Positions 1 to 60,050 of a stretch of DNA of 60,050 bases are shown here, piece after piece. The DNA lies in the NCBI GenBank assembly GCA_043807585.1, contig JAZDFV010000006.1, positions 1-60,050 on the forward strand, in the 5' to 3' direction. Made by a program: the position numbers and the translations under genes. How positions within the stretch are numbered: the first letter of the stretch is position 1; the number at the start of each line of letters is the position of its first letter. The notes beneath the pieces are model-generated. The model made no database searches, had not been told where the DNA came from, and worked only from the letters and a program-made list of their open reading frames with translations. Source of the stretch: Candidatus Jorgensenbacteria bacterium (GTDB taxonomy: Bacteria; Patescibacteriota; Minisyncoccia; UBA6257; GWB1-50-10).

Positions 1-72
1 ATACAAGGTTTTGGATGTCGGCGTCCCCGCGGAAGTCCGACTTCCTTTAATTAATCCAGCCCCTGTATCTCC

Positions 73-1092
73 TTAGGCCTCCCGCACGTGGTAGCGGCCG
101 TCGTCCAGCCGTTTGAAGTGCTGTTTGTTCTGAAGACCCAAGAGAATGGTGTTCTCCTTCAAGAACCGCTCGCGGTTCACTAGCTGCACCACCTTCGGCG
201 CCGAAAGGGGCCCGTTTTTCTTCAGGAGCCGCGCAATCACCTCGCGTACCGTGCCAGGCTCATAGCCGTGCTCGCGGAGCCCGTAGATGCCGCGCCCCAC
301 AAGAACGAACCGACCATCCTTAATAAGCTCGTTGTGCACCGTCTGCACGTGTGCGGGCTTCGTGTCTATGCCGTACTTCGCGATGTGCTTTGCAACATCC
401 GCAAAGTGGAGCGGCTTCTCGTGCTTCTTCAACGCCAAGTACGCCTTGTCGCGCACCGTTCTCGGCTCGATCTCCGGCCACTCACGAAGCCCCACGTCGC
501 CGAACACGTTCGCCCCGATGTGCTTCGGAATGGAGAGCATGTGGCACGAAGAGAAATCCCGGCACTCGGCGAAGTGCGCGCGCCCCTCAAGCACGTCACG
601 CCTGTCGCTCTTCATGAAAAACTGCGTCACCCGCTTCACGAAATCTAAGAGTTTCTTTCTGGCTGTTTCGTCCGTATACCAAAACGCGTACATCGTCTCA
701 TCCTCTCGCACGCGGGAGGGAACCCCCGCCACGAGGAGAAGGAAGCGCACTTTTTCTCCCAAATACCGCGAGGGGTCTTGGGGGAAGAACTTATGGATAA
801 GCTCGCGCATAAAATAATCGTCGCGCCGCACGCCTCCCACGCTCTTCAAAAACTTCTCGGCGGCGCCTAGGAACTCCCCTGCCTCGCGCCGAATGGCGGG
901 GCCGAGCTTCTTCACTGTGTAGGCCTCGATTTGCCGCACCCGCTCGCGGGTGATACCGAGCTCATCGCCAACCTCCTGGAGGGTAACGCCCTTCCCGCTC
1001 TTCAGCCCAAAACGCCCCACGACAACCTTGCGCTGCTTGGGATTCAAATCGGCAAAGAGCCGCTCGAGCAATTGATCGATGGACTTATTCAT
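73..1092 (-). CDS. Sigma-70 region 4 HTH + HARE-HTH (RNAP delta-like) domain protein
   Basis: N-terminal RFGL..TLQEVGDELGITRERVRQIE is a sigma70 r4 motif; C-terminal AYLALKKHEKPLHF..TVHNELIKDGRFVLVGRGIYGL resembles a winged HARE-HTH. Confidence 0.7.
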   Translation of the reverse strand: MNKSIDQLLERLFADLNPKQRKVVVGRFGLKSGKGVTLQEVGDELGITRERVRQIEAYTVKKLGPAIRREAGEFLGAAEKFLKSVGGVRRDDYFMRELIHKFFPQDPSRYLGEKVRFLLLVAGVPSRVREDETMYAFWYTDETARKKLLDFVKRVTQFFMKSDRRDVLEGRAHFAECRDFSSCHMLSIPKHIGANVFGDVGLREWPEIEPRTVRDKAYLALKKHEKPLHFADVAKHIAKYGIDTKPAHVQTVHNELIKDGRFVLVGRGIYGLREHGYEPGTVREVIARLLKKNGPLSAPKVVQLVNRERFLKENTILLGLQNKQHFKRLDDGRYHVREA

Positions 1093-1133
1093 GGTGATGT
1101 AAATAGTGTAGCATACTGGCTTTTAGGGTGTCA

Positions 1134-1205
1134 ACCCCGTTAGAAGTAAGCCGCCCCAAGGTGGCTGCCGCCACTGCCTCCGGCAGGGCGGACTTCTAAC
1201 GGGGT
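1134..1205. repeat. Miniature element with 14-bp terminal inverted repeats ACCCCGTTAGAAGT...ACTTCTAACGGGGT
   Basis: Perfect TIRs at 1134-1147 and 1192-1205; the same TIR pair recurs at about 13799-13811 and 13892-13905. Confidence 0.75.
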
Positions 1206-1227
1206 CAACCCCCCTTATCCACAACCG

Positions 1228-2124
1228 CTACTGGGCCGTTTTCCTTCCCCACAGGTAGAGGAGGGGGCTCGCCACGAATATTGAGGAGTAGGTGCCGAAA
1301 ACGGTCCCCACGAGGATGGTGAGCACGAAGTAGAAGAGCGAGGGGGGGCCGACCACGAGAATAGCAATGAGCACAATGATGAGCGTGAGGGAGGTGTTCA
1401 CTGACCGGGCAAATGTTTCCCGAACGCTTTGATTTATGAGATCCCCGAATGAGAACCGCTTCCCCTTCGCGAGGAGGAGATTCTCGCGTATGCGGTCAAA
1501 TACCACGATGGTGTCGTGCACCGAGAACCCCATGACCACGAGGAGCGCCACGATGAAGTTGGTATCGATCTCAATCCCCTTCCATACCCCGAGAACCGCA
1601 AGGAGTCCAGTAGGGATGGCCACGTCGTGGAAGAGGGTGAGAAGCGTCACCAGTCCGTACTTCCACGAAGATACCGGCGCCGCCACTTTCCTGAACGCCC
1701 ACGCGATGTAGAGAGAGATGCACACAAGCACGAGCGCGATAGCCCAGATCGCACGGGTGCGGAGTTCCTCGCCTATGGTGGGACCAATGCTCGCAAAATT
1801 TTTCTCTTCCAGGTCTCCAAACTTTTTCAAGACCTCCGCATACGCGGCGTGCATCGGCTCGTCGATAGTTGGGAGGCGGATGAGGAAGATATCCTCTCCC
1901 TCGCGCTTCACCGAAACTTCGCGCGCGCCCGCTCCCTGCAAGGCCGCCCGCACCGCATCTTCGGTCGGCGCGGTTCCCTTGAAGGACACCTCCCACTGCG
2001 CACCGCCGCGGAGGTCAATGCCTGCGCGGAGCCCTAACACAGCTGCCGCAACAAGGGAAAGGAACACAAGTGCGCCGGAAAAACCCAGGAACCAGTATTT
2101 GTGCTTGATGAGATCAAAACGCAT
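1228..2124 (-). CDS. secF: Protein translocase subunit SecF
   Basis: GIDLRGG, IGPTIGEEL, GFSVHDTIVVFDRIREN, RSVNTSLT and GTYSSIFVASP motifs; follows secD. Confidence 0.96.
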   Translation of the reverse strand: MRFDLIKHKYWFLGFSGALVFLSLVAAAVLGLRAGIDLRGGAQWEVSFKGTAPTEDAVRAALQGAGAREVSVKREGEDIFLIRLPTIDEPMHAAYAEVLKKFGDLEEKNFASIGPTIGEELRTRAIWAIALVLVCISLYIAWAFRKVAAPVSSWKYGLVTLLTLFHDVAIPTGLLAVLGVWKGIEIDTNFIVALLVVMGFSVHDTIVVFDRIRENLLLAKGKRFSFGDLINQSVRETFARSVNTSLTLIIVLIAILVVGPPSLFYFVLTILVGTVFGTYSSIFVASPLLYLWGRKTAQ

Positions 2125-2134
2125 GGTTAGTTAT

Positions 2135-2313
2135 AAATTCTAATATCTAAATTCTAAATAAATCACAAATCACAAATTCCAAGCTCCAAATAAGCTCCAA
2201 ATTCTCCCGCTCCGCGGGATCTCGCGTAGCGAGACAACAAACGGAATTCTAAACCGTTTGGATTTTTGGTCATTGGGATTTATTTGGGATTTGGTATTTG
2301 GAGTTTGGTGCTT
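2135..2313. repeat. Two opposed arrays of degenerate 7-8-mer repeats (AAATCAC/AAGCTCC vs TTTGGGA/TTTGGTA) between secD and secF
   Basis: aaatcacaaatcacaaattccaagctccaaataagctccaaa ... tttgggatttggtatttggagtttgg; the SecD C-terminus (STKLQIPNPK) reads into it. Confidence 0.7.
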
Positions 2314-3569
2314 CCCATAAAAACTCTCAAGAGCGTGCGGGTGACGGTGATGGCCGAGAGCATGCTCATTACGACCCCGAGGAAGAGGGCGAGCGCGAAC
2401 CCCTGCACGAAGCTCGAGGTGCAGTAGTAAAGCACCGCCGATGTGATCATGGTCGAAACGTTGGAATCGCGGATGGAAGTCCATGCCCGCCGAAACCCTT
2501 CCTCGATGGCCACCTTGCGGGCGAGCCCCTTCTTCAGTTCCTCCTTTGTGCGCTCAAAGACAAGAATGTTCGCGTCCACCGCCATGCCGATGGAGAGGAT
2601 GAACCCGGCGATGCCGGAGAGGGTGAGCGTGATGGGAATGATCTTGAAAAGCCCCAGCGTGAGCGAAACGTACATGAGGAGTGCCGCCGCGGCAAAAACC
2701 CCCAAACCGCGGTAGTAAATGAGCATGAAAATGATGACGGCGAGGGTTCCAGCCGCACCGGCGAAAATGGCTTTTTGGAGCGAGTCCTTTCCGAGGTCGG
2801 GGCTCACCGTCTGCTGGTTCACTAGTGTGATGGGGGCCGGGAGCGCGCCCGCGTTGAACCGCTCCACAAGCTGCTTCGCTCGCGCGAGCGTGAACTCGCC
2901 AGTGATGCGCGCGCGTCCGCCGGCAATTTCTGTCTGTACGGTGGGACAGCTGTCGCGGATATTGTCGGGGATGATGGGTGACCCGTCTATGAAGAGGCAG
3001 ATGGGTTTTCCCACGTTCCGCCGCGTGAGGTCCTCAAAAAGCTTCGCGCCCTCATCGTTCAGCGAAAAATCGATCTCGGGGAATCCGGAGGTCTGCCCGC
3101 GCGACACCTGTGCCCCCACCACGTAGCGCCCAGTGAGCGCGGTGGGTATGAACTCCACCGTGCTCGTGGCCTCCCCCGCCGCCACCTCCCGAAACTCGAG
3201 GAAAGGGGTGGCGCCGATCTCCTTGATGGCCTGCCCTACGTCGCGGATGCCCGCAAGTTCCGCCACGAGGCGCTGGGTCTCCCCCGCCGATTCCGCGTAG
3301 ACGCGAGGCTCGGCCACCCCAAACAGGTTCACCCGTTTTTCAATGACGTCGCGGAGCCCCGAGACCACCGAGCTGCGGTCCGCGGCGGCTACATCTTTGA
3401 GATCGATCTCGTAGGTGAGCAGGCTCCCGCCAGCGAGGTCAAGCCCCAAGCTCCAGGGGCGGAACGATGAAATTCGCTGCCAAAGCGGTTCGTACGAGAA
3501 GAGCGCCGCGCCGAGCGAGAGCGCGACGAGGAACACGATGAGCGCGATACGCCTCCCCTTAGATTCCAT
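2280..3569 (-). CDS. secD: Protein translocase subunit SecD
   Basis: LGLDLAGG, RVNLFGVAEP, GALPAP, IGMAVDANILVFER and IRDSNVST motifs. Confidence 0.96.
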   Translation of the reverse strand: MESKGRRIALIVFLVALSLGAALFSYEPLWQRISSFRPWSLGLDLAGGSLLTYEIDLKDVAAADRSSVVSGLRDVIEKRVNLFGVAEPRVYAESAGETQRLVAELAGIRDVGQAIKEIGATPFLEFREVAAGEATSTVEFIPTALTGRYVVGAQVSRGQTSGFPEIDFSLNDEGAKLFEDLTRRNVGKPICLFIDGSPIIPDNIRDSCPTVQTEIAGGRARITGEFTLARAKQLVERFNAGALPAPITLVNQQTVSPDLGKDSLQKAIFAGAAGTLAVIIFMLIYYRGLGVFAAAALLMYVSLTLGLFKIIPITLTLSGIAGFILSIGMAVDANILVFERTKEELKKGLARKVAIEEGFRRAWTSIRDSNVSTMITSAVLYYCTSSFVQGFALALFLGVVMSMLSAITVTRTLLRVFMGSTKLQIPNPK

Positions 3570-3598
3570 TGGAGCTTAGTGTATACTATGCCCATACC

Positions 3599-4042
3599 AT
3601 GCCGCAATCCCAAAGTCCCCTCAAACTGATCATGAGGTTCTTTGACCGGCTCGAAGACAGGATACGCAGCCGATTGAGCCGCCACCCGGTTCCCTACGCC
3701 TTGATCGGCGGCTTCGGCATCGTGCTCTTCTGGCGCGGCGTGTGGCACACCGCAGACATCCTCCAGACAAAGGGTGGGTGGCTCGGTTGGTTATTCTATG
3801 AGCCAATCAACTTGCTTATTGTCATTATCATTCTCCTGATTACTGGTCTCTTCGTTTCCTACTTTATCGGCGATACCATCTTGGTCTCCGGCCTGAAACA
3901 CGAAAAGAAGATCACCGAAAAAACGGAAGAAGAGGTACAGGCGGAAACCAACATCATCATGGAACTCCACCGAGAGATCCACGAGATACGCACCAAGCTG
4001 GAGGAAATAAGCAAACGGATGAACGGCCCCGGAGCGAACTAA
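3599..4042 (+). CDS. Two-TM membrane protein with C-terminal coiled coil
   Basis: YALIGGFGIVLFWRGVWHTAD and a second hydrophobic helix; ATG at 3599 chosen to avoid overlap with the secD start. Confidence 0.8.
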   Translation: MPQSQSPLKLIMRFFDRLEDRIRSRLSRHPVPYALIGGFGIVLFWRGVWHTADILQTKGGWLGWLFYEPINLLIVIIILLITGLFVSYFIGDTILVSGLKHEKKITEKTEEEVQAETNIIMELHREIHEIRTKLEEISKRMNGPGAN

Positions 4043-4077
4043 CCATCCTCGCCGAATCAGCTGGCCTGTGCTCGCCA

Positions 4078-4109
4078 TCTTTGAATTCTTTGAACTCTTT
4101 GAATTCTTT
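4078..4109. repeat. 9-mer tandem repeat TCTTTGAA(T/C) x3.5
   Basis: tctttgaat tctttgaac tctttgaat tcttt. Confidence 0.8.
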
Positions 4110-4130
4110 TATGCTTCCAACGGCACCACG

Positions 4131-4170
4131 TTTCCCCACTTACAAAGCCATGGCTTTGTAAGTGGGGAAA
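4131..4170. repeat. Perfect 40-bp palindrome (GCCATGGC-core family) downstream of the PaaX/Cas2-like gene
   Basis: tttccccacttacaaagcca|tggctttgtaagtggggaaa. Confidence 0.9.
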
Positions 4171-4192
4171 ACAGAGTTCTACCAACTCCTCC

Positions 4193-4768
4193 CTACCGCA
4201 CACCAAAGTGGTGCTTCAGTTTCTCCTCTCCCTCAAAGTGGGTTGCGTACAAAATGAGCAGATACCTTCCAACGCCGAACACCGATGCGATGAAATCGAT
4301 CTCTTTCTCGCAGGGATAGGGCGTGATAAACACGCTTTTCTGGAGCGGGTAAAATCCCAAATCCAAAAGCTTCCGCCGGAGCGCGTCACGCGCCTGTTTG
4401 TGGGAATGAGGAATATCAAACATGATGAGGCGCCATTCCCCATCCCAATGCGGCGGCCGCTTCAGGCACAGGTCGTCCAACCGGTACTTCAGCATCTGCG
4501 TCCTTCCACGTTTGGTGATGGTTACCTCAACGCTCCCGTCACCCAATTCCCTATAGTCCGCCAAATCCCTTTCCTGCAGTTTTTTAAGATCACGGAGAAA
4601 CTTATTCCTCTCAAAACGTTTCTTCCTTAGGTAGGACCTAATTCCAGCTTGTATGAGCTGCGCCCCACCTAAGGGCGAAACGATTGAAACCAGCAACACA
4701 CCGGAACCCCACGCGAGATGCTTGAGAATTTGAAACGGCCTTGAGTTCCTCTTTATCAACTTCGCCAC
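4193..4768 (-). CDS. PaaX-like protein with winged HTH and Cas2/VapD-like ferredoxin-fold domain
   Basis: ITKRG wing; WDGEWRLIMFDIP..RDALRRKLLDLGFYPLQKSVFITPYPC; start uncertain (GTG at 4768 or 4786). Confidence 0.85.
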   Translation of the reverse strand: MAKLIKRNSRPFQILKHLAWGSGVLLVSIVSPLGGAQLIQAGIRSYLRKKRFERNKFLRDLKKLQERDLADYRELGDGSVEVTITKRGRTQMLKYRLDDLCLKRPPHWDGEWRLIMFDIPHSHKQARDALRRKLLDLGFYPLQKSVFITPYPCEKEIDFIASVFGVGRYLLILYATHFEGEEKLKHHFGVR

Positions 4769-4792
4769 CAAGCCATGGTAGCACACATTTTA

Positions 4793-4826
4793 CCCACTTA
4801 CAAAGCCATGGCTTTTTATCTGGGGG
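4793..4826. repeat. Second copy of the GCCATGGC palindrome, upstream of the PaaX/Cas2-like gene
   Basis: cccacttacaaagccatggcttt identical to the 4131 copy over 23 nt. Confidence 0.85.
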
Positions 4827-4837
4827 AACATCTCCTA

Positions 4838-5392
4838 TCACTCACCATGGGGAGAGGAGGAAGAGAAAGGTACCTCCCTCAGCACCTCGTACTCCGCTCC
4901 CCCGCGGAGGAGATGTGATTGCATGAGCACGACCGCATTGGCCTCCATGCGCCACGATAACCGCTCATCCAAATCGTGCCGCGGGAAGGACGAAAAATCC
5001 TCCGACCGGAAGCGGGCAATAGTGAGGTGGAGACGGTAAGGACGGTTTTCCGGAGGAAACCCGAGCACGCGGTGGAGCTCCATGGAGAGCATCACAAGCG
5101 CCTGCGGCGTCTCCCCTTCCGCCCAGATGAGGCGGGGGCGGCGCGGATCGGGCCCGAACCGCACGAGCGAGAACGAGAGCACGAGCGGCTCCCGCAGAAC
5201 ACCGACGGCCTCCCTGAGGTGCGCGAGCACCTCGGGCACACGCGCCGGCTCTTCCTCCCACGGAGGCACGAGCGTCACGTGGAGATTCTTTCCCGAAAGC
5301 CAGCGCACCGGAAGCTCGCGGTGAGCAGAACCCCACGCCAGGATCTCGCCTTGGAGCGCGGGTGGGACGGAAATGGCAACAAAAACTCTCAT
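4838..5392 (-). CDS. thpR: RNA 2',3'-cyclic phosphodiesterase (2H phosphoesterase, LigT family)
   Basis: MRVFVAI start; two HxT motifs (LHVTL, HLTI); C-terminal SHL..GAEYE. Confidence 0.92.
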   Translation of the reverse strand: MRVFVAISVPPALQGEILAWGSAHRELPVRWLSGKNLHVTLVPPWEEEPARVPEVLAHLREAVGVLREPLVLSFSLVRFGPDPRRPRLIWAEGETPQALVMLSMELHRVLGFPPENRPYRLHLTIARFRSEDFSSFPRHDLDERLSWRMEANAVVLMQSHLLRGGAEYEVLREVPFSSSSPHGE

Positions 5393-5494
5393 CGGGGCGA
5401 ACTGTTCTGATCATTGTAGCACACGGAAACCTTGACAGCGGTTGGAAAAAACAGCACAATGCCGAGAGACCATCACATAGAAAAGGAGGATTAT

Positions 5495-5761
5495 ATGCAG
5501 CCGACAAGCGACGAGAAGACTAAGGGACCGCCGTCCGTGAAGTGCGATATCTGCTTTGTGATGTTCCCTCCGGAGCCGGGGTACCGACCCTGCGCGAACT
5601 GCGGGCGCAACTACTGCCCTACCCACCGTGAGACGCGACTCGTGAGCGAGATCACGGAAGAGCTCTTCTGGTGTGTACGATGTGGAGATGCCTACCGTAC
5701 CGGCGGGATGGAGCACGTAAAGAAAGAACAGCTGGTTCCGCTCCGCACGCACGGGAGTTGA
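5495..5761 (+). CDS. Small Cys/His-rich zinc-finger protein
   Basis: AAGGAGG SD before ATG 5495; CDIC..CANCGRNYCPTH..CVRC. Confidence 0.7.
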   Translation: MQPTSDEKTKGPPSVKCDICFVMFPPEPGYRPCANCGRNYCPTHRETRLVSEITEELFWCVRCGDAYRTGGMEHVKKEQLVPLRTHGS

Positions 5762-5837
5762 ACTATTCCAAGCGCCGCCCGGCTATGTCGGGTGGCGCAT
5801 TCTTGTATTCCAATAGCCGATGTGGAATGATCTACAT

Positions 5838-6197
5838 ATGAAGGGTCCCGAGTCCCTCTCGCCCGAAGAGGCAAAGGAATTGAGCGTGGCTCAAGAAACG
5901 AAAAACATCCTGAACGAGCTTGTTGGAATCGCGCATATTTCGGAAGCCGAGGAAGCGGAGAATATTGTGCAGAGGCTCGTGGAGGGGCTCAAGGAACGTC
6001 TTGTGGAGGCAGAATCGAATTACGGCTATAGTGACCGAAACATGGAGGCGCTCGCAGGTAAATTGCAAGAGGATATCACGAATTCCAACGAGTTTTTTCC
6101 GAATGATTTCGGGAAAGGCGAAGCGGTAAAAGAAAAGATGTTGCTGCATCTCGCGGATTACCTGGCTCCCGTGGAAGAACTGCGGGACGCCGCTTAG
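5838..6197 (+). CDS. Acidic hypothetical protein
   Basis: Open frame with protein-like composition, followed by a terminator. Confidence 0.6.
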   Translation: MKGPESLSPEEAKELSVAQETKNILNELVGIAHISEAEEAENIVQRLVEGLKERLVEAESNYGYSDRNMEALAGKLQEDITNSNEFFPNDFGKGEAVKEKMLLHLADYLAPVEELRDAA

Positions 6198-6210
6198 CGA
6201 TCGTTGTCCG

Positions 6211-6233
6211 CCGCCCCGCCGGGGGCGGTTTTT
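6211..6233 (+). terminator. Rho-independent terminator
   Basis: ccgcccc-gccg-ggggcgg-ttttt. Confidence 0.75.
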
Positions 6234-6293
6234 AAAAATTAAAAACCCGGTGGCGACACAGCCCCAAAGGGCAAATGCCCATGGGCCCCAATA

Positions 6294-6323
6294 ATCAATA
6301 ATACGCCATGGCGTATTATTGAT
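6294..6323. repeat. Perfect 30-bp palindrome, GCCATGGC core
   Basis: atcaataatacgcca|tggcgtattattgat. Confidence 0.85.
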
Positions 6324-6472
6324 GTCGTTGTCATTGATGGCGCCGTGAGGTACCCTGCTCCCCCTCTAAACCCTATGGTGCCGCCAGCGAGTTCTGCAGT
6401 GTGGGAACGGCGCAGGAGCGCAAAAAGCGCGGGAAAAACGTGGAAAATCGGAAATATATAGAACCCTTATCT

Positions 6473-6508
6473 TTATATCCCATTGGACGGCCGTCCAATG
6501 GGATATAA
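6473..6508. repeat. Perfect 36-bp palindrome, GGACGGCCGTCC core
   Basis: ttatatcccattggacgg|ccgtccaatgggatataa. Confidence 0.85.
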
Positions 6509-6541
6509 GAAGGGAAGAGGGTGGGAGAAAACAGCGGACCG

Positions 6542-7960
6542 TTACTGAACGGCGTTCTGCGGCGTAGGAACGGCTTGGATTGAAAAAAGGGAAGCGGAGA
6601 CGGGCACCCGCGCGTAGCTCGAACCTTCCGGTATCTCCGACCACGCCGCCTCGTCCACCTTCGCGCCGCCGGCATCGTAGAACATTACCGCGTTCTTGGT
6701 ATAGGCAAGCGCATACGAACTTGATTTCGGCCAAAGCACATCTGCACGCACCGTACCGGCATACCCTCCTTCTCTCGCAAGGAGCAGATAGCCGCCCAGC
6801 GGAATCGTTTTTCCTTCCAAACGGCTCGCGGCAACCAACGTTGACTCGCTACCCGTGGAAGTCCGTTTTTTCACCGTCCAGCCGGTGAGGTCTACCGCGT
6901 GATCGTCCGCGTTATAGAGTTCTACAAACTCGTAGTCGATAGCGCCATCCATGCCAGCCATTACTTCGCTGATTATGATCCGTCCCGTGCCGGACGGAGA
7001 GGTCGGCGCAGGCGGAGGAATAGGCGCTTCGGTGGAAGATGGTGCGGAAACTGGTACGGTGCTCGTGGGAGGCCTCGCCAGCTGTACCGCGGGAGACGGC
7101 GGAGGCGAATTCTCGGCCTTCGGCGTTCCGAAAATTCCGTTCCGCGCGTTCCCCTGGTACGTGTGCCACGAGAGGTCACTCCCCCGCTCCGCGCTCCGAT
7201 AGCCGGGCGCCGCTTCTCCGGCGGGCCACCGCTTCCCGCTCCCAACGTCCGCCTCCACCTTGTCCACGAGGCCACACGTCGCGTCATAGAGTTGGAGCTC
7301 TTCGTCGCTGTTCTTAATGGCATTCGTGAAAAAGGCGTCGGCAGCCACCCCGGGCACCGCAGAGTCGTCCTTACGCTCGAGGAGAAGGTAACCCTTACCC
7401 TCGATTACCGCGCGGCTTCCGAACACCACGCGGATGCCGCCGCTCTTGTTCGTGAGCTGCCAGCCCGCGAGCGGCACGGCGGCGCTCCCGGGGGTCATGA
7501 GCTCTATCCACTCGTGCGTGGTCGCGTCGCTCGCTGTCCCCGCCCACGCGACCTCGTTCAGGAGCACCGCGCGCGAAGGGTTTCCAGCCGACGCGCAGAT
7601 GGGGGCGCTTACGCCCTGCGAACTCGGCTGCGCCGCAGCGCTTCCATCCCCCATGCTTTCCGCAACAGGTGCGGCTCCGCCGCCGCCAGAAGACGAGACT
7701 TCGCGTTCGCCGCCGAGGGGAATTGTCTCGACAAGTTCTCCACCGCCGGAAAACGTTTCTTCGAAAAGCGAAGAAATATTTGCGAGAAACGAGGATGAGC
7801 CGCTATGGGCATACTTCCCGAACGCGTAGGCCCCGCCCAAAAACAAAATCACCGCAAGCGCGGCGATGGCGGGTGCGAGAAAGCGGCGCGACGGTCCTGT
7901 GGAGTCGCCCTCGGGAGTTTCCGACGACTCGGGTATTTCGATGAAACCTTCCTCCACCAC
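6542..7960 (-). CDS. Membrane-anchored protein with two lamin-tail (LTD) domains
   Basis: N-terminal TM; LLNEVAWAG..EWIEL and IISEVMAG..EFVELYN..DLTGW; GTPKAEN and PTPQN ends; Pro/Ser/Thr linker. Confidence 0.85.
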   Translation of the reverse strand: MVEEGFIEIPESSETPEGDSTGPSRRFLAPAIAALAVILFLGGAYAFGKYAHSGSSSFLANISSLFEETFSGGGELVETIPLGGEREVSSSGGGGAAPVAESMGDGSAAAQPSSQGVSAPICASAGNPSRAVLLNEVAWAGTASDATTHEWIELMTPGSAAVPLAGWQLTNKSGGIRVVFGSRAVIEGKGYLLLERKDDSAVPGVAADAFFTNAIKNSDEELQLYDATCGLVDKVEADVGSGKRWPAGEAAPGYRSAERGSDLSWHTYQGNARNGIFGTPKAENSPPPSPAVQLARPPTSTVPVSAPSSTEAPIPPPAPTSPSGTGRIIISEVMAGMDGAIDYEFVELYNADDHAVDLTGWTVKKRTSTGSESTLVAASRLEGKTIPLGGYLLLAREGGYAGTVRADVLWPKSSSYALAYTKNAVMFYDAGGAKVDEAAWSEIPEGSSYARVPVSASLFSIQAVPTPQNAVQ

Positions 7961-8077
7961 AAAATTATACCCGAAAATCGGTGTAGGGATAAAAAAGGAA
8001 ACCGGTCGTCGCAGTGAGTTTATCTCACTGCTCGCGGTTTCCTATATCCTGTCCCGATGAACGAACCCCCTCAGCGC

Positions 8078-8299
8078 TCAACTGAGAAAGTTAACGATCT
8101 CATTGGCGCCCCGGAGTGCCTCGCGCACTTCGAGAGCCTTTTCGCTCATTTCCTCACCCCGACGGCGCTTGCCGAGCGCGCGGAGGTATTGATGCTGGAG
8201 CTGCCGGAGATGTTCGCGGGCAAGGGTCTTTTGCTCGCGGTCAGTCAGGAGATTTTCCACGACCCGTACGTCAGAACTGAGCAACGCTTGAGAAAGCAT
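8078..8299 (-). CDS. 73-aa helical hypothetical protein
   Basis: GGAAGGAG SD 6 nt before ATG; protein-like composition. Confidence 0.6.
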   Translation of the reverse strand: MLSQALLSSDVRVVENLLTDREQKTLAREHLRQLQHQYLRALGKRRRGEEMSEKALEVREALRGANEIVNFLS

Positions 8300-8435
8300 A
8301 AGGAGCTCCTTCCAAAAGGTTCTGTGGTTTATTGTGGATTATGTGAAAGAACTTCTCAGACCGCGCTCGTCCGTGAGCAGGCGGGCTTGCGGTCTGGACT
8401 CTATCCCCACGCGGGCCGGGACATGGTCCAAACCA

Positions 8436-8535
8436 CAAACAAAATCTCCCGGCGGTCCGGGAGCTCCATTGGTGTTGCGTGAAAGGTTCTCGTGAAACTG
8501 TTTCCTACGCCGCACCTCTGTTCTCCCGGACCCCG
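8436..8535 (-). promoter_or_regulatory. Candidate attenuator (terminator/antiterminator) in the leader of the 8078-8299 gene
   Basis: Minus-strand hairpin ctcccgg-accg-ccgggag-attttgttt; its 5' arm can alternatively pair over 10 bp with upstream ggtccgggag (8523-8532). Confidence 0.45.
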
Positions 8536-8681
8536 CCCTTGCGGAGGCTAATGAGCGTAAAGACGCCCGCACCGCGGAGCGCGAGCCGGAGCGACTTCTT
8601 CATATAAACAGCCTGTGAAACCATGGCGTAGCGACCATTATTGCGCTGCGGCGGAAAATGTCAAGCGGGGCGTGAATAGCC

Positions 8682-9344
8682 CTAAATAGCGAGGACGTCC
8701 ACCCCCACGATGACCGAGAGAGCTTTCCCGAATAGGAGCGCTATCCCTGCCCCCACGAGGAATGGGAGCCCTAGTGTGGTGAGTGATTCCTTGAAGAACA
8801 GCATCCGCACGATAGAGATCAGCACGACCGCCAAAAATGTGACGATGAGAAATGTAAACAAATGCGGCCACCCGGAGATGAGCGCCGCCAGGAATCCCAG
8901 TTCGGTTTCGCCCTCCTCAAAGAAACGTTCGTTATGCCGCTTCAAAACCCCCAGGAACCACCAAAATATGAGCGCGACTCCCACGGCGAGCACCGCGCCG
9001 AGCCAGAACCGCCCCCAGGAATAAAAGAGGAAGTACCCGAGTGCGCTCCCGAAAAGCCCGGGGAAGGCATGCACGAGTGGAATGGGGAGCGTGACGCCAA
9101 GCGGCGTGTTCAAAAAATGCTGTCCCCACCAATCGCCGCTCCAGACCACGTACTGCCCGACGGTGAGGAGCGCGGCGTACCCGCCGTAGAACGCGGCGAG
9201 AATGGCGGCGAGGCGGCGGTAGGAAACCGTGGGGAACCGCAAGCTCGTGTGGATCGCCGCATAGGTGGAGACCGCAAGAATGAAAATTCCCCACCGCGCC
9301 ACGGCGGGAAGAAGTGTGAGCGCTTGTGCAACGAACGTTTCCAT
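8682..9344 (-). CDS. Multi-TM protein, C-terminus resembling prepilin peptidase (A24) family
   Basis: GETELGFLAALISGWP..TLGLPFLVGAGIALLFG parallels GDxKL..GW..PFGPFL; catalytic Asp not evident. Confidence 0.6.
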   Translation of the reverse strand: METFVAQALTLLPAVARWGIFILAVSTYAAIHTSLRFPTVSYRRLAAILAAFYGGYAALLTVGQYVVWSGDWWGQHFLNTPLGVTLPIPLVHAFPGLFGSALGYFLFYSWGRFWLGAVLAVGVALIFWWFLGVLKRHNERFFEEGETELGFLAALISGWPHLFTFLIVTFLAVVLISIVRMLFFKESLTTLGLPFLVGAGIALLFGKALSVIVGVDVLAI

Positions 9345-9346
9345 AG

Positions 9347-9784
9347 CTATCGAATGTTCTCTCCGGGCTCCACCGGGCGCTCCGGCACGAGAAGCACCGG
9401 ACCTGCCGCATCGCCGGCGGCAAGGAGCATCCCCTGGCTTTCCAAGCCCACTTGCCCTGAGCCGAGTCGCCCTTCGAGTTCCTCAGGGCGACCCTGAGCC
9501 TGCCGAACGGGTCGAAGGGTGAACACCCGCGGTTCAAGGTTCGCGACCACCGCGATCTGTTTCCCCACGAGGGCTTCGGGAGTGTACGCCTTCCCGATGC
9601 CAGCGATAATTTGTCTGACGTCTCTCGCTTGCCCTGAGTTTATCGAAGGTGCTTGCCCTGAGTTTATCGAAGGGCCAAGGTCCACGGAAAGTTTCAATAG
9701 TTTATCCGACCCCTCCACGCGCGCCGCCTCAAGCACCTTCCCGACCTTCAGCTCTATATTTTTAAAATCTTCTATGGAGATCAT
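9347..9784 (-). CDS. tRNA-binding OB-fold protein (Trbp111/MetRS C-terminal/CsaA-like) with in-frame repeat insertions
   Basis: ISIEDFKNIELKVGKV..SDKLLKLSVDLG..RQIIAGI..VVANLEPR..ESQGMLLAA. Confidence 0.9.
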   Translation of the reverse strand: MISIEDFKNIELKVGKVLEAARVEGSDKLLKLSVDLGPSINSGQAPSINSGQARDVRQIIAGIGKAYTPEALVGKQIAVVANLEPRVFTLRPVRQAQGRPEELEGRLGSGQVGLESQGMLLAAGDAAGPVLLVPERPVEPGENIR

Positions 9785-9803
9785 TTGTTTTATCGCACCA
9801 TGC

Positions 9804-11005
9804 CTACTCATACCGCAACGCTTCGGCCGGTTGCATGCTCGCCGCCTGCCGCGCCGGAAGGATGCCCGCGAGCATGCCGGTCACGAACGTAATGAGGAGA
9901 ACGACGAGGAGCCCCAGGTAGTCCAGCGCCGCGAACGAGAAGAGGCCAACCATACCGAATTTCCCGCCGCCGCCCCCACGCCGTAGGCGATGCCGATACC
10001 CAGCGCTACCCCAATGATGCCGCCCACGAGGCCTATCATCCCGGACTCCAGGAGGAAGAGCGAGAGGATGGCATCACGCGAGGCGCCGACGGCCTTCATT
10101 ACGCCGATCTGCTTCGTGCGCTCCAGGACCGAGGTGTACATCGTGTTCATGATGCCCACCGCGCCCACGATGAGCGATATGAGCGCGATGGCAATGAGCC
10201 CGAACTCCACCACCGAAAGCACGCTCCCGATGAGCTGGTTCGCCTTTGCCATGGTGAGCACCGTGAAGTCGGGCACCGCTTTCTGCTTCCCGAGCTCGAA
10301 CTTTATTTGGCGGGCCACCAGGTCGGCGTTCGCGCCAGGGTTTGTCTTCACCATGATGGACATCACCCCCTCGCGCCCCGTGAGGTTGCGGAAGATGGGG
10401 AGGGAAAAGAACGAGGAGTTGTCGTCTTCTTGCACGCCGATGCGGGCCATGATACCGGTCACCGTAACCCGCTTGGATTTTAGGATGATCTCGTCCCCCA
10501 CCCGTATCCTATTTTTGAAAAGTCCGTTCGCGGCAACATACCCAAGCACGATCTCATTCGCATCATCCCCCGACGGCCACGAGCCGGATTCCAATCGTAT
10601 CCCCTGCGATTCCTCAAGGATCGGTTTGGCGTTCCGCCACCGCACCGCGCGCACGAGCATGCTCTGTTTTTCTCCGCGGAACTCCACGTTGAGGGATGCA
10701 ATATCGGCGGGAGACACGTCCTTCACGCCGGGGATCTGCCGGAGCACATCCACGTCCTGCTCTTTGAACTTCTGGCCGCCAATGAAACCAACGACTGGGT
10801 TGGTCTCCTTGCCGGGGAAAACAACGATGAGGTCCGAACCGAACATTTGGAGCGACTTGGAGACCACGTTTTTGATGCCGGACCCGAGCGCAAAGATGGC
10901 CACCACGAGCATGATGCCGATCACTATCCCGAGGACGGTGAGCCAGCTCCGGAGGCGCCGGTGCTGGATGCTTTTCATGACGAGCAAGAAGAATTCTTTG
11001 AACAT
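9804..11005 (-). pseudogene. MacB/FtsX-family ABC permease with a -1 frameshift near the C-terminus
   Basis: RSWLTVLGIVIG and GIMNTMYTSVLERTKQIGVMKAVGA; the canonical end GILPARQAASMQPAEALRYE* lies in the -1 frame after 9959-9965. Confidence 0.85.
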
Positions 11006-11018
11006 GGTATGAAGCGCG

Positions 11019-11885
11019 TTACTCCGTGTACTGCGCCCGATGCGCCCGATGGTCGGCCACCATCTGCCCGTCTTTGAGCGTAATGATCTCGTCCGCCATC
11101 TCCGCAATATCCTTGTCGTGCGTCACGATGACGAGCGTTTTTTTGTGCTTACGGTTCAGTTCCATCAATATCTCCAATATCTTCTGTCCCGTGTGGGAAT
11201 CGAGGTTGCCCGTCGGTTCGTCGCCCAAAATGATGGCGGGGTCGTTCGCTAAAGCGCGGATGAGCGCCACACGCTGCTGCTCGCCGCCTGAGAGCTCCAT
11301 GGGGCGGTGGGTCATGCGCTCCGTAAGTCCCATCTCGCGAAAGCGACCGAGCAGTGTTTCCTCTTTGTGGTCGCGCCCCGCGAACACGAGCGGTATGGCG
11401 GCGTTCTCGAACGCGGTGAGCCACGGAATGAGATTGTACTGCTGAAATACGAAACCGAATGTCTCCGAGCGCAGCTTCGCCGCTTCCTCGTCGGAGAGCG
11501 CCCCCACGTTCTTGCCGCGCACATACACCTCGCCCTTCGTCGGACGGTCCAGGAGCCCCATCATGTTGAGCATCGTGCTCTTCCCCGAACCGGAGGCGCC
11601 GATGATGGAAACGAAGTCCCCCTCCCAGATGTGGGTGTCCAAGCCCCTGAGCACCACGGTCTCCGCCACGCCCATGGTAAAAACCTTCCACACGTCGCGG
11701 AGATCGATGAGCGGGGTTCCTTGGAACTTCTGCGGGTTGCGGTCAAACCGTCCCTGGCACCCGTCGCCGCAGAAGTAGAAGGTGCGGCCCCCGTACGAAG
11801 AGGTGCGCACGTCCGCCGCGCCGTCCAGGTGCATCCCGCAGACGAGATCTACCTTCTCCGGTTCCCTCACGCGTACTTCCTCCAT
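11019..11885 (-). CDS. ABC ATP-binding protein (LolD/MacB-type) with N-terminal YHS domain
   Basis: DLVCGM..YGGRTFYFCGDGCQGRFDRNP (YHS); GASGSGKS, LSGGEQQR, DEPTGNLD, VTHD. Confidence 0.92.
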   Translation of the reverse strand: MEEVRVREPEKVDLVCGMHLDGAADVRTSSYGGRTFYFCGDGCQGRFDRNPQKFQGTPLIDLRDVWKVFTMGVAETVVLRGLDTHIWEGDFVSIIGASGSGKSTMLNMMGLLDRPTKGEVYVRGKNVGALSDEEAAKLRSETFGFVFQQYNLIPWLTAFENAAIPLVFAGRDHKEETLLGRFREMGLTERMTHRPMELSGGEQQRVALIRALANDPAIILGDEPTGNLDSHTGQKILEILMELNRKHKKTLVIVTHDKDIAEMADEIITLKDGQMVADHRAHRAQYTE

Positions 11886-11888
11886 GGA

Positions 11889-13439
11889 TTATTCCTCGGA
11901 AACCACAACCGTTTGCCCTTCCGATAGCCCGTTTATCACCTCGACATATTCTCCGTCGGAAATGCCCGTCCGCACCTCCGTTTTCTTTTCCCCGCCTCCT
12001 TCCCATATCCTCACAAAACGCTGCTTGCCTTCCTTGAACACGGCGAGTTCCGGCACCTTGAGCACGCCCTGCTTGGAGGAGGTTTTGATGACGAGATCGG
12101 CGCTCATGCCGGTGCGGATGATGTGTGCGGAGCTCGTGGCGCGGTCAAAGAACACGTTGAGGCGGAAATATTTGTCGCCGTCTTTCACCACCGCCTGCGG
12201 TTCCACCGACACCACCCGCCCCGTGTACGGCTCGTCGGGAAACGCGTCAAATTCAATTGTGGCGGCGTTCCCGTCGCCTTCCTTGATCTTCCCGATATCA
12301 AGTTCCGAAATGTCGGCCTGCACTTTCTGTTCGGAAATGGAGAGGGTCATGGCGGTGGTACCGGCGTTGGACATCTCTTTCCGCTCAAGGGAGATCTTCA
12401 TCACGCGGGCCGCGGCAGGCGCCCGGAGGGTCGCCCTCGCGATCTTCTCCTCCGCGGCGGCGATCTGGTTCCCTGTTTCCTCAACCTTCGCGCGCGCCGC
12501 TGAAAGGTCCTCAACGCGCGTGCCGGCGCGTTTTGAGGCGAGCGCCCGCTCCTCGTACTCAAGGTCGGTTTGCGCGGCGCTGAACGCCTCCCGCGCGGCG
12601 GTGAGGTTGGTAACGGCGGCGCTCACCGTTGTGCGGCCCGCCGACACGTCGGCGCGCCACGTATCAATGGTGGTTTGCGTGAGGGTCCCCACTGCAGTGA
12701 GAGTGTTCAATGCCAGCGTCGCCTTATCATGGATGGCGCGCACGAGCGAAAGGTTTACCTGCGCCTCCGCGTCATAAGGGATGAGATCGCTCGCGGGGGT
12801 GAGCGTCGCAAGCGACGACTGCCAGGAAGCGAACTTTGACTCCATGGAAAGGCGAAGCGATTCGAGGTCAACCTCCACCTGCGGGTTGCTTGCCGTAAAT
12901 ACGAGCTGAGGGCTCGTGCCGGGATTTATAAAAAGCGGGTCGATTTTGTTCCGGATGGCGTCATCCGCTTTTGTGAAGGAATCTGTGATCGTTTCCGCGA
13001 GGGTTTTTTTGGCGTTCTCCGCCGCAGTTCTCGCGCCTGCCACCTTGGACTCCGACACGCTGATGTCTTGGGGCGTTTCTCCCGCCTCAAGCTTTCGCAG
13101 GTTCGCCTCGTTCTGCGCGCGGATCGCTTCCAAGCGCTTGAGCTCCAATTCCTGATCCTCCGTATTCAGTTTGGCGAGCGCATCCCCGCGGCCCACCTGC
13201 TCCCCCTCCTTCACGTACACCTGCTCCACGGTCCCCGCGAAAGGGAATTCCATCGTGAACTCTTTCTGCGATACCACTTCCCCCCGCGCCTGCACCACTT
13301 CTTCGATGTCGCCGCGCTCAACCGTGAAGGTGAGGCGCGCGGCGACGTCGGATCTGACGTATCGCTGGTACACCCAAAATGCGGTGACCGCCACGCTCAC
13401 CGCCACCAAGAGTGCGAGATAGAGAGAAACTTTCTTCAT
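11889..13439 (-). CDS. MacA/HlyD-family efflux adaptor subunit
   Basis: N-terminal TM; GTVEQVYVKEGEQV lipoyl half; long coiled coil; RTGMSADL; VRTGISDGEYVEVINGLSEG. Confidence 0.9.
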   Translation of the reverse strand: MKKVSLYLALLVAVSVAVTAFWVYQRYVRSDVAARLTFTVERGDIEEVVQARGEVVSQKEFTMEFPFAGTVEQVYVKEGEQVGRGDALAKLNTEDQELELKRLEAIRAQNEANLRKLEAGETPQDISVSESKVAGARTAAENAKKTLAETITDSFTKADDAIRNKIDPLFINPGTSPQLVFTASNPQVEVDLESLRLSMESKFASWQSSLATLTPASDLIPYDAEAQVNLSLVRAIHDKATLALNTLTAVGTLTQTTIDTWRADVSAGRTTVSAAVTNLTAAREAFSAAQTDLEYEERALASKRAGTRVEDLSAARAKVEETGNQIAAAEEKIARATLRAPAAARVMKISLERKEMSNAGTTAMTLSISEQKVQADISELDIGKIKEGDGNAATIEFDAFPDEPYTGRVVSVEPQAVVKDGDKYFRLNVFFDRATSSAHIIRTGMSADLVIKTSSKQGVLKVPELAVFKEGKQRFVRIWEGGGEKKTEVRTGISDGEYVEVINGLSEGQTVVVSEE

Positions 13440-13522
13440 GGTTTACGTACTTAATTGTATGTGTCCTCCGCGGCCGTTTCAATGATCCGCGCCGTCTGGG
13501 AGACAAGAAAACGCGCGCCCCC

Positions 13523-13609
13523 TCACGCGACAAAGCCCGCGAGCGCCATCCCAAGCCACGCGAGCCCCAGCCCTACGATGACCAGGAGCCAAAACTCAAA
13601 CGTTTCCAT
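13523..13609 (-). CDS. 28-aa single-TM peptide (METFEFWLLVIVGLGLAWLGMALAGFVA)
   Basis: ATG overlaps the pspC 3' end; entirely hydrophobic; below the ORF-track cutoff. Confidence 0.5.
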   Translation of the reverse strand: METFEFWLLVIVGLGLAWLGMALAGFVA

Positions 13610-13829
13610 GGTTCACTGGTTTGGGCACCACAAGGAGGGCCAGGAGATATGCGATGACGCCGGGAACGATGCCGGAGAACACGAGAATCACGATCCAAAC
13701 GACGCGGAGGAGCGCCGGATCCACACCGAAGTATTCCCCGAGACCGCCAATGATACCCGCGCACACCTTATTCGTTCTGCTCCGATGGAGCTTTTTCGCC
13801 CCGTTAGAAGTATTGGTGGAATTTTTCAT
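13596..13829 (-). CDS. pspC: PspC domain protein
   Basis: KKLHRSRTNKVCAGIIGGLGEYFGVDPALLR..IAYLLALLVVP. Confidence 0.9.
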   Translation of the reverse strand: MKNSTNTSNGAKKLHRSRTNKVCAGIIGGLGEYFGVDPALLRVVWIVILVFSGIVPGVIAYLLALLVVPKPVNHGNV

Positions 13830-13978
13830 AATTTGCGAAATACATCGAAGAAGTGCGGCTACAACAGAAAATAATGGGCGAAAACAACAAAACTTCTAAC
13901 GGGGTTCATTTCCAAAACAGCGTAACACGCTCCCTCACCCCTCGCAATACGGATGATAGAAGATATTGTGTCCCACGC

Positions 13979-14114
13979 GAGCCGACTCTCTCCCGAGGAA
14001 GCTCTCGGAGGTGAAAAAGCTCGGCTCCGCCCTGGGCGGATTTTTCACCGAGAGCGCAGCGGCCATCTGCCGCAGGAGCAGATGGACCGCGGTTCCGCGG
14101 GAGAGAGCCGGCTC
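13979..14114. ncRNA. Candidate structured RNA (three-way junction)
   Basis: Closing stem 13979-13999/14094-14114 (19/21 complementary) enclosing two further hairpins. Confidence 0.4.
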
Positions 14115-14137
14115 ACACCGCGTGAAAGTCTTAAAAC

Positions 14138-14169
14138 AAAAACTCCCCCACCCGCGAGGGGTGAGGGAG
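14138..14169 (-). terminator. Terminator of the RRM gene
   Basis: Minus strand ctccctcaccc..gggtgggggag followed by ttttt. Confidence 0.65.
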
Positions 14170-14183
14170 CTGTGGAACCGTAA

Positions 14184-14507
14184 TTACCAGTTCCCGCCGC
14201 GACCGCCGCCAAAATCACCGCGTCCGCCGCCGAAACCTCCCCGGCGGGGCGCACGTGCCTCAAGCGGCCGCGCTTCATTCACGGTGAGGCTGCGGCCATC
14301 GAGTTCCTTGCCATTCCACATCTCGATTGCCTTGTCCGCATCGCCGTCGTTTTCCATTTCAACGAAGCCGAAGCCGCGCGAGCGACCCGTCATCTTGTCG
14401 GTGACGATAGAAGCGCTCGCTACGGCGCCCGCCTTCGCGAATGCTTCGCGCAGCGTTTCCTCACTCGTGGTGTAGGGGAGACCCCCTACGTACAAGCGTT
14501 TTGCCAT
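14184..14507 (-). CDS. RRM RNA-binding protein with Gly-rich tail
   Basis: RNP2 LYVGGL, RNP1 RGFGFVEM, RGG tail; true start MAKRL at 14507. Confidence 0.95.
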   Translation of the reverse strand: MAKRLYVGGLPYTTSEETLREAFAKAGAVASASIVTDKMTGRSRGFGFVEMENDGDADKAIEMWNGKELDGRSLTVNEARPLEARAPRRGGFGGGRGDFGGGRGGNW

Positions 14508-14707
14508 AGTTCTCTGTTTGTGTAGCGTAAGGCGACCTCTCACTTGGCTTCTCTGGCCTTCCGGTATCGCTACACAGAGGCAAAACCAACTGAGGACACT
14601 TACCGCATGTTCCAAGGTAGCAGAAACCCCCGTCCTTGTAAACCCCCCCACCGCGGGGGCAAGGACGGGGGTGGGACGCTCCCTTGAGCGCCGGAGTTCA
14701 AAACCCG

Positions 14708-14917
14708 CTATTGCTTCCCTAACTTGCTCGCGGTTACCGCGATGTAGATGGCGGAGATCCCCACGAGGACGTATACCAGGCGGGACACTGCCGACATCAC
14801 GCCGAAGATCGCCGCGACGAGATCGAAATCGAGCGCACCCACGAGCCCCCAGTTCACTCCTCCGATAATGACGAGTACGAGGGCAACCCAGTCGATCGTG
14901 GTCAGTTTGTTCATCAT
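14708..14917 (-). CDS. DUF378 family small membrane protein
   Basis: LVIIGGVNWGLVG..FDLVAAIFG..RLVYVLVGISA. Confidence 0.9.
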   Translation of the reverse strand: MMNKLTTIDWVALVLVIIGGVNWGLVGALDFDLVAAIFGVMSAVSRLVYVLVGISAIYIAVTASKLGKQ

Positions 14918-15001
14918 AGGTAGAGAAAGGTGCTGTTATCGTTTGCTCGACCTTTACTCCATCATTATACCAGGTAGTAGAACTTCGACCAGCGCACTCC
15001 C

Positions 15002-15040
15002 TCCCCATTTGCTACGCCATGGCTTTGTAACTGGGGAAAA
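15002..15040. repeat. Solo copy of the GCCATGGC palindrome family
   Basis: tccccatttgctacgccatggctttgtaactggggaaaa; right arm matches the 4131 copy. Confidence 0.75.
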
Positions 15041-15088
15041 ATGGAATCATTGCCAGTCGCCGCCCACCGCACAAGTGGGTTATAGCCC

Positions 15089-15643
15089 TCAAAACCCCAG
15101 CTGGAGCGCGATCTCATTGAGCGCCGCGATGACGCGCGTGAAATGCTCTGCGCGGTCCACCTCGAGCTCCGCAACACCGCGGTCGATTTCCTCGCGGTGG
15201 ATGTTCACCGCGAACCCCTTCTTTTTCAAATTGCGCTCCACGGAATCGGGGGCCATGCCCTCAAAGTGCTGCGGCCTCACGTGGGCGAGCGCCATGAGAA
15301 ACCCACAGAGCTCGTCCACGGCGAAGAGGCACTTCGCCATGCGGCTCTCGCGCGGCACCCCCAGGTAGTCCGCGTGGCCAAGGATGGCATTGAGGATCTC
15401 CTCGGGGTACCCGCGCGCGCGGAGCACCTTCACACCCTCCGCGGGGTGGCCCTCCCTCGTGGGGAAGCGTTCGTAGTCAAAATCGTGGAGGAGGCCGCAG
15501 ATCCCCCACTCGTTCTCATCCTCGCCGTAGTGGCGCGCGTAAGCGCGCATGGCCGCCTCCACGGCGAGGCAGTGCCGCCGGAGGCTCTCCGCGGTTAAGT
15601 ACTCGGAAAGTAATTGCCACGCCGCATCGCGAGCGGGAACCAT
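15089..15643 (-). CDS. HD-domain phosphohydrolase
   Basis: RHCLAVE..GLLHDFDYE..H..AILGH..LFAVDEL. Confidence 0.9.
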   Translation of the reverse strand: MVPARDAAWQLLSEYLTAESLRRHCLAVEAAMRAYARHYGEDENEWGICGLLHDFDYERFPTREGHPAEGVKVLRARGYPEEILNAILGHADYLGVPRESRMAKCLFAVDELCGFLMALAHVRPQHFEGMAPDSVERNLKKKGFAVNIHREEIDRGVAELEVDRAEHFTRVIAALNEIALQLGF

Positions 15644-15659
15644 ATCGAACGAGGTACCG

Positions 15660-15917
15660 CTACCGGGGGTTCTCCGTTAGGAATTTGTTGTAGAGTCGGG
15701 CGAGGACGTACCCCACGACGAACCCGCCAATGAGGTGTTCGGTCACGATCACCACCAGCCCTCCCCACGAATAGCTGAAGAACGGGTGGAATGAGCCGAG
15801 GGTTGTGAGTGTCACGACCCCCACGCCGGCGATGAGCGAGACGGCCATGGCGATGAACCACACGGCCCCGGCAAATACGGCGGTGGCCCCGCCAAGCGCC
15901 TTTGGATTGAGTTGCAT
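15660..15917 (-). CDS. Small membrane protein
   Basis: NPKALG start, two hydrophobic helices, ARLYNKF end. Confidence 0.75.
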   Translation of the reverse strand: MQLNPKALGGATAVFAGAVWFIAMAVSLIAGVGVVTLTTLGSFHPFFSYSWGGLVVIVTEHLIGGFVVGYVLARLYNKFLTENPR

Positions 15918-15960
15918 AAGATGTGAGAGACGGTCAATACTGCCGACCTTTGGGCAGAAC

Positions 15961-16242
15961 TTATAAGCGGCCGCGCGCCTCGTCGTACCGGCGCCACGCT
16001 TGCGCCGCCAGAGGTTCGACGGCGTCGAGTTCCTTCAAGATGATCTGTTTGAGGTCCGCGGTGTCCACCTCGTCCCGCAGCGCCGCGAACTCAAGCGCCT
16101 GCACCGACACGTCGCGCACGAGCTCCGCCACGCGCTCCCCAGAGAGCTCCGCCGCCATCGCCGCCGCCTCGACGGCGTGACGTATCTTTCCGACATCGAA
16201 CGGCTCCTTGGTGCCGTCCCCTTTGATTACGAGTTGTGCCAT
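15961..16242 (-). CDS. Stand-alone ATP-cone domain protein
   Basis: VIKGDGTKEPFDVGKI..AA..VDTADLKQII..A..Y. Confidence 0.85.
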   Translation of the reverse strand: MAQLVIKGDGTKEPFDVGKIRHAVEAAAMAAELSGERVAELVRDVSVQALEFAALRDEVDTADLKQIILKELDAVEPLAAQAWRRYDEARGRL

Positions 16243-16272
16243 ACGCTGATCAATATTCCGGCCTTTGCCCCT

Positions 16273-16665
16273 TTATTGTAGCATCCGGCGGGGGCGGCGT
16301 CGCTCGGCGCGCCGTACCTCGTGCTCCTCCATCACCAGGTGGTGGGCGATCTCATGGCGGACGGTTTCCGCCACCACCCTGGCCACGTCGCCTTCGCCGC
16401 GCGCCACCACCTCGATATGATTCCGGAAAAGGGTGATCTTGTCCGGGTAGGTACGGTGGGCGTGCCCCCCGGCTGTGTGGGGCACGCCTTCGTAAAGCCC
16501 GAGGAGGAGATCTCCGCGGCGCATGCCTAACTCCCGGAGCTGCGAGCGCGTCGGTTCGTCCTCCACGATGACGGCCACGTTCTCCAGTTCTTCCAAAAAG
16601 CGCGCGGGGATGCGCGCGATGCCCTTTTCCACCAAGCACAGGAAAGCGTTCCGTGGAATCCCCAT
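16273..16665 (-). CDS. Zincin-like metallopeptidase (Zincin_1/DUF1025)
   Basis: LLGLYEGVP, PDKITLFR, TVRHEIAHH. Confidence 0.88.
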   Translation of the reverse strand: MGIPRNAFLCLVEKGIARIPARFLEELENVAVIVEDEPTRSQLRELGMRRGDLLLGLYEGVPHTAGGHAHRTYPDKITLFRNHIEVVARGEGDVARVVAETVRHEIAHHLVMEEHEVRRAERRRPRRMLQ

Positions 16666-16745
16666 ACGGTCATTCTACCACCCCGCCATGACAAACCCCC
16701 ACACCTACGTTGGGTGCGGGGGTTGCCCTCATTCATCCGAACTGC

Positions 16746-16934
16746 CTACTTCCCGAAAAACCCCAATGTGGAAAAAAGGGACGCGGTGAAGGAACGACTC
16801 GCGCCATCAACGGCGCCGCTCCCCCCGAGGAGCACCACCACGCCAAGAAGCAAGAGGAACACCGCGAAGACGGCACTAGCCACCTCGTGGGGATCCTTCC
16901 AGTCCACGGAGAAATGCTGCTTCAGTTTTTTCAT
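16746..16934 (-). CDS. Small single-TM hypothetical protein
   Basis: 62-aa ORF with one hydrophobic helix. Confidence 0.45.
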   Translation of the reverse strand: MKKLKQHFSVDWKDPHEVASAVFAVFLLLLGVVVLLGGSGAVDGASRSFTASLFSTLGFFGK

Positions 16935-17058
16935 GCGTCAGTAAGAAAAAGTGTATCACGCGGGCCGCGGAGAGGTCAAACGTACCTGCCCTGAGCCTGC
17001 TTGCGGTGAGCTTGCCGAATCCGCCGAAGGGCCGCCCTGAGCCGAAAACCGTGGCCGC

Positions 17059-17613
17059 TCAGAGCGCCCGCGCCACGAGCCCCACCAGCAGGATTCCCGC
17101 CGAGTTCATCACGAAAGACACCGGCACGAAGAGCGACATCCGCATCTTGGAGAGTCCCATCATGGCGAGGCCAAGCTCGTCCGGGAGGGGCGAGGCTACC
17201 ACGAGCGCCCCGATGAACTGGAGAAGCCACCGGAAGTGGCGGCGGCGGAACACGGTGGCGAGGCGCTCGGCGGGCGACTGCCGGATAAGGTGGAGAAAAT
17301 CGTCCACGAGGCGGTCTCTCACGAACCGGAAAATGACGGTGTCCCCCACGAGCGCCCCCAGGCCCCCGAGGAGCGCCACGGGGAGGAGCGAATGCTCGCG
17401 GGCTAGGGATCCGAGGACCACCGTCGCGGGTGCCACGGTGAAGATCGAGGTGTAGAACATCCCCGCGACAAAACTCCCCACGAGGGCCATCCCCCCGAGC
17501 GTCCCCAAAAGTTCCGCTATGAGGCCGCTTGCGGCGAGGAACCACGCGACAAGCACGCTCACCACGATGATGAGGAGGTCTTTCCGTATCTGCCCCGCCG
17601 GCAACGGTTCCAT
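17059..17613 (-). CDS. DedA/VTT-like membrane protein
   Basis: GGLGALVGDTVIFRFVR and ASPLPDELG motifs; multiple TMs. Confidence 0.7.
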   Translation of the reverse strand: MEPLPAGQIRKDLLIIVVSVLVAWFLAASGLIAELLGTLGGMALVGSFVAGMFYTSIFTVAPATVVLGSLAREHSLLPVALLGGLGALVGDTVIFRFVRDRLVDDFLHLIRQSPAERLATVFRRRHFRWLLQFIGALVVASPLPDELGLAMMGLSKMRMSLFVPVSFVMNSAGILLVGLVARAL

Positions 17614-17801
17614 GGTTACATTCTACCGCATGAGAGCAGGCGCGGAAACAAGAACGGCCGGTTTGTGGATTGGCAAAAATGGCAAGGAGCGAGCGAATGA
17701 GAGACACTTGCGCTCGCGGCGCGGTTGACGGGCGGCGAGGTGGGGCATATGGTGGAGGAAGTAACTCTCGATCCATACTCAAGCGAGAAAGGAGGCGCGC
17801 A

Positions 17802-18185
17802 ATGAATGAATTCAAGGCGCTGCTCCAGCAAGTGGTCCGCGAGACGCTCCACGCCTCTAAACGCTATACGGGGGTCCACATCGAAGAACTCGAGCGCGGC
17901 GACGAAATCGCCATCCGCACGATTAACAGCGAATACCGATGCACGATGGTGGAACCGCGCAAAGGGCTCGCCATAGTAACGAGCACCGGCGGCATTTTCT
18001 CAGCCTCCGATCTTGTCCACCTCGTGGGGAGCTGCATCCTCACGAGCCCCGTCATCGTGCGGTGCGGGTGGCTGGGGCTCGGGTATCCGATCCTCATCGA
18101 GGGGTGCATCACCTCCCCTCTCCAGCGGCTCGCCGTGAACGGCGAAACGCTACTCCCGCGGGTGCCGGACCACGCGACGCAGTAA
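17802..18185 (+). CDS. Hypothetical protein
   Basis: AAGGAGG SD before ATG 17802; beta-rich sequence (IAIRTINSEYR). Confidence 0.65.
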   Translation: MNEFKALLQQVVRETLHASKRYTGVHIEELERGDEIAIRTINSEYRCTMVEPRKGLAIVTSTGGIFSASDLVHLVGSCILTSPVIVRCGWLGLGYPILIEGCITSPLQRLAVNGETLLPRVPDHATQ

Positions 18186-18240
18186 AACACAAAATCGCAG
18201 CACATATGTACTGCGATTTTGATTTCCACCTTGTTCTACT

Positions 18241-18394
18241 ATTCGCGCGAATAAGACCATAAGGAATCAGCTGCGGGACATTCCGACATTCTGCAGAATG
18301 TGAGAATGTCGTTTTCTGGCCAGAAAACCACTCGCGGGAATCAGAGAAATAACGAGAGGGGGTATATCGGCTAATTCGTGCGAATTAGCCGATA
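18241..18394. repeat. Dispersed palindromic block (GACATTCCGACATTCTGCAGAATGTGAGAATGTC plus TATCGGCTAATTCGTGCGAATTAGCCGATA)
   Basis: Recurs at about 24201-24330, 25140-25225 (partial), 26524-26700 and 28581-28740. Confidence 0.9.
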
Positions 18395-18465
18395 GTGGAA
18401 AAAGCAACTCCGCCGCGGGAGGGTATTTTTTATTTTTAAAGGTTTTATTTTAGATTTACCTGACC

Positions 18466-18494
18466 TTGATTTTTTACTCAAAATAATGTAGTAT
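18466..18494 (+). promoter_or_regulatory. Sigma70 promoter of the AT-rich operon
   Basis: TTGATT-17 nt-TAGTAT, 9 nt before ATG 18504. Confidence 0.6.
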
Positions 18495-18503
18495 TTAAAA
18501 ACC

Positions 18504-19415
18504 ATGGAGATTGCAATGATAAATCGCGACCACAAATTGTGGGAGGGAGGAGATAGGAGAAAGATAGAAAATCTTATTGCTGCACTTCAGAAAATGGGAG
18601 TAAATGCTTTTTATACTTGTGATAATGAAATAAATTTCAAGGCGGACGTTTATCACTTATTCCACATGTCATATGAAACCGCTTATAAGGCCTTTTTAAA
18701 TATCAAAAAAAAGAAACTAAAACTGGTAGTCAGCGCCATCTATTCCGGGGACCGAATTCCGCATGAATGTCAGCAAGAAATTATTGATTATGCATCAAAA
18801 GTGATATTCATGTCCGAAGGCGAGCTCTCTTTTGTACGTAACAACATAAAGGTTCCTCAAAACAAAGTTTCTTACATTAAAAATGGGGTTTCAAGAATAT
18901 TTGATACTGAATTAACGAAAGGCAAATACGTACTGTGCGTTGGCCGCATTCAACCAATGAAAAACCAGCTCAATCTGGCCATAGCATGTAAAAACCTCGG
19001 CTTCGACCTAAAATACGTGGGGGAAATTATCGATCAAGGTTATGCTTCTAAAGTATTGAATACTTGGGGAGAATGGCTGCCTAATAGACCACAAGAAGAA
19101 TTGGTTGAATTATACAAAGAGGCTCAAGTCGTGGCCTGTGTCAGTGAACACGATATTCAGCCAAATTGTGTTCTGGAGGGTGGATTATCCGGCGCAAACA
19201 TCGTACTTACGGACAAGTCAAAGTCATTTTTAGATGGATTCCCTAATATCTGGATATGTAAAACCGATCCCGAAAGTATTAGGGAAGCCGTTGTTTCGGC
19301 CTGGAATGCGCCTAAAAACGGGGAGTTAAAAAATATTTTTAGAACATGGACCTGGGAAAAAGCCGCGACAAAGCTAATAGGGGTTTATAACGAGGTATTA
19401 AAAAGCCCCATATGA
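18504..19415 (+). CDS. Glycosyltransferase family 4 (GT-B)
   Basis: GGD, NGV, CVGRIQPMKNQ, ELVELYKEA..PNCVLEGGLSG. Confidence 0.85.
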   Translation: MEIAMINRDHKLWEGGDRRKIENLIAALQKMGVNAFYTCDNEINFKADVYHLFHMSYETAYKAFLNIKKKKLKLVVSAIYSGDRIPHECQQEIIDYASKVIFMSEGELSFVRNNIKVPQNKVSYIKNGVSRIFDTELTKGKYVLCVGRIQPMKNQLNLAIACKNLGFDLKYVGEIIDQGYASKVLNTWGEWLPNRPQEELVELYKEAQVVACVSEHDIQPNCVLEGGLSGANIVLTDKSKSFLDGFPNIWICKTDPESIREAVVSAWNAPKNGELKNIFRTWTWEKAATKLIGVYNEVLKSPI

Positions 19416-20017
19416 CCATAGGCGACCTAAAAAGCTATGCATACTTATTTAAAAAGATTTTAACCATCCCTATCAGGGGAATAAACTTTTTAAGTTTTAA
19501 AAATGCACCGGATTTTGAAGGGAAATTTTTTCGCGTCACTTTTAAAAATAAAAACAAGTGTCTAAAACGCATAATTAAAAACGAGCATGCAGATATTATT
19601 TTGGATTTAGCAAATGTCGTCGTTGTTACCGTCCTGCTTGAAGAAAAAAATCTTACTCCAAATGTTTATTCAATTTATATAGATGCGCCATCAAATTATT
19701 TCGCGATATGCGTAGGTAAGGCTGAAGATATATTAATCAATACGGAAAAATATCGTTCAGGTTTTTCGCATTTTTCGTCATGCATCGCAGATTTAGCCGA
19801 AAAATGGAAAATCCGAAGACTCCCGTACGACGATTATCCTTATGACAATACATTTTTATTGGAAATCAAAAATAAAAGTAATCTGGGAATTTTTCTTGGA
19901 AAAATCGTATTATTAGATATTGATCCGAAGTGCTATTCAAATAATAAGTTAATAAAATTTGCAGCTCTAATCTTTAAAAATAGAATTTATCGTAATTTAA
20001 ATAAGTTTAAAAAATAG
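19412..20017 (+). CDS. Hypothetical protein, possibly kinase-like fold
   Basis: NLTPNVY and KSNLG..KIVLLDID loosely resemble kinase catalytic/Mg-binding loops; ATGA overlap with the GT gene. Confidence 0.5.
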   Translation: MTIGDLKSYAYLFKKILTIPIRGINFLSFKNAPDFEGKFFRVTFKNKNKCLKRIIKNEHADIILDLANVVVVTVLLEEKNLTPNVYSIYIDAPSNYFAICVGKAEDILINTEKYRSGFSHFSSCIADLAEKWKIRRLPYDDYPYDNTFLLEIKNKSNLGIFLGKIVLLDIDPKCYSNNKLIKFAALIFKNRIYRNLNKFKK

Positions 20018-20028
20018 AAGAAAAAACA

Positions 20029-20823
20029 ATGGGCCAAAATAAGAAAGTATTGAATATAACGCCCCTAACAAATAGGGTTGAATGCGGGAGCAAATTGGCG
20101 CTGGAATTATGCGAAACCATACATCTTCATTATAGGGATTTAAGAATTGAGATGGACGGAAAAACGTTGAAGATACTAACCGAATGCCTTAAAGACGGGG
20201 CGAATAAACACTTGTTAAATCCCAAATTAAGCGGAACCGACTTTTTAATGTTGAGCGATAAAAGGCTCGGAACAAATAAGATTAATAATGACAAACTTAA
20301 AGTCGAATTACTTAAAAACAATTTGATTCATATTCATTACAGGAATATACGTTTGGAATTAACTATTAGGAATTTTATAAAGTTATTCGACGGCCTCTCT
20401 AGGGCTTTTAATAAACTGATATTGGACGAATATATTTCTAATAAAAACGACGAATTTGAAGAAAAGTATATTGATATAGATAAAATTAACCCCTACGATA
20501 TTGTTCACAAGGAAGATTTGAATTCTCCCTATGGTTATACAAGCTGGAATGCTCAAGAGGTTTTAACGCATGAAAAGGGCATAAAAATTATCGCGAAGTT
20601 AATAAAAAATGGGCATAAATTATTGCCCGTATCAGTGATTCCGATCAGATCGAGGGGCAAACATTACAGTGGCCCCATCAAAAAGGGGCAGAAGTATCAG
20701 AGATTGGACGGCTTTAAAAGATACATTGCATGGAAAAGATTGGGTTATAAAAAAATGTTATGCCATGTTTACAAAAAGGCGAAACCGGGCAATCAAAGGT
20801 ATAAGCCGTTGGTTATCGGCTAA
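20029..20823 (+). CDS. Protein with duplicated IHLHYR/IHIHYR N-terminal unit and ParB/Srx-like C-terminal domain
   Basis: LELCETIHLHYRDLRIEM and VELLKNNLIHIHYRNIRLEL; KYQRLDGFKRYIAWKRLG matches the ParB-N DGxxR motif. Confidence 0.6.
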   Translation: MGQNKKVLNITPLTNRVECGSKLALELCETIHLHYRDLRIEMDGKTLKILTECLKDGANKHLLNPKLSGTDFLMLSDKRLGTNKINNDKLKVELLKNNLIHIHYRNIRLELTIRNFIKLFDGLSRAFNKLILDEYISNKNDEFEEKYIDIDKINPYDIVHKEDLNSPYGYTSWNAQEVLTHEKGIKIIAKLIKNGHKLLPVSVIPIRSRGKHYSGPIKKGQKYQRLDGFKRYIAWKRLGYKKMLCHVYKKAKPGNQRYKPLVIG

Positions 20824-20826
20824 AAT

Positions 20827-21612
20827 ATGGAACGTATGAGAAATAGGTCTAAAAAAACAATAATTATCACCGGAGCTGGCTCTGGAATAGGAAGGGCCAT
20901 AGCTATACGTTTGGCAAAAGACGGATATTCAATAGGATTAATCGGACGGCGGGCTGGTAACCTTAAGCAAACAGAAAAGATAATTAAAAAAATTACCCCT
21001 GACGTCATTTACAAAACAGCGGACGTAAGAAAAAAGGACCAAGTTTATAAAGCGGTTGAATATATCTCTTCTCATTTAGGTAAATTATCAGGCGCAGTTG
21101 CGGCCGCGGGAATCGGCGGTTCCAATAAGCCGACGAGGCACGATCGCTGGGACAATGTGATCAAAACCAATCTTTATGGCACGTATTATGCCTTATCGGC
21201 GGCAGTACAATACATGAAGAATGACAATGAACCGAAACAGCTGATATCAATAGCATCTCTTTTGGCGAGAATTGGAGTAAAAAATTATACGGCGTACTGC
21301 GCTTCAAAGTCGGGAATCCTGGGGCTTGTGAGAGCGCTTGCTATCGGACTGGCCGACAAAGGCATAAGAGTAAACGCCATAAGCCCGGGCTGGGTGGATA
21401 CAAAAATGGCAAAGAGAGGAATGAATAGGTTGGCTCGAATTAATAATTTGACCTACGAGAATGCGAGAAAAAACGCCCTAAACGCCGTTCCGTTAAAAAG
21501 AATGAGCTCCCCCGAAGAGATCGCCAACGTAGTATCTTTTCTGTTCGGAGAAGGAATTTCGGGATTCACGGGGCAAAATTTTGATATAAGTAATGGTTCA
21601 TGGATGGAATGA
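20827..21612 (+). CDS. SDR family NAD(P)-dependent oxidoreductase
   Basis: TGAGSGIG, YCASK, VNAISPGWVDT. Confidence 0.93.
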   Translation: MERMRNRSKKTIIITGAGSGIGRAIAIRLAKDGYSIGLIGRRAGNLKQTEKIIKKITPDVIYKTADVRKKDQVYKAVEYISSHLGKLSGAVAAAGIGGSNKPTRHDRWDNVIKTNLYGTYYALSAAVQYMKNDNEPKQLISIASLLARIGVKNYTAYCASKSGILGLVRALAIGLADKGIRVNAISPGWVDTKMAKRGMNRLARINNLTYENARKNALNAVPLKRMSSPEEIANVVSFLFGEGISGFTGQNFDISNGSWME

Positions 21613-21623
21613 TCAAGTAATAA

Positions 21624-22304
21624 ATGAAACACAATAGGCCGAAAATAAAAATCTGTTGCATAAAATCCAGGGAAGAACTGGCTACCGTTGTAAAATACGG
21701 GGTAGATTGCGTCGGATTCGTCTCAAAAATGCCGAGCGGGCCGGGTATTATTTCCGACAGGGAAATACGTGACATCGCAAAATATGCCCCTGAACACGTA
21801 GACACATTTTTATTGACGAGCCATTTAGACCCAAAAAAAATCATTGAGCAACAACAATTTTGCAAAACAAAAACAGTGCAGCTTTGTAATCCCTTAAAAA
21901 TCAACGACTTGAAGAAGTTGAAAGAGGCCCTTGTCGGCGTAAAGATTGTCGGAGTGACGCATGTTCTGAATGAAGAAAGTATCCAGAAAGCAGTGGAGTT
22001 ACAGGATTTTGTTGATGCCATACTATTGGATACGGGCAATCCCTGCGGGGCATCTCCCGAATTAGGAGGAACTGGTAGGACCCATAACTGGGATGTTTCA
22101 AAAAAAATATGCCAACACGTTACAAGCCCCGTATATCTTGCGGGTGGGTTAAATCATAAAAATGTTATTGCCGCGATAGAACACGTTGATCCCTACGGCA
22201 TAGATCTATGTTGCGGAGTGAGAACCAATGACAAATTAGACGAAAAAAAGCTACAACTGCTCTTAGGGGCCATAGAGGATTATTTTCACAAAAATACTGA
22301 ATAA
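21624..22304 (+). CDS. trpF: Phosphoribosylanthranilate isomerase (TrpF)-family protein
   Basis: KIKICCI, LLDT, LGGTGRTHNW, LAGGL..NV, PYGIDLCCGV; no other trp genes nearby. Confidence 0.85.
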   Translation: MKHNRPKIKICCIKSREELATVVKYGVDCVGFVSKMPSGPGIISDREIRDIAKYAPEHVDTFLLTSHLDPKKIIEQQQFCKTKTVQLCNPLKINDLKKLKEALVGVKIVGVTHVLNEESIQKAVELQDFVDAILLDTGNPCGASPELGGTGRTHNWDVSKKICQHVTSPVYLAGGLNHKNVIAAIEHVDPYGIDLCCGVRTNDKLDEKKLQLLLGAIEDYFHKNTE

Positions 22305-22720
22305 TGTTTATTCACAAAAACCGAATTACTGTCAGCACCGACGGCCAGGGATTGTACAAGATAACCGATCTCGTTCAAAAGAAAATTGAAGAGGTAAAAA
22401 TACCAAACGGGATATGTTATTTATTCGTTCCTCATACCAGTGCTAGCATCATCATACAAGAACTCGATCCTGCGGCAAAAAACGATATGGAATATTTTTT
22501 GGACAAACTGGTGCCCGAAAATGACGACAAGTACCGGCATCGAATGGAGGGACCCGACGACCCCTCCTCTCATGTTAAGGGTTCATTGTTAGGAAACTCT
22601 CAGATTGTTTTTATTGAAAATAACAAGCTATTGATGGGGTCTTGGCAAGAAATATATCTTTGGGAACATCGGCGCGACAAAAGAAATCGTGTAATTGATA
22701 TAAGAATTATCAGTGAATAA
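22304..22720 (+). CDS. yjbQ: YjbQ family protein (UPF0047)
   Basis: FVPHTSAS, YRHRMEGPDD..SHVKGSLLG, MGSWQEIYLWEHR. Confidence 0.9.
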   Translation: MFIHKNRITVSTDGQGLYKITDLVQKKIEEVKIPNGICYLFVPHTSASIIIQELDPAAKNDMEYFLDKLVPENDDKYRHRMEGPDDPSSHVKGSLLGNSQIVFIENNKLLMGSWQEIYLWEHRRDKRNRVIDIRIISE

Positions 22721-23579
22721 CGTGAAAAAGAACGAGGGAATATATTACTTAGATGATATCTCTTTAACGCCAAAGTTTCGTTTTCCGGAAACGATAGGCG
22801 TGAGAACCGAAGGATTACTGGGTGATAATATAATCGCAAGTACGGCTTTCCGCGGGCTTATCAATGCGCATAAAAAGCCGATCGTAATATTCTCCACATA
22901 CACCCACGATAAAGAAAGGGTTGGCTTATTGTCCGATTTGTATAGTGAACTTATATCTAAAAATGTAATAAAAGGGATAATACATTTTTCAAGACCGCAT
23001 GGCCCTATTACTGACGAACAGAGAAATTATTTATTAAGGATGGGGTGTCAAAAGGTGTACGATTGTGGTCCGTTTGAAAGTGAATTCAGGGGCCTTCAAA
23101 GAGGTGAACCGTTTCTTGGCGAAGAACTGGGAAAAGAATGGAAATCCCAAAAAAGAAAAAATAATACCATCGGTCTTTTCAGATGGTCTGGATTTCATAC
23201 ACATTATTTTTTACGAAACAGGCCGTACGAAGAATGGGAAATTATAGAAAAGTTTTTGGTCGAAAAAGGATTTGAATGTATTCTTTTTGGGTACGACGAT
23301 TTATTGCCAAATAAAAATGGATTCGCGGACTATCGGAAAAAACTGACGGTTTATGAGACGCTTAAAAAAATGGCTCAGTGTTCTTTGTTAATAAGCACTT
23401 CAAGCTTTCCTCCCTTGTTTTGTCAGTATTATATTCCCTGCCTTGTTCTCTCAGATCCGAGAGACATCGAAAATTTAAAAGAAAAATGGGAAGTTTCCAG
23501 TAACTATAAAATACTCGACGTTACAAAAAATTACATTAATCAGATTAGAACGGAATTGGATAATTTCTATAAAAAATGA
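22713..23579 (+). CDS. Glycosyltransferase family 9-like (heptosyltransferase fold) protein
   Basis: GLLGDNII; RNRPYEEW; DYRKKLTVYET..CSLLISTSSFP parallels the GT9 DSG.MH region. Confidence 0.6.
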   Translation: MNNVKKNEGIYYLDDISLTPKFRFPETIGVRTEGLLGDNIIASTAFRGLINAHKKPIVIFSTYTHDKERVGLLSDLYSELISKNVIKGIIHFSRPHGPITDEQRNYLLRMGCQKVYDCGPFESEFRGLQRGEPFLGEELGKEWKSQKRKNNTIGLFRWSGFHTHYFLRNRPYEEWEIIEKFLVEKGFECILFGYDDLLPNKNGFADYRKKLTVYETLKKMAQCSLLISTSSFPPLFCQYYIPCLVLSDPRDIENLKEKWEVSSNYKILDVTKNYINQIRTELDNFYKK

Positions 23580-23746
23580 ACTCTACCCGCACACCATTCC
23601 CCTATTCGCCAGCCTCGACTAGACGTCGAGTCTAGGCGGGCGCGCTTGCCCATCCGTAGTCCATCCGAAGCTTCAGCGTAGGAGGACGAAGGAGGGCTTG
23701 CCTCGCCGTAACCGGGTGAAGGCGGGAATTAGAGAAGGTAAATGAT

Positions 23747-24142
23747 TTATCGGTTCAGGAAAGTAATGGTGAGCTGGAGAACGGTGGCGAACGAAACCCA
23801 GAGCAGATACGGGATTTGGATGTAGGTGATCCAGTGCGCGTGGGGCCAGATGGCGACCATCGCCCAGATGAGCGTGCCGAGAACGAGGAGAATATCTATG
23901 GCGGCGAGGTAGTTGTTCTTCAATCCGAACTGGATAGGCGTGAAGGCGAGATTGAAAATGAGGTTCAGAACGAACGGCAGGGCAACCAAGAGCACAATTT
24001 CTTTCCGCCAAGCCATCACAAACACCTTGCCGAAAGAAACTACGATCAAAACGTAGAGGAACGTCCAGACCGGACCGAAGAGGTACGCCGGCGGCGACCA
24101 TGCGGGTTTTATGAGTTCCTGATAGGAAGTGAAGTTGTTCAT
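23747..24142 (-). CDS. tspO: TspO/MBR family tryptophan-rich protein
   Basis: YQELIKPAWSPP..FGPVWTFLY..QFGL..PYLLWVSFATVL. Confidence 0.92.
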   Translation of the reverse strand: MNNFTSYQELIKPAWSPPAYLFGPVWTFLYVLIVVSFGKVFVMAWRKEIVLLVALPFVLNLIFNLAFTPIQFGLKNNYLAAIDILLVLGTLIWAMVAIWPHAHWITYIQIPYLLWVSFATVLQLTITFLNR

Positions 24143-24403
24143 AAATTTACTTGCTTATATTCTACCACGGAAACGAAAACGGCCTGGCGGCGGGTAAACC
24201 ATCGGCTAATTCGTGCGCCTGCCCGCCCATGGCGGGAATTAGACCATAAGGAATCGGCTGCGGGACATTCCGACATTCTGCAGAATGTGAGAATGTCGTT
24301 AAAACAGCGGGGGCGGCGGGGTGCTTTAGTCAATTTTTCATCGGCATACGCCAAAATCCGGATAATTTGTCGGCATGCGGAAATAGGGACTATAATTTTA
24401 ATA

Positions 24404-25099
24404 ATGCCCGAACGGAAAGCGGTGAATACAATGGTGATCTCCGACGTTCATCTCGGCTCCGAGGTGAGCCGGCCGGAAGCGTTGCTCGCCACCCTGAAAA
24501 GCCATTCTTTCGGGCGCCTGATCCTCCTGGGCGATATTTTTGACGATCTCAACTTCAATCGTCTGTCGCGGGAACACTGGGAACTCCTCTCCTACATCCG
24601 CCTTCTCACCAACCGGAAAAGGAGGGTTGAGGTGATCTGGGTTGTGGGGAATCACGATGAGCTCCTGGTGGATATCATGAAGTATCTCATTGGCTCGGAT
24701 GTAAAAGAACACTTTTTCTGGAAGGAGGGCGGGCAAAAATTCTTCGCTATCCACGGCCATCAGTTTGACTACTTCCTTATTCGCAATCGTTTCTTAAGTA
24801 ATTTTGCCGCGTCCCTGTATAAAATTGTGCAGAGGCTGGACACGAAAAGGCAGCGCTTCAGCCGCTACATCAAGCGTGCCAGCAAAAGCTGGCTGAGGGC
24901 CTCGGAGGCCGTGGAGGAGGGCGCCGTGCGCAGGGGTGGGAAAATGGGCGCGGATTACGTCTTTTGCGGCCACACGCACAAGGCGCTCCATTCGACGCTT
25001 GGGAACATTGAATACTTCAACGCGGGTTGTTGGACCGACATTCCCTCAAGCTACGTCACCATCACGAACGGTATTCCGGAACTGCACCGGGTGAGTTAA
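24404..25099 (+). CDS. Calcineurin-like metallophosphoesterase (LpxH-like)
   Basis: SDVHLG, GDIFD, GNHD, HGHQFD, CGHTH, NAGCW; true start at 24404. Confidence 0.9.
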   Translation: MPERKAVNTMVISDVHLGSEVSRPEALLATLKSHSFGRLILLGDIFDDLNFNRLSREHWELLSYIRLLTNRKRRVEVIWVVGNHDELLVDIMKYLIGSDVKEHFFWKEGGQKFFAIHGHQFDYFLIRNRFLSNFAASLYKIVQRLDTKRQRFSRYIKRASKSWLRASEAVEEGAVRRGGKMGADYVFCGHTHKALHSTLGNIEYFNAGCWTDIPSSYVTITNGIPELHRVS

Positions 25100-25270
25100 C
25101 GACGACGCCCGTTCTATCCCAAAGCGCCGCGTGCGGAACTATCGGCTAATTCGTGCGCCTGCCCGGCCGTAGCCGGGCGAAGGAGGGAATTAGCCTATGG
25201 AACCATTCGCGCGAATTAGACCATGGAGGAACGACAACCGACGCGGGAGGGTAAGTAAATACACGCTAGA

Positions 25271-25300
25271 TTCGTATAGTAACATATGTTACTATACGAA
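25271..25300. promoter_or_regulatory. Perfect 30-bp palindrome, likely operator of the HTH-Doc operon
   Basis: ttcgtatagtaacat|atgttactatacgaa, ending 2 nt before ATG 25303. Confidence 0.7.
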
Positions 25301-25302
25301 AC

Positions 25303-25557
25303 ATGGGGAAAAACTTTTATTCCACTTCGGAGGCAGCGCGCATTTTGAAGCTGAGCCGCGTGGAGGTATTCAGAAAGATAAAGAGCGGTCGCATGAGAGC
25401 GGAGAAGGTGGGGCGAAATTACGTCATCCCCGCCGAAGCAGTTATGGAAGCACTCGGCAAAACCGTGGGCACAGCAAAACGGGAGGAAATCGGACGGAGC
25501 ATCAATAGAGCCTTGAAAGAATATGGCGATACGTTCAAGCGGCTTGCAAAAGAATGA
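25303..25557 (+). CDS. Excisionase-like HTH protein, putative antitoxin
   Basis: YSTSEAARILKLSR..IKSGRMRAEKVGRNYVI; C-terminal ALKEYGDTFKRLAKE. Confidence 0.8.
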   Translation: MGKNFYSTSEAARILKLSRVEVFRKIKSGRMRAEKVGRNYVIPAEAVMEALGKTVGTAKREEIGRSINRALKEYGDTFKRLAKE

Positions 25558-25979
25558 GGCCAAAGCGGCTCACGGTTGCGGAGGTTGAGTACACGGCGTT
25601 TGCGCTCGCCCGTAAACTTATGACATGGGATGAACCGATTCCTGAATTCGGCACGCGGTTCCCACACATACTCGAGAGCTGCCTCGAAACTCCGTTTGCA
25701 AGCTTCGGGAAAAGAGATCTCTACCGCGGGTTGGTTGAAAAAGCGAGCATCTTGTTCTATCTCCTCATTAAAAACCATCCGTTCCAGAATGGTAACAAAC
25801 GCATTGCGATTATGAGCTTACTCTATTTTCTTCACACGAACGGGAAGTGGCTTAAGATGGCGAACGATGTGCTCTATAGCTTTGCGAAGGGTGTCGCAAA
25901 AAGCCGACCCGTCTCGCGTGAGAAAACGATCCGTGCGATACAACACACCATTAAGAAATATCTGGTGGATGTTTCTTAA
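25554..25979 (+). CDS. doc: Doc/Fic family toxin
   Basis: HPFQNGNKR motif; ATGA overlap with the upstream gene. Confidence 0.88.
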   Translation: MRPKRLTVAEVEYTAFALARKLMTWDEPIPEFGTRFPHILESCLETPFASFGKRDLYRGLVEKASILFYLLIKNHPFQNGNKRIAIMSLLYFLHTNGKWLKMANDVLYSFAKGVAKSRPVSREKTIRAIQHTIKKYLVDVS

Positions 25980-26069
25980 TGCTTCTCACCAACCCGGCCG
26001 CGGGAGGGACGAAAAACGGGTGCTTTGTTTAAACAAAGCACCCGTTTCTATGATGATATCTGAAATCCC

Positions 26070-26432
26070 CTACACTCTCCGCTTGATCAACCGCTGCAAT
26101 CCTGGGCAATCCATAAGAATCGCCTTCCACGCCATGATGAAAGCGAGGATGGTAAAAGCAGTTCCCAAAATTGCGGCGGGGAGCGGCGCGTGGCCAAAGA
26201 GAATCGCGAAGAGGAGCCAGAAGGTGAAGAGCCATCCCCAATGGGTAAGGAGGACGAATCCTCCGAGCAACGCGAGAAAGGTGAACACAAGCGGTATCCG
26301 TGATATCGAGATGCGCAAACCAAGATCATGCACTATCACGAAGATAAGCGGGAGCGTTGCGTAGCCGATGACAAAGAGATAGATGAACTGCCACGGCTCT
26401 ATGGCAGGTTCGTAGTACATGCTGTAGTACAT
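26070..26432 (-). CDS. Multi-TM hypothetical protein
   Basis: 120-aa hydrophobic ORF. Confidence 0.55.
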   Translation of the reverse strand: MYYSMYYEPAIEPWQFIYLFVIGYATLPLIFVIVHDLGLRISISRIPLVFTFLALLGGFVLLTHWGWLFTFWLLFAILFGHAPLPAAILGTAFTILAFIMAWKAILMDCPGLQRLIKRRV

Positions 26433-26704
26433 ACATCACCTCGTATGTTGTGAGTGGATTTGCTGGATAAAGAATACCACGCGATATGGTATCCGTCAAC
26501 AGACAGGCAGCGGGCAGGTGGACTATCGGCTAATTCGTGCGCTTGCCTCGCTGTAGCCGGGCGAAGGAGGGAATTAGCCCATAAGGAATCAGCTGCGGGA
26601 CATTCCGACATTCTGCAGAATATGAGAATGTCGTTAAGATGGCTGGGGCGGAGGGGTGCTACAGTTAACTGTAGCACCCGGGGGGTGGTGGGAGGGTCGA
26701 TTGT

Positions 26705-26920
26705 TTAAACTTCCAATATTTTATTTTTTGAAGAAAAACCCGAAAGAAGGACAACCCGTGACGCCGGAATTTTAAAATATTCAGCCAATGCTTTAACAAT
26801 CGCCTCATTTGCCTTCCCTTTTTCCGGCGGTCCTTTTACCGACACGGAAAAATGCGTTTCATCGATCTTTTCCACTCTTTCTCCCTTTGCCCTTGGCTTT
26901 GCCTTAACGAAAATTTTCAT
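26705..26920 (-). CDS. DUF167/YggU family protein, copy 1
   Basis: VKAKPRAK..PPEKGKANEAIVKALAEYF..GFSSKNK. Confidence 0.9.
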   Translation of the reverse strand: MKIFVKAKPRAKGERVEKIDETHFSVSVKGPPEKGKANEAIVKALAEYFKIPASRVVLLSGFSSKNKILEV

Positions 26921-26925
26921 ACTAT

Positions 26926-27690
26926 TCATTTTTTAATGAATAGCGCGCCTGATTCGCTGAGTTTTATTGATAATTTCTCTCGAAGCGACTCTGGGAACGA
27001 TTCAAGCATAACCTTTTTCCCCATCTCTACCCTTTCGGTATCCAAGGGAATGCGTTGGATCTTTCGGAACCCTATCTTCTTAGCCATATCCGCCGTTTCC
27101 TCCGGGCTGATCATTTCTTTCTCCTCTGGGCCCATTATTTTCATTGAACCATCCAGGTAAGCGGTAATGTAGCCGTAGTTGTTGATGATGGTAAAAGCGC
27201 CTTTTCGCAGCACCCTGAAGACTTCCTTTAGGACATGGCTGCACTCATTGGGCTTAATAAAGATCTCTTTTCTCCCATCTCCCCCAAAGGAGGAGTTAAA
27301 GAGGTTGAGGATAAGACACCCCCCATCTACCGACTCGGTTTTGAACGGCAACTGAAAGGTGCTGGCGAGTACCGCTTCCCTACCCGCTTCTTGCTGCTTC
27401 CGCAGCGCCTCGGTAGCGACGTCAACCGCTACGATTTTCGCCCCCTTTCTCTCAAAAATTTGCGGTAGCTCGGAGGCCAGGGGAGCGAATCTTTTCTCCG
27501 GCGAGTCCGTGGCCGGGGGCGGGAAACCGGCCCCTATGTCGATAACGTTCTTGTCTTTGAGGTCAATGTCTTCCAGCAACTCCCCGTATTGCTCTGCACT
27601 GACAAAATCAAAATATTGCCTTGGCGACAATTCCATACTCTTGCCAAAACTTTCCCAATATTCTTTCCCTTCATGTTCAAATCTTTCCAT
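26926..27690 (-). CDS. Class I SAM-dependent methyltransferase
   Basis: VIDIGAG, VAVDV, LPFKTESVD, EVFRVLRKG. Confidence 0.8.
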   Translation of the reverse strand: MERFEHEGKEYWESFGKSMELSPRQYFDFVSAEQYGELLEDIDLKDKNVIDIGAGFPPPATDSPEKRFAPLASELPQIFERKGAKIVAVDVATEALRKQQEAGREAVLASTFQLPFKTESVDGGCLILNLFNSSFGGDGRKEIFIKPNECSHVLKEVFRVLRKGAFTIINNYGYITAYLDGSMKIMGPEEKEMISPEETADMAKKIGFRKIQRIPLDTERVEMGKKVMLESFPESLREKLSIKLSESGALFIKK

Positions 27691-27876
27691 AAATTTACTT
27701 GTAGTGAGCCCCGTCGAACTATTCTACCCCAAAACGCCGCGAATTGGAGGGTACTACACTATAGTGTAGTACCTTGGCGATGGTGGGAAGGTTGAGGGAA
27801 GAAGATAAGAGATGGTGAGAGCGGGGGCGGGTGGCCCTTCGACAGGCTCAGGATTAAATTTGCGGGTTATTTTTTT

Positions 27877-27946
27877 AAATTTACTTGCCCCGTAGTTATG
27901 CCGAAGGCATATACTAGCGGGGTTCTCCTAATTTTTTGTTGGCCGA
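27877..27946 (-). repeat. Cassette leader module (TCGGCCAACAAAAAATTAGGAGAATAAATTT) with a hairpin insertion and no gene behind it
   Basis: Same module at 28511-28564, 29722-29799 and 30402-30425. Confidence 0.85.
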
Positions 27947-27958
27947 GTTTGATTAACT

Positions 27959-28510
27959 TCATAACAGTTGATTAATTTTGCGGAAAATCTCAAGCATCTT
28001 ATCCCCAAGCAAAGTAGGTATAAATCGTTTTCTGTCTCTTTCAGAGATATTAAATAATCTTTCAAGCGACCATGCGTCAAATCTGATTGCCTTATCCTTC
28101 TCAATCTTCAGGTCTTCAATTCTGCCGTCATAACGATAAGCATAAACTGCTCTGATAACATTGTTAGTCATGCTAGTAACTTGATCAAAACCTTTACTTC
28201 TCATCATCTGAATAAAGGTAATGTTATCCTTTACTGCGCGTATTCCAGTCTCCTCTTCTAATTCCTGTAATGCGGCGCTTTCATAATCGGCTCCTATTTC
28301 TACGTGTCCTCCCACTGTCGCATCCAATAAGTCGGGGTAGGTATCTTTGTCTTTCCCGCGATGCTGAAAAATAATTTCACCCTTCGGCGTATAAAACCAA
28401 ACATGAATTTCACGGTGAAGGAGCCCCTTACGATGGATGTTCTCTCTTGTTTCCTCGCCGATTATATTACCGTTTTCGTCAACGACATTTAATTTCTCTA
28501 TATCGGGCAT
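27959..28510 (-). CDS. NUDIX hydrolase (IDI-like)
   Basis: HRKGLLHR; Nudix box GGHVEIGADYESAALQELEEETGI. Confidence 0.9.
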   Translation of the reverse strand: MPDIEKLNVVDENGNIIGEETRENIHRKGLLHREIHVWFYTPKGEIIFQHRGKDKDTYPDLLDATVGGHVEIGADYESAALQELEEETGIRAVKDNITFIQMMRSKGFDQVTSMTNNVIRAVYAYRYDGRIEDLKIEKDKAIRFDAWSLERLFNISERDRKRFIPTLLGDKMLEIFRKINQLL

Positions 28511-28741
28511 AAATTTATTCTCCTAATTTTTTGCTTGCCCCGAGCTTATCGAGGGGTTGGCCGATCCTTCTTATTCTACCATTCCCGCCAGAGGTGGGCA
28601 GGCACGCAAATTAGACCATAGAAATCGGTTGCGGGACATTCCGACATTCTGCAGAATGTGAGAATGTTATTAATAATGGCGGGGGTGGTGGGGTGCTTCG
28701 ATTAATCGAAGCACCCGGGGGGTGGTGGGAGGGTCGATCGT

Positions 28742-28957
28742 TTAAACTTCCAATATTTTATTTTTTGAAGAAAAACCCGAAAGAAGGACAACCCGTGACG
28801 CCGGAATTTTAAAATATTCAGCCAATGCTTTAACAATCGCCTCATTTGCCTTCCCTTTTTCCGGCGGTTCTTTTACCGACACGGTAAAATGCGTTTCATC
28901 GATCTTTTTCACTCCTTCTCCTTTTGCCCTTGGCCTTGCCTTAACAAAAATTTTCAT
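28742..28957 (-). CDS. DUF167/YggU family protein, copy 2
   Basis: Near-identical to 26705-26920. Confidence 0.9.
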   Translation of the reverse strand: MKIFVKARPRAKGEGVKKIDETHFTVSVKEPPEKGKANEAIVKALAEYFKIPASRVVLLSGFSSKNKILEV

Positions 28958-28974
28958 ATCCGGGGCGCGGCGGG

Positions 28975-29721
28975 TTATTTTTTAATTTTCGTCATCCGGC
29001 CCTCGAACCATTGATCGAGGAGCAAATCCACGTCTTGCCGTCTCCTCCATTGCGCCGCCATTCGCTTTACCATCGCTTCAATCTCCGCATAGGATCGCCC
29101 ACCGTACCGGAATAGCCGCCGGTAGGGAGCCCATTGCTCCATGGCCGTGTTGAACGCCTCGGAAACTTTCCATACATAATCGTTCGGTTTGCCGGGGATT
29201 TTAGAATGTTTGCGCAATCCGTACCGCTCCCCGATATAGTCAAAGAACATGAAGTGGAGGAGCTCGTGAGCGATGATCTTGTTCGCGTAGCACGGCAGTT
29301 TGTGTGCATACGGAAAAAAGAACGTTTTCTCCGACACGTCTCTCGGAAACATCCAAAACACCGAAGCGAATCCCTTATATCGCCCTTTCGGCCAGGGATG
29401 TTTCTTGAAAATGCGGTCAACGAGGCGGAAATACCGTTTCTCCACGCTGGCCCAGTGCGTTCGAGCTTGCGCCACTCCCCTTTTTATTTCTCGGGAGCGT
29501 TCCTTATGGATCCGCCGCGCGTATGCCTTTATCAGGCGATCCCGTTTCTTGGCCGAGATTCTTTCCATCACCACGGGGAGGATTTCGGTCGGGTAGAATT
29601 TTCTACGAAGAGTACGGGATCTCCCGAGCCGCCTGAACTTCAAAAAATTGACGCCAATTTCGGCGTCTCTCGCGGGACTTATCACTAGCTTCACTTTCGG
29701 ATAGACCGCCCCTTTGTTCAT
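28975..29721 (-). CDS. Hypothetical protein with HExxH motif
   Basis: IIAHELLHFMF..VSEAFN. Confidence 0.7.
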   Translation of the reverse strand: MNKGAVYPKVKLVISPARDAEIGVNFLKFRRLGRSRTLRRKFYPTEILPVVMERISAKKRDRLIKAYARRIHKERSREIKRGVAQARTHWASVEKRYFRLVDRIFKKHPWPKGRYKGFASVFWMFPRDVSEKTFFFPYAHKLPCYANKIIAHELLHFMFFDYIGERYGLRKHSKIPGKPNDYVWKVSEAFNTAMEQWAPYRRLFRYGGRSYAEIEAMVKRMAAQWRRRQDVDLLLDQWFEGRMTKIKK

Positions 29722-29756
29722 AAATTTACTTGTAGTGAGTTTATCGAACTATTCGC

Positions 29757-30401
29757 CTAATCTGTGGTGAGCCCTGTCGAACCATTTTTTGTTGGCCGAT
29801 TATTTATATCCTCGTCCTTCTTCCATTGGTTAAATGCTCTCTCAACCTCTTTTTTTTCACCTTCCGACATCTGTTGAAAAATTAAAGGTTCGCCCGAATC
29901 TCTTTTGGTCATTGTTTCAAAATAATCTACAAGAATCTTTCGCTTTCCTTCCTTTGTTTTTAAATCTAAGCCCTCATATTTCAATCCATCTATACGGCCA
30001 TGACTAATATCATTTCTTAAATCCTTAATTTTATGAAATAGTTTAACGTGGCTATTGGTACCAAACATATCTTCATAAATTTTTATTCTATCACCAAAAT
30101 AAACTGTTATCGGATCATAATCTGAATCATCGGGGTCAATTTTTGCTATATCTACACCATGTTTTTCTTTTATAATTTTAATCGCTTTTTCATTGGAAGG
30201 ACCATATTTCTTCGCCATTTTCCATGCCTCACAAAGCACTTGATCAAGGTCGTGCTCCGTCATAAAACTAAGCCAAAAAACGAAAGAAACCGCATCGGCT
30301 TGCTCTTTATCAAGATGAAGTGCAGCATCAGAAATTATTCTTGCAAGTTCTTCATTGCTCGCACTGTTGATTTTTTGTTTTAGCAATTCAAATGAGTCCA
30401 T
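29757..30401 (-). CDS. Putative HEPN-like protein
   Basis: FGDRIKIY..IKDLRNDISHG contains the Rx4H HEPN-type motif; helical. Confidence 0.55.
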   Translation of the reverse strand: MDSFELLKQKINSASNEELARIISDAALHLDKEQADAVSFVFWLSFMTEHDLDQVLCEAWKMAKKYGPSNEKAIKIIKEKHGVDIAKIDPDDSDYDPITVYFGDRIKIYEDMFGTNSHVKLFHKIKDLRNDISHGRIDGLKYEGLDLKTKEGKRKILVDYFETMTKRDSGEPLIFQQMSEGEKKEVERAFNQWKKDEDINNRPTKNGSTGLTTD

Positions 30402-30444
30402 ATTCTCCTAATTTTTTGTTGGCCAAGTAGGTGGTCACGTCTAT

Positions 30445-31179
30445 TTATTTTCTTAGTTTTTTAAATTGGTTTTTAGTATTGTGAAGCCTAATTGATACAA
30501 AAGAAGAAATCTTTGAGGCGGCATCGAAAAACAGTGTTGTTACACCCATTAGAAGAACAGCAAGAATATTAACCCACCAAGTCGGCTGTAAATTGAAAAT
30601 CGAAATCGCCAAAAAATAGGAGGCTAAAACGAACAGAAATAATGCTAACTCTCCTGAATAATCCATAGGTTTATAGAATCTCAATTTCCTATCTTCTTTT
30701 AACTGCTCGTTATCTTTTTTTATTTTTTGTGCGCCAGGCAACGCCGCAATGTTTGTAATAAAATCTTTGACAGCAACGGTGTAATCACTAATCCCCATCC
30801 CATTTCCAATTTCTACGAACCGTTCATCTATAAAACTTACCTTTCCATCTAAAATGGAATTGTAGTCGTCTTGCATTTTTTGTAACCCATTAGATTCTTT
30901 GTCTAGGGTTTCACGAACTACCAGGAGACAAAAAACGATAACTGCTATATTTAAAATCACTCCAATAACAAAGTAGCTATTCTGGGGAGTTTTAACTAGT
31001 GAGGATAAACCTAAAACGGCCCCCGATAAAATCGTTACGTGTTTAAAGAATTCCCATCTCTGTTCTGCAAGTTTTAGGCGGACTTCATTGAAACCCTTAT
31101 TTATCTCACCTCTTAAACTAGTAGTTTCGTCTCTTTCCTTAATTAAGAAATCTATAAATTTTTGCTGCTCCGTATCCAT
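30445..31179 (-). CDS. Membrane protein (2 TM, coiled coil, 2 TM)
   Basis: Hydrophobic pairs flanking a charged helical region; AT-rich. Confidence 0.75.
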   Translation of the reverse strand: MDTEQQKFIDFLIKERDETTSLRGEINKGFNEVRLKLAEQRWEFFKHVTILSGAVLGLSSLVKTPQNSYFVIGVILNIAVIVFCLLVVRETLDKESNGLQKMQDDYNSILDGKVSFIDERFVEIGNGMGISDYTVAVKDFITNIAALPGAQKIKKDNEQLKEDRKLRFYKPMDYSGELALFLFVLASYFLAISIFNLQPTWWVNILAVLLMGVTTLFFDAASKISSFVSIRLHNTKNQFKKLRK

Positions 31180-31227
31180 ATTTTTCAGTCGTTTGTTTTC
31201 ACCAACAGCTATTCACGGATTAATTTT

Positions 31228-31740
31228 TTACACTTCTTTCACAATCGGAAGGATAACCCCTAAATCGTACACATCCAACTTGCCGTCACGGTTCAAATCA
31301 CTTTTATCTAGCGTTCCTTGGCGTTCATGGATTTCGTAAACCGTCTTCAAATACTTACCAAGCACGATACGGGGAACTTTGTACTTGTTTTCCAAACCGA
31401 GCCACTCAAAAGGATCTCTACCGCCCTTTTTACTATTACACGTCCGGCATGCCCATACCTGGTTATCTATGGCATTCATTGCAAGCTTAACTTGCGGGAT
31501 TATATGGTCCCAGGCAAGGTCATTCCTTGAGCCGCAATAGGCGCAACATTTTTCTCCTTCGCACTGCAGTTTATTTTCCCGCAAAATATCCGACGGGTGC
31601 AATTGGCCCTTTTTCAACTTCTGGAAGGTATACATGATGAACGGATAGTTCTTTCTATCACCTACCGCACTCCCAGAAATGAGTTTAGCGTACTCCCAAT
31701 AGATCAGATCGCGGATAGTTTTTACGGCAGGAGGGGGCAT
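31228..31740 (-). CDS. HNH endonuclease
   Basis: CAYCG..DHIIP..NQVWACRTCNSKKG; C-terminal DLNRDGKLDVYD EF-hand-like loop. Confidence 0.88.
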   Translation of the reverse strand: MPPPAVKTIRDLIYWEYAKLISGSAVGDRKNYPFIMYTFQKLKKGQLHPSDILRENKLQCEGEKCCAYCGSRNDLAWDHIIPQVKLAMNAIDNQVWACRTCNSKKGGRDPFEWLGLENKYKVPRIVLGKYLKTVYEIHERQGTLDKSDLNRDGKLDVYDLGVILPIVKEV

Positions 31741-31748
31741 AGTTGAGT

Positions 31749-33317
31749 TTAGATAGACATGATGAATCTCCCTAGGTCTGTATCCTTGATCTCATCAAAA
31801 TTTGTCTCTTGCGCGATGCGCCAATTTTCTTCCTTTACCCACTGCACAGTAGAATCCAGTACGGCGTAAGGTGCTAACAGTGGACAACCCTCACCCTTTA
31901 TTTTCTTGACTGCTCGTTCAGGAAAATAATTTTCAATAGCTCTTAATTCCGAAGCATGAACTTTAATTTTTAATCTCTCACAAATACTGAGAAAGCTGAT
32001 CCGATTCCGCGGCAAAGAGGCAGTTTTGGAATTCTTTTCGCTATCTATCCAACAAAATATTTTTGGTGTTATTCTCTTTATCTCTGCTAATTCTTGTGCT
32101 CGTCTTCCATTAATCATCCCGTCGCCGCCTAGAGGAAGTATAACGAAGTCCTTATCCTTACCTTTCTTCCTTAAAAATTGCTGAAAAGTCTTCACTTCAG
32201 TTGGACCTTCAACAAGTAAGATTTTTTCGACGCCCAACTCTTGATACGCAGAAAAACCTAATTCTCCGAGCAATTCTGCGTAGTTCGGCGTCCATTCAAG
32301 TAATCTAACAACGCTGGAATTACCATCTTTTGTCACTGAATAAATGCGATCACCCATCGATCTAGCAAGTCCTAAAGAATGGGTAGCAAACAAAACACCT
32401 TCCTCACAGTAGGATGCGAGGCTCATAAGAAACTTCTGCTGTAGCGCCGAGTGAAGATTTTCCTCTGGTTCATCAATTAATATAAATGAAGGACTTGCTA
32501 AACCCACTGATGCGAGCACAAGAACAAAGTGTGTTATCCCCGAGCCTACCTCAGGCAATTTGTAGACCTGCCCATTAATCACTAACTTCAAAGTCTTCAG
32601 CTGCGGTGAAGCGTTGATTTCCAAACTACTATATCCGAACAATTTTCTAATATGCTCGGTAATATCTTGGATTTTTTGACTCTGCCAGGCATAAGGACCA
32701 ACTTTCCACTGGTGCCACGTATCGATAAATGCGCTTCCGACACTAATATCAAAATATTTACCCTCGGCACCAATATTTATAGCGTTTCGAAACGAAGGAA
32801 TGTAAATGCACTTTGCTAGCGCATTCAAGAGATTCAACAAATATGAGATATCAGCTTGCCCAGAAAATGTAGGACCAGAATAGTTCAAAACCTTACTACT
32901 AAAACTAACACTCGCGTTGCCTATAGGCACCTCTTGATCCTTTATAGAGATTTTAAAATCTCCGATGTTGGCATTAGAAGCATCTCGCTTGGAAATTGCG
33001 AAACTCAATTTTATTTCTCCTATTCTTAATTCAATTTGAATATTTCTTTTGGAAAATTTATAGAAAACTTCTTCTTTATCCACGATGCCTGTAAAGTCCA
33101 CACCGAAAGTTACTCCACCTAACAAACGATTAAGGTTATCTTGATTCAAGAGAAAATTCCAAATCGCACGGAATTCGTAGAAAAATTTAAGGACAAATGA
33201 CTTCCCGGAGTTGTTGGGGCCTATAAAGGCCGTGAAACCATCCCTAAGAACAAGCTCTAAGGGATGTTCATCACTGAAACAACGATAATTTTTGACCGTA
33301 AATTTTGCGTCAATCAT
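31749..33317 (-). CDS. OLD-like ABC ATPase-TOPRIM nuclease
   Basis: GPNNSGKS, GSG, LIDEPEENLH, ATHS, LLVEGPTE and WIDSE (TOPRIM), AIENYF. Confidence 0.85.
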   Translation of the reverse strand: MIDAKFTVKNYRCFSDEHPLELVLRDGFTAFIGPNNSGKSFVLKFFYEFRAIWNFLLNQDNLNRLLGGVTFGVDFTGIVDKEEVFYKFSKRNIQIELRIGEIKLSFAISKRDASNANIGDFKISIKDQEVPIGNASVSFSSKVLNYSGPTFSGQADISYLLNLLNALAKCIYIPSFRNAINIGAEGKYFDISVGSAFIDTWHQWKVGPYAWQSQKIQDITEHIRKLFGYSSLEINASPQLKTLKLVINGQVYKLPEVGSGITHFVLVLASVGLASPSFILIDEPEENLHSALQQKFLMSLASYCEEGVLFATHSLGLARSMGDRIYSVTKDGNSSVVRLLEWTPNYAELLGELGFSAYQELGVEKILLVEGPTEVKTFQQFLRKKGKDKDFVILPLGGDGMINGRRAQELAEIKRITPKIFCWIDSEKNSKTASLPRNRISFLSICERLKIKVHASELRAIENYFPERAVKKIKGEGCPLLAPYAVLDSTVQWVKEENWRIAQETNFDEIKDTDLGRFIMSI

Positions 33318-33459
33318 AAAACCTATTCCTTATATCTTCTAAAAAGTAATGAGCCGGGTATACACCCGGCTTGGAAGTCAAACGGCTTTCAGTCAGGGTT
33401 TTGTCCCCTTTTCACAATTACTATAGTACCAGTGGCACGAAAGACAACTGTGGATAACT

Positions 33460-33516
33460 TTCGGTTTTCTTTCGGGTCAATTTGGTATAATTATAGCACA
33501 CCGAAAGTAAACCGAA
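33460..33516. promoter_or_regulatory. Two opposed TTCGG-N6-TTCGG boxes flanking a TGgTATAAT -10 element (candidate LexA operator)
   Basis: ttcgg-ttttct-ttcgg at 33460-33475; ccgaa-agtaaa-ccgaa at 33501-33516; TATAAT at 33486-33491. Confidence 0.8.
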
Positions 33517-33519
33517 ACT

Positions 33520-34944
33520 ATGCTTACTGAAAAGAAAAAAGACGTACTGAATTTTGTGACAAGATACTCGCGAAAGCACGGCTACTCCCCTTCTATTCCG
33601 GAGATAGCTAAAGGTATTAAGCGAGCAGTTGGAACTGTTCATGAACACCTCCAAAAATTAGAGAATGAAGGGTATATCCGATTGAGCAAAAATCAACGGA
33701 GAGGGATAGAGATATTGGAAGCCATTGCTATGGTTCAGATTCCTATACGCGGTACCATTTCTGCGGGCCAACCGCTTACATTGTTTGAAGAACATACAGA
33801 AACAATTGCGGTGCCGGCAGCCAGAATTCCCCAGTCGGGCGATGTATACGCACTCCGCGTTCAGGGCGAAAGCATGATTGAAGAAAACATCAACGATGGA
33901 GATATTATTCTCGTGAAACAACAGGCAGTCGCGGAGAACGGGCAAAAAGTAGTCGCGCTTATAGACAATTACGACACAACTATCAAGAAATTTTATAACG
34001 AACGTGGCCAGATACGTTTACAACCGGCCAACAAAACGATGGCGCCTATTATTATCAAAAAGGGAGAGCGGGAATTTGTGATACAGGGTATTGCGCTAGA
34101 TGTCATCCGCGAGAGTACGGTCGCTCGTGAAAGAGTTTTGCCAAATAAACCATTAAAAGTGGCGAGTAGAAGAAATACCGCACCTTACTTCGAAGCAAAA
34201 AGCGTTTCGATTTACAGAGATGGCCTTTTGAAAATAACGTCTATTCCAAATAATTCTGTTGATTTGATCGTTACCTCTCCCCCCTACAACGTAGACATTC
34301 ACTACAATTCTCACAATGACAATTTAACCTATGGAGAATATTTGGAATTTACCCACCAGTGGATTAAAAAATGCTACGAGTTAGCGAAAGACGACGGTCG
34401 CTTCTGTTTGAATATACCACTCGACAAAAACAAAGGTGGACAGCAATCAGTTGGCGCTGATATTACGAAAATTGCAAAAGAAGTTGGCTGGAAATATCAC
34501 TCAACAATCATCTGGAACGAAGGGAATATATCGCGTCGCACAGCTTGGGGTTCTTTTATGTCGGCCTCTGCTCCGTATGTCATAGCGCCGGTTGAGTTGA
34601 TTTTAATTCTATACAAAAACAGCTGGAAAAAAATGAGTGGTAGCAGAGAAAATGATATTTCTAGAAAAGAATTTATGGATTGGACAAATGGCGTCTGGAC
34701 ATTTAATGGACAGAGTAAGAAAGGAGCCGGGGGGCACCCTGCGCCGTTTCCTATCGAGCTTCCCAAGCGATGCGTTAAGTTATTCAGCTTTGTTGGCAAC
34801 ACGGTGCTGGATCCATTTCTAGGCAGCGGATCAACGCTTATTGCTACCCAGCTTTTTAATAGAAATGGTGTGGGTGTTGAAATTGACAAAAAATACTGCG
34901 ATATCGCAATAGAGAGGCTAAAAAAAGAGACAAATTTGACCTAG
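33520..34944 (+). CDS. lexA: LexA repressor fused to an N4/N6 DNA methyltransferase
   Basis: LTEKK..GYSPSIPEIA wHTH; ISAG cleavage site; GESM and TIKK catalytic Ser/Lys; TSPPY, HPAPFP, LDPFLGSGST. Confidence 0.93.
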   Translation: MLTEKKKDVLNFVTRYSRKHGYSPSIPEIAKGIKRAVGTVHEHLQKLENEGYIRLSKNQRRGIEILEAIAMVQIPIRGTISAGQPLTLFEEHTETIAVPAARIPQSGDVYALRVQGESMIEENINDGDIILVKQQAVAENGQKVVALIDNYDTTIKKFYNERGQIRLQPANKTMAPIIIKKGEREFVIQGIALDVIRESTVARERVLPNKPLKVASRRNTAPYFEAKSVSIYRDGLLKITSIPNNSVDLIVTSPPYNVDIHYNSHNDNLTYGEYLEFTHQWIKKCYELAKDDGRFCLNIPLDKNKGGQQSVGADITKIAKEVGWKYHSTIIWNEGNISRRTAWGSFMSASAPYVIAPVELILILYKNSWKKMSGSRENDISRKEFMDWTNGVWTFNGQSKKGAGGHPAPFPIELPKRCVKLFSFVGNTVLDPFLGSGSTLIATQLFNRNGVGVEIDKKYCDIAIERLKKETNLT

Positions 34945-34969
34945 GACAAGCTGCCTTAGGTTGGCAGGT

Positions 34970-35557
34970 TTACTTCTTCCACTTAAATTCGGAATCAAGT
35001 CCGTATTTATCGAATAAGGCGAGGACTTCACTACAAAAACTTATTGTCGCTTTATCCCCTACTTTCTTCGCAGCTTGATACAACTGTATAAAGAATCGCT
35101 TCCCTAAAGCGGTCTGCCCATAGTTCTTTTTCAAGAAATTGTGTTGCGAACAAAGCGTTTGCCCATTTTCTAGCGTTGCCTTTCCACCAAGATCTTTGGC
35201 TCTTATATGATCAGCATGTATCTCCACCCCCTCTTTCGGACCACGCCCACAAACAACACATTTATAGCCATCCCGCTCGAATATAGCTTTTTTAATCTCC
35301 GGGCTAAAATCTTCGAGTGAACGTTTTTTGACTGAACCGGGTTCGTATCTATAAACGCCCTTCCTAACTTTTATGAGATAGCCGTCTTGGTGCAATTTAC
35401 GTATACCGCGATCAGGATCTCTAAACACAGCCCTAGTCCTTTTTCTCCACTCCTTTGTCACCCAATCCACAATCTCGGGGTGTTTAATATCGCGGTTCGG
35501 ATTCCGCTTGTAAAATTCCATTATCAGGTCGAGTTGGGATAGTTTTCTTCCTGCCAT
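34970..35557 (-). CDS. HNH endonuclease, putative restriction partner of the LexA-MTase
   Basis: RDGYKCVVCG..HADHI..GG..ENGQTLCSQHN; convergent on the MTase. Confidence 0.85.
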   Translation of the reverse strand: MAGRKLSQLDLIMEFYKRNPNRDIKHPEIVDWVTKEWRKRTRAVFRDPDRGIRKLHQDGYLIKVRKGVYRYEPGSVKKRSLEDFSPEIKKAIFERDGYKCVVCGRGPKEGVEIHADHIRAKDLGGKATLENGQTLCSQHNFLKKNYGQTALGKRFFIQLYQAAKKVGDKATISFCSEVLALFDKYGLDSEFKWKK

Positions 35558-35685
35558 TCTTATATAAATCCTACCCCTACCCCACCCTAAAGGCAAAACA
35601 GGCGTTAGGCATTAGGCGCTAGACGTTAGAAAAAGAAGCCCCTCGACGGTTCGATGAGCTCGTTATAAGACACTATCACAACACC

Positions 35686-36219
35686 CTAAATCTTCGGGAT
35701 AAACTTCTTGAAAATGTCTCCGAGTTTCTCCACCACCCCCACCTTCACGTCCTCCTCATCCTTCACCGGGTGCTTCGAGATTATCTCCCGCGGCGGCGTG
35801 AACAAATCCTTGAGCGAGCCAATGACGAAATCGAGATACTTCTTCCGCTCCTCGGCGCTCTTGCTGTCCATGTCCTCCTTCAACATCTTCCTCGCGGCCG
35901 CAAGCGAGCGCGCCACGAGCGCCTTGAAAGAATATTCCTCCAGATACTCCCGCGCCTTGGAATGCTGGGCGTGGAAGAAGATGGCCGAGTAAGCGAGCGG
36001 CAGGGCCACCCCGAACCCCAGCCAGGAAGCCGCGGCGAAGCTCGCGCCGGTCACGAGGCCGATGAATATGAGCACCGCCACCAGAAAGAGAACGACGATG
36101 TTCGCGACGAACCAGTGGAACCACCGGTCCCGGGAATCCTCCAGTTCCCGCTTCCGCTCGTCAAAGATGCGCCAGAGCGTCTCCGTTTCCGGAATATCTT
36201 TTTCCATATTTGAGGTCAT
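35686..36219 (-). CDS. Two-TM hypothetical protein
   Basis: Two TMs, then REYLEEYSFKALVARS; GC-rich coding-like bias; start uncertain. Confidence 0.7.
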   Translation of the reverse strand: MTSNMEKDIPETETLWRIFDERKRELEDSRDRWFHWFVANIVVLFLVAVLIFIGLVTGASFAAASWLGFGVALPLAYSAIFFHAQHSKAREYLEEYSFKALVARSLAAARKMLKEDMDSKSAEERKKYLDFVIGSLKDLFTPPREIISKHPVKDEEDVKVGVVEKLGDIFKKFIPKI

Positions 36220-36229
36220 TATAGCATTT

Positions 36230-36385
36230 ACTAGACGCTGATTTATATTGGACACGGATTTATACGGAATTGAACGGATTTATACGGATTATTTATTACT
36301 GATTTGCGCTGATTATGGGGACGCTGATTGACGCTGATGAAGAAGACGCGGATTTATGCGGATATTAACGGATTTATGCGGATTG
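36230..36385. repeat. Degenerate tandem (A/T)CGC(T/G)GATTT 9-10-mer array
   Basis: acgctgattt, acacggattt, atacggattt units; partner array at 37430-37686. Confidence 0.85.
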
Positions 36386-36401
36386 GAAGACCGACTTTCT
36401 T

Positions 36402-37283
36402 CTACGATGACCTTCCCGCCATCTTCCACACCCCTTTTTCGCGGAATGCCGGGATGGTTTGTCGGCGGGCCGCGTTCAAGAGGGCCGAAAGGGATTTATT
36501 CTGCCCCTTGGCATACCCTGCCAGCTCAATAATCGTTTTCCCCTCCAGATACGCAATGCGCTTGTGGAGGGATTCCATGAGCGCCAGCGTAATGACCCTT
36601 TCCATGGTTGCGGACTTCTTGGTGTCGCGGTAGTCGGCAAACGCCCTGTAGTAGGTCTTCTTCTCTTTGTCGCGGATGATGATGTTCGGAAAGCCCTCAT
36701 GTTGAAACTGCCAGTTGATGATGGCGCGCCCAATGCGGCCATTGCCGTCGTTGAACGGGTGGATCGTTTCAAAATCCAGGTGAAATTTTGCGATCTTATC
36801 GGCAAAGTAGACATCGTGCTCGCTGACATATTCCAATAGGAGCGCCTCAACCATGCGAAGCACATGCTCCGGCGCGGGAGCGACATGTGTACCCACGCGC
36901 ACATACTCACCGGCTATACGAAAGCGACCGGCCATGGCGTCGTTAATGTTGCCAATGAGCATCTGGTGCAAGAGGAGCACCATTGGCTTGTCCAAATCCG
37001 CCCCCTGGGCCTTGGTGCGGATGTACTCAATCACCCACGCCAGGTTCTTGGCCTCGTACACCTCGCGCAGGTCAACGTCACGAGAAAGCTCCATCTCAAG
37101 CAAAATGCGCTCTGTTTCTTTCAGGGTGAGCGTGGAGTTCTCGATGGCGTTGGAGTTGTAGACCGCCTCAGAAAGCTCGGCTTCGTCTATGATTTTCAGT
37201 AGAGCATCCTTTCCCGGCCGCAGTTGGTCATACTGGGTCTTGAGCTTCTTGATACGGTCTTTGATTGGTCGCGTGGTGGGCAT
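36402..37283 (-). CDS. Fic family protein with N-terminal inhibitory motif
   Basis: NSNAIENS; IHPFNDGNGRIGR; C-terminal HTH-like tail. Confidence 0.92.
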   Translation of the reverse strand: MPTTRPIKDRIKKLKTQYDQLRPGKDALLKIIDEAELSEAVYNSNAIENSTLTLKETERILLEMELSRDVDLREVYEAKNLAWVIEYIRTKAQGADLDKPMVLLLHQMLIGNINDAMAGRFRIAGEYVRVGTHVAPAPEHVLRMVEALLLEYVSEHDVYFADKIAKFHLDFETIHPFNDGNGRIGRAIINWQFQHEGFPNIIIRDKEKKTYYRAFADYRDTKKSATMERVITLALMESLHKRIAYLEGKTIIELAGYAKGQNKSLSALLNAARRQTIPAFREKGVWKMAGRSS

Positions 37284-37429
37284 CGTGTATACACTATAGC
37301 GTACTCACGCTTAAATCGCAATAGACCGTGAATTTACGACGAAAATGCCGTATATTCACGGCATTTTGTGAAGAATAGGCAAAACAGCTATTTCCCCTTC
37401 GGGGGAGGGGGGAACGGGTTTGATGTTTG

Positions 37430-37686
37430 CTAGACGCGGATTTATTGGACACGGATTTATCCAAACGCGGATTTATGCTGATTATGGCTTCACTGATTTA
37501 TGCTGATTATGAGATTGCTGATTGACGCTGATTTTCAGAACGCTGATTTATGCTGATTATGGGGACGCTGATTAACGCCGATAGGAGAGACGCGGATTTA
37601 CGCTGATTATTCTACTAAACGCCGATTGATGCTGATTATGAGATTGCTGATTGACGCTGATTTTCAGAACGCTGATTTATGCTGAT
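37430..37686. repeat. Degenerate tandem CGCTGATT array with a 57-bp internal duplication
   Basis: 37501-37557 repeated at 37630-37686; begins like the 36230 array. Confidence 0.85.
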
Positions 37687-37688
37687 CG

Positions 37689-37818
37689 GAAGCCAAACTT
37701 CCGAAGAGCGGGTTCAATGTTTGGGAAGTCGGACTTCCTGGCGGAGAGTGGGAGAAAATCAATATTTGGGAGGTCGAACTTCCTTAGGGAGGTTCGACCT
37801 CCGGGTACGACTTCCGGG
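37689..37818. repeat. Cluster of short GGAAGTCGGACTTCC-type palindromes
   Basis: Five variants; about 68 bp shared with 39754-39821; others at 31-45 and 41706-41802. Confidence 0.85.
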
Positions 37819-37833
37819 GAAAGGGGTAGATAA

Positions 37834-38157
37834 TTATCTTCTCGCGGCAAAAGCGAAATTATCGAAGTACCGGACCAAGTCATTGAGCGAGCTTTTATAC
37901 AAAGCGCCGCCATAAATCGCGTCGCAGAACACTTCCCTCGCTCTCGCGACCTCCCGACGGCGGCCCTTCCAGCGCGGGTCGGACAGGGTCAAATCAAAGA
38001 GTTCCAAAGCGCGTTCCACCGCCCGCCGGAACGATTTTTCGTCTTTGTCTTTCTGTCTCGATGCCCGCAAAACCTCGCTCCCGATATTCCCCAACTGTTC
38101 CGCAAAAGTGAAAGTATACCACCTCCCTGCGGCTAGTTCTTTATGTAGAAAAGCCAT
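37834..38157 (-). CDS. Conserved-looking helical hypothetical protein
   Basis: HKELAAGRW..EQLGNIGSEV.RA..RALELFDLT..EVARARE. Confidence 0.75.
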   Translation of the reverse strand: MAFLHKELAAGRWYTFTFAEQLGNIGSEVLRASRQKDKDEKSFRRAVERALELFDLTLSDPRWKGRRREVARAREVFCDAIYGGALYKSSLNDLVRYFDNFAFAARR

Positions 38158-38192
38158 ATCTGGTTCATCTTACCACCGAAAACACCAAAAAC

Positions 38193-38220
38193 AAAAACCC
38201 CGACGATGAATGTCGGGGGT
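38193..38220 (-). terminator. Terminator downstream of metK
   Basis: Minus strand ccccgac-attcatc-gtcgggg-ttttt. Confidence 0.7.
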
Positions 38221-38352
38221 GAAGAAGCTGGGGAGAAGCGTGTTGTGCACTCCCCTACAGTTCCACTATTTCTTCCCACGGCAGGCCCTTCGGCGGGTTC
38301 GATAGACTCACCGCAGGCAAGCTCAGGGCACAAACCTCTCGATTGTTCAAAA

Positions 38353-39402
38353 CTATAGCTCCTTTATTATCTGTTCCCAAGGAAAATCGGGGTTGGTGAA
38401 GTGGCCGTACGCGGCGGTCCCGCGATAGATGGGGCGGCGGAGGTCCAGGCGCTCGATGATGGCCCGCGGGCGGAAGTCGAACGCGCGGGCGAGGGCGGAG
38501 AGATCGCGCCCCGCCCCGTCCGCCGCGTGCACCATAAGGGGTTCGGCGCGACCGATGGCATAGGCCACTGCAACGAGACAGTCCTCGGCATCCCCGCGTG
38601 CGACAATCTGCTTCGCGGCGAACCGCGCCATATAGGCGCCCGAGCGATCCACCTTGGAGGGGTCCTTACCCGAGAAGCACCCGCCGCCGTGCGGCGCGAG
38701 GCCGCCGTAAGTGTCCACCATGATCTTCCGGCCCGTGAGGCCCGTGTCAGCGGCGAATCCCCCTATCGCGAACTTCCCCGTCGGATTCACGAGCACCTCG
38801 ATGCCGCTCAAATCCCCCACCACCGGCCCGATGAGCTTCTCGCGGAGCACGCGCGCTATCTCGGGGAGTTCCACCGCTTCATCATGCTGGGCGCTCACGA
38901 GCACCGTTTTGAGGCGGCCGTTCTCCACCGTCACCTGGGATTTTCCGTCGGGGCCGAGCCATGGCGCCGCGCCCGAGCGCCGCAGGTTTTCCAAGCCCTT
39001 CACGAGCGCATGAACCCACACGAGCGCCCGCGGCAAGAACTCCGGCGTTTCCCGCGTCGCATAGCCGTACATAATGCCCTGGTCTCCAGCACCGCCGGTA
39101 TCCACCCCCTGCGCGATGTCCGGCGACTGGCGGACGATGTTCACAACCACGCGCAAATTATCCCCGTACCCAATCTCGCGGTAGACGCGCCGCGCCACGG
39201 ATTCGTAGTCAACGTCGGCGCGGGTCGTCACCTCGCCAGAAACGACGAGGAGCCCGTGACCTCCGAAAGTTTCCACCGCCACGCGGCTCGCAGGGTCTTG
39301 CGCAAGGCACGCGTCCAAGATCGCATCCGAAATCTGGTCGCACACCTTGTCGGGGTGCCCGGCGGTCACGCTCTCCACGGTGTAGGTTTTGGGGAGAAAC
39401 AT
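38353..39402 (-). CDS. metK: S-adenosylmethionine synthetase
   Basis: ESVTAGHPDKVCDQISD, GAGDQG, DTGLTGRKI, GGGCFSGKDPSKVDRS. Confidence 0.97.
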   Translation of the reverse strand: MFLPKTYTVESVTAGHPDKVCDQISDAILDACLAQDPASRVAVETFGGHGLLVVSGEVTTRADVDYESVARRVYREIGYGDNLRVVVNIVRQSPDIAQGVDTGGAGDQGIMYGYATRETPEFLPRALVWVHALVKGLENLRRSGAAPWLGPDGKSQVTVENGRLKTVLVSAQHDEAVELPEIARVLREKLIGPVVGDLSGIEVLVNPTGKFAIGGFAADTGLTGRKIMVDTYGGLAPHGGGCFSGKDPSKVDRSGAYMARFAAKQIVARGDAEDCLVAVAYAIGRAEPLMVHAADGAGRDLSALARAFDFRPRAIIERLDLRRPIYRGTAAYGHFTNPDFPWEQIIKEL

Positions 39403-39412
39403 TGGTTGGTAC

Positions 39413-39443
39413 AAATAAAAATCTCTTTCCACAGGAGAAAGAG
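39413..39443 (-). terminator. Terminator hairpin between the riboswitch aptamer and metK
   Basis: ctctttctcctgtggaaagag-atttttattt. Confidence 0.7.
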
Positions 39444-39453
39444 TTGTTGTGGT

Positions 39454-39665
39454 TTATCTTTCCCTGGGGGCCTCCTCCGCGTAAAGCTTCGGCGGGCCAG
39501 AGCTGGATTGGGCACTTTACCCTGAAGGTTTCGAGTGAGCCTCAACCGAACTCTTTGTCGAAGGGTTTTTCGATAAACTCGGGGCAAGTTGCCGGCGGGT
39601 TCCGCCTCCGCCCTGCTACGGCGGACAGGCCTTGAGCCAGATCTCTGAACCCGCACTCTCGATAA
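39454..39665 (-). ncRNA. SAM-I (S-box) riboswitch, expanded by repeat insertions
   Basis: TTATCGAGAG..CTGGCTC..CGGCAAC..GTGCCCAATCCAG..AAAGATAA; CTGG/CCAG pseudoknot; directly upstream of metK. Confidence 0.9.
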
Positions 39666-39719
39666 CTTATTCGGTTGTACTGTGAAGGTAGCACACGCAC
39701 CCGAGGAACGCAAATGTTG

Positions 39720-39900
39720 CGACATCGGATGTCAGCAGAAGGGAGGGAAAGATCAATGTTAGGAAGTCGGACTTCCTGGCGGAGAGGAAGGGAAGATCAA
39801 TATTTGGGAGGTCGAACTTCCGAGGAGGGAGCTCAATGTTTAGACATCCGATGTCCGACAGATGGGAAACGGACTTAATGTTTGGGACATCGGATGTCGG
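39720..39900. repeat. Cluster of GACATCGGATGTC and GGAAGTCGGACTTCC palindromes
   Basis: Three GACATC(G/C)GATGTC and two GGA(A/G)GTCG(G/A)ACTTCC units. Confidence 0.85.
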
Positions 39901-39911
39901 CAGAATGGAAT

Positions 39912-41669
39912 CTACAGGCCGGGGACGGGGGTCGGAATTTGTCCCCCCGACCAGCACACCGCAGAGCCGTCAATCTTTACAGCGCAGGAAGCGTTGTCGG
40001 CGAGAGAGGCGGTCGTACCAGCGCCCAACCCAATTGGTTGGACAGGGGTATATCTATTGAGGATCGTACCATCGCCAGTCGTACCACTGCATCCCCAACA
40101 AGCAACTGAACCATCGGTCTTTAAAGCGCAACTGTGCATAAAGCTGGTAGCGATAGCGACCGTTGAGCCGGGACCTAAGCCAGTAACTTGAATTGGAGTT
40201 CCTGCACCTTCTTTTGTGCCATCTCCTAATTGCCCGCAATAATTTTGTCCCCAACCAACAACCGAGCCATTTGCCTTTAGGGCAAAGGTGGTTTTCCAGC
40301 CGACGGTAAGGGATCTGATCGCGCCCAGATTTTGGGAGATCTTGACCGGAGCATAAATCCCGATAGATCCAATAGGATGAATTTCTCCCCAGCAGACAAC
40401 CGAATTATCCGTTTTTATGGCGCAGGTGCCATTGTAGGTTGAGTAAAGAGCAACGGTTGATTTGGGGCCTAAACCGGAAACCTGGGTCGGAAATAATCTG
40501 ATAGTTTCTGTTTTGTCGCCATGGCCTATTTGGCCGCCGCCGCCGGAGCCCGTATCGTTGCTTCCCCAGCAGACCACCGAGCCGTCGATTTTCAAGGCGC
40601 AGGCATGCATCCTCCCCATAGAAATCGAAGCGGTTGTGCCGGGGCCCAATCCGAAAACCTGGGTTGGTTCTGTTTTGGCAACCAATGTGCCGTCACCCAA
40701 TTGACCGTAAGAGTTGTTTCCCCAACAGAGGGCCGTACCATCGGTTTTTACGACGCAAATTCTATTATTATCGAAACTGGTAATGCTTGCCACATTGGTT
40801 AAGCCGGGGACAGCGACAAAGCCACCCGTACCAGTGGGTTTGAGACCCATATTCATGAAACTCCCCGAATCGTACCGACAGTAAACCAAACCGTTTTTTG
40901 TCAGAGCGCAGAGAACCACATTTTCATCACCAGTGACCCGGACTATGACGCTGACGGATGAAACAACAAATTCTTTATTCTCAACGGTTGGCGTGCCTGT
41001 TTTCTCAGAAACAACGGGTGTTGCGGGAACAGCCGCAGGTTTTGTTGAAACACTTTCCGGGGCAGGAGATATTGTTATTGGCTGCGTTTTGCAGGCGCCA
41101 AGGGCGTCGCCATGGGCCAGGTGCGCCTCGAGCGCGGACTCGGAGATTTCGAGCGATTGTTTGTTGCCGGGGTTCTCGGGCGGGAGGTGGCAGACAACAA
41201 CTTTCTTTTCCGTGCCGCCGGCCAAATAGTCGTTCATCCTTTCCCGCGTGGTCGGGTCGATCTTGCCGGTCGCGGGCAAATTCTCCCTCTCCTGGAACTT
41301 CTTGACCGCCTTCTCGGTCAGGGGGCCGTAGTAGCCCGTCACGAGCCCCTCCGGGTAGATCTCCGAAAATTGCTTGAGGAATTTTTGCACCTCCTTGACC
41401 TCGCTGTCGGTGATGCCCTTGTAGAGGTTTTTGGTTATTTTCACCTCTTCCCGCACTGCCGCCACTTCGGATCTCAATTCGGTGAGCTGGTCCTGCAGGA
41501 GCTTTATCTGGTTCCTCAACTGCTCTATGGTGGCGAGCAATGCTTCGGTAGAAGACTGCTCCGCGGGGGCCTGCGCAACCGCGAGCGCCGCGGGGGCGGA
41601 CACGAGAACGCCGAGGGTCAGGGCGGCGACTATGAGGAGAACGGCCGGGGCGCCGGGGAGCTTCATCAT
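39912..41669 (-). CDS. Secreted protein: coiled coil, peptidoglycan-binding domain, RCC1/BLIP-II repeats
   Basis: Signal peptide; VKEVQKFL..TGYYGPLTEKAVKKFQ; repeated HACALKxDGSVVCWG..GQLGDG. Confidence 0.88.
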   Translation of the reverse strand: MMKLPGAPAVLLIVAALTLGVLVSAPAALAVAQAPAEQSSTEALLATIEQLRNQIKLLQDQLTELRSEVAAVREEVKITKNLYKGITDSEVKEVQKFLKQFSEIYPEGLVTGYYGPLTEKAVKKFQERENLPATGKIDPTTRERMNDYLAGGTEKKVVVCHLPPENPGNKQSLEISESALEAHLAHGDALGACKTQPITISPAPESVSTKPAAVPATPVVSEKTGTPTVENKEFVVSSVSVIVRVTGDENVVLCALTKNGLVYCRYDSGSFMNMGLKPTGTGGFVAVPGLTNVASITSFDNNRICVVKTDGTALCWGNNSYGQLGDGTLVAKTEPTQVFGLGPGTTASISMGRMHACALKIDGSVVCWGSNDTGSGGGGQIGHGDKTETIRLFPTQVSGLGPKSTVALYSTYNGTCAIKTDNSVVCWGEIHPIGSIGIYAPVKISQNLGAIRSLTVGWKTTFALKANGSVVGWGQNYCGQLGDGTKEGAGTPIQVTGLGPGSTVAIATSFMHSCALKTDGSVACWGCSGTTGDGTILNRYTPVQPIGLGAGTTASLADNASCAVKIDGSAVCWSGGQIPTPVPGL

Positions 41670-41847
41670 CTTCAATTATAGCACCTAGAGATGGGGTTAA
41701 TATTCGGGAAGTCGGACTTCTGGGGATAGAGGGGTTAATTTCCAGAGGTTTCACCTCCTTGAGAGGTGAAACCTCTCCGCAATGTTGGGAAGTACGACTT
41801 CCGGGGAACGGATCAGCCCTTCGACTACGCTCAGGGCGGGCCGCGTT

Positions 41848-42324
41848 TTAGCGATAGATGACGATCATTCTCCTCAGGACGAGCGAATGTTTTGAGCACA
41901 GGACGTCGCCGGGGAAATCGAACCACACCCTTTTGAATATCTTCGTATCCATCGCTCTCACCTTTCCTATCTCCGGATCTTGGAGGTAGATGGTACGCGC
42001 GGTGATGCCGACAACCACCGAATAGTGGCCGTCGTCCCCCGAAAACCAGTCCACTATGACGGGGATGCTCTTCCCCATCACCAACCTCTCCATGTCCCCG
42101 AGTGTGGCACCATCCTCCACGCGCGCCTTGAACCCCAAGCCCCGCGCTACCCTCGCCAACCCCGGCGCCTCCACACCCTGGTCACGCGTGGCCCGGGAGA
42201 GGCGCGCGAGTTCACGCTCCGACTTTTTAACGCCGTAGTAGGCAAGCACCATTTTGAGCGATGCAGGCCCGCAGAAACCCGCAACTTCTTCTCGGTATGG
42301 TTTTATTTTCAATAGTTTGACCAT
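41848..42324 (-). CDS. Peptidase C39-like protein
   Basis: CGPASLKMVLAYYG, GHYSVVVG, YLQDP. Confidence 0.85.
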   Translation of the reverse strand: MVKLLKIKPYREEVAGFCGPASLKMVLAYYGVKKSERELARLSRATRDQGVEAPGLARVARGLGFKARVEDGATLGDMERLVMGKSIPVIVDWFSGDDGHYSVVVGITARTIYLQDPEIGKVRAMDTKIFKRVWFDFPGDVLCSKHSLVLRRMIVIYR

Positions 42325-42533
42325 GGGAGCAGGCCTCGGCGCGCGCCAGAGGAGGGCGCGCGAATTCATCGGTATCGTTAAAATCCTACTCCTTCGGCTT
42401 TGCTCAGGACAAGCCCTTCGACGAGCTCCCGCCTTCGTCCTGAACTGCATATTGAAGGACTACGGCCGGGCAAGCAGGGCAGGCCACTTCGACTATGCTC
42501 GGGACAACGCCTTCGGCTACATTCAGGAAAAAC

Positions 42534-42567
42534 AAAAAAGGCGCTGCTTCCGAAGAAACAACGCCTT
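42534..42567 (-). terminator. Rho-independent terminator
   Basis: aaggcgttgtttcttcggaagcagcgcc followed by tttttt. Confidence 0.8.
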
Positions 42568-42802
42568 ATGCATCCAACTGAACAGAAAACTTAGGATACC
42601 GCCAGAGGGTTCTGTGAAATCTATCGCCGTCCACCGGAGTACCTAACGCGAAAAGATTCCTCATTCTTCCCTGAAAGGTTTCGTCCGATATGAACCTCGC
42701 GAGACATGCCCGTATTGTCTCATCGGGAATTCTCTCTTTGTCAAAACCCGACCTGGTCCCGTCGTAGATCCGAACTCGCGTGAAGACAACAGTGTTCCAC
42801 AC
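42566..42802 (-). CDS. 78-aa hypothetical protein (or sRNA) in its own transcription unit
   Basis: Bounded by promoter TTGACC-18-TAGGAT (42832-42861) and a terminator; GTG start. Confidence 0.45.
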   Translation of the reverse strand: MWNTVVFTRVRIYDGTRSGFDKERIPDETIRACLARFISDETFQGRMRNLFALGTPVDGDRFHRTLWRYPKFSVQLDA

Positions 42803-42940
42803 CCAATCTTTCCTGTTAATTAGCTGGGCTTATCCTACCAGCAGATCAGTTTAACGGTCAATCTAAATCGGAAGTTCTCCTTTTTGGTAAACTTTCGGAC
42901 GGACGGGCGAACGGCTGGCGGCACTGCTATACTGAAATCC

Positions 42941-44344
42941 ATGCACGACCACTACGGCGAACGGGAGGTGCGCGAGCTCCCGCCGCCCCCGCCCTGGCGG
43001 CAGGCCGTCGGCGTCGGCATCGTCATCATGGGCCTCGCCATGGGCACCGGCGAGCTCATCCTCTGGCCGCACCTCGTCACTAAGCACGGCCTGGGGCTCC
43101 TCTGGGCCGCGGTCCTCGGCATCACCTTCCAGTACTTCATTAACCAGGAGGTGGCCCGCCACGCCCTTGCGACCGGCGAGAGCTTCTTCACCTCCTCCTC
43201 GCGCATCTTCCGCTGGTTCGCGCCGTTCTGGCTCCTCGCCGTGGTACTCCTCTACGTCTGGCCCGGCTGGGCGGGGGCTATCGGCACCACGCTCCGTGAA
43301 CTCACCGGCTTTGGAAACTACCTCGGGTGGGCCTGGGCCAGTTTAGGCCTCGTCCTCCTCCTCACCTACCTCGGGAGGGTCGCCTACACAGTCCTCGAGC
43401 GCTCGCTCAAAATCATCGTGCCGACCTTCTTCATTCTTCTCGTCATCACGAGCGTGCTGAATCTCTCCGCGGAGAACTTGAGGGAGCTCCTCGCGGGGGT
43501 CACCCGGGTCGGGTTCATCCCCGACGGGGTGGACATAGCGGTGCTCCTCGGGGCCATCGTCTTCGCGGGCGCGGGCGGGCTCTTGAACCTCTGCGTCTCC
43601 CTCTGGTACCGCGACAAGCAGAGCGGCATGGGCCGCTACGCGGGGCGCATCATGAACCCCATCACCGGCAAGGTAGAGGCGGTCTCGTTCCGGGGGTACC
43701 GCTTCGACCTCACCCCCGAGCACCTCAGCCGCTGGCGGGCGTGGATGCGCTTCGTGAAGATCGACCAGGGCGTCATCTTCTGGTTCCTCGGTCTCGTCAC
43801 GCTCCTCCTCCTCTCCGTGAACGCGTACGCCTCACTCGTCCCCAAGGGGCTCGTACCGGAAGGTCTCAATGTCGCGGTGGTGCAGGCGCACATCTTCGGC
43901 GACCAGTGGGGGCCCGCGGGCTTCACCCTGTTCCTCGTCATGGCCTTCCTCATGCTTTTCTCGGTCATGTGGACCGTCATTGACGCCTTCACCCGCATCG
44001 CGAGCGACATCCTCTACGTGAACGCCCACGCGGGACCCTTCGCGCACCGACTCCGCATCCTCCGCAACGTCTCACTCCACCACCTCTACTACGGTCTCAT
44101 CAGCGTCCTCGTCATCGTAAGCGGGCTCCTCCTCCCCCTCGAGCAGCCACTCGTGCTTCTCACGGTGAGCGCGGTCCTCGGCGGCCTCACCATGGCCATC
44201 TACACGCCGGTGCTCCTCTACCTAAACAACGCGCGGCTCCCCCGCCCCCTCAGGCCGGGGTGGTTTTCCAACCTCATGCTCGCGGCCGCCGCGCTCTTCT
44301 ACGCGGCCTTCGCGGTCTACCTCGCCATCTTCTATCTCACCTGA
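42941..44344 (+). CDS. Nramp-like divalent metal transporter family protein
   Basis: GLAMGTGELILWP, QEVARHALATGE; many TM helices. Confidence 0.8.
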   Translation: MHDHYGEREVRELPPPPPWRQAVGVGIVIMGLAMGTGELILWPHLVTKHGLGLLWAAVLGITFQYFINQEVARHALATGESFFTSSSRIFRWFAPFWLLAVVLLYVWPGWAGAIGTTLRELTGFGNYLGWAWASLGLVLLLTYLGRVAYTVLERSLKIIVPTFFILLVITSVLNLSAENLRELLAGVTRVGFIPDGVDIAVLLGAIVFAGAGGLLNLCVSLWYRDKQSGMGRYAGRIMNPITGKVEAVSFRGYRFDLTPEHLSRWRAWMRFVKIDQGVIFWFLGLVTLLLLSVNAYASLVPKGLVPEGLNVAVVQAHIFGDQWGPAGFTLFLVMAFLMLFSVMWTVIDAFTRIASDILYVNAHAGPFAHRLRILRNVSLHHLYYGLISVLVIVSGLLLPLEQPLVLLTVSAVLGGLTMAIYTPVLLYLNNARLPRPLRPGWFSNLMLAAAALFYAAFAVYLAIFYLT

Positions 44345-44420
44345 AGCGGAGAGCGCACACACCCCGCGAGGTACCCGCCAGCGTTGGCACGAGGGGAGGT
44401 AAGAACCCGAGCCGATAACG

Positions 44421-44446
44421 GCAAAAGAGCCCGAGGGCTCTTTTGC
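44421..44446. terminator. Bidirectional terminator
   Basis: gcaaaagagcc-cgag-ggctcttttgc. Confidence 0.7.
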
Positions 44447-44538
44447 GGCAACGGACTACGGCGGATTAATACGGATACTATCCGTGTAAATCCGTTTTTA
44501 TCCGCGTAAATCCGTGTTCAAGCGAGCGGAGCGAGCGT

Positions 44539-44625
44539 TTACTTGCAGACACACTTCCCCTTCTTGCACATGCAACAGACCTTCTTCGCGCCTCCCTTCT
44601 TCCGCTTTGCGACTCTTTTCTTCAT
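44539..44625 (-). CDS. 28-aa Lys/Cys-rich peptide MKKRVAKRKKGGAKKVCCMCKKGKCVCK
   Basis: ATG 6 nt after TGgTACAAT; strongly biased composition; absent from the ORF track. Confidence 0.6.
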   Translation of the reverse strand: MKKRVAKRKKGGAKKVCCMCKKGKCVCK

Positions 44626-44721
44626 GGTTCCATTGTACCACACCCGTCAAGCCCCCGCCTCCCTACACTACCTGCCCTGAGCAGTTCGGCGTGCTCACTG
44701 TAAAACTTGCCGAAGGCCTCT

Positions 44722-45573
44722 CTAACGGAACTCCACCCCCGGCACCTGCGGGAAGGCGCCCGAAACGCCCGGCGGCATATCAACGATGGCGCGGATCTTG
44801 GAGGGGTCGGGCTTGCCCATCTCATCAAGCGTGATATCTAGGGTAATGTCTGGTCCGCCCATGCCGGGGTACTTGATCTCCGGGATGGGGATCTGTTGCG
44901 TCATGCTTCCCACGCTGATGGTGAAAGTGCCCACGGCGCCGTCGCGCGAGGAGTTGACCAAGCTGATATTGAACCCACCCACGCTCCCCGTCATTCTCGC
45001 TTTGATGCCGTTGAACGCCTCCTCGTAATACTCCGGCGTAATTGACTGGCCTCCCACGGGGTTGGTCATGACCGCAAGGTCCGCCCTGATATCCACCTGG
45101 ATGTCACCGATGGACACCGACCCGCCCTGGTAGGTGCCCGCCGGCATGTTGAACCGGCCGAGCTTCACCCGGTTCCCCCCGGGGTGCAGTACGAGCGTCT
45201 GCGGACCGCCCCACACAGTCACATCACCCTTGTCCGGAGTCCCGAAGACGATCTTGTCCATCGTAGGCCGCACCTCCACCACGGTGATCCCCTGCGCGAG
45301 GTTGTCGTCCACCATATAGAAATCGATCTGGCCTACGAGGAACGCGGCGTACGGGACGAGGATGCAGCCGACGAAGGCGGCGCCGGCGAGCGCCTTCCTC
45401 CGCGAGGCGAGAAAAACAATGGCGGCCGCCACCACGCCCACTATCGCGAAGTACTTCAAGTTACCCGTTCCGAGCACTCCGATCTTCAGCACGTACTCCG
45501 TGAGGAGCGCGCCCCCGAACGCGACCGCCACCACGGCACCGAACACCGCGCCGGCGTAGGTGAATTTTTTCAT
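44722..45573 (-). CDS. Three-TM protein with beta-rich extracellular domain
   Basis: Start MKKFTY follows TGgTATAAT; MPAGTYQG motif. Confidence 0.7.
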   Translation of the reverse strand: MKKFTYAGAVFGAVVAVAFGGALLTEYVLKIGVLGTGNLKYFAIVGVVAAAIVFLASRRKALAGAAFVGCILVPYAAFLVGQIDFYMVDDNLAQGITVVEVRPTMDKIVFGTPDKGDVTVWGGPQTLVLHPGGNRVKLGRFNMPAGTYQGGSVSIGDIQVDIRADLAVMTNPVGGQSITPEYYEEAFNGIKARMTGSVGGFNISLVNSSRDGAVGTFTISVGSMTQQIPIPEIKYPGMGGPDITLDITLDEMGKPDPSKIRAIVDMPPGVSGAFPQVPGVEFR

Positions 45574-45758
45574 GACCCCATTATACCACGCCGCCCCGCG
45601 GGCGCGGGAGGATCGAATATCACCCCCGTGGGGCTCACACCCGCGGCTTTCTCCCACTGCAATAAAAAGGTGCCCACGGAAGGGCACCTCAATCAAGGCC
45701 ACCTATTTACTTGCATCTTCCTCTCGACTTGCGATTCAATCGGAGTGGCGGTTTTCCC

Positions 45759-46178
45759 TCACAATAAAAACGCGACACCGATCCAAACCTCAACGCTTTT
45801 CTGATCCCAGGAGAGCTTTACGGAACGGCCCGGGCCGCGCGTGAGGGTCATACCCACCAACCAATCCGATCTTCTTATGTCCCTCAATTCGAACCACCAG
45901 TGGAGATCCGGCGTAATGGTGGTAGCCTCGTTCATCAGAAAGGCGCGCGCCGCCGTATAGGAAGAATAGGCTCCAGCCAGAAATGGAAAGCTCTGGAACG
46001 GGGAATTGCGGTGGGAGGATGGGCGTGCCCAGGTCATCACCCAGTACTTCGGCCCATCGAGCAAGGTGGGGGTAAGCACTATCCTTCTCAAGGTGATGGC
46101 GCTGTCTTGTCTGATGAATTGGGACGTGGCCGTGTCCATGGACAAAAAAAACGCGAGAATGAGCGCCGCTGTTTTCAT
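45759..46178 (-). CDS. Secreted hypothetical protein
   Basis: MKTAALILAFFLS signal-like start; purine-rich SD. Confidence 0.55.
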   Translation of the reverse strand: MKTAALILAFFLSMDTATSQFIRQDSAITLRRIVLTPTLLDGPKYWVMTWARPSSHRNSPFQSFPFLAGAYSSYTAARAFLMNEATTITPDLHWWFELRDIRRSDWLVGMTLTRGPGRSVKLSWDQKSVEVWIGVAFLL

Positions 46179-46266
46179 ACCGGATCTTTCCTCCCTTCTC
46201 TTTGATTTTAATGATGGAGTTCTATGGGCATTATAGCCCATCCCGGGTCAAATAAAAAAGTCGCGC

Positions 46267-46743
46267 CTAGGTTTTTTCCTGGCGCGACTTCGGTTCGTCG
46301 AACGTTCCGGAATCAAACATAATCACCGTGGTAATGATGGACGAAAGCTTGGCGCGGAAGATCTCGGCCACTCCGTCCTTCCCGCTCCCACTACCTATCG
46401 GGATCAGAGCGGCAACCATGAAATGTTCGGGTTCCTTGGTCACACAGAACCGCATCCACCTCTTTCCCCCATCCATCATAATGGGGCTGCCCTCCGTTTT
46501 TCCGATCTTCCTCCTGAAATCGGCAAGCGCCTCTTCGTCGAGCAGGAGGCGGTCGTACATTTCCACGGCAATGCTCTCGGCATTGTAAGAGATAATGGTC
46601 TTGAAAGCGTGCTCACCATGCTCACCAATAGTGATGATTGGCGTGAATGTTCCTTCTCCTTGCGGATCGGTACATATGATACGGGCAAGGTCTTGGCTCT
46701 CCAGCACGCCCTTAATCGCGTCTTGCACGTGTTTGGTCTCCAT
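46267..46743 (-). CDS. Hypothetical protein
   Basis: GAGGGAGG SD before ATG 46743. Confidence 0.65.
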   Translation of the reverse strand: METKHVQDAIKGVLESQDLARIICTDPQGEGTFTPIITIGEHGEHAFKTIISYNAESIAVEMYDRLLLDEEALADFRRKIGKTEGSPIMMDGGKRWMRFCVTKEPEHFMVAALIPIGSGSGKDGVAEIFRAKLSSIITTVIMFDSGTFDEPKSRQEKT

Positions 46744-47037
46744 AACGCCTCCCTCAATCAATTATGAAGTTTTGTGGGAAACTGAATCTGAACGCAAACT
46801 ACCACCAGGGCGTTGGCGCGTCAACTCATTTTGCGCTGTCCGGCTCCGCCGGATGGACGATGCCTGCCCCATTACAAAGCTTGTTTTTGCAATGGGGTTG
46901 GAACCCATTTTGAATAAATAAAAGGATTGTTCTGGTTCCCGCTGGCTATTGACTGAATTTATATAATGAGGTATTATTAACACAGTTGTTTAAAATCCTG
47001 GATATGCACAAACTCACTAAAAGAAAAGGAGGTTGTT

Positions 47038-47892
47038 ATGAAAGCGCTCATGATCATATTATTGGCGTTTGCCGCACCGTTGGTAGTGGGAGCACAGGAG
47101 AAAAATCCAGCTACAAATTCAGCGTTTTCATTCGAACTTGAGATATTGAGCGTTGGAATGAATATTTTTAATACCAACCCTCAAATAAAGATCAATGAAA
47201 TTCCGCTCTATTTGAGAACGGTGCCAATTCACGGGGACGATCCTGATGCCGGCGAAGAAATTGTTCTCTCCAATAATGCACCCGTCTTTTACAGCATGAC
47301 GAGCTTGAGGATGGCGACATTCAAAGTATGGTTATTTTCCACTTTGGGTTTTGGTGTTGGTTGCCACCGAACTGGATTTAGTGACGCTGTTTTTATTCTA
47401 AATAAAGAATTTGGAGAGGAAAAATTTAATTACGCGCCGCGATACGGACCTGATTGGGGAGCGGCATACGTTCATTACTATTTTTCTACGAAAGAAGAAC
47501 TCAAAATCTCATTTCTTGCTGAACTAAAAACACCCTCTCTGATTCTATGGTCTTCTGATGACAGAAAGGATGAGTTTTGGAAAACAAACCTCTTTGTAGG
47601 CTATCAGCCGCAAAAAAGTGAGAGTTTCGTTGTGGCGAAAAACGGCTGGGATCGTTGGGGCAGCTATGAAGACAAGGATTCCCATGATTTAGGCAAGGTA
47701 AGTACCAGGGGGGATTTTTATGGAGGAATCAATTTTATTTTTTCTGGAAGATTTGGTTTACGCCTTTCTTTTATGAAAAAGCACGTTGGATATGAACTAA
47801 CCGATACGGGGAGAGATTTTCAACTCTCGTTTCCTGGAGGATCGTCATTCCTTTTTTACGAAGTAGGACTTTTCCTTCCAATCAACGATTAG
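47038..47892 (+). CDS. Secreted beta-strand-rich protein, outer-membrane-protein-like
   Basis: AAGGAGG SD; signal peptide; amphipathic aromatic strands ending FYEVGLFLPIND. Confidence 0.7.
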   Translation: MKALMIILLAFAAPLVVGAQEKNPATNSAFSFELEILSVGMNIFNTNPQIKINEIPLYLRTVPIHGDDPDAGEEIVLSNNAPVFYSMTSLRMATFKVWLFSTLGFGVGCHRTGFSDAVFILNKEFGEEKFNYAPRYGPDWGAAYVHYYFSTKEELKISFLAELKTPSLILWSSDDRKDEFWKTNLFVGYQPQKSESFVVAKNGWDRWGSYEDKDSHDLGKVSTRGDFYGGINFIFSGRFGLRLSFMKKHVGYELTDTGRDFQLSFPGGSSFLFYEVGLFLPIND

Positions 47893-47901
47893 AAGGACCT
47901 G

Positions 47902-47934
47902 GGCGGCCAAGATAAACTTGGCCGCTTCTATTTT
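47902..47934 (+). terminator. Terminator
   Basis: gcggccaag-ataaa-cttggccgc-ttctatttt. Confidence 0.7.
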
Positions 47935-48093
47935 GCTACCGGGGTAGGTGCCCTTCACTAAAGCAGAAGCGAGGTGAGCGTTAGAACCGTCTTTGGCGAG
48001 CCCGTGATTATGGGCTGCTTCGTGATAAAAAACGGGTGTGATTAAAAACCCGCCTGCGCATAGCAATGCGCGGCGGGTGTATCTGGGAAACCC

Positions 48094-49623
48094 CTATTTT
48101 GGTCTGTACTTCGCGAGGTTGCCCAAAAATAGTGCATTATTCTGTTTCTTCTGCCACCGCCGAAGCAAGCGGTGTCCTCCGTACCGGACAATTTCCCGAA
48201 GCCAATCGTAATACCATCGCTGCCACCCCTTGATGGGATAAAGCATTGGGAACGCGATCGTATGATAAGGGATCTTCAAAAAATGAAACCAGTTATAGAA
48301 CCATTTCATGAGCGTGATCGGCGCGTCTTGGAATTCCGACAAGCTCATATTATCCGGAACAAAGCAGGCATAATTCCCGTCGTATTTACTCCACGGAACC
48401 ATGTCTAAGGGGAAAATCCTGTTTTCCTCTCCCAGTCGCGTCCGCAAATCCGATCCCACGATCGGCACGGGATGCAACACCTGGATGGTGCTGACCTGCG
48501 ACTCGCGAATGAACGCTTTGAAACGCTTGACCCTTTCCGCGGGCGTAAGCTCCGTTCTTTTCTCTTTGCTCGGATATCCATAAATGAACATCGCGTGTAC
48601 CCAGAAATAGCGGCGCAATACTTTGGTCCACTCGATCATATGACGGGACAAATATCCTTTCCGCATCGCCTTCAGATCCTCGTCAATCGGAGATTCGTAG
48701 CCGACCGCCACAGATCGCATTCCTGCTTTTCGCATGGTTTCAAGGAATGGCACATTTCGGGCCGTCTCCAATCTTATTTGAACCATAAAATCGAGCCGGT
48801 CTCCGTATTCGGCGTAGATCAACCTGAAAAACTCGGCAGCGCCTTCAATATTTTCCTCGAAACGATCGTCCACGATAAAGAATTGGCGCGCACCGCGCGT
48901 TTCCACGAGCCATTTCACCAAGTGGAACATGTACTGCGGGCTGGCCCATCGCGGTTCTCCTTTCACGCTGCAAAATTCACAATTCATACCACATCCACGC
49001 ACGCGGCCAATGGGATATATTTTCATCTTCTTCGCATACCGCAGAAGGCCGAAATCGGGATAAGGAAGGTCGCTTAAATCAGGCACCTGAAGCATCGCGG
49101 GAGGGTTGGATCTTTGCCGGCCGTTTTCCCAAAAAGAAATTCCGGGAATATCACTGATCGCTTCATCGCGCATCAGGGCCGTCAGAATCCGTTGAATTAC
49201 GATCTCGCCATCCCCATGAACCACGATGTCCACATGGCGATCCAATACTTCCTCGGGGCAATAATGCGCATGCCAACCACCCGCCAGATTGACCGTTCCT
49301 TGACTGTGATAAAACTCGGTCAATTCAAACACGCGATCCATCGTAGAAGAAAGTCCGCAATAGAGACCGACCACGGACGCGGGGTCTTCCTTTTGCAATC
49401 GTCCGTGATCCGGCAGCCCTTTCTCGTCCCGTGGACCGTCATAATTGTTCTCATCGATCACTTCCACGCGCCACCCCCACACCTTGTTGGCGGAAGTTGC
49501 CACGTTGATGGGCCCGAGCGGAGTGGTTTTCCTGGCAGATTGCGTGAAAATGTTCACTTCGGGAAAGACAGGCACGATCAAACGAAGAAGCGGCCAATCT
49601 TTGTTGTTCCTTGGCAGTTTCAT
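48094..49623 (-). CDS. B12-binding domain radical SAM protein
   Basis: PLGP, GGWHA..PEE, GDGE, RGCGMNCEFC, FIVDD, GYES. Confidence 0.92.
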   Translation of the reverse strand: MKLPRNNKDWPLLRLIVPVFPEVNIFTQSARKTTPLGPINVATSANKVWGWRVEVIDENNYDGPRDEKGLPDHGRLQKEDPASVVGLYCGLSSTMDRVFELTEFYHSQGTVNLAGGWHAHYCPEEVLDRHVDIVVHGDGEIVIQRILTALMRDEAISDIPGISFWENGRQRSNPPAMLQVPDLSDLPYPDFGLLRYAKKMKIYPIGRVRGCGMNCEFCSVKGEPRWASPQYMFHLVKWLVETRGARQFFIVDDRFEENIEGAAEFFRLIYAEYGDRLDFMVQIRLETARNVPFLETMRKAGMRSVAVGYESPIDEDLKAMRKGYLSRHMIEWTKVLRRYFWVHAMFIYGYPSKEKRTELTPAERVKRFKAFIRESQVSTIQVLHPVPIVGSDLRTRLGEENRIFPLDMVPWSKYDGNYACFVPDNMSLSEFQDAPITLMKWFYNWFHFLKIPYHTIAFPMLYPIKGWQRWYYDWLREIVRYGGHRLLRRWQKKQNNALFLGNLAKYRPK

Positions 49624-49779
49624 GATATTTTTCTCCTTAAGTTTTCAAAAAATCTACCCAATGTATAACACTATTTCAAAAAAAGTCCACCCTGGGGAAA
49701 TAAAGGGGGGGCCTGCATCGCAGAGCCCTTTTTCTCACCTCGTAACAAAGACGCTTCCTCAGACGCTTTTGTCTTACTC

Positions 49780-49900
49780 GCTCCCCTGGCCGGACGACGC
49801 TGTAGACCCTGAGCATGCCGAAGGGTTAGAACCCTCCTTCGCTAAAGCTACGGACGGGCAGGCCTGCCTGCGCAGGCAGGCCCGTTTGGCCACTGTATAA
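49780..49900 (+). repeat. att-like repeat A (interrupted by three hairpin insertions)
   Basis: Reduces to gctcccctggccggacgacg-ttagaacc-cgtttggcc when the insertions are removed. Confidence 0.6.
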
Positions 49901-49961
49901 AAACAAAAGCCGCTCATAAGGAGCAGCGTCAAGCTATCTGTTATCGGAGTTCAATAAGGCC

Positions 49962-50144
49962 TCATTTCCACCGATAAATATGCACCGCTATATACATCGC
50001 CAGCATCCCTAACAAAAAACCGCTGGATAATAATTCAAAACTTTTTAACTTCGCCTCTCCTCCCACCGACCACGCAATGTAGTTTATAAGCACGAGGACG
50101 ATAATAACACCGATTACATATAGACCCAGTGGATATCTTTTCAT
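49962..50144 (-). CDS. 60-aa two-TM protein
   Basis: Two hydrophobic helices. Confidence 0.7.
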   Translation of the reverse strand: MKRYPLGLYVIGVIIVLVLINYIAWSVGGEAKLKSFELLSSGFLLGMLAMYIAVHIYRWK

Positions 50145-50248
50145 AACTTCAGTGTAGCATATGCAGTTCTAACGTCTCACTTGGGTATACAAAAAACACC
50201 AATAAACATTGGTGATTTTTTGTTGGTTTACACTGAGCCTGTCGAAGT

Positions 50249-50313
50249 GCTCCCCCCGCTGGACGCGTTTAGGACTCTAAACTGGATTGAAGTAGTGAAA
50301 GAGCTTGCGATGG
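50249..50313 (+). repeat. att-like repeat B
   Basis: 57/65 identical to 51211-51275. Confidence 0.85.
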
Positions 50314-50449
50314 TTCTGGGGTATGCTTAGGCAAAAGAGCTACTGGATTAACGACATTGAAACCTCGATTTGACTTCCATATGGTTGCTGGAGCAATATG
50401 GTGGCAGTAAATTCAATTATCCAATCACTAGCCACAAGAAGGAGGAATT

Positions 50450-51163
50450 ATGATACGGATGGAATGGACACGCTGCTTTGGTGCCTGTCCGGTCTGCGGC
50501 AACTTGGACACGATTTCGAGCGATGGTATGCTCGACCGCGTCAGCGTCCGCTGCGAAACCTGCGGTACAACGTGGAAGAACTGGATCCAAGAGCTATGGT
50601 ACCCTGTAACACTGCCGGTTGAGGTAAGTATCACGCATCGTGGTGCACGGGTTGAGATTCACCGAGTAGGGGTGATTCCGCACATGCGCTTGATCGTTTC
50701 GGTCCTAAATGCCGCCCTGATGGCCCGCTTCAAGCTGAAACTTTGTTTCCTAACCGAGGGAGGTGTCAGCGGCACTTGGCGGCACGAATCTATCGAGCTC
50801 ACGAATATCAGCGACGGTGTTAGCTTCGGACTATTCGACGATCACCAGTTCCCCGAGAATCCGAGGTGCCGGGAGGTGCTGAGGTGGTACGGTGAGCTTC
50901 TGTACACCCTGTTCCTTGACGAGCTCACAATCGGTGGAACAACACGGCGCGGAGAAATCCTTCGGCTTACTGACGATACGTCCGGTGCCGACAACGCGAA
51001 GATTCTCCTGTATGGTGCGATAAAGAAAAAAACCGGCAGCGAGGGATTTTCAAAATCGGTATTTTCGAAGCTCGACGATACGTTGTCGTGCTTCGGTGGT
51101 ATGTATCTCGCGGGCCTCTCAGACGAGGATATCGTACGGCTGTACGTTCCGCCACGCTTATGA
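50450..51163 (+). CDS. Hypothetical protein with N-terminal zinc ribbon
   Basis: AAGGAGG SD; CPVC..CETC; terminator at 51174-51203. Confidence 0.7.
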   Translation: MIRMEWTRCFGACPVCGNLDTISSDGMLDRVSVRCETCGTTWKNWIQELWYPVTLPVEVSITHRGARVEIHRVGVIPHMRLIVSVLNAALMARFKLKLCFLTEGGVSGTWRHESIELTNISDGVSFGLFDDHQFPENPRCREVLRWYGELLYTLFLDELTIGGTTRRGEILRLTDDTSGADNAKILLYGAIKKKTGSEGFSKSVFSKLDDTLSCFGGMYLAGLSDEDIVRLYVPPRL

Positions 51164-51210
51164 GTGCACAATGGAGCCGGTTCCACGCAATGGACCGGCT
51201 CTTCTCATTA

Positions 51211-51275
51211 GCTCCCCCTGCTGGACGCGTTTAGAACTCTAAACTGGGGTGAAATAGCAAAAGAGCTCGCGATGG
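51211..51275 (+). repeat. att-like repeat C
   Basis: Direct repeat of 50249-50313. Confidence 0.85.
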
Positions 51276-51341
51276 CCACGGCGTTTGAGTAAACAAAAAG
51301 CCACCTTTGACCGAAGGTGGCGACGGGAGCAGTTAATCTGC

Positions 51342-51671
51342 TCAACTTTTATATATCTTTGGATTTCTCATATACCATTCTCGAAATTCCCATACGACAA
51401 GATTTATGAAATACCAAAGGGAGTTTGCGAGTGCAAGCCCGCATATAAAGCCAATCCACACCGAAGCACCGACAACCGTCAATGCATCGAAGTTATTGGG
51501 AAGAAATAGCCGATTCTGGAAGAGCACAATGGCAGATAATAATCCCAATACAAATATTCCACCAAGCATCCCTCTTGGGGTTGAGCCTTGGTAATCGTAA
51601 TCAGATTTGGGTGGATCAACTTGCGCCCAAAAAACAAGGAACAAAACGGTATCTTTCAATAATCGCTTCAT
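51342..51671 (-). CDS. Small membrane protein
   Basis: AGAGG SD; hydrophobic helices. Confidence 0.6.
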   Translation of the reverse strand: MKRLLKDTVLFLVFWAQVDPPKSDYDYQGSTPRGMLGGIFVLGLLSAIVLFQNRLFLPNNFDALTVVGASVWIGFICGLALANSLWYFINLVVWEFREWYMRNPKIYKS

Positions 51672-51780
51672 GGTAACCTCTTTATGAAATTGTGAATGAA
51701 AAACTACCTAGTTTTAACTAAGTAGAACATAGCATACTCTGTGCTATCCGTCAAGTGCTGTGTCCTGAGCTTGTCGAAGG

Positions 51781-51823
51781 GCTCTCCGAGTGGGACAATG
51801 TTAGGACCTGTTTGGCCTCTATT
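51781..51823 (+). repeat. att-like repeat D
   Basis: gctctccgagtgggacaatgttaggacctgtttggcc aligns with repeat A. Confidence 0.6.
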
Positions 51824-51902
51824 TCCTAAATCCCCTCACCCCGCTATCCACTGTTGTTTAGAAGCAAAAACCGTCTTTCGATCTTGGTTATCCACAACTC
51901 CT

Positions 51903-51977
51903 TTGACTTTTAAGAAATCGGTCTGGTATAATGAAACTACTAAACGTGAAGGGCATCCTATATGGGTGCCTTTTTTT
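51903..51977 (+). ncRNA. Promoter-terminator unit for a ~40-nt sRNA
   Basis: TTGACT-18-TATAAT (with TG), then gggcatcc-tatat-gggtgcct and a T run; DnaA box TTATCCACA at 51888-51896. Confidence 0.5.
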
Positions 51978-52152
51978 AACCGATTTTTAGCATGTTCTTG
52001 AGATATTCAAAATCTCTAAAATTGCTTCCAGCAAATTGCCTTATTTCCTTGGCAGTTCTTTTGCCTCTGGCTAGGACAATAATTTCTTTATGAGATTCCC
52101 TAAGGTGTTTTAGCACGGGCAGGAAATCCCCGTCGCCAGAAAGTATCACCGC
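51976..52152 (-). pseudogene. 3' fragment of an NYN (PIN-like) domain gene
   Basis: AVILSGDGDFLPVLKHL..F.DF; N-terminal part missing. Confidence 0.8.
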
Positions 52153-52549
52153 CGAAGAGAAATACAAGAAACTCAAAGACGGCACGATTTCGAGATACGT
52201 TTACTACGGTTGCGGCCGAAGCAAGGACCATACCTGCAAATCGCAGTATATCCGGGAAGAGGAGCTTATAACTCAGCTCGCCGCGCTTATCGACACAATC
52301 GACCTGAACGAACTTGGCGTGAAGCACAAACTGGAAGCCGAGATCGAGCGACACCGGCAGTTCCAAAACCTATTGGAGGATAAATCCGAGAATGCCGCGG
52401 AGGCAGAATCTAAAAAGAACATCAATATGCGAAAGTACGCGAAATACCTTCTCAAGTCCGGGAGCCTCATAGAGAAACGGGAATTGTTGGCGTGCTTAAA
52501 GAGTAGGTTGATACTGAAGGATAGAGAGGTAGTTTTGGAGAAAGAATAA
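52145..52549 (+). pseudogene. 3' fragment of a large serine recombinase (zinc ribbon + C-terminus)
   Basis: ITAEEKYKKLKDGTISRYVYYGCGRSKDHTCKSQYIREEELITQL, in frame with ORF 52319-52549. Confidence 0.75.
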
Positions 52550-52607
52550 TGGGAAAATCCATAAAAATCGGCTATTATTCTTAATAATCTGTAAGTCAAT
52601 TAACTTT

Positions 52608-55097
52608 ATGCTGCGTAAAGCATTAAAAAAGAGAAGAATATCCATTGAGGCATATTCACACGCGGACAAGAAGCGGACAAACAATCCGCCAGTCGGACTT
52701 GTGTCTTCACAAACCGACAAGTTGAACGGTATTACAAAATACGAGCACGACCCGCACATTGACCCGTATCTTTCATGGGCAGGTAAAAAAGAAGGTAGTG
52801 AAGTCAACGTCCGCAATTTGAGCTTACATATTCACGAGCGCATTGATCCTATGCGTATTGTTAAATCATTTTTGAAAGAGAAAGAACTCAATCAACAGCC
52901 AACTCTCTTTGACGCTTTTGAAAAGAAACTCACGCTCGGCAAGGCGTTTGAGTTTTATCATCACACGCAAGATTGGACTAACCGCCTTATCGCCGGTGAT
53001 TCGCTCCTTGTGATGAATAGCTTGCTACAAAAAGAGGGTATGGCTGGCAAAGTCCAAATGATTTATATAGACCCACCTTACGGCATTAAATATAATTCTA
53101 ACTTTCAGCCGTTCATAAATAAGTGTGAAGTGAAAGACAATAATGACGCGGACATTCCGGCAGAACCAGAAATAATAAAAGCGTTTCGTGATACTTGGGA
53201 ACTCGGCATACATAGCTATCTGACCTATTTGAGAGATAGATTACTTTTAGCGAAAGAATTACTCCATGAATCAGGTAGTGTTTTTGTTCAAATCAGTGAT
53301 GAAAATATTCACCACGTCCGAGAACTTATGGACGAGATTTTTGGAAAATGCAACTTCGTATCTGAAATAGTTGTTAAAAAAACCGGGGGGCTCTCACAAT
53401 CTGCCCTCCCACGGGTTCAAGATTATATTTGCTGGTATGCGAAAGCTCGGGAGAAACTCAAATTTCATCAACTTTATATTCCGAAGACTATAGAAGATAG
53501 CGTTGGTGCTCAATACAATTGGGTTGATTTTGAGGGTGAAAGGAGAAAAATAACAAATAACGATAATGTACTAGACTTGAAAAGTAAGGGGGCTCGATTG
53601 TTCAAAATTGATAATCTCACATCTTGGGGAAATCCAATTAGAGAATTTGAATTTGATGGCCAAGTTTATAAAGGTGGTTGGAAAACTTCTCTCAATGGGA
53701 TGAGAAAATTAGCAAGCTTAAAAAGGATAATAAAAAGTGGTTCAAATATTTGGTATGTAAGGTATATAGATGACTTTCCAGTTTTTCCGCTAACTAATTT
53801 ATGGGCGGATACTTCTAGTAGTTTTCAGACTCGAATTTATGTGGTTCAAACCATCCCGCAGATCATCAAGCGTTGTCTGTTAATGACCACCGATCCGGGC
53901 GACCTCATATTTGACCCGACCTGCGGCAGCGGAACTACTGCTTATGTAGCAGAACAATGGGGTCGTCGCTGGATTACTTGCGATACTTCGCGTGTCGCAA
54001 TTGCGCTGGCGAAGCAACGACTCATAACCTCACACCACGATTATTACCAACTTGCCCATCCAACAGAAGGTATCGGAAGTGGATTTTTATATAAAAAAGT
54101 GCCCCATATCACACTTGGCTCTATTGCCAACGATGAACCGGCCAAAGAGGAAACGCTTTATGATCAACCAGTGGCTGATATAAGTAAGGTGCGAGTAGCA
54201 GGGCCATTTACTGTTGAAGCAGTTCCCGGACTTCGCGTAAAACCATTTGACGGAAGCCAGCAAAGAATCGTCACAACTGGCGAAGATATTGCGCGCACAG
54301 GAGAAACAGCGAATCAGGCACTATGGCGCGACGAGTTGAAGTCGTCCGGTATCCGAGCCGTTGGCGGGAATATTATAAACTTCTCGCGTATTGAACCGAT
54401 GGCGGGGACAAAGTATTTACACGCCGAAGGTGAAATTTTAGATGAGAAAGGGAAACAGAAAAAAGCGGTTATCAGTTTCGGCCCGGATTACGCCCCGCTT
54501 GAGCAACGCCAAGTAGAGGAAGCTATCAACGAGGCGCGTAGTTTAGCAGATAAGCCGGAGCTTATGATATTCGCAGCGTTCCATTTTGACCCTGAAGCGT
54601 CAAAGGATATTGATGAGATGAAATGGCCGGGCGTTTCCATACTCAAAGCGCAGATGAGCGTTGATCTTCTCACTTCGGATTTACGCAAGAAGCGTTCGTC
54701 CAGCCAAAGCTATTGGCTTATTGGCCAGCCGGACATCGAGGTTATTAAAAGCAAGGGCGGCACATATAAGGTGCGCGTCAATGGCTTTGATTATTACAAC
54801 CCCATTAGCGGCGAGATTGATTCCGGCGATACCAATCGGATTGCGATGTGGATGCTGGATATCGACTACGACGAGCAAAGCATTTTACCCGTTCAAGTTT
54901 TCTTCCCGATGAAAGATGAGAAGCGAGATTGGACTGGACTTGCGAAAACTTTGAACGGCGCGGTGAACGAAGAAGTGATGGATTCGTTTACCGGCGCTGA
55001 GTCATTGCCGTTTAAGATGGGTGAGCATAAAAAAGTTGCTGTAAAAATTATTGACGATCGCGGTGTTGAAAGTTTTGTGATTAAGGAACTGAAATAA
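52608..55097 (+). CDS. mod: Type III restriction-modification methyltransferase
   Basis: NRLIAGDSL, YIDPPYG, FDPTCGSGTT, VAVKIIDDRG. Confidence 0.93.
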   Translation: MLRKALKKRRISIEAYSHADKKRTNNPPVGLVSSQTDKLNGITKYEHDPHIDPYLSWAGKKEGSEVNVRNLSLHIHERIDPMRIVKSFLKEKELNQQPTLFDAFEKKLTLGKAFEFYHHTQDWTNRLIAGDSLLVMNSLLQKEGMAGKVQMIYIDPPYGIKYNSNFQPFINKCEVKDNNDADIPAEPEIIKAFRDTWELGIHSYLTYLRDRLLLAKELLHESGSVFVQISDENIHHVRELMDEIFGKCNFVSEIVVKKTGGLSQSALPRVQDYICWYAKAREKLKFHQLYIPKTIEDSVGAQYNWVDFEGERRKITNNDNVLDLKSKGARLFKIDNLTSWGNPIREFEFDGQVYKGGWKTSLNGMRKLASLKRIIKSGSNIWYVRYIDDFPVFPLTNLWADTSSSFQTRIYVVQTIPQIIKRCLLMTTDPGDLIFDPTCGSGTTAYVAEQWGRRWITCDTSRVAIALAKQRLITSHHDYYQLAHPTEGIGSGFLYKKVPHITLGSIANDEPAKEETLYDQPVADISKVRVAGPFTVEAVPGLRVKPFDGSQQRIVTTGEDIARTGETANQALWRDELKSSGIRAVGGNIINFSRIEPMAGTKYLHAEGEILDEKGKQKKAVISFGPDYAPLEQRQVEEAINEARSLADKPELMIFAAFHFDPEASKDIDEMKWPGVSILKAQMSVDLLTSDLRKKRSSSQSYWLIGQPDIEVIKSKGGTYKVRVNGFDYYNPISGEIDSGDTNRIAMWMLDIDYDEQSILPVQVFFPMKDEKRDWTGLAKTLNGAVNEEVMDSFTGAESLPFKMGEHKKVAVKIIDDRGVESFVIKELK

Positions 55098-55101
55098 AAA
55101 T

Positions 55102-55716
55102 ATGGAAGAGGAAAAGAAGAAACAATTATGGATAGAAGGAAAAAGCCGAATGGAGGCCATCGGGCATTCTGTTAGAGATGTTATTGCTCCACAGATTCAG
55201 CAATTCTCTGAAAGCTATCATGACTATCTAAAAGATGTTTCTACAAGTGCAGGAATTTTACTTGGTGGTGTTGTTGCGCTCTGGTCGACAAAATTTATTG
55301 TCTTTGTGCCGTGGCTCACTATTGCAAGTTTCTTATTTCTCGCGGCTTCTGTTGTGTTGAGTTTCTATTTTCGAAAGAAAGCAGTCATTGTGTCGGTGCC
55401 CTATGTTTTATATTTGAGAAAATTGAGTCGTAAATTAACAGAGCATTCAAATAAGATTGTGCTTTTTAGTCGCAAAGAGCTCTCGGTGGAAGATTATGAG
55501 AAGGAAAAAAACGAATTTGAAAGTCAATACCAAACAATGCGTTCCGGACTTCATTTTGAGGAATTAGAAAATAACGAGACTAGTTCGTTAGAAAGAACGC
55601 CTAAATGGTATTCGGAAATAAATATAGTGACGCTATTATTTCTATCGGGCATTGCTCTTATAGTGTTTTCAGTTTTGTTTCCGCAATTTTGTAACATTTT
55701 AACTAGTAATTTATGA
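55102..55716 (+). CDS. Three-TM membrane protein between mod and res
   Basis: 2 TM, charged helix, 1 TM; AT-rich; overlaps the res start. Confidence 0.75.
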   Translation: MEEEKKKQLWIEGKSRMEAIGHSVRDVIAPQIQQFSESYHDYLKDVSTSAGILLGGVVALWSTKFIVFVPWLTIASFLFLAASVVLSFYFRKKAVIVSVPYVLYLRKLSRKLTEHSNKIVLFSRKELSVEDYEKEKNEFESQYQTMRSGLHFEELENNETSSLERTPKWYSEINIVTLLFLSGIALIVFSVLFPQFCNILTSNL

Positions 55717-58406
55717 GCCAGAAAACCATAGATAAGTTGATTATTAATGACGCCTACACCGAGCCAACTCGGTATTGGGCGTATATCCGCGAAAGTCAAG
55801 AATTTGAATTGCGTGAGGGACGGCGCAAAGCAGGATATTGGAAACTATCCGGTGTGGGGCGTAAGGATAATGACGATCTCGGTGAGTTCGTTGAGTTAGA
55901 GTTGGTAAATAAAATTCGTCCGCGAGTTCAGAAATGGCGGGCTGAAAATTATCCTAATGTTACCGGTACGACGCGCAAGCTTCTTGAATACTGGCGCGAT
56001 AGAGAACAGCGCGAGGAGCCGCTTTTCTTCTGCCAGCTTGAGGCGGTTGAAACCGCTATTTGGTTAACCGAAGCGAGCCCGAGCGAAAAGCAGGGTATTG
56101 ACCTCCCGTCCGAGCCAGAGGGTTGGCAACGGCTATGTTTCAAAATGGCTACTGGCTCGGGCAAGACGGTCGTGATGTCAATGTTGATTTCGTGGCAAGC
56201 GTTAAATAAAACCGCCAGTCCAACAGACACGCGCTTTACAAAAAACATTCTCGTCATTGCGCCCGGGCTAACCGTGAAGGATCGCCTTCGCGTTTTGAAA
56301 CCGGAGCGACCGGACAATTTTTATCAAAAATTCAGCGTCGTGCCGTCTTCAATGTGGCAAGAATTACTTCAAGCGAAAATTGTCGTTGAGAATTGGCATA
56401 CGCTCGCACCGATCAATGAAAACTACGGCCCGAAAGTAGAAAAGAAGGGCCCGGAAAGCGACGAGGCTTTCACGCGCCGAGTTGTACCCGACTTTGGCAA
56501 CGCCCAAAATATTTTGATTATCAACGACGAAGCACATCACTGCCACCGGCCATCGCAAGAGGAGGACAAAGAGGAGCAAGAAAAAGCGACGATTTGGATT
56601 AGCGGTATTGACCGCATCCATCGCGCACGAGGAGTATTGCGAGCATTTGATTTAACCGCTACCCCGTTTCGTCCCACGGGGAAAAACAATCGCGGCGAGG
56701 AACTTTTCACTTGGATTGTCAGCGACTTCGGATTGAACGACGCGATAGAAAGCGGGTTGGTAAAAACTCCGCGCATTGCAGTCCGTGATGATTCGGTAAA
56801 TATGAATAAAGATTTGCGGTCTAAACTTTTTCATATTTATCCCGAAGTCAAAGACGATTTGAACCGCCGTGCCGAACCGCATGAGGGGTTGCCTGATCTG
56901 TTATCAAACGCGATTGATATTTTAGGCGGTGATTGGCTACGAGAAAAAGATGACTGGAAAAAGCTACGTCCGACCATAAAAACGCCACCCGTAATGATTA
57001 TGATCTGTAACCGGACCGAAACGGCGGCACGCATTGAGTATGCTATTGAAAACGGGCATATCATAACGCGGGAATTAGGGGATGGTTTAATTCGTATTGA
57101 TCAAGAGGCGCTTGATAAGATTGAGGCCGAGGAAAGTGAGGAGCTTGCAAAAAACAAGCGGGAGCTTGCCGAGGAACTTCGGGAAAAAGTAAATACGGTT
57201 GGTAAGGAAGGAAAGCCCGGCGCAGAAGTCCAATGCGTCATCGGAGTAAATATGTTGTCGGAGGGTTGGGACGCACAAACCGTAACACATATCTTGGGCG
57301 TCCGCGCTTTTACGAGCCAACTTTTATGCGAACAAGTTATCGGTCGCGGTTTGCGGCGCATTGATTACGGCAACCTTTCCGAGCCGGAGTATGTAACTGT
57401 CTTCGGCGTGCCGTTTACCTATTTGCCCGTTGAGGACACCGGCAAGCCGTCAACACCGCCAGTGCCAAAAACTAAAATTGAGCCGGTAGCGGAACGTGCA
57501 ACATTAGAGATTCGCTGGCCTCATGTGCTCCGCGTTGATTACAAGCTCAATTATTTCTTGGAGCTTGACTGGAATAAATTAAAACCGCTTGAACTTTCAA
57601 CTGAGGACGCGAGGACTGTGGTAGAAATTGCGCCGGTTATTGACGGCAAGCCGGACCTAACTCGCCTGACCGAGATTGACTTAATGAAGTTCGGAGAAGA
57701 AAAGCGTTTCCAAACGCTGAAGCTCCAAGCCGCTGTCCGGCTTCGGGAGCGATTCAAGGAAAATTGGGAAGGCGATCCGGCGAGTCATATCGGTCAGCTT
57801 TTGCGGATTATCGATCAATTTCTCGAATCCAAGCAATTGATTGTCAAAATCCCTAAGTTTCAACATACTGAACTCCTCAAGCGGATTGTTATCTCTCTCA
57901 ATCTACAAAAGATTGTGGATCACATCGGGCAGTTTATAAAAATCTCGAGCTCTGAAGACCCGGTTGCTATCTTTGACACTGTGCGACCAGTGCGTAGCAC
58001 CGCAACCGCATTTGTGTGGTACACAAGCAAGCCAACCCAGCCGGTCAAAAAAAGTCAGATAAGTCATGTCGTTGCCGATAGCAAGTGGGAAGGTAGTGTG
58101 GCGTTTGAGTTTGAACGCGACAGGATTCCGGGACTGGTGTCGTGGGTTAAAAACGACCATCTTGGTTTTGAGATTTACTATCTTTGGAAAGGTTCGCTCC
58201 ATACTTACTTCCCCGATTTTATAATTAAGTTTGCCGATAATCGCTATCTGATTTTAGAGGTTAAAGGTCAGAAAACAGATCAAGACGATGCCAAATGGTC
58301 TGCCGCCCAAGAGTGGGTTAAGGCCGTAAATATAAATGGCAACTTCGGCAAGTGGGAGTTTAAGACACTTGAAAAGCCGTCGGATGTTTTTGATATAGTA
58401 AAGTAA
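55713..58406 (+). CDS. res: Type III restriction endonuclease/helicase subunit
   Basis: MATGSGKT, NDEAHH, TATP, EGWDA, QVIGRGLRR, YFPDF..LEVKG. Confidence 0.93.
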   Translation: MSQKTIDKLIINDAYTEPTRYWAYIRESQEFELREGRRKAGYWKLSGVGRKDNDDLGEFVELELVNKIRPRVQKWRAENYPNVTGTTRKLLEYWRDREQREEPLFFCQLEAVETAIWLTEASPSEKQGIDLPSEPEGWQRLCFKMATGSGKTVVMSMLISWQALNKTASPTDTRFTKNILVIAPGLTVKDRLRVLKPERPDNFYQKFSVVPSSMWQELLQAKIVVENWHTLAPINENYGPKVEKKGPESDEAFTRRVVPDFGNAQNILIINDEAHHCHRPSQEEDKEEQEKATIWISGIDRIHRARGVLRAFDLTATPFRPTGKNNRGEELFTWIVSDFGLNDAIESGLVKTPRIAVRDDSVNMNKDLRSKLFHIYPEVKDDLNRRAEPHEGLPDLLSNAIDILGGDWLREKDDWKKLRPTIKTPPVMIMICNRTETAARIEYAIENGHIITRELGDGLIRIDQEALDKIEAEESEELAKNKRELAEELREKVNTVGKEGKPGAEVQCVIGVNMLSEGWDAQTVTHILGVRAFTSQLLCEQVIGRGLRRIDYGNLSEPEYVTVFGVPFTYLPVEDTGKPSTPPVPKTKIEPVAERATLEIRWPHVLRVDYKLNYFLELDWNKLKPLELSTEDARTVVEIAPVIDGKPDLTRLTEIDLMKFGEEKRFQTLKLQAAVRLRERFKENWEGDPASHIGQLLRIIDQFLESKQLIVKIPKFQHTELLKRIVISLNLQKIVDHIGQFIKISSSEDPVAIFDTVRPVRSTATAFVWYTSKPTQPVKKSQISHVVADSKWEGSVAFEFERDRIPGLVSWVKNDHLGFEIYYLWKGSLHTYFPDFIIKFADNRYLILEVKGQKTDQDDAKWSAAQEWVKAVNINGNFGKWEFKTLEKPSDVFDIVK

Positions 58407-58411
58407 TAATT

Positions 58412-59566
58412 ATGAAAGCAATAATATTAGCTCGTGTTTCAACCGAAGAGCAAAAAGAAGCCGGTAATTCCCTACCGGCTCAAGTTGCGCGCCTTGAAAA
58501 CTACTGCAAACAAAAAGGATTTCAAATTGTAAAAAAGCATAGTTTTGACGAAAGCGCATACAAAACCAAACGGGATGATTTTGATAAAATCTTGGAATAT
58601 TTAGATTCTAACAAAGAAAAAATAGCCGTTTGCTTTGATAAGGTTGATAGATTTTCCCGCAATGTTTTTGATAAAAGGGTTGCCCGTCTTTATGATTTGG
58701 CAATGAGTAATCAAATTGAGCTTCATTTCGTTTCAGACAATCTTGTGATCACGCCGGATATTTCAGCCGCCGAAAAATTTCATTTTGGTATAAATTTAGG
58801 ATTGGCCAAGTATTATTCAGACGCTATCAGCGACAATGTAAAAAGAGCTTACGAACAGAAAAAACGGAATGGCGAGTGGATTGGTAAAGCACCGCTCGGC
58901 TATCTTAACTTACCTGATAAAGACGGCAATAAAGATGTTGTGCCCGATCCGGAACGAGCGCATTTTATTCAACGGATATTTTATTTATACGCACAAGGCG
59001 ATAAATCAATTAAGACTTTAGCTGGTTTAATAACAAAAGAAGGCCTAAAAAGCAGATACGGAAAAGCTATAGCGCCGAGTATGATAGAACATATTTTAAA
59101 TAATCCTTTTTATTATGGCTTTATGAGAAGCAAAGATAAATTATACCAGCATAAATACAAACCATTGATTAGCTATGAGATATTTAAAAAGGTCGAGGGC
59201 GTGCGCTTGGGATGGGCTAAGAAGCCCTTTAAATACGCTTCTAAGCCCTTTGTATTGCGAGGGCTGATAAAATGTGCCAAATGCGGTTGCACAATTACGC
59301 CGGAGCTGAAAAAGGGCAAGTATACCTATTATAGTTGCACAAATTTCAAACATATTTGTAAACGGATATGGATAAAAGAAGAAGATTTATTATCGCCGAT
59401 TTATGATGTTTTAAAAAGTCTTCAGTTGGGCGATGAACGAATAAAGGATTTAACCGCAAAGCTTAAAAAGCTAAATGAATCAAAGATCAGCTATCATAAC
59501 AACGCCTTAGACGGCTTAAATGAACCTATTCCTCGTCAGCTTGCTGCGAGGTTACCTTTTTCCTGA
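58412..59566 (+). pseudogene. Large serine recombinase truncated by IS200
   Basis: ARVSTEEQ, DRFSRN, CAKCG..YYSC zinc ribbon; the coiled coil breaks off and reads into the IS end. Confidence 0.88.
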
Positions 59567-60050
59567 TATGGTAGAATGCAAGTATGGCAGAACATATAAG
59601 GAAAAGCCACAATGTCAACTGTATGCTCTATCATCTTGTTTGCCCGGCTAAGTATCGCAGGCAAATATTTACGCCAGCCGTGGAAAGTACACTCAAGGAA
59701 GTCTGCCTGCAGTTTGCCGAATGCTACGATATGCATTTTCTCGAAATTGGAGCCGATCAAGACCATGTACATTTTCTGATTCAGTCTGTTCCCATGGTAT
59801 TGCCCAAACGGATTGTCCAAATCACCAAGAGCATCACAGCCAGAGAAATCTTCAAGCGTCACCCGGAAGTTAAGAAATTGCTGTGGGGCGGAGAATTCTG
59901 GACAAAAGGTTACTACATCAACACGGTTGGAGTAGCCGGCAACGAAGCTGTTATCAAAAAGTACGTTCAAGACCAAGGAAAAATGTATAAACAAATATAT
60001 CGCGGTCAGCTAACGTTGTTTGACGGGATGGTCTAATCCATCTTTTCATA
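59517..60050 (+). mobile_element. IS200/IS605-family element (tnpA only within the window)
   Basis: Left-end hairpin cctcgtcagc-tt-gctgcgagg at 59531-59551, followed by tnpA; exact ends uncertain. Confidence 0.85.
59584..60036 (+). CDS. tnpA: IS200 Y1 (HUH) transposase
   Basis: YHLVCPAKYRR, DHVHFL (HUH), KSITAR, FWTKGYY..TVG..YVQDQ. Confidence 0.96.
   Translation: MAEHIRKSHNVNCMLYHLVCPAKYRRQIFTPAVESTLKEVCLQFAECYDMHFLEIGADQDHVHFLIQSVPMVLPKRIVQITKSITAREIFKRHPEVKKLLWGGEFWTKGYYINTVGVAGNEAVIKKYVQDQGKMYKQIYRGQLTLFDGMV

What the first reader, a model, noticed from the sequence alone, without database searches (positions are those of the whole stretch)
9451..51780. Family of 19-39 nt C(C/T)TG-hairpin insertion elements, with empty and filled sites in one window
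Seen: the palindrome CTAATTCGTGCG^AATTAG is empty at 18371-18388. It carries three different hairpins at the same phosphodiester bond in other copies (24218-24236, 25158-25187, 26542-26571) and at the symmetric position on the other strand (28584-28602). The leader AAATTTA^TTCTCCTAA^TTTTTTG^TTGGCC is empty at 30402 but filled at 27698-27721, 27884-27922, 28534-28556, 29729-29751 and 29761-29784. Nearly all inserts begin CTTG or CCTG (one TCTG), followed directly by a hairpin, and none duplicates the target. One class is stem-GAG-N5-6-CGA-stem with co-varying 4-bp stems (tagt/acta, cccc/gggg, tggt/acca, ccct/aggg, cact/agtg). More copies lie near 16985, 23645, 27836, 38286, 41817, 42391, 42485, 44672, 49800, 50230 and 51760, some nested. 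Known: a tetranucleotide at the 5' foot of a hairpin and insertion without target duplication are hallmarks of HUH/Y1 systems (IS200/IS605 TnpA, REP/RAYT). Inference: an ultra-small, structure-defined, non-autonomous mobile element family mobilised in trans. The GA..GA core could form tandem sheared G.A pairs as the recognition feature.
Basis: partly seen in the sequence, partly recalled or inferred. Interest (0 to 1): 0.88.

Follow-up and report, generated by a model that had tools for sequence, protein, structure and literature searches.

The report
Miniature hairpin insertion elements, mobiliser unknown
About a hundred tiny DNA hairpins (roughly 23-27 bases each) are scattered through this very small bacterial genome, even in-frame inside essential genes, and they come and go between related species, but the enzyme that moves them was not identified.

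Summary
The window's genome (769 kb, 97.6% complete) holds 98 perfect hairpins of the form 4-bp stem / GAG / 5-6 nt / CGA / 4-bp stem. Nine control cores gave 3-24. Stems co-vary (28 types), while the G.A/A.G mismatch core never varies. Empty and filled sites exist in the window, genome-wide, and against a same-genus genome. Strict counts there are 79 versus 19 copies, and only 1 of 21 comparable elements is shared.

New here: the elements also sit in-frame in housekeeping genes (EF-G, SHMT, MnmA, RecG, TypA, YchF, a tRNA-binding protein). All 9 clean coding-gene absences differ by a multiple of 3.

Orientation shows no bias relative to transcripts. That argues for a DNA-level insertional element, not an RNA motif.

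The proposed Y1/RAYT mobiliser is not supported. The two RAYT-like genes are flanked by other palindromes. Among 41 relatives, only 3 of the 12 hairpin-rich genomes carry any Y1 gene.

The same core occurs in many phyla with other 5' tags. It probably relates to the published "CGTC-tagged" REP superfamily, which has no known transposase.

Verdict: a new variant of a known kind (REP-like repeats). The mechanism is open.

The parts
9451..9521 (.). Composite of three adjacent or nested class-1 hairpins: perfect at 9470-9488 (-), near-perfect at 9492-9510 (+), plus an outer CTTG-CCCT-GAG...CGA-AGGG. It sits inside the tRNA-binding-domain gene 9347-9811 (-) and adds about 23 residues in frame.
   Evidence: Absent from the same-genus ortholog, 69-nt difference. 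The tRNA_bind domain spans 131 residues for 95 profile positions.
9627..9674 (+). Two tandem 24-nt units (G)CTTG-CCCT-GAG-TTTAT-CGA-AGG(T/G) in the same gene. They encode PSINSGQA twice.
   Evidence: A 45-nt gap in the G001 ortholog.
16985..17031 (+). Nested pair. The outer element is CCTG-CCCT-GAG-CCTG^C-CGA-AGGG. An inner CTTG-CGGT-GAG-CTTGC-CGA-ATCCG (17000-17023) is inserted in its loop.
18371..18388 (.). Empty copy of the palindromic target CTAATTCGTGCG^AATTAG. This palindrome is itself a REP-like repeat family: 23 matches in this genome and 9 in G001 to its left arm with at most 1 mismatch, a few of them probably chance.
23645..23737 (+). Array of larger CYTG-tagged hairpins (class 2: CYTG-CCCxxC-CGTAG...CGAAGG-xGGG).
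   Evidence: (D5).
24218..24236 (+). Insert CCTG-CCCGCC-CAT-GGCGGG in the palindrome.
   Evidence: DNA fold -7.1 kcal/mol, z -3.2.
25158..25187 (+). Insert CCTG-CCCGGC-CGTA-GCCGGG-CGAAGGAGGG in the palindrome.
26542..26571 (+). Diverged copy of the 25158 insert (CTTG...), at the same position.
28584..28602 (-). Insert CCTG-CCCACC-TCTG-GCGGG in a variant, inverted palindrome copy.
27698..27721 (+). CTTG-TAGT-GAG-CCCCGT-CGA-ACTA. It lies between a Shine-Dalgarno-like GGTAGAA and TAAATTT-ATG of gene 26926-27690 (-).
27835..27853 (-). Near-perfect class-1 hairpin TCCT-GAG-CCTGT-CGA-AGGG.
27884..27922 (+). 39-nt insert CTTG-CCCCGTAGTTATGCC-GAA-GGCATATACTAGCGGGG in a decayed leader copy.
   Evidence: DNA fold -11.8 kcal/mol, z -4.9. 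RNA z -2.2.
28534..28556 (+). CTTG-CCCC-GAG-CTTAT-CGA-GGGG in the leader of the NUDIX gene 27959-28510 (-).
29729..29751 (+). CTTG-TAGT-GAG-TTTAT-CGA-ACTA, between the Shine-Dalgarno site and the start codon of gene 28975-29721 (-).
29761..29784 (+). TCTG-TGGT-GAG-CCCTGT-CGA-ACCA in the same leader.
30402..30424 (.). Empty leader copy (TTCTCCTAATTTTTTGTTGGCC) upstream of gene 29757-30401 (-).
38286..38328 (-). Nested pair. The outer element is CCCT-GAG-CTTG^C-CGA-AGGG. An inner CCTG-CGGT-GAG-TCTAT-CGA-ACCCG lies at 38294-38317.
41817..41836 (-). CCCT-GAG-CGTAGT-CGA-AGGG.
42390..42530 (-). Array of at least four class-1 and class-2 elements. It includes a perfect CTTG-TCCT-GAG-CAAAGC-CGA-AGGA at 42390-42409.
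44671..44717 (.). Imperfect outer element (+) with a perfect inner hairpin CAGT-GAG-CACGC-CGA-ACTG at 44682-44700 (-).
49807..49870 (.). CCCT-GAG-CATGC-CGA-AGGG (+, 49807-49825), followed by a class-2 element on the minus strand.
50231..50249 (+). CACT-GAG-CCTGT-CGA-AGTG.
51763..51781 (+). Near-perfect TCCT-GAG-CTTGT-CGA-AGGG.
59584..60036 (+). IS200/IS605-type TnpA (Y1 transposase) at the contig end. It is a candidate trans-acting enzyme that was examined and not linked to the hairpins.

Best explanation
These are miniature, non-coding, REP-like DNA insertion elements.

Anatomy. The unit is a 19-20-nt hairpin with a short 5' tag, 23-27 nt in all. The hairpin has:
- a 4-bp stem that co-varies;
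- an invariant TGAG/CGAA box, which would place G.A and A.G opposite each other;
- one G-C pair;
- a small loop of a few recurring types (CYTGY, TTTAY, CNNNGY).

The tag is CTTG or CCTG in 26 of 98 copies and GACATTC in one subfamily.

Behaviour. Copies have been gained and lost at the DNA level since this species split from its congener. They lie in intergenic DNA and in 5' leaders. They lie at one fixed position of another palindromic repeat and in the loops of one another (nesting). They form head-to-tail arrays. Where the added length is a multiple of three, they lie inside housekeeping genes.

Shown: the family itself, its covariation, empty and filled sites, turnover at orthologous sites, in-frame coding insertions, and the lack of orientation bias relative to transcripts.

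Inferred: the hairpin forms in single-stranded DNA, and a structure-specific enzyme acting in trans recognises it through its mismatch box and cuts and joins it without target duplication (a 'peel and paste' style). That enzyme is not identified. The Y1/RAYT genes of this genome are not convincingly tied to it.
For: Family is real and non-random:
- 98 perfect hits against 3-24 for nine control cores.
- Covariation with stems left free: 26 of 42 fully paired, and 0 of 2000 shuffles reached the observed pairing.
- Perfectly paired cores are far rarer than the mismatched one: GAG..CTC 12 of 1266, CGA..TCG 24 of 1420. The mismatch box is therefore maintained.

Empty and filled sites:
- Leader and palindrome in the window.
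- The palindrome family is filled at the same position in 4 window copies and in 3 unrelated G001 loci. Every insert there starts with C[CT]TG.
- The 27-nt GACATTC unit is filled 4 times and empty 15 times at ...TCTAACGGGGTG^CTCGRTTTT.

Turnover against the same-genus genome G001:
- 79 versus 19 strict copies.
- Of 21 G000 elements with both flanks found in G001, 1 is shared.
- 10 elements at 9 coding sites are cleanly absent, with differences of 21, 27, 45, 69, 42, 27, 39, 51 and 156 nt, all multiples of 3.
- 1 intergenic module is absent, and at 9 elements other sequence stands in place.
- In reverse, of 6 G001 sites, 1 is shared, 4 are absent in G000 and 1 is unreliable.

Host genes are bona fide: SHMT, EF-G, MnmA, RecG, Fmt-like, YchF, PPDK-like, TypA, tRNA_bind.

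DNA-level rather than RNA-level: intergenic copies are 28 sense and 23 antisense to the nearest transcript.

Distribution:
- Patchy among relatives, 0 to 49 copies in 41 genomes, with reversed-pattern controls of 0-3.
- The same 17-mer core was found in 119 stretches from many phyla. Of 137 occurrences, 113 extend the stem by at least one further pair, against about a quarter expected by chance.
Against: - No transposition event was observed, and no cognate enzyme was found.
- Only 3 of the 12 hairpin-rich relatives have a Y1 gene.
- The hairpins are thermodynamically marginal under standard parameters: 0 to -4 kcal/mol, z not significant.
- Some 'independent' filled sites may be duplicated modules rather than separate insertions. 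Examples are 25158 and 26542 at 92% identity and the GACATTC promoter-proximal modules.
- No consistent target sequence emerged (sites read ...TTA^TT, ...TAA^TT, ...TTG^TT, ...GCG^AA, GAG^C).
- Gene locations rest on a crude home-made gene caller.
- No read data could test within-population polymorphism.
Confidence: 0.65

Rival explanations
1. One reading: a REP class mobilised in trans by an HUH/Y1 enzyme of this genome (IS200 TnpA or a RAYT). The enzyme would recognise the 5' tetranucleotide plus hairpin on single-stranded DNA.
For: - The anatomy (tag at the 5' foot of a hairpin, no target duplication, insertion into loops of other hairpins) matches what is described for IS200/IS605 ends and REPs (background passages of PMC6006769; PMC3733652, abstract and sections 6 and 16).
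- This genome has three Y1-family genes and the highest copy number of the 41 genomes (49). Its congener has none and only 16.
- All five leader inserts share one orientation.
Against: - The RAYT-like gene on contig C9 is flanked by direct copies of a different 25-nt palindrome (13 copies in the genome).
- The RAYT-like gene on contig C7 is flanked by inverted copies of another palindrome (10 copies). By my reading of its sequence it has Phe where the catalytic Tyr is expected (the motif position is recalled, not tested).
- 9 of the 12 genomes with at least 10 copies have no PF01797 match. These include one in 3 contigs at 98% completeness and one in 10 contigs at 99%.
- No strand bias remains beyond what coding constraint explains: genic copies are 15 sense and 32 antisense, against about 19 and 28 expected from the TGA stop in one sense frame.
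Confidence: 0.22
2. The hairpins are functional cis-elements kept by selection, and they spread mainly by duplication of the modules that contain them. Candidate roles are terminators, tRNA 3'-trailer or processing signals, protein-binding sites, and devices in leaders that bring the Shine-Dalgarno site and start codon together.
For: - Many copies abut tRNA 3' ends in this genome and in G026.
- The GACATTC subfamily is always sense to, and 23-150 nt upstream of, the next gene, beside a TATAAT-like box.
- Two genes carry a hairpin between the Shine-Dalgarno site and ATG.
- The core is conserved across phyla.
Against: - There is no overall orientation preference relative to transcripts (28 to 23).
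- 47 of 98 copies lie inside genes in either orientation and in all frames.
- Several close relatives have none.
- The strand transcribed in the leaders carries U.C/C.U instead of G.A/A.G, and it is not predicted to fold better than shuffles.
Confidence: 0.08
3. There is no transposition. The copies arise by local replication errors (slippage, template switching at quasi-palindromes) and by gene conversion between repeats. Hairpin complementarity is then restored by intra-strand repair.
For: - Head-to-tail arrays occur with fixed 24- or 28-nt periods.
- Paralogous modules exist in the window.
- Intra-hairpin correction would explain easy stem covariation (inference).
Against: - The same unit appears at unrelated single-copy loci, inside conserved genes, with sharp boundaries.
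- Correction would erase the G.A/A.G mismatches, which are instead invariant.
- The same core is found in distant phyla.
Confidence: 0.05

Closest known systems
REP / RAYT (REPtron) systems, e.g. the GTAG-tagged REPs of Proteobacteria
   Same: Short (20-40 nt) hairpin repeats with an unpaired tetranucleotide at the 5' foot. They occur in many copies, as inverted dimers and clusters, occasionally inside genes, and leave no target duplication.
   Different: The tag is CTTG/CCTG (or GACATTC, CTCG) rather than GTAG. The stem is only 4 bp plus a conserved tandem mismatch box. No RAYT gene is flanked by these hairpins, and abundance does not follow Y1 genes in relatives.
CGTC-tagged palindromic repeats (Di Nocera et al. 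2013, PMC3733652; I read the abstract, sections 6 and 16, and found passages; its figures are not held)
   Same: - A REP superfamily with no dedicated transposase, found in several phyla and mostly in Alphaproteobacteria.
- Tag variants TGTC and CCTC, then AT as the first stem pairs, and 4-5-nt loops.
- Inserted in genes as 20-30 residue additions.
- The core found here occurs in Caulobacter, Novosphingobium and Sphingomonas preceded by CCTCAT, TGTCAT or CGTC, and in alphaproteobacterial megaplasmids.
   Different: In this genome the tag is not CGTC. The stem is 4 bp rather than 8-9 bp, there is no AT start, and the tail is TT or CT rather than CCA. Identity of the cores could not be checked because the consensus figure is not available.
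Rickettsia palindromic elements (RPE; Ogata et al., known to me and cited in PMC3733652; the papers themselves are not held)
   Same: Palindromic repeats inserted in-frame in genes of a reduced genome, adding surface peptides to otherwise conserved proteins.
   Different: By recollection most RPEs are far longer than the 23-27-nt unit here (the ~100-150 nt figure is recalled). PMC3733652 does equate RPE-4 and RPE-6 with small CGTC repeats. The lineage is also different.
Very small mobile repeated elements of cyanobacteria (Elhai et al. 2008; seen only in reference lists, content recalled)
   Same: Roughly 20-30-nt dispersed repeats. They are nested in one another, interrupt conserved sequence, and have no transposase assigned.
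   Different: The sequences are different, and a conserved G.A/A.G hairpin core is not known there. No direct comparison was possible.
IS200/IS605 ends and their transposase-less derivatives
   Same: Subterminal hairpin with an adjacent tetranucleotide, single-strand logic, and no target duplication.
   Different: Those elements have two different ends and a defined target tetranucleotide. Here there is a single hairpin and no consistent target.

Membership tests
REP/RAYT system | Short hairpin with a conserved unpaired tetranucleotide at its 5' foot, in many copies | tested here: met
   98 perfect copies. Of these 98, 17 carry a CTTG tag and 9 carry CCTG. The tag differs from the canonical GTAG.
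REP/RAYT system | A cognate RAYT gene flanked by the same REPs (REPtron) | tested here: not met
   The two RAYT-like genes are flanked by two other palindromes. The IS200 TnpA has its own hairpin.
REP/RAYT system | Co-occurrence of the repeat family with a Y1 gene across related genomes | tested here: not met
   3 of the 12 genomes with at least 10 copies have PF01797. 12 of the 29 with fewer copies have it. Most of these genomes are draft assemblies.
REP/RAYT system | Predominantly extragenic, as inverted doublets (REPIN/BIME) | tested here: inconclusive
   51 of 98 copies are intergenic although my gene caller covers 79% of the genome. A few head-to-head pairs exist (C1 77454/77477, C9 41915/41934, C9 106657/106677, C4 4892/4912), but most copies are single or head-to-tail.
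CGTC-tagged REP superfamily | Terminal CGTC (or TGTC/CCTC) tag | tested here: not met
   Tags in this genome are CTTG, CCTG, GACATTC and others. CCTCAT, TGTCAT and CGTC tags are seen with the same core in other phyla.
CGTC-tagged REP superfamily | Stem of 8-9 bp starting with A-T and T-A, loop of 4-5 nt, CCA tail | tested here: not met
   Here the stem is 4 bp plus the mismatch box, the loop is 5-6 nt, and the copy is followed by TT or CT. The published consensus figure could not be seen.
CGTC-tagged REP superfamily | No associated transposase; copies inside genes | tested here: met
   (no transposase link). (in-frame copies in 10 identified proteins).
IS200/IS605-derived miniature element | Two distinct subterminal hairpins (left and right ends) and insertion 3' of a fixed tetranucleotide | tested here: not met
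   There is a single hairpin per unit, and the flanks at empty/filled sites differ.
Intrinsic terminator or other oriented RNA signal | Fixed orientation relative to the transcript; stable RNA stem followed by a U run | tested here: not met
   28 sense and 23 antisense. RNA folds are not better than shuffles for the class-1 copies in leaders. No Rfam family reached its threshold in the window.
Tandem sheared G.A hairpin (structural motif) | 5'-Y-GA-R-3' on both strands forming sheared G.A pairs | not testable with these tools
   The sequence context TGAG/CGAA fits in 79 of 98 copies. The energy models used do not credit such pairs. NMR or melting experiments are needed.

The most novel reading that the evidence does not exclude
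The GAG/CGA hairpin is a pan-bacterial, structure-defined single-strand DNA element that needs no dedicated transposase. Its invariant mismatch box would be the handle for a widespread host replication or repair enzyme, or for a still unrecognised nuclease family. That would explain three things: why the 'CGTC-type' repeats never had a transposase, why hairpin-rich minimal genomes lack Y1 genes, and why the same core carries lineage-specific tags. In these roughly 700-gene genomes it remodels essential proteins and translation leaders.
Probability: 0.15. Interest if true: 0.8.

Novelty: new variant of a known kind. Interest (0 to 1): 0.55.

Why it matters
REP-like repeats have been known for decades. 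For a whole superfamily of them, however, no mobilising enzyme is known (conclusion of PMC3733652).

Here the same kind of hairpin is abundant and turning over in genomes of only about 0.5-0.8 Mb, with about 670 genes by my own crude gene call. Close relatives hold from 0 to about 50 copies. That makes the search for the responsible gene by phylogenetic profiling unusually tractable.

The finding also shows that very reduced genomes tolerate repeated in-frame insertions of 7-50 residues in EF-G, TypA, YchF, SHMT, MnmA and RecG, as well as hairpins between the ribosome-binding site and the start codon. This is relevant to protein annotation of such organisms, where spurious 'PSTSSGQA' or 'LRQAQG' peptides will appear, and to how their proteins evolve.

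I found no paper describing this family in such small genomes. Supplementary files and the figures of the closest paper could not be seen.

Tried and rejected
- **Rfam.** The scan of the window at gathering thresholds gave no family. There are no tRNA genes in the window.
- **Sequencing runs.** One run was found, holding 6% of the sampled words. Laying it gave only short contig fragments that do not span any element. Neither assembly support nor population polymorphism could be tested.
- **Y2/IS91-type transposase.** I recalled that IS91 targets CTTG/GTTC, so I searched PF04986. It gave no match, but the control genomes were silent too, so the result is uninformative.
- **GIY-YIG.** There are four small genes in this genome. 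Two sit next to hairpins and tRNA genes. Such genes occur in 40 of 41 relatives, including hairpin-free ones, and one hairpin-bearing genome has only a UvrC-sized match. They are rejected as a discriminating candidate, not excluded.
- **Replication-strand bias.** The GAG strand lies on the C-rich strand 51 to 29. The excess comes from genic copies and is explained by the stop codon in one sense frame.
- **Thermodynamic support for the hairpins.** It is weak.
- **Target consensus.** None was found.
- **Peptide-word literature search.** It gave nothing relevant.
- **Papers not held.** Elhai 2008 and Ogata 2002 are not held.
- **Taxon name.** The taxon could not be named. 'CPR-sized' is my inference from genome size and completeness.

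Full report
**What is there.** The window is a whole contig (C6) of a 768,659-bp genome in 15 contigs, rated 97.6% complete. That size is typical of the ultra-small bacterial lineages; this is my inference, since no name was available.

The commonest element (class 1) is a 4-bp stem, GAG, a 5-6-nt loop, CGA, and the complementary 4 bp. A short tag usually precedes it. On the coding (minus) strand the 'leader' of the finding reads GGCCAACAAAAAATTAGGAGAAT(AAATTT)ATG. It is the ribosome-binding leader of several neighbouring genes (a methyltransferase, a NUDIX protein and two genes of unknown function). Two of these genes now carry a hairpin between the Shine-Dalgarno site and the start codon.

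**Is it more than chance?** Genome-wide there are 98 perfect class-1 hairpins (109 if loops of 4-7 nt are allowed). A test that does not presuppose pairing counted all 1570 GAG-N5/6-CGA cores. Of these, 98 (6.2%) have four complementary flanking pairs. Seven permuted cores gave 0.5-1.0%. Even the fully Watson-Crick cores gave only 0.9% (GAG..CTC, 12/1266) and 1.7% (CGA..TCG, 24/1420).

With the tag C[CT]TG and the core fixed and the stems free, 26 of 42 matches pair perfectly. That is 134 of 168 cells paired against 87.0 +/- 5.5 after shuffling, and 0 of 2000 shuffles reached the observed value. Twenty-eight different stems occur (CCCT 27, GGCT 15, TCCT 11, TGGT 9 and so on). The T before GAG and the A after CGA hold in 79 of 98 copies. 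The loops fall into a few types (CTCAGT 15, TTTAT 7, CTTGC 6, CCTGT 5, CTTGT 5, CAAAGT 5).

So the stem co-varies and the mismatch box is invariant. That is the signature of a recognised structure. Standard nearest-neighbour models nevertheless give only 0 to -4 kcal/mol for the class-1 units, no better than shuffles. The sheared G.A idea is plausible from the Y-GA-R context (recalled chemistry) but untested.

**Evidence that copies are inserted and lost.**

(i) In the window, the leader is empty once and filled at three different bonds in other copies.

(ii) The palindrome CTAATTCGYGCG^AATTAG is itself a dispersed repeat. That call listed 23 matches in this genome and 9 in the same-genus genome G001 to its left arm with at most 1 mismatch. 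Not all of them are full palindromes, and a few are probably chance. It is filled at exactly the same position in four window copies and at three unrelated loci of G001. Every insert begins with CCTG or CTTG, and one contains a nested class-1 hairpin.

(iii) A 27-nt unit, GACATTC plus GGCTGAGCTCAGTCGAAGCC, is present 4 times and absent 15 times between ...TCTAACGGGGTG and CTCGRTTTT. The same unit is nested in the loops of other hairpins and sits in frame in genes.

(iv) I fetched the whole same-genus genome (508,792 bp). It has 19 strict class-1 hairpins against 79 here. For 21 elements both flanks could be placed in G001:
- One hairpin is shared (in the SHMT gene, with a different loop).
- Ten elements at nine coding sites are cleanly absent.
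- One intergenic module is absent.
- At nine elements G001 carries other sequence, in some cases a different repeat at the same spot. In EF-G, for example, G001 has a GATT-type repeat where this genome has a hairpin.

In the reverse direction, of six G001 elements with both flanks placed, one is shared, four are absent here and one placement is unreliable.

Caveat: some 'filled' copies are surely duplicates of one another (25158 and 26542 are 92% identical).

**Coding insertions.** The nine clean coding-gene differences are 21, 27, 45, 69, 42, 27, 39, 51 and 156 nt, all multiples of three. The window's own example is the tRNA-binding-domain gene at 9347-9811 (-). It carries PSINSGQA twice, plus a roughly 23-residue block that the ortholog lacks. 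Its Pfam domain is stretched to 131 residues over 95 profile positions.

Other hosts are SHMT, EF-G, MnmA, RecG, a formyltransferase, YchF, a PPDK-like enzyme, TypA/BipA and an oxidoreductase. By my own crude gene call (79% of the genome called coding), 47 of 98 hairpins are genic and 51 intergenic. The family is therefore enriched in, but not confined to, non-coding DNA.

**DNA element or RNA signal?** Intergenic copies are sense to the nearest transcript 28 times and antisense 23 times. Genic copies are 15 sense and 32 antisense. This is close to the roughly 19 to 28 expected because one sense frame contains TGA. An apparent bias towards the C-rich strand (51 to 29) disappears once this is allowed for.

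The strand transcribed in the leaders carries pyrimidine mismatches and is not predicted to fold. No Rfam family matches. Some subfamilies may have been co-opted. The GACATTC units are always sense and just upstream of a TATAAT-like box and a gene. Many copies in this genome and in G026 abut tRNA 3' ends. The family as a whole, though, behaves as DNA.

**Who moves it?** The genome encodes one IS200-type TnpA (window 59584-60036) and two distant RAYT-like proteins of 230 and 241 residues.
- The contig C9 gene is flanked by direct copies of ATTAACGACTTACGATGTCGTTAAT (13 copies genome-wide).
- The contig C7 gene is flanked by inverted copies of TTTTCCGAGGCGAAACCTCCGAAAA (10 copies).

Each therefore looks like its own small REP system, distinct from the hairpins in question.

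Across the 41 genomes sampled from the family and order, a pattern independent of the outermost stem pairs (YCTGAG-N5/6-CGAAGR) occurs 0 to 49 times, with reversed-pattern controls of 0-3. PF01797 occurs in 15 genomes. Only 3 of the 12 genomes with at least 10 copies have a Y1 gene, against 12 of the 29 with fewer. Hairpin-rich genomes without a Y1 gene include one in 3 contigs and one in 10 contigs. Draft genomes can miss mobile genes, so this weakens rather than kills the Y1 model.

Small GIY-YIG genes are nearly universal (40 of 41). The Y2 search was uninformative. I therefore leave the enzyme unassigned.

**Wider distribution and what is known.** These species span Chloroflexota, Cyanobacteria, Proteobacteria, Bacteroidota, Actinomycetota, Nitrospirota, Planctomycetota, Acidobacteriota and several candidate phyla.

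By my estimate a 17-mer would give on the order of a hundred chance matches in that collection. However, 113 of the 137 occurrences extend the stem by at least one more pair. The 5' flanks are also strongly patterned: GTTCRN 28, YSTCAY 18, GGTC 14, CYTGY 11. In G026 the tag is CTCG. The core also occurs, unannotated, in 21 plasmid records, chiefly alpha- and betaproteobacterial replicons, many of megaplasmid size.

The closest description in print is the 'CGTC-tagged' REP superfamily (PMC3733652; I read the abstract, sections 6 and 16, and found passages). Its features are tags CGTC/TGTC/CCTC, AT as the first stem pairs, 4-5-nt loops, residence mainly in Alphaproteobacteria, copies inside genes, and 'apparently no dedicated transposase'. 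The CCTCAT and TGTCAT flanks I see in Caulobacter and the sphingomonads fit that description. The consensus figure is not held, however, and the copies in this genome fail the tag, stem-length and tail criteria.

Four literature searches found nothing on such elements in ultra-small genomes.

**Verdict.** The finding is a real and lively family of miniature hairpin insertion elements. It is a new variant of the REP-like kind, not a new category. The proposed Y1/RAYT mechanism is not supported. A trans-acting, structure-specific single-strand DNA enzyme remains the most economical mechanism, and I hold that part at well under even odds.

Noticed in passing
Genome-wide; in the window e.g. 1206, 13906, 58918 (positions): A 12-13-nt motif YTCTAACGGG(A/G)T occurs 112 times in this genome and 85 times in the same-genus genome. 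It often runs straight into a start codon (...CTCTAACGGGATG). It also occurs as an inverted pair that forms a terminator-like hairpin followed by CTCGRTTTTATA. It is possibly a lineage-specific expression signal.
   Followed up: partly
Contigs C5 2186-2437, C15 83028-83219, C9 132458-132790, C3 43687-43941 of the window's genome: Four small GIY-YIG genes (77-110 aa). Two sit in the loop of long inverted repeats of the TCTAACGGGG type. One is bracketed by a 17-nt direct repeat of a tRNA 3' end, as if it had inserted into the tRNA gene.
   Followed up: partly
Contig C9 33709-34454 and contig C7 3055-3858 of the window's genome: Two RAYT-like genes, each flanked by its own palindromic repeat family (13 and 10 copies). 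The C7 protein appears to have Phe in place of the catalytic Tyr.
   Followed up: partly
Window 36226-37686: Dense arrays of roughly 25-nt periodic repeats of the type GATTKAYGCKGAT. The same repeat type sits inside the EF-G gene of the same-genus genome, at the site where this genome has a hairpin.
   Followed up: no
Window 37710-37796, 39748-39834, 41693-41734: Five copies of a 42-nt repeat containing the palindrome GGAAGTCGGACTTCC, in pairs about 2 kb apart.
   Followed up: no
Window 18000-24000, 30000-36000, 52000-60050: Low-GC islands (38-42% against about 59% elsewhere). They hold glycosyltransferase-like genes, and at the end of the window a large serine recombinase next to the IS200 TnpA. 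The hairpin-rich variable region 24-30 kb lies between two such islands.
   Followed up: no
Window 39948-40759: Six copies of a 41-nt repeat spaced 138-177 nt apart inside ORF 39912-41675 (-). This is probably a repeat-domain protein.
   Followed up: no

Follow-up and report, generated by a model that had tools for sequence, protein, structure and literature searches.

Why should unrelated genes in one bacterial chromosome each follow the same short leader? The question is raised by a locus in a 60,050-nt stretch of DNA, the whole of which was analyzed and is from here on called the window, on contig C6 of the 769-kb draft genome of a Candidatus Jorgensenbacteria bacterium, a groundwater organism with a tiny genome. 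Patescibacteria (CPR bacteria) have very small genomes and few recognizable mobile elements; to our knowledge, they have no cultured genetics, and the acquisition and turnover of their accessory and anti-phage genes are largely unknown. A preliminary description of the window had proposed an integron-like array, in which genes are captured or shuffled as cassettes by recombination at the leader.

Junction copies and cargo genes in the window

The array lies in a low-GC accessory island (18200..35600; GC 0.31-0.55 versus 0.58-0.66 in the flanks). Using pattern searches of the window and the whole genome, we identified four copies of the repeated leader, hereafter the junction, all on the minus strand at 27.9-30.4 kb of C6. 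No copy was found on the other 14 contigs or elsewhere on C6, and these 0 copies outside the locus exclude that the module is a 5' UTR in use throughout the genome. The left half, CGGCCAACAAAAAAT, had three matches with at most one mismatch, and AAAAATTAGGAGAAT, with at most two mismatches, had three matches in the locus in addition to three weak look-alikes on C1, C2, and C12. In dinucleotide-shuffled sequence, the expected number of matches was 0. The repeated leader is real, although not in the uniform form described previously: three of the four copies are interrupted by mini-repeats of 22-39 nt, only copy A and the left part of copy D are contiguous, and copy A lacks AAATTT.

Copy A (30399..30426, minus strand, as are all copies and cargo genes described here) is uninterrupted and consists of TTGGCCAACAAAAAATTAGGAGAAT and then immediately the ATG (30399-30401) of a gene for a 214-aa HEPN-like protein with an RNDISH motif (cargo 1; 29757..30401; GC 0.35). 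This protein matches no Pfam family, has a weak PADLOC match to CARF_HEPN (E = 8e-4), and is 83% identical at the amino acid level to the product of L028:2824-3417. In the alignment with L028, a single nucleotide close to the 3' end is deleted in cargo 1, which removes the TAA stop, so that the ORF continues through copy B. Copy B (29719..29798) is split into five pieces by two inserts of 23 and 22 nt, namely CGGCCAACAAAAAAT (29784-29798), a 23-nt mini-repeat (29761-29783), TTAGGCGAAT (29751-29760), a 22-nt mini-repeat (29729-29750), and TAAATTTATG (29719-29728), and precedes the gene for a 248-aa HExxH protein (cargo 2; 28975..29721; GC 0.52). A homologue of cargo 2 in the congener G001 (~53% amino acid identity) has its own promoter in place of the module. 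Copy C (28508..28580) lies behind a -10 box, GGTAGAAT (28573-28580), and comprises CGGCCAAC (28556-28563), a 22-nt mini-repeat (28534-28555), and CAAAAAATTAGGAGAATAAATTTATG (28508-28533), followed by the gene for a 183-aa NUDIX hydrolase (cargo 3; 27959..28510; GC 0.40; Pfam NUDIX, E = 3.5e-12). The promoter and module of copy C also occur in L035 and L064, there without the insert. Copy D (27862..27945) has no gene behind it; CGGCCAACAAAAAATTAGGAGAA (27923-27945), a 39-nt mini-repeat (27884-27922), and TAAATTT (27877-27883) continue directly into AAAAAAATAACCCGC, a motif that ends genes elsewhere. The 39-nt insert is the sole hairpin among the tested pieces (z = -2.84). Based on this arrangement, copy D would be an emptied cassette site.

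As described earlier, the copies lie close to the preceding stop (19 nt for A and 13 nt for D) or, in the case of B, within the HEPN-like ORF, and the cargo genes differ in Pfam family as well as in GC content (0.35, 0.52, 0.40, and 0.49). The local copies are degenerate, with CGG for TGG, no ATG, and inserts. The array is, therefore, decayed rather than visibly active and may be inert. Upstream on the minus strand are three low-GC, defense-like genes for an AAA_15/AAA_21 ATPase (31749-33317), an HNH nuclease (31228-31740), and a 244-aa membrane protein (30445-31179). A LexA-DNA-methylase fusion gene (33520..34944, plus strand) is divergent from the array; such a fusion also adjoins junction arrays in L015, L021 (G001), and L066.

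Two more genes had been assigned a promoter-type variant of the leader. Form E (27688..27728, minus strand) consists of GGTAGAAT, a 23-nt mini-repeat, and TAAATTTATG in front of a gene for a 254-aa methyltransferase (26926-27690, minus strand), while form F (24140..24166, minus strand) consists of GGTAGAAT, ATAAGCAAG, and TAAATTTATG in front of tspO (23747-24142, minus strand). Apart from the mini-repeat, form E has just the right-hand 10-mer in common with the junction. Across the genome, GGTAGAAT has 32 copies versus 11 for a reversed control, and an ORF starts 3-40 nt downstream of 14 of the 32 copies, with a peak at 6-8 nt. These forms are ordinary promoters, and GGTAGAAT is the usual -10 box of this genome; hence, all that the variant shares with the module is TAAATTTATG, which is present 12 times in the genome, including four times in the locus.

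Relation of the junction to hsdS gene starts

The full motif reads (ATG-1-3 codons-)TGGCCAAC-A6/7-TTAGGAGAA-TAAATTT-ATG. In an intact junction, (ATG, 1-3 codons) TGG CCA ACA AAA AA(A) TTA GGA GAA forms the left part and TAA ATTT ATG the right part. Judged by its sequence, the left part is made up of codons 1-10 of CPR genes for type I restriction specificity subunits (hsdS, MxWPTKKLGE); the module is the 5' end of hsdS genes and not a novel capture site. In L031, L074, L075, and L068, the seven-A form is the in-frame beginning of a Methylase_S protein confirmed by Pfam. The Pfam matches in L031 (4.8e-52) and L074 (2.2e-50) both start at residue 2, and the N-termini of these two proteins read MTW(L/P)(T/I)KKLGE; the hsdS start in L068 holds an in-frame mini-repeat. 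Among 37 unique copies, 23 have an in-frame ATG 1-4 codons upstream, compared with 1 and 0 for the other two frames. With six A's, the left part is frameshifted and forms a mini-ORF of 7-8 codons that stops at TAG. hsdS genes with such a start are only a subset of those in the order, and in the genome of the window neither HsdS nor HsdM was detected by tblastn, with 0 matches to PF01420.

The right part is a stop-ATTT-start arrangement, in which the following ORF begins 9 nt after AGGAG. In 168 kb of non-redundant loci, TAAATTTATG occurs 30 times versus a mean of 2.2 for permuted 10-mers, and in 8 of these 30 cases it links genes directly, without the left part.

Units in other genomes and metagenomes

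Among 40 relatives searched, we found the junction in two, G001 (same genus, two copies) and G007 (another genus, three copies). It was also present in ~9 of 12 genome-contig matches, labeled Jorgensenbacteria, Giovannonibacteria, Saccharibacteria, and others, and in ~41 of 46 metagenome loci. The core was held fixed in the search pattern that yielded most of these loci, and its conservation is, therefore, partly imposed. The motif is rare in binned genomes: the six-A form occurred in 0 of 400 other genomes in a phylum-wide sample, and of 120 genomes from the order, 8 had the seven-A form, in part as look-alikes.

At least two copies were present in 19 of 62 sources, in every one on a single strand. 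Tabulating the genes behind the module, as had been suggested, gave 28 distinct ORFs outside the window, mostly of nuclease or defense type and in same-strand arrays. A Pfam family was assigned to 12 of them (NYN three times, PD-(D/E)XK, PIF1, DUF4145, GIY-YIG, MazG, NOV_C, DUF559/MTES_1575, TPR, and DUF3795).

A unit encoding an NYN protein was found in three contexts with 98.3, 98.0, and 99.0% identity over 825-848 bp, and the homology extends from the 5' edge of the junction to inside the next junction. Similarly, the module and HEPN-like unit of the window are 86% identical, junction to junction, to a unit in the metagenome locus L028 with unrelated flanks. In L031, the order is hsdM, two genes, junction, a gene for a 224-aa protein, and an hsdS that opens with the junction sequence; in G007, it is junction, ArsR-palindrome unit, junction, and helicase. 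Gene content is not fixed among relatives, and in G001 other genes lie behind the two junction copies. These data show that single-gene units with many, mostly defense-type genes are bounded by same-strand junctions in different genomes and unrelated neighborhoods. Because whole units recur in unrelated neighborhoods, the comparisons support that they are probably exchanged as cassettes among related bacteria.

The replacement and insertion patterns in G001, L031, and L028 fit recombination between repeats. As for the earlier proposal that shuffling takes place at AGAATAAATTT-ATG, units do move (L028 and NYN), while the junction is so conserved that the comparisons leave the crossover point unreadable. 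In the only public sequencing run found, which was very thin (8% of sampled words), we detected no junction joints or circles.

A searchable junction would allow the mobile defense gene pool of CPR bacteria to be listed directly from metagenomes, and it flags the many small unknown genes behind it as candidate defense genes. In the literature openly available as full text, we found no description of such arrays in CPR bacteria.

Explanations for the probable exchange of units

We favor, with moderate confidence, the explanation that the repeat is the decayed local set of a cassette junction that recurs among Patescibacteria, whose units are exchanged by recombination between junction copies; this mechanism is our best guess. 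Units would be gained, lost, and swapped in one of two ways: a unit that is circular or has been taken up would enter by a single crossover and come to lie between two copies, or a double crossover would take place in two flanking copies. The process would rely on general recombination functions or on a recombinase whose gene lies elsewhere. Each incoming gene would receive its translation start signals from the junction. In type I operons, the boundary between hsdM and hsdS may have been the original landing pad; in the genome of the window, the hsd genes would have been lost, leaving four worn copies, of which three were invaded by mini-repeats and one is empty. A length of 30-40 bases is short for RecA-type recombination, which counts against recombination between junction copies. 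The junction would be a concrete substrate for testing cassette exchange that is recombinase-free or depends on a recombinase in trans.

A precedent comes from T4-type phages, in which PeSLs, each a promoter plus a terminator stem-loop between non-essential genes, recombine as repeated expression signals, so that single-gene modules are shuffled, deleted, and circularized with no dedicated recombinase (Arbiol et al. 2010, PMC2839356). Our preferred model shares with that account the use of short repeated expression signals as recombination substrates. It differs from the PeSL case in that the junction, which lies in bacterial chromosomes, combines a fragment of a gene start with a restart signal, has no stem-loop, and does not include the promoter, the -10 box being located upstream in copy C and in L035/L064.

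A broader possibility, which we advance tentatively, is that CPR type I restriction operons are an integron-like platform with the hsdS start as a docking site for single defense genes. The inserted genes would be expressed by operon coupling, stacked, and exchanged across classes of Patescibacteria, and the window would be a relic that outlived its hsd genes. No cassette-linked recombinase would be needed. Such a capture system would have its origin in the start of a gene instead of a folded attC, and it would illustrate how a gene fragment can be put to new use as a signal for docking and expression. Type I hsd operons host foreign genes such as prrC and the rlo genes, which are likewise defense genes between hsd genes. 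Rhs/CDI toxin loci, where orphan-module arrays form by displacement, also hold unrelated units, and each of these follows what is left of a single conserved sequence; here, what is conserved amounts to ~30 nt from the start of a gene rather than a region coding for a toxin tip. Reshuffling by recombination at hsdS repeats is established, and type I loci with multiple hsdS genes reportedly switch in this way (Atack et al. 2020, PMC7394358); the conserved hsdS start as repeated element resembles that arrangement. In contrast, such loci use inverted repeats, swap hsdS halves, and usually have a recombinase nearby, whereas the junction copies form direct repeats, their cargo bears no relation to hsdS, and the genome has neither hsdS nor hsdM.

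A genuinely site-specific cassette system, equivalent in function to attI/attC or to Xer-dependent modules, is in our view unlikely; in it, the junction, with its 8-bp palindrome TTGGCCAA and the palindromic AAATTT, would be the site that a recombinase encoded elsewhere recognizes. In favor of such a system, the junction is precise and conserved in distant CPR lineages, inserts lie between two copies, the copies in an array always have direct orientation, and one local copy seems cleanly emptied. One candidate enzyme is a large serine recombinase (Resolvase, Recombinase, and Zn_ribbon_recom domains) at the end of the window (58412-59566), missed in the preliminary description and 27 kb from the array. 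However, in five other junction-bearing genomes the nearest serine recombinase was 31 kb away (G532, C4) or on other contigs, and G481 (99% complete, two junction copies) has none. The window also has no tRNA gene, unlike attachment-site arrays of large serine recombinases at tRNA genes. The other candidate is the single housekeeping Xer-like tyrosine recombinase; one Xer-like gene was present in every genome examined, as expected of any bacterium. The 103 ORFs located up to 2 kb from junctions included no integrase, resolvase, or transposase family, so the check for a co-occurring recombinase revealed none tied to the module. Moreover, on inspection the junction has no two arms around a spacer, and the four uninterrupted copies tested are no more stably folded than shuffled sequences (z = +0.96, +0.45, -0.35, and -0.46), in line with the reported lack of attC-type hairpins. 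The spacing from GAAT to ATG is 0, 3, 6, 8, or 16 nt among copies, which argues against a single fixed cut. The Xer-dependent "dif modules" of Acinetobacter plasmids are comparable in that units are flanked by short sites and have no recombinase of their own; unlike in those modules, we recognized no Xer-type 11-6-11 site in the junction, and a quick search of the draft genome gave no canonical dif-like site for comparison.

The likeness to integrons lies in rows of single, unrelated ORFs in the same orientation, each at a short conserved site, that keep different company across genomes, with one site here seemingly empty; single-orientation units were observed in all multi-copy sources, and units are shared between contexts. 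Nevertheless, the array is not an integron; the preliminary description had already set it apart from a classical one. No IntI or other tyrosine recombinase adjoins it: profile searches gave no Phage_integrase match among the island ORFs (16-39.5 kb), and the single PF00589 match in the genome is on C1. The junction is an unstructured hsdS fragment 5' of the ORF and not an imperfect palindrome, and some units have their own promoters, with copies C and E behind a -10 box.

It is less probable still that the junction is an expression element only, a strong hsdS-derived signal for translation start and coupling that moves along with genes or is favored by selection, with arrays arising by ordinary horizontal transfer and operon building and no role of the junction in recombination. 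The AGGAG in front of the ATG, the stop/restart, the cases in which TAAATTTATG alone joins genes, and the placement of the module as a 5' UTR downstream of a -10 box in L035/L064 and copy C agree with such a role. However, this would leave unexplained why the same 30-40 nt, including a frameshifted fragment without evident use, precede 28 unrelated genes, why homology breaks exactly at the junction edges, and why inserts are bracketed by two copies; in addition, the position of the putative SD varies among copies (GGAG, GGCG, GAAG, GGGG, and GACG).

Finally, a purely local origin, in which tandem or segmental duplication copied one leader in front of neighboring genes, is hardly credible. The locus does contain two copies, 93% identical, of a 329-bp segment with a DUF167 gene and a terminator (26594-26921 versus 28630-28958), and forms B and E have 21 identical bases in common, but the same junction precedes other genes in other genera and classes, and the HEPN-like unit is present elsewhere with both of its junctions.

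Junction copies in a low-GC island

The contig (60 kb, 1 of 15 contigs of the 769-kb genome) carries a low-GC island at ~18.2-35.6 kb, the flanks of which have ~60% GC. The preliminary description proposed that unrelated genes in this region are preceded by the same leader, and we identified four copies of this leader, from here on referred to as the junction, all on the minus strand. In copy A (30402-30425), the sequence is TGGCCAACAAAAAATTAGGAGAAT, and the ATG of the gene for a 214-aa HEPN-like protein (29757-30401) follows immediately. Copy B (29719-29798) has the copy A sequence interrupted by two inserts of 23 and 22 nt. Copy C (28508-28563) lies behind a GGTAGAAT box and is interrupted by one insert of 22 nt; copy D (27877-27945) is split by a hairpin of 39 nt and is not followed by a gene. 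A whole-genome search found the left and middle parts of the motif at this locus only; thus, the leader is not a genome-wide 5' UTR. The local array is a worn relic, and it is the wider junction family that is of interest.

The minus-strand genes encode an AAA_15/AAA_21 ATPase (31749-33317), an HNH nuclease (31228-31740), a 244-aa membrane protein (30445-31179), the HEPN-like protein, a 248-aa HExxH protein (28975-29721), a first DUF167 protein (28742-28957), a NUDIX hydrolase (27959-28510), a methyltransferase (26926-27690), a second DUF167 protein (26705-26929) and, farther downstream in the island, TspO (23747-24142). The ATPase-HNH pair (31228-33317) has PADLOC matches to several ATPase-nuclease defense families (NsnB, AriA, AbiL, and PtuA/PtuB). 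Upstream of the array lie a divergent plus-strand gene for a LexA-DNA-methylase fusion (33520-34944) and an HNH gene (34970-35596), whose strand is given once as opposite to the array and once as minus. No integrase, resolvase, or transposase families were found among the ORFs at 16-39.5 kb, and a tRNA-end attachment site was rejected because the window has no tRNA gene. The LexA-methylase fusion (LexA DNA-binding and S24 peptidase parts, N6/N4 DNA methylase) adjoins junction arrays divergently in four independent loci, and occurs elsewhere at L015:2324-3886, L021:8190-9713, and L066:2470-3894 (L-numbers denote loci from other genomes or metagenome contigs). It may regulate the arrays in response to damage or to phage.

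Several other repeats were observed. A 329-bp duplication with 93% identity (26594-26921 and 28630-28958) spans a DUF167 gene, a terminator hairpin, and a palindrome; the duplicated segments stand after the methyltransferase and HExxH genes, which share a 21-nt identical leader. The palindrome family (core GACATTCTGCAGAATGTC) recurs in the island at 24264-24300, 26599-26635, 28635-28667, and 18272-18309, with members also on contigs C5 and C15 of this genome and in L022, L032, L015, L039, and L040; in other genomes, palindromes of this family flank a small ArsR-like gene that is inserted in the junction directly 3' of GAATAA. A 3'-end motif, AAATT(T)AAAAAATAACCCGC, supplies or follows the stop codons of several genes (27862-27883 and 28970-28990 in the window; C5:6522 and C5:7594) and is fused straight to the junction TAAATTT in copy D; a similar AAATTTAAAATAAAC lies 3' of junctions in L040, L041, and L068. 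An HTH antitoxin-like and Fic/DOC gene pair (25303-25979, plus strand) inside the island is found again at L064:552-1230 (~49% aa and 69% nt identity), beside junction copies.

Relation of the junction to hsdS starts, promoter boxes, and mini-repeats

In 23 of 37 unique junction copies, an ATG lies in frame 1 to 4 codons upstream of TGG, compared with 1 and 0 for the two alternative frames, so that the junction contains a mini-ORF, M-x-WPTKN-stop. In variants with seven instead of six A's in the A-run, the frame stays open (M-x-WPTKKLGE...), and these variants are the starts of real genes. Those in L031 and L074 encode Pfam Methylase_S proteins (4.8e-52 and 2.2e-50) with the domain match beginning at residue 2, L075 encodes a half-size HsdS, and L068 encodes an HsdS whose A-run contains an in-frame mini-repeat of 39 nt. 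Since the seven-A forms are hsdS starts, we dropped the idea that the mini-ORF is a regulatory leader peptide. Of 120 further genomes from the order, 8 have the seven-A form, which lies at hsdS starts and also, followed by TAAATTTATG, before unrelated genes; only a subset of the hsdS genes of the order start with the junction sequence. In L031, the order is hsdM, two inserted genes, a six-A junction, a gene for a 224-aa protein, and hsdS starting with the junction sequence. We take the L031 arrangement as the probable origin. Neither hsdS nor hsdM was found in the genome studied here. The right-hand part of the junction, TAAATTTATG, consists of a stop and a start separated by four bases. Non-redundant loci totaling 168 kb contain 30 occurrences of it versus a mean of 2.2 for permuted words; 22 of these occurrences lie behind the junction and 8 directly after the stop of another gene (e.g., in L064).

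The GGTAGAAT box has 32 copies genome-wide versus 11 for the reversed word and often lies 6-8 nt ahead of an ORF start; for 7 of the 32, an ORF starts 5-9 nt downstream (e.g., 16672-16679, 17620-17627, and 59570-59577). By this abundance and position, the box is the usual -10 box of the organism, frequently with leaderless starts, which suggests -10-only promoters and many leaderless mRNAs. The methyltransferase and tspO leaders, previously described as a promoter-type variant of the junction, therefore share with it only TAAATTTATG and, in one case, a mini-repeat. A generic scan gave 9 promoter-like sites versus 15.6 expected, its model not covering -10-only promoters, and 13 terminator-like sites versus 11.5.

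The 22-39-nt inserts are members of a family of mini-repeats dispersed across the genome, with 18 places at ≤5 mismatches from one member (e.g., CCTTCGATAAACTCAGGGCAAG). Members lie at 27884-27922, 28534-28555, 29729-29750, 29761-29783, and 27698-27720 and on contigs C1, C2, C4, C9, C10, and C15, repeatedly inside or beside the junction A-run. In L068 and L052, a mini-repeat lies in frame inside the hsdS gene. The inserts are secondary, as the metagenome loci L035 and L064 carry the promoter-plus-module of copy C without the insert. No literature on the mini-repeats was found via their spurious peptide translations.

Distribution of the junction and mobility of units

Of 40 relatives, two have the motif: the congener G001, with two copies separated by 490 nt, and G007, which is from another genus and has three copies. 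It was found in none of 400 other genomes sampled phylum-wide, and its presence in binned genomes is therefore sporadic. When each species was represented by one genome, scanning yielded 12 loci, ~9 of which we judged genuine by context. The depositors' record labels assign two of these to Candidatus Jorgensenbacteria, one to Giovannonibacteria, and three, from 2 MAGs, to Saccharibacteria; three more are on MAG contigs with odd labels. In metagenomes, we found 46 loci on low-GC contigs, ~41 genuine by the same judgement. The three loci in viral contigs are all one coding look-alike, and phage and plasmid collections gave partial matches only (E of 0.1 or worse). The motif core in these scans was fixed by the search patterns; a profile search detected further diverged copies in the fetched DNA. 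At least two copies are present in 19 of 62 sources, always on one strand, with four copies in 3.8 kb in L027. In other CPR contigs (L009:2795-2841; L038, L033, L051, L085, and L077), units also end with a related junction of a second type (...CCAAAAAGTCGAAAAATTAATTGAGAAATAAATTTATG), and this type can be in tandem with the hsdS-type junction; L037 and L051 have mini-repeats at one fixed point of it. It has no clear copy in the genome studied here, with one marginal match on C9.

Once duplicates had been removed, the motif was followed within 60 nt by the starts of 28 different ORFs, of which 12 have a Pfam family: NYN (three), PD-(D/E)XK, PIF1 helicase, DUF4145, GIY-YIG (weak), MazG, NOV_C, DUF559/MTES_1575, TPR, and DUF3795. 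The 2-kb flanks contain 103 further ORFs, many for restriction or defense (HsdS, HsdM, Mrr, DpnI, TdeIII, Eco57I/TaqI_C, SMODS with SLATT, AbiV, AAA_15, HD, PIN, and SNase). Recombinase and transposase families were absent among these 103 ORFs, which gave one reverse transcriptase match.

The NYN units of L009, L037, and L038 are 98.3, 98.0, and 99.0% identical over 825-848 bp, from a few bases off TGGCC to within the next junction, and their flanks are unrelated. Similarly, the HEPN-like unit matches L028 from junction A to junction B (86% DNA and 83% protein identity) between unrelated flanks; the gene in our genome has lost 1 nt close to its 3' end and with it the TAA stop, and the ORF therefore runs through junction B and its mini-repeat. 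The G001 junction array adjoins genes with counterparts on contig C15, where our genome has a methylase-Mrr fusion and a DUF3800 gene and no junction; gene content at matching places thus differs between congeners rather than being fixed. An attempt to define the insertion site in G001 placed the two flanks of the island on different G001 contigs. One public sequencing run (8% of sampled words) gave scattered 40-240-nt pieces and no joints and was too sparse to inform.

Proposed exchange of units and candidate recombinases

We observed a conserved junction derived from an hsdS start, same-strand arrays, units common to unrelated contexts, and inserts between two copies. The proposal that genes move as cassettes is partly supported, while the label of an integron-like array is not. 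Recombination between junction copies would insert, remove, and exchange units, and the junction would supply each unit with a translation start. The arrangement can be compared, with similarities and differences, with displacement in Rhs/CDI loci, with dif modules, with prrC/rlo genes, and with hsdS loci that switch by inversion.

We favor that the exchange is carried out by general recombination functions, because no recombinase is linked among the 103 flank ORFs, five further genomes with junctions have either no serine recombinase or only unlinked ones, a single housekeeping Xer-like gene is all that is common to these genomes, and the junction neither folds nor has paired arms. This would follow the mode reported for the PeSL cassettes of T4-type phages (PMC2839356). 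A live rival is a recombinase acting in trans, for which the large serine recombinase at 58412-59566 and the Xer-like enzyme are candidates; a genome search found no dif-like site. If the junction were purely an element for expression, the unit boundaries and duplications would be left without explanation. Purely local duplication is contradicted by the junctions in other genomes.

The serine recombinase gene (384 aa) is the second of three genes in a row at the contig end (55713-60036), between genes for an 897-aa ResIII helicase with a TnsA-like end (55713-58406) and a 150-aa IS200-like Y1 transposase (59584-60036), the latter behind a GGTAGAAT box. By analogy with REP-associated transposases, the Y1 transposase is a candidate mobilizer of the mini-repeats.
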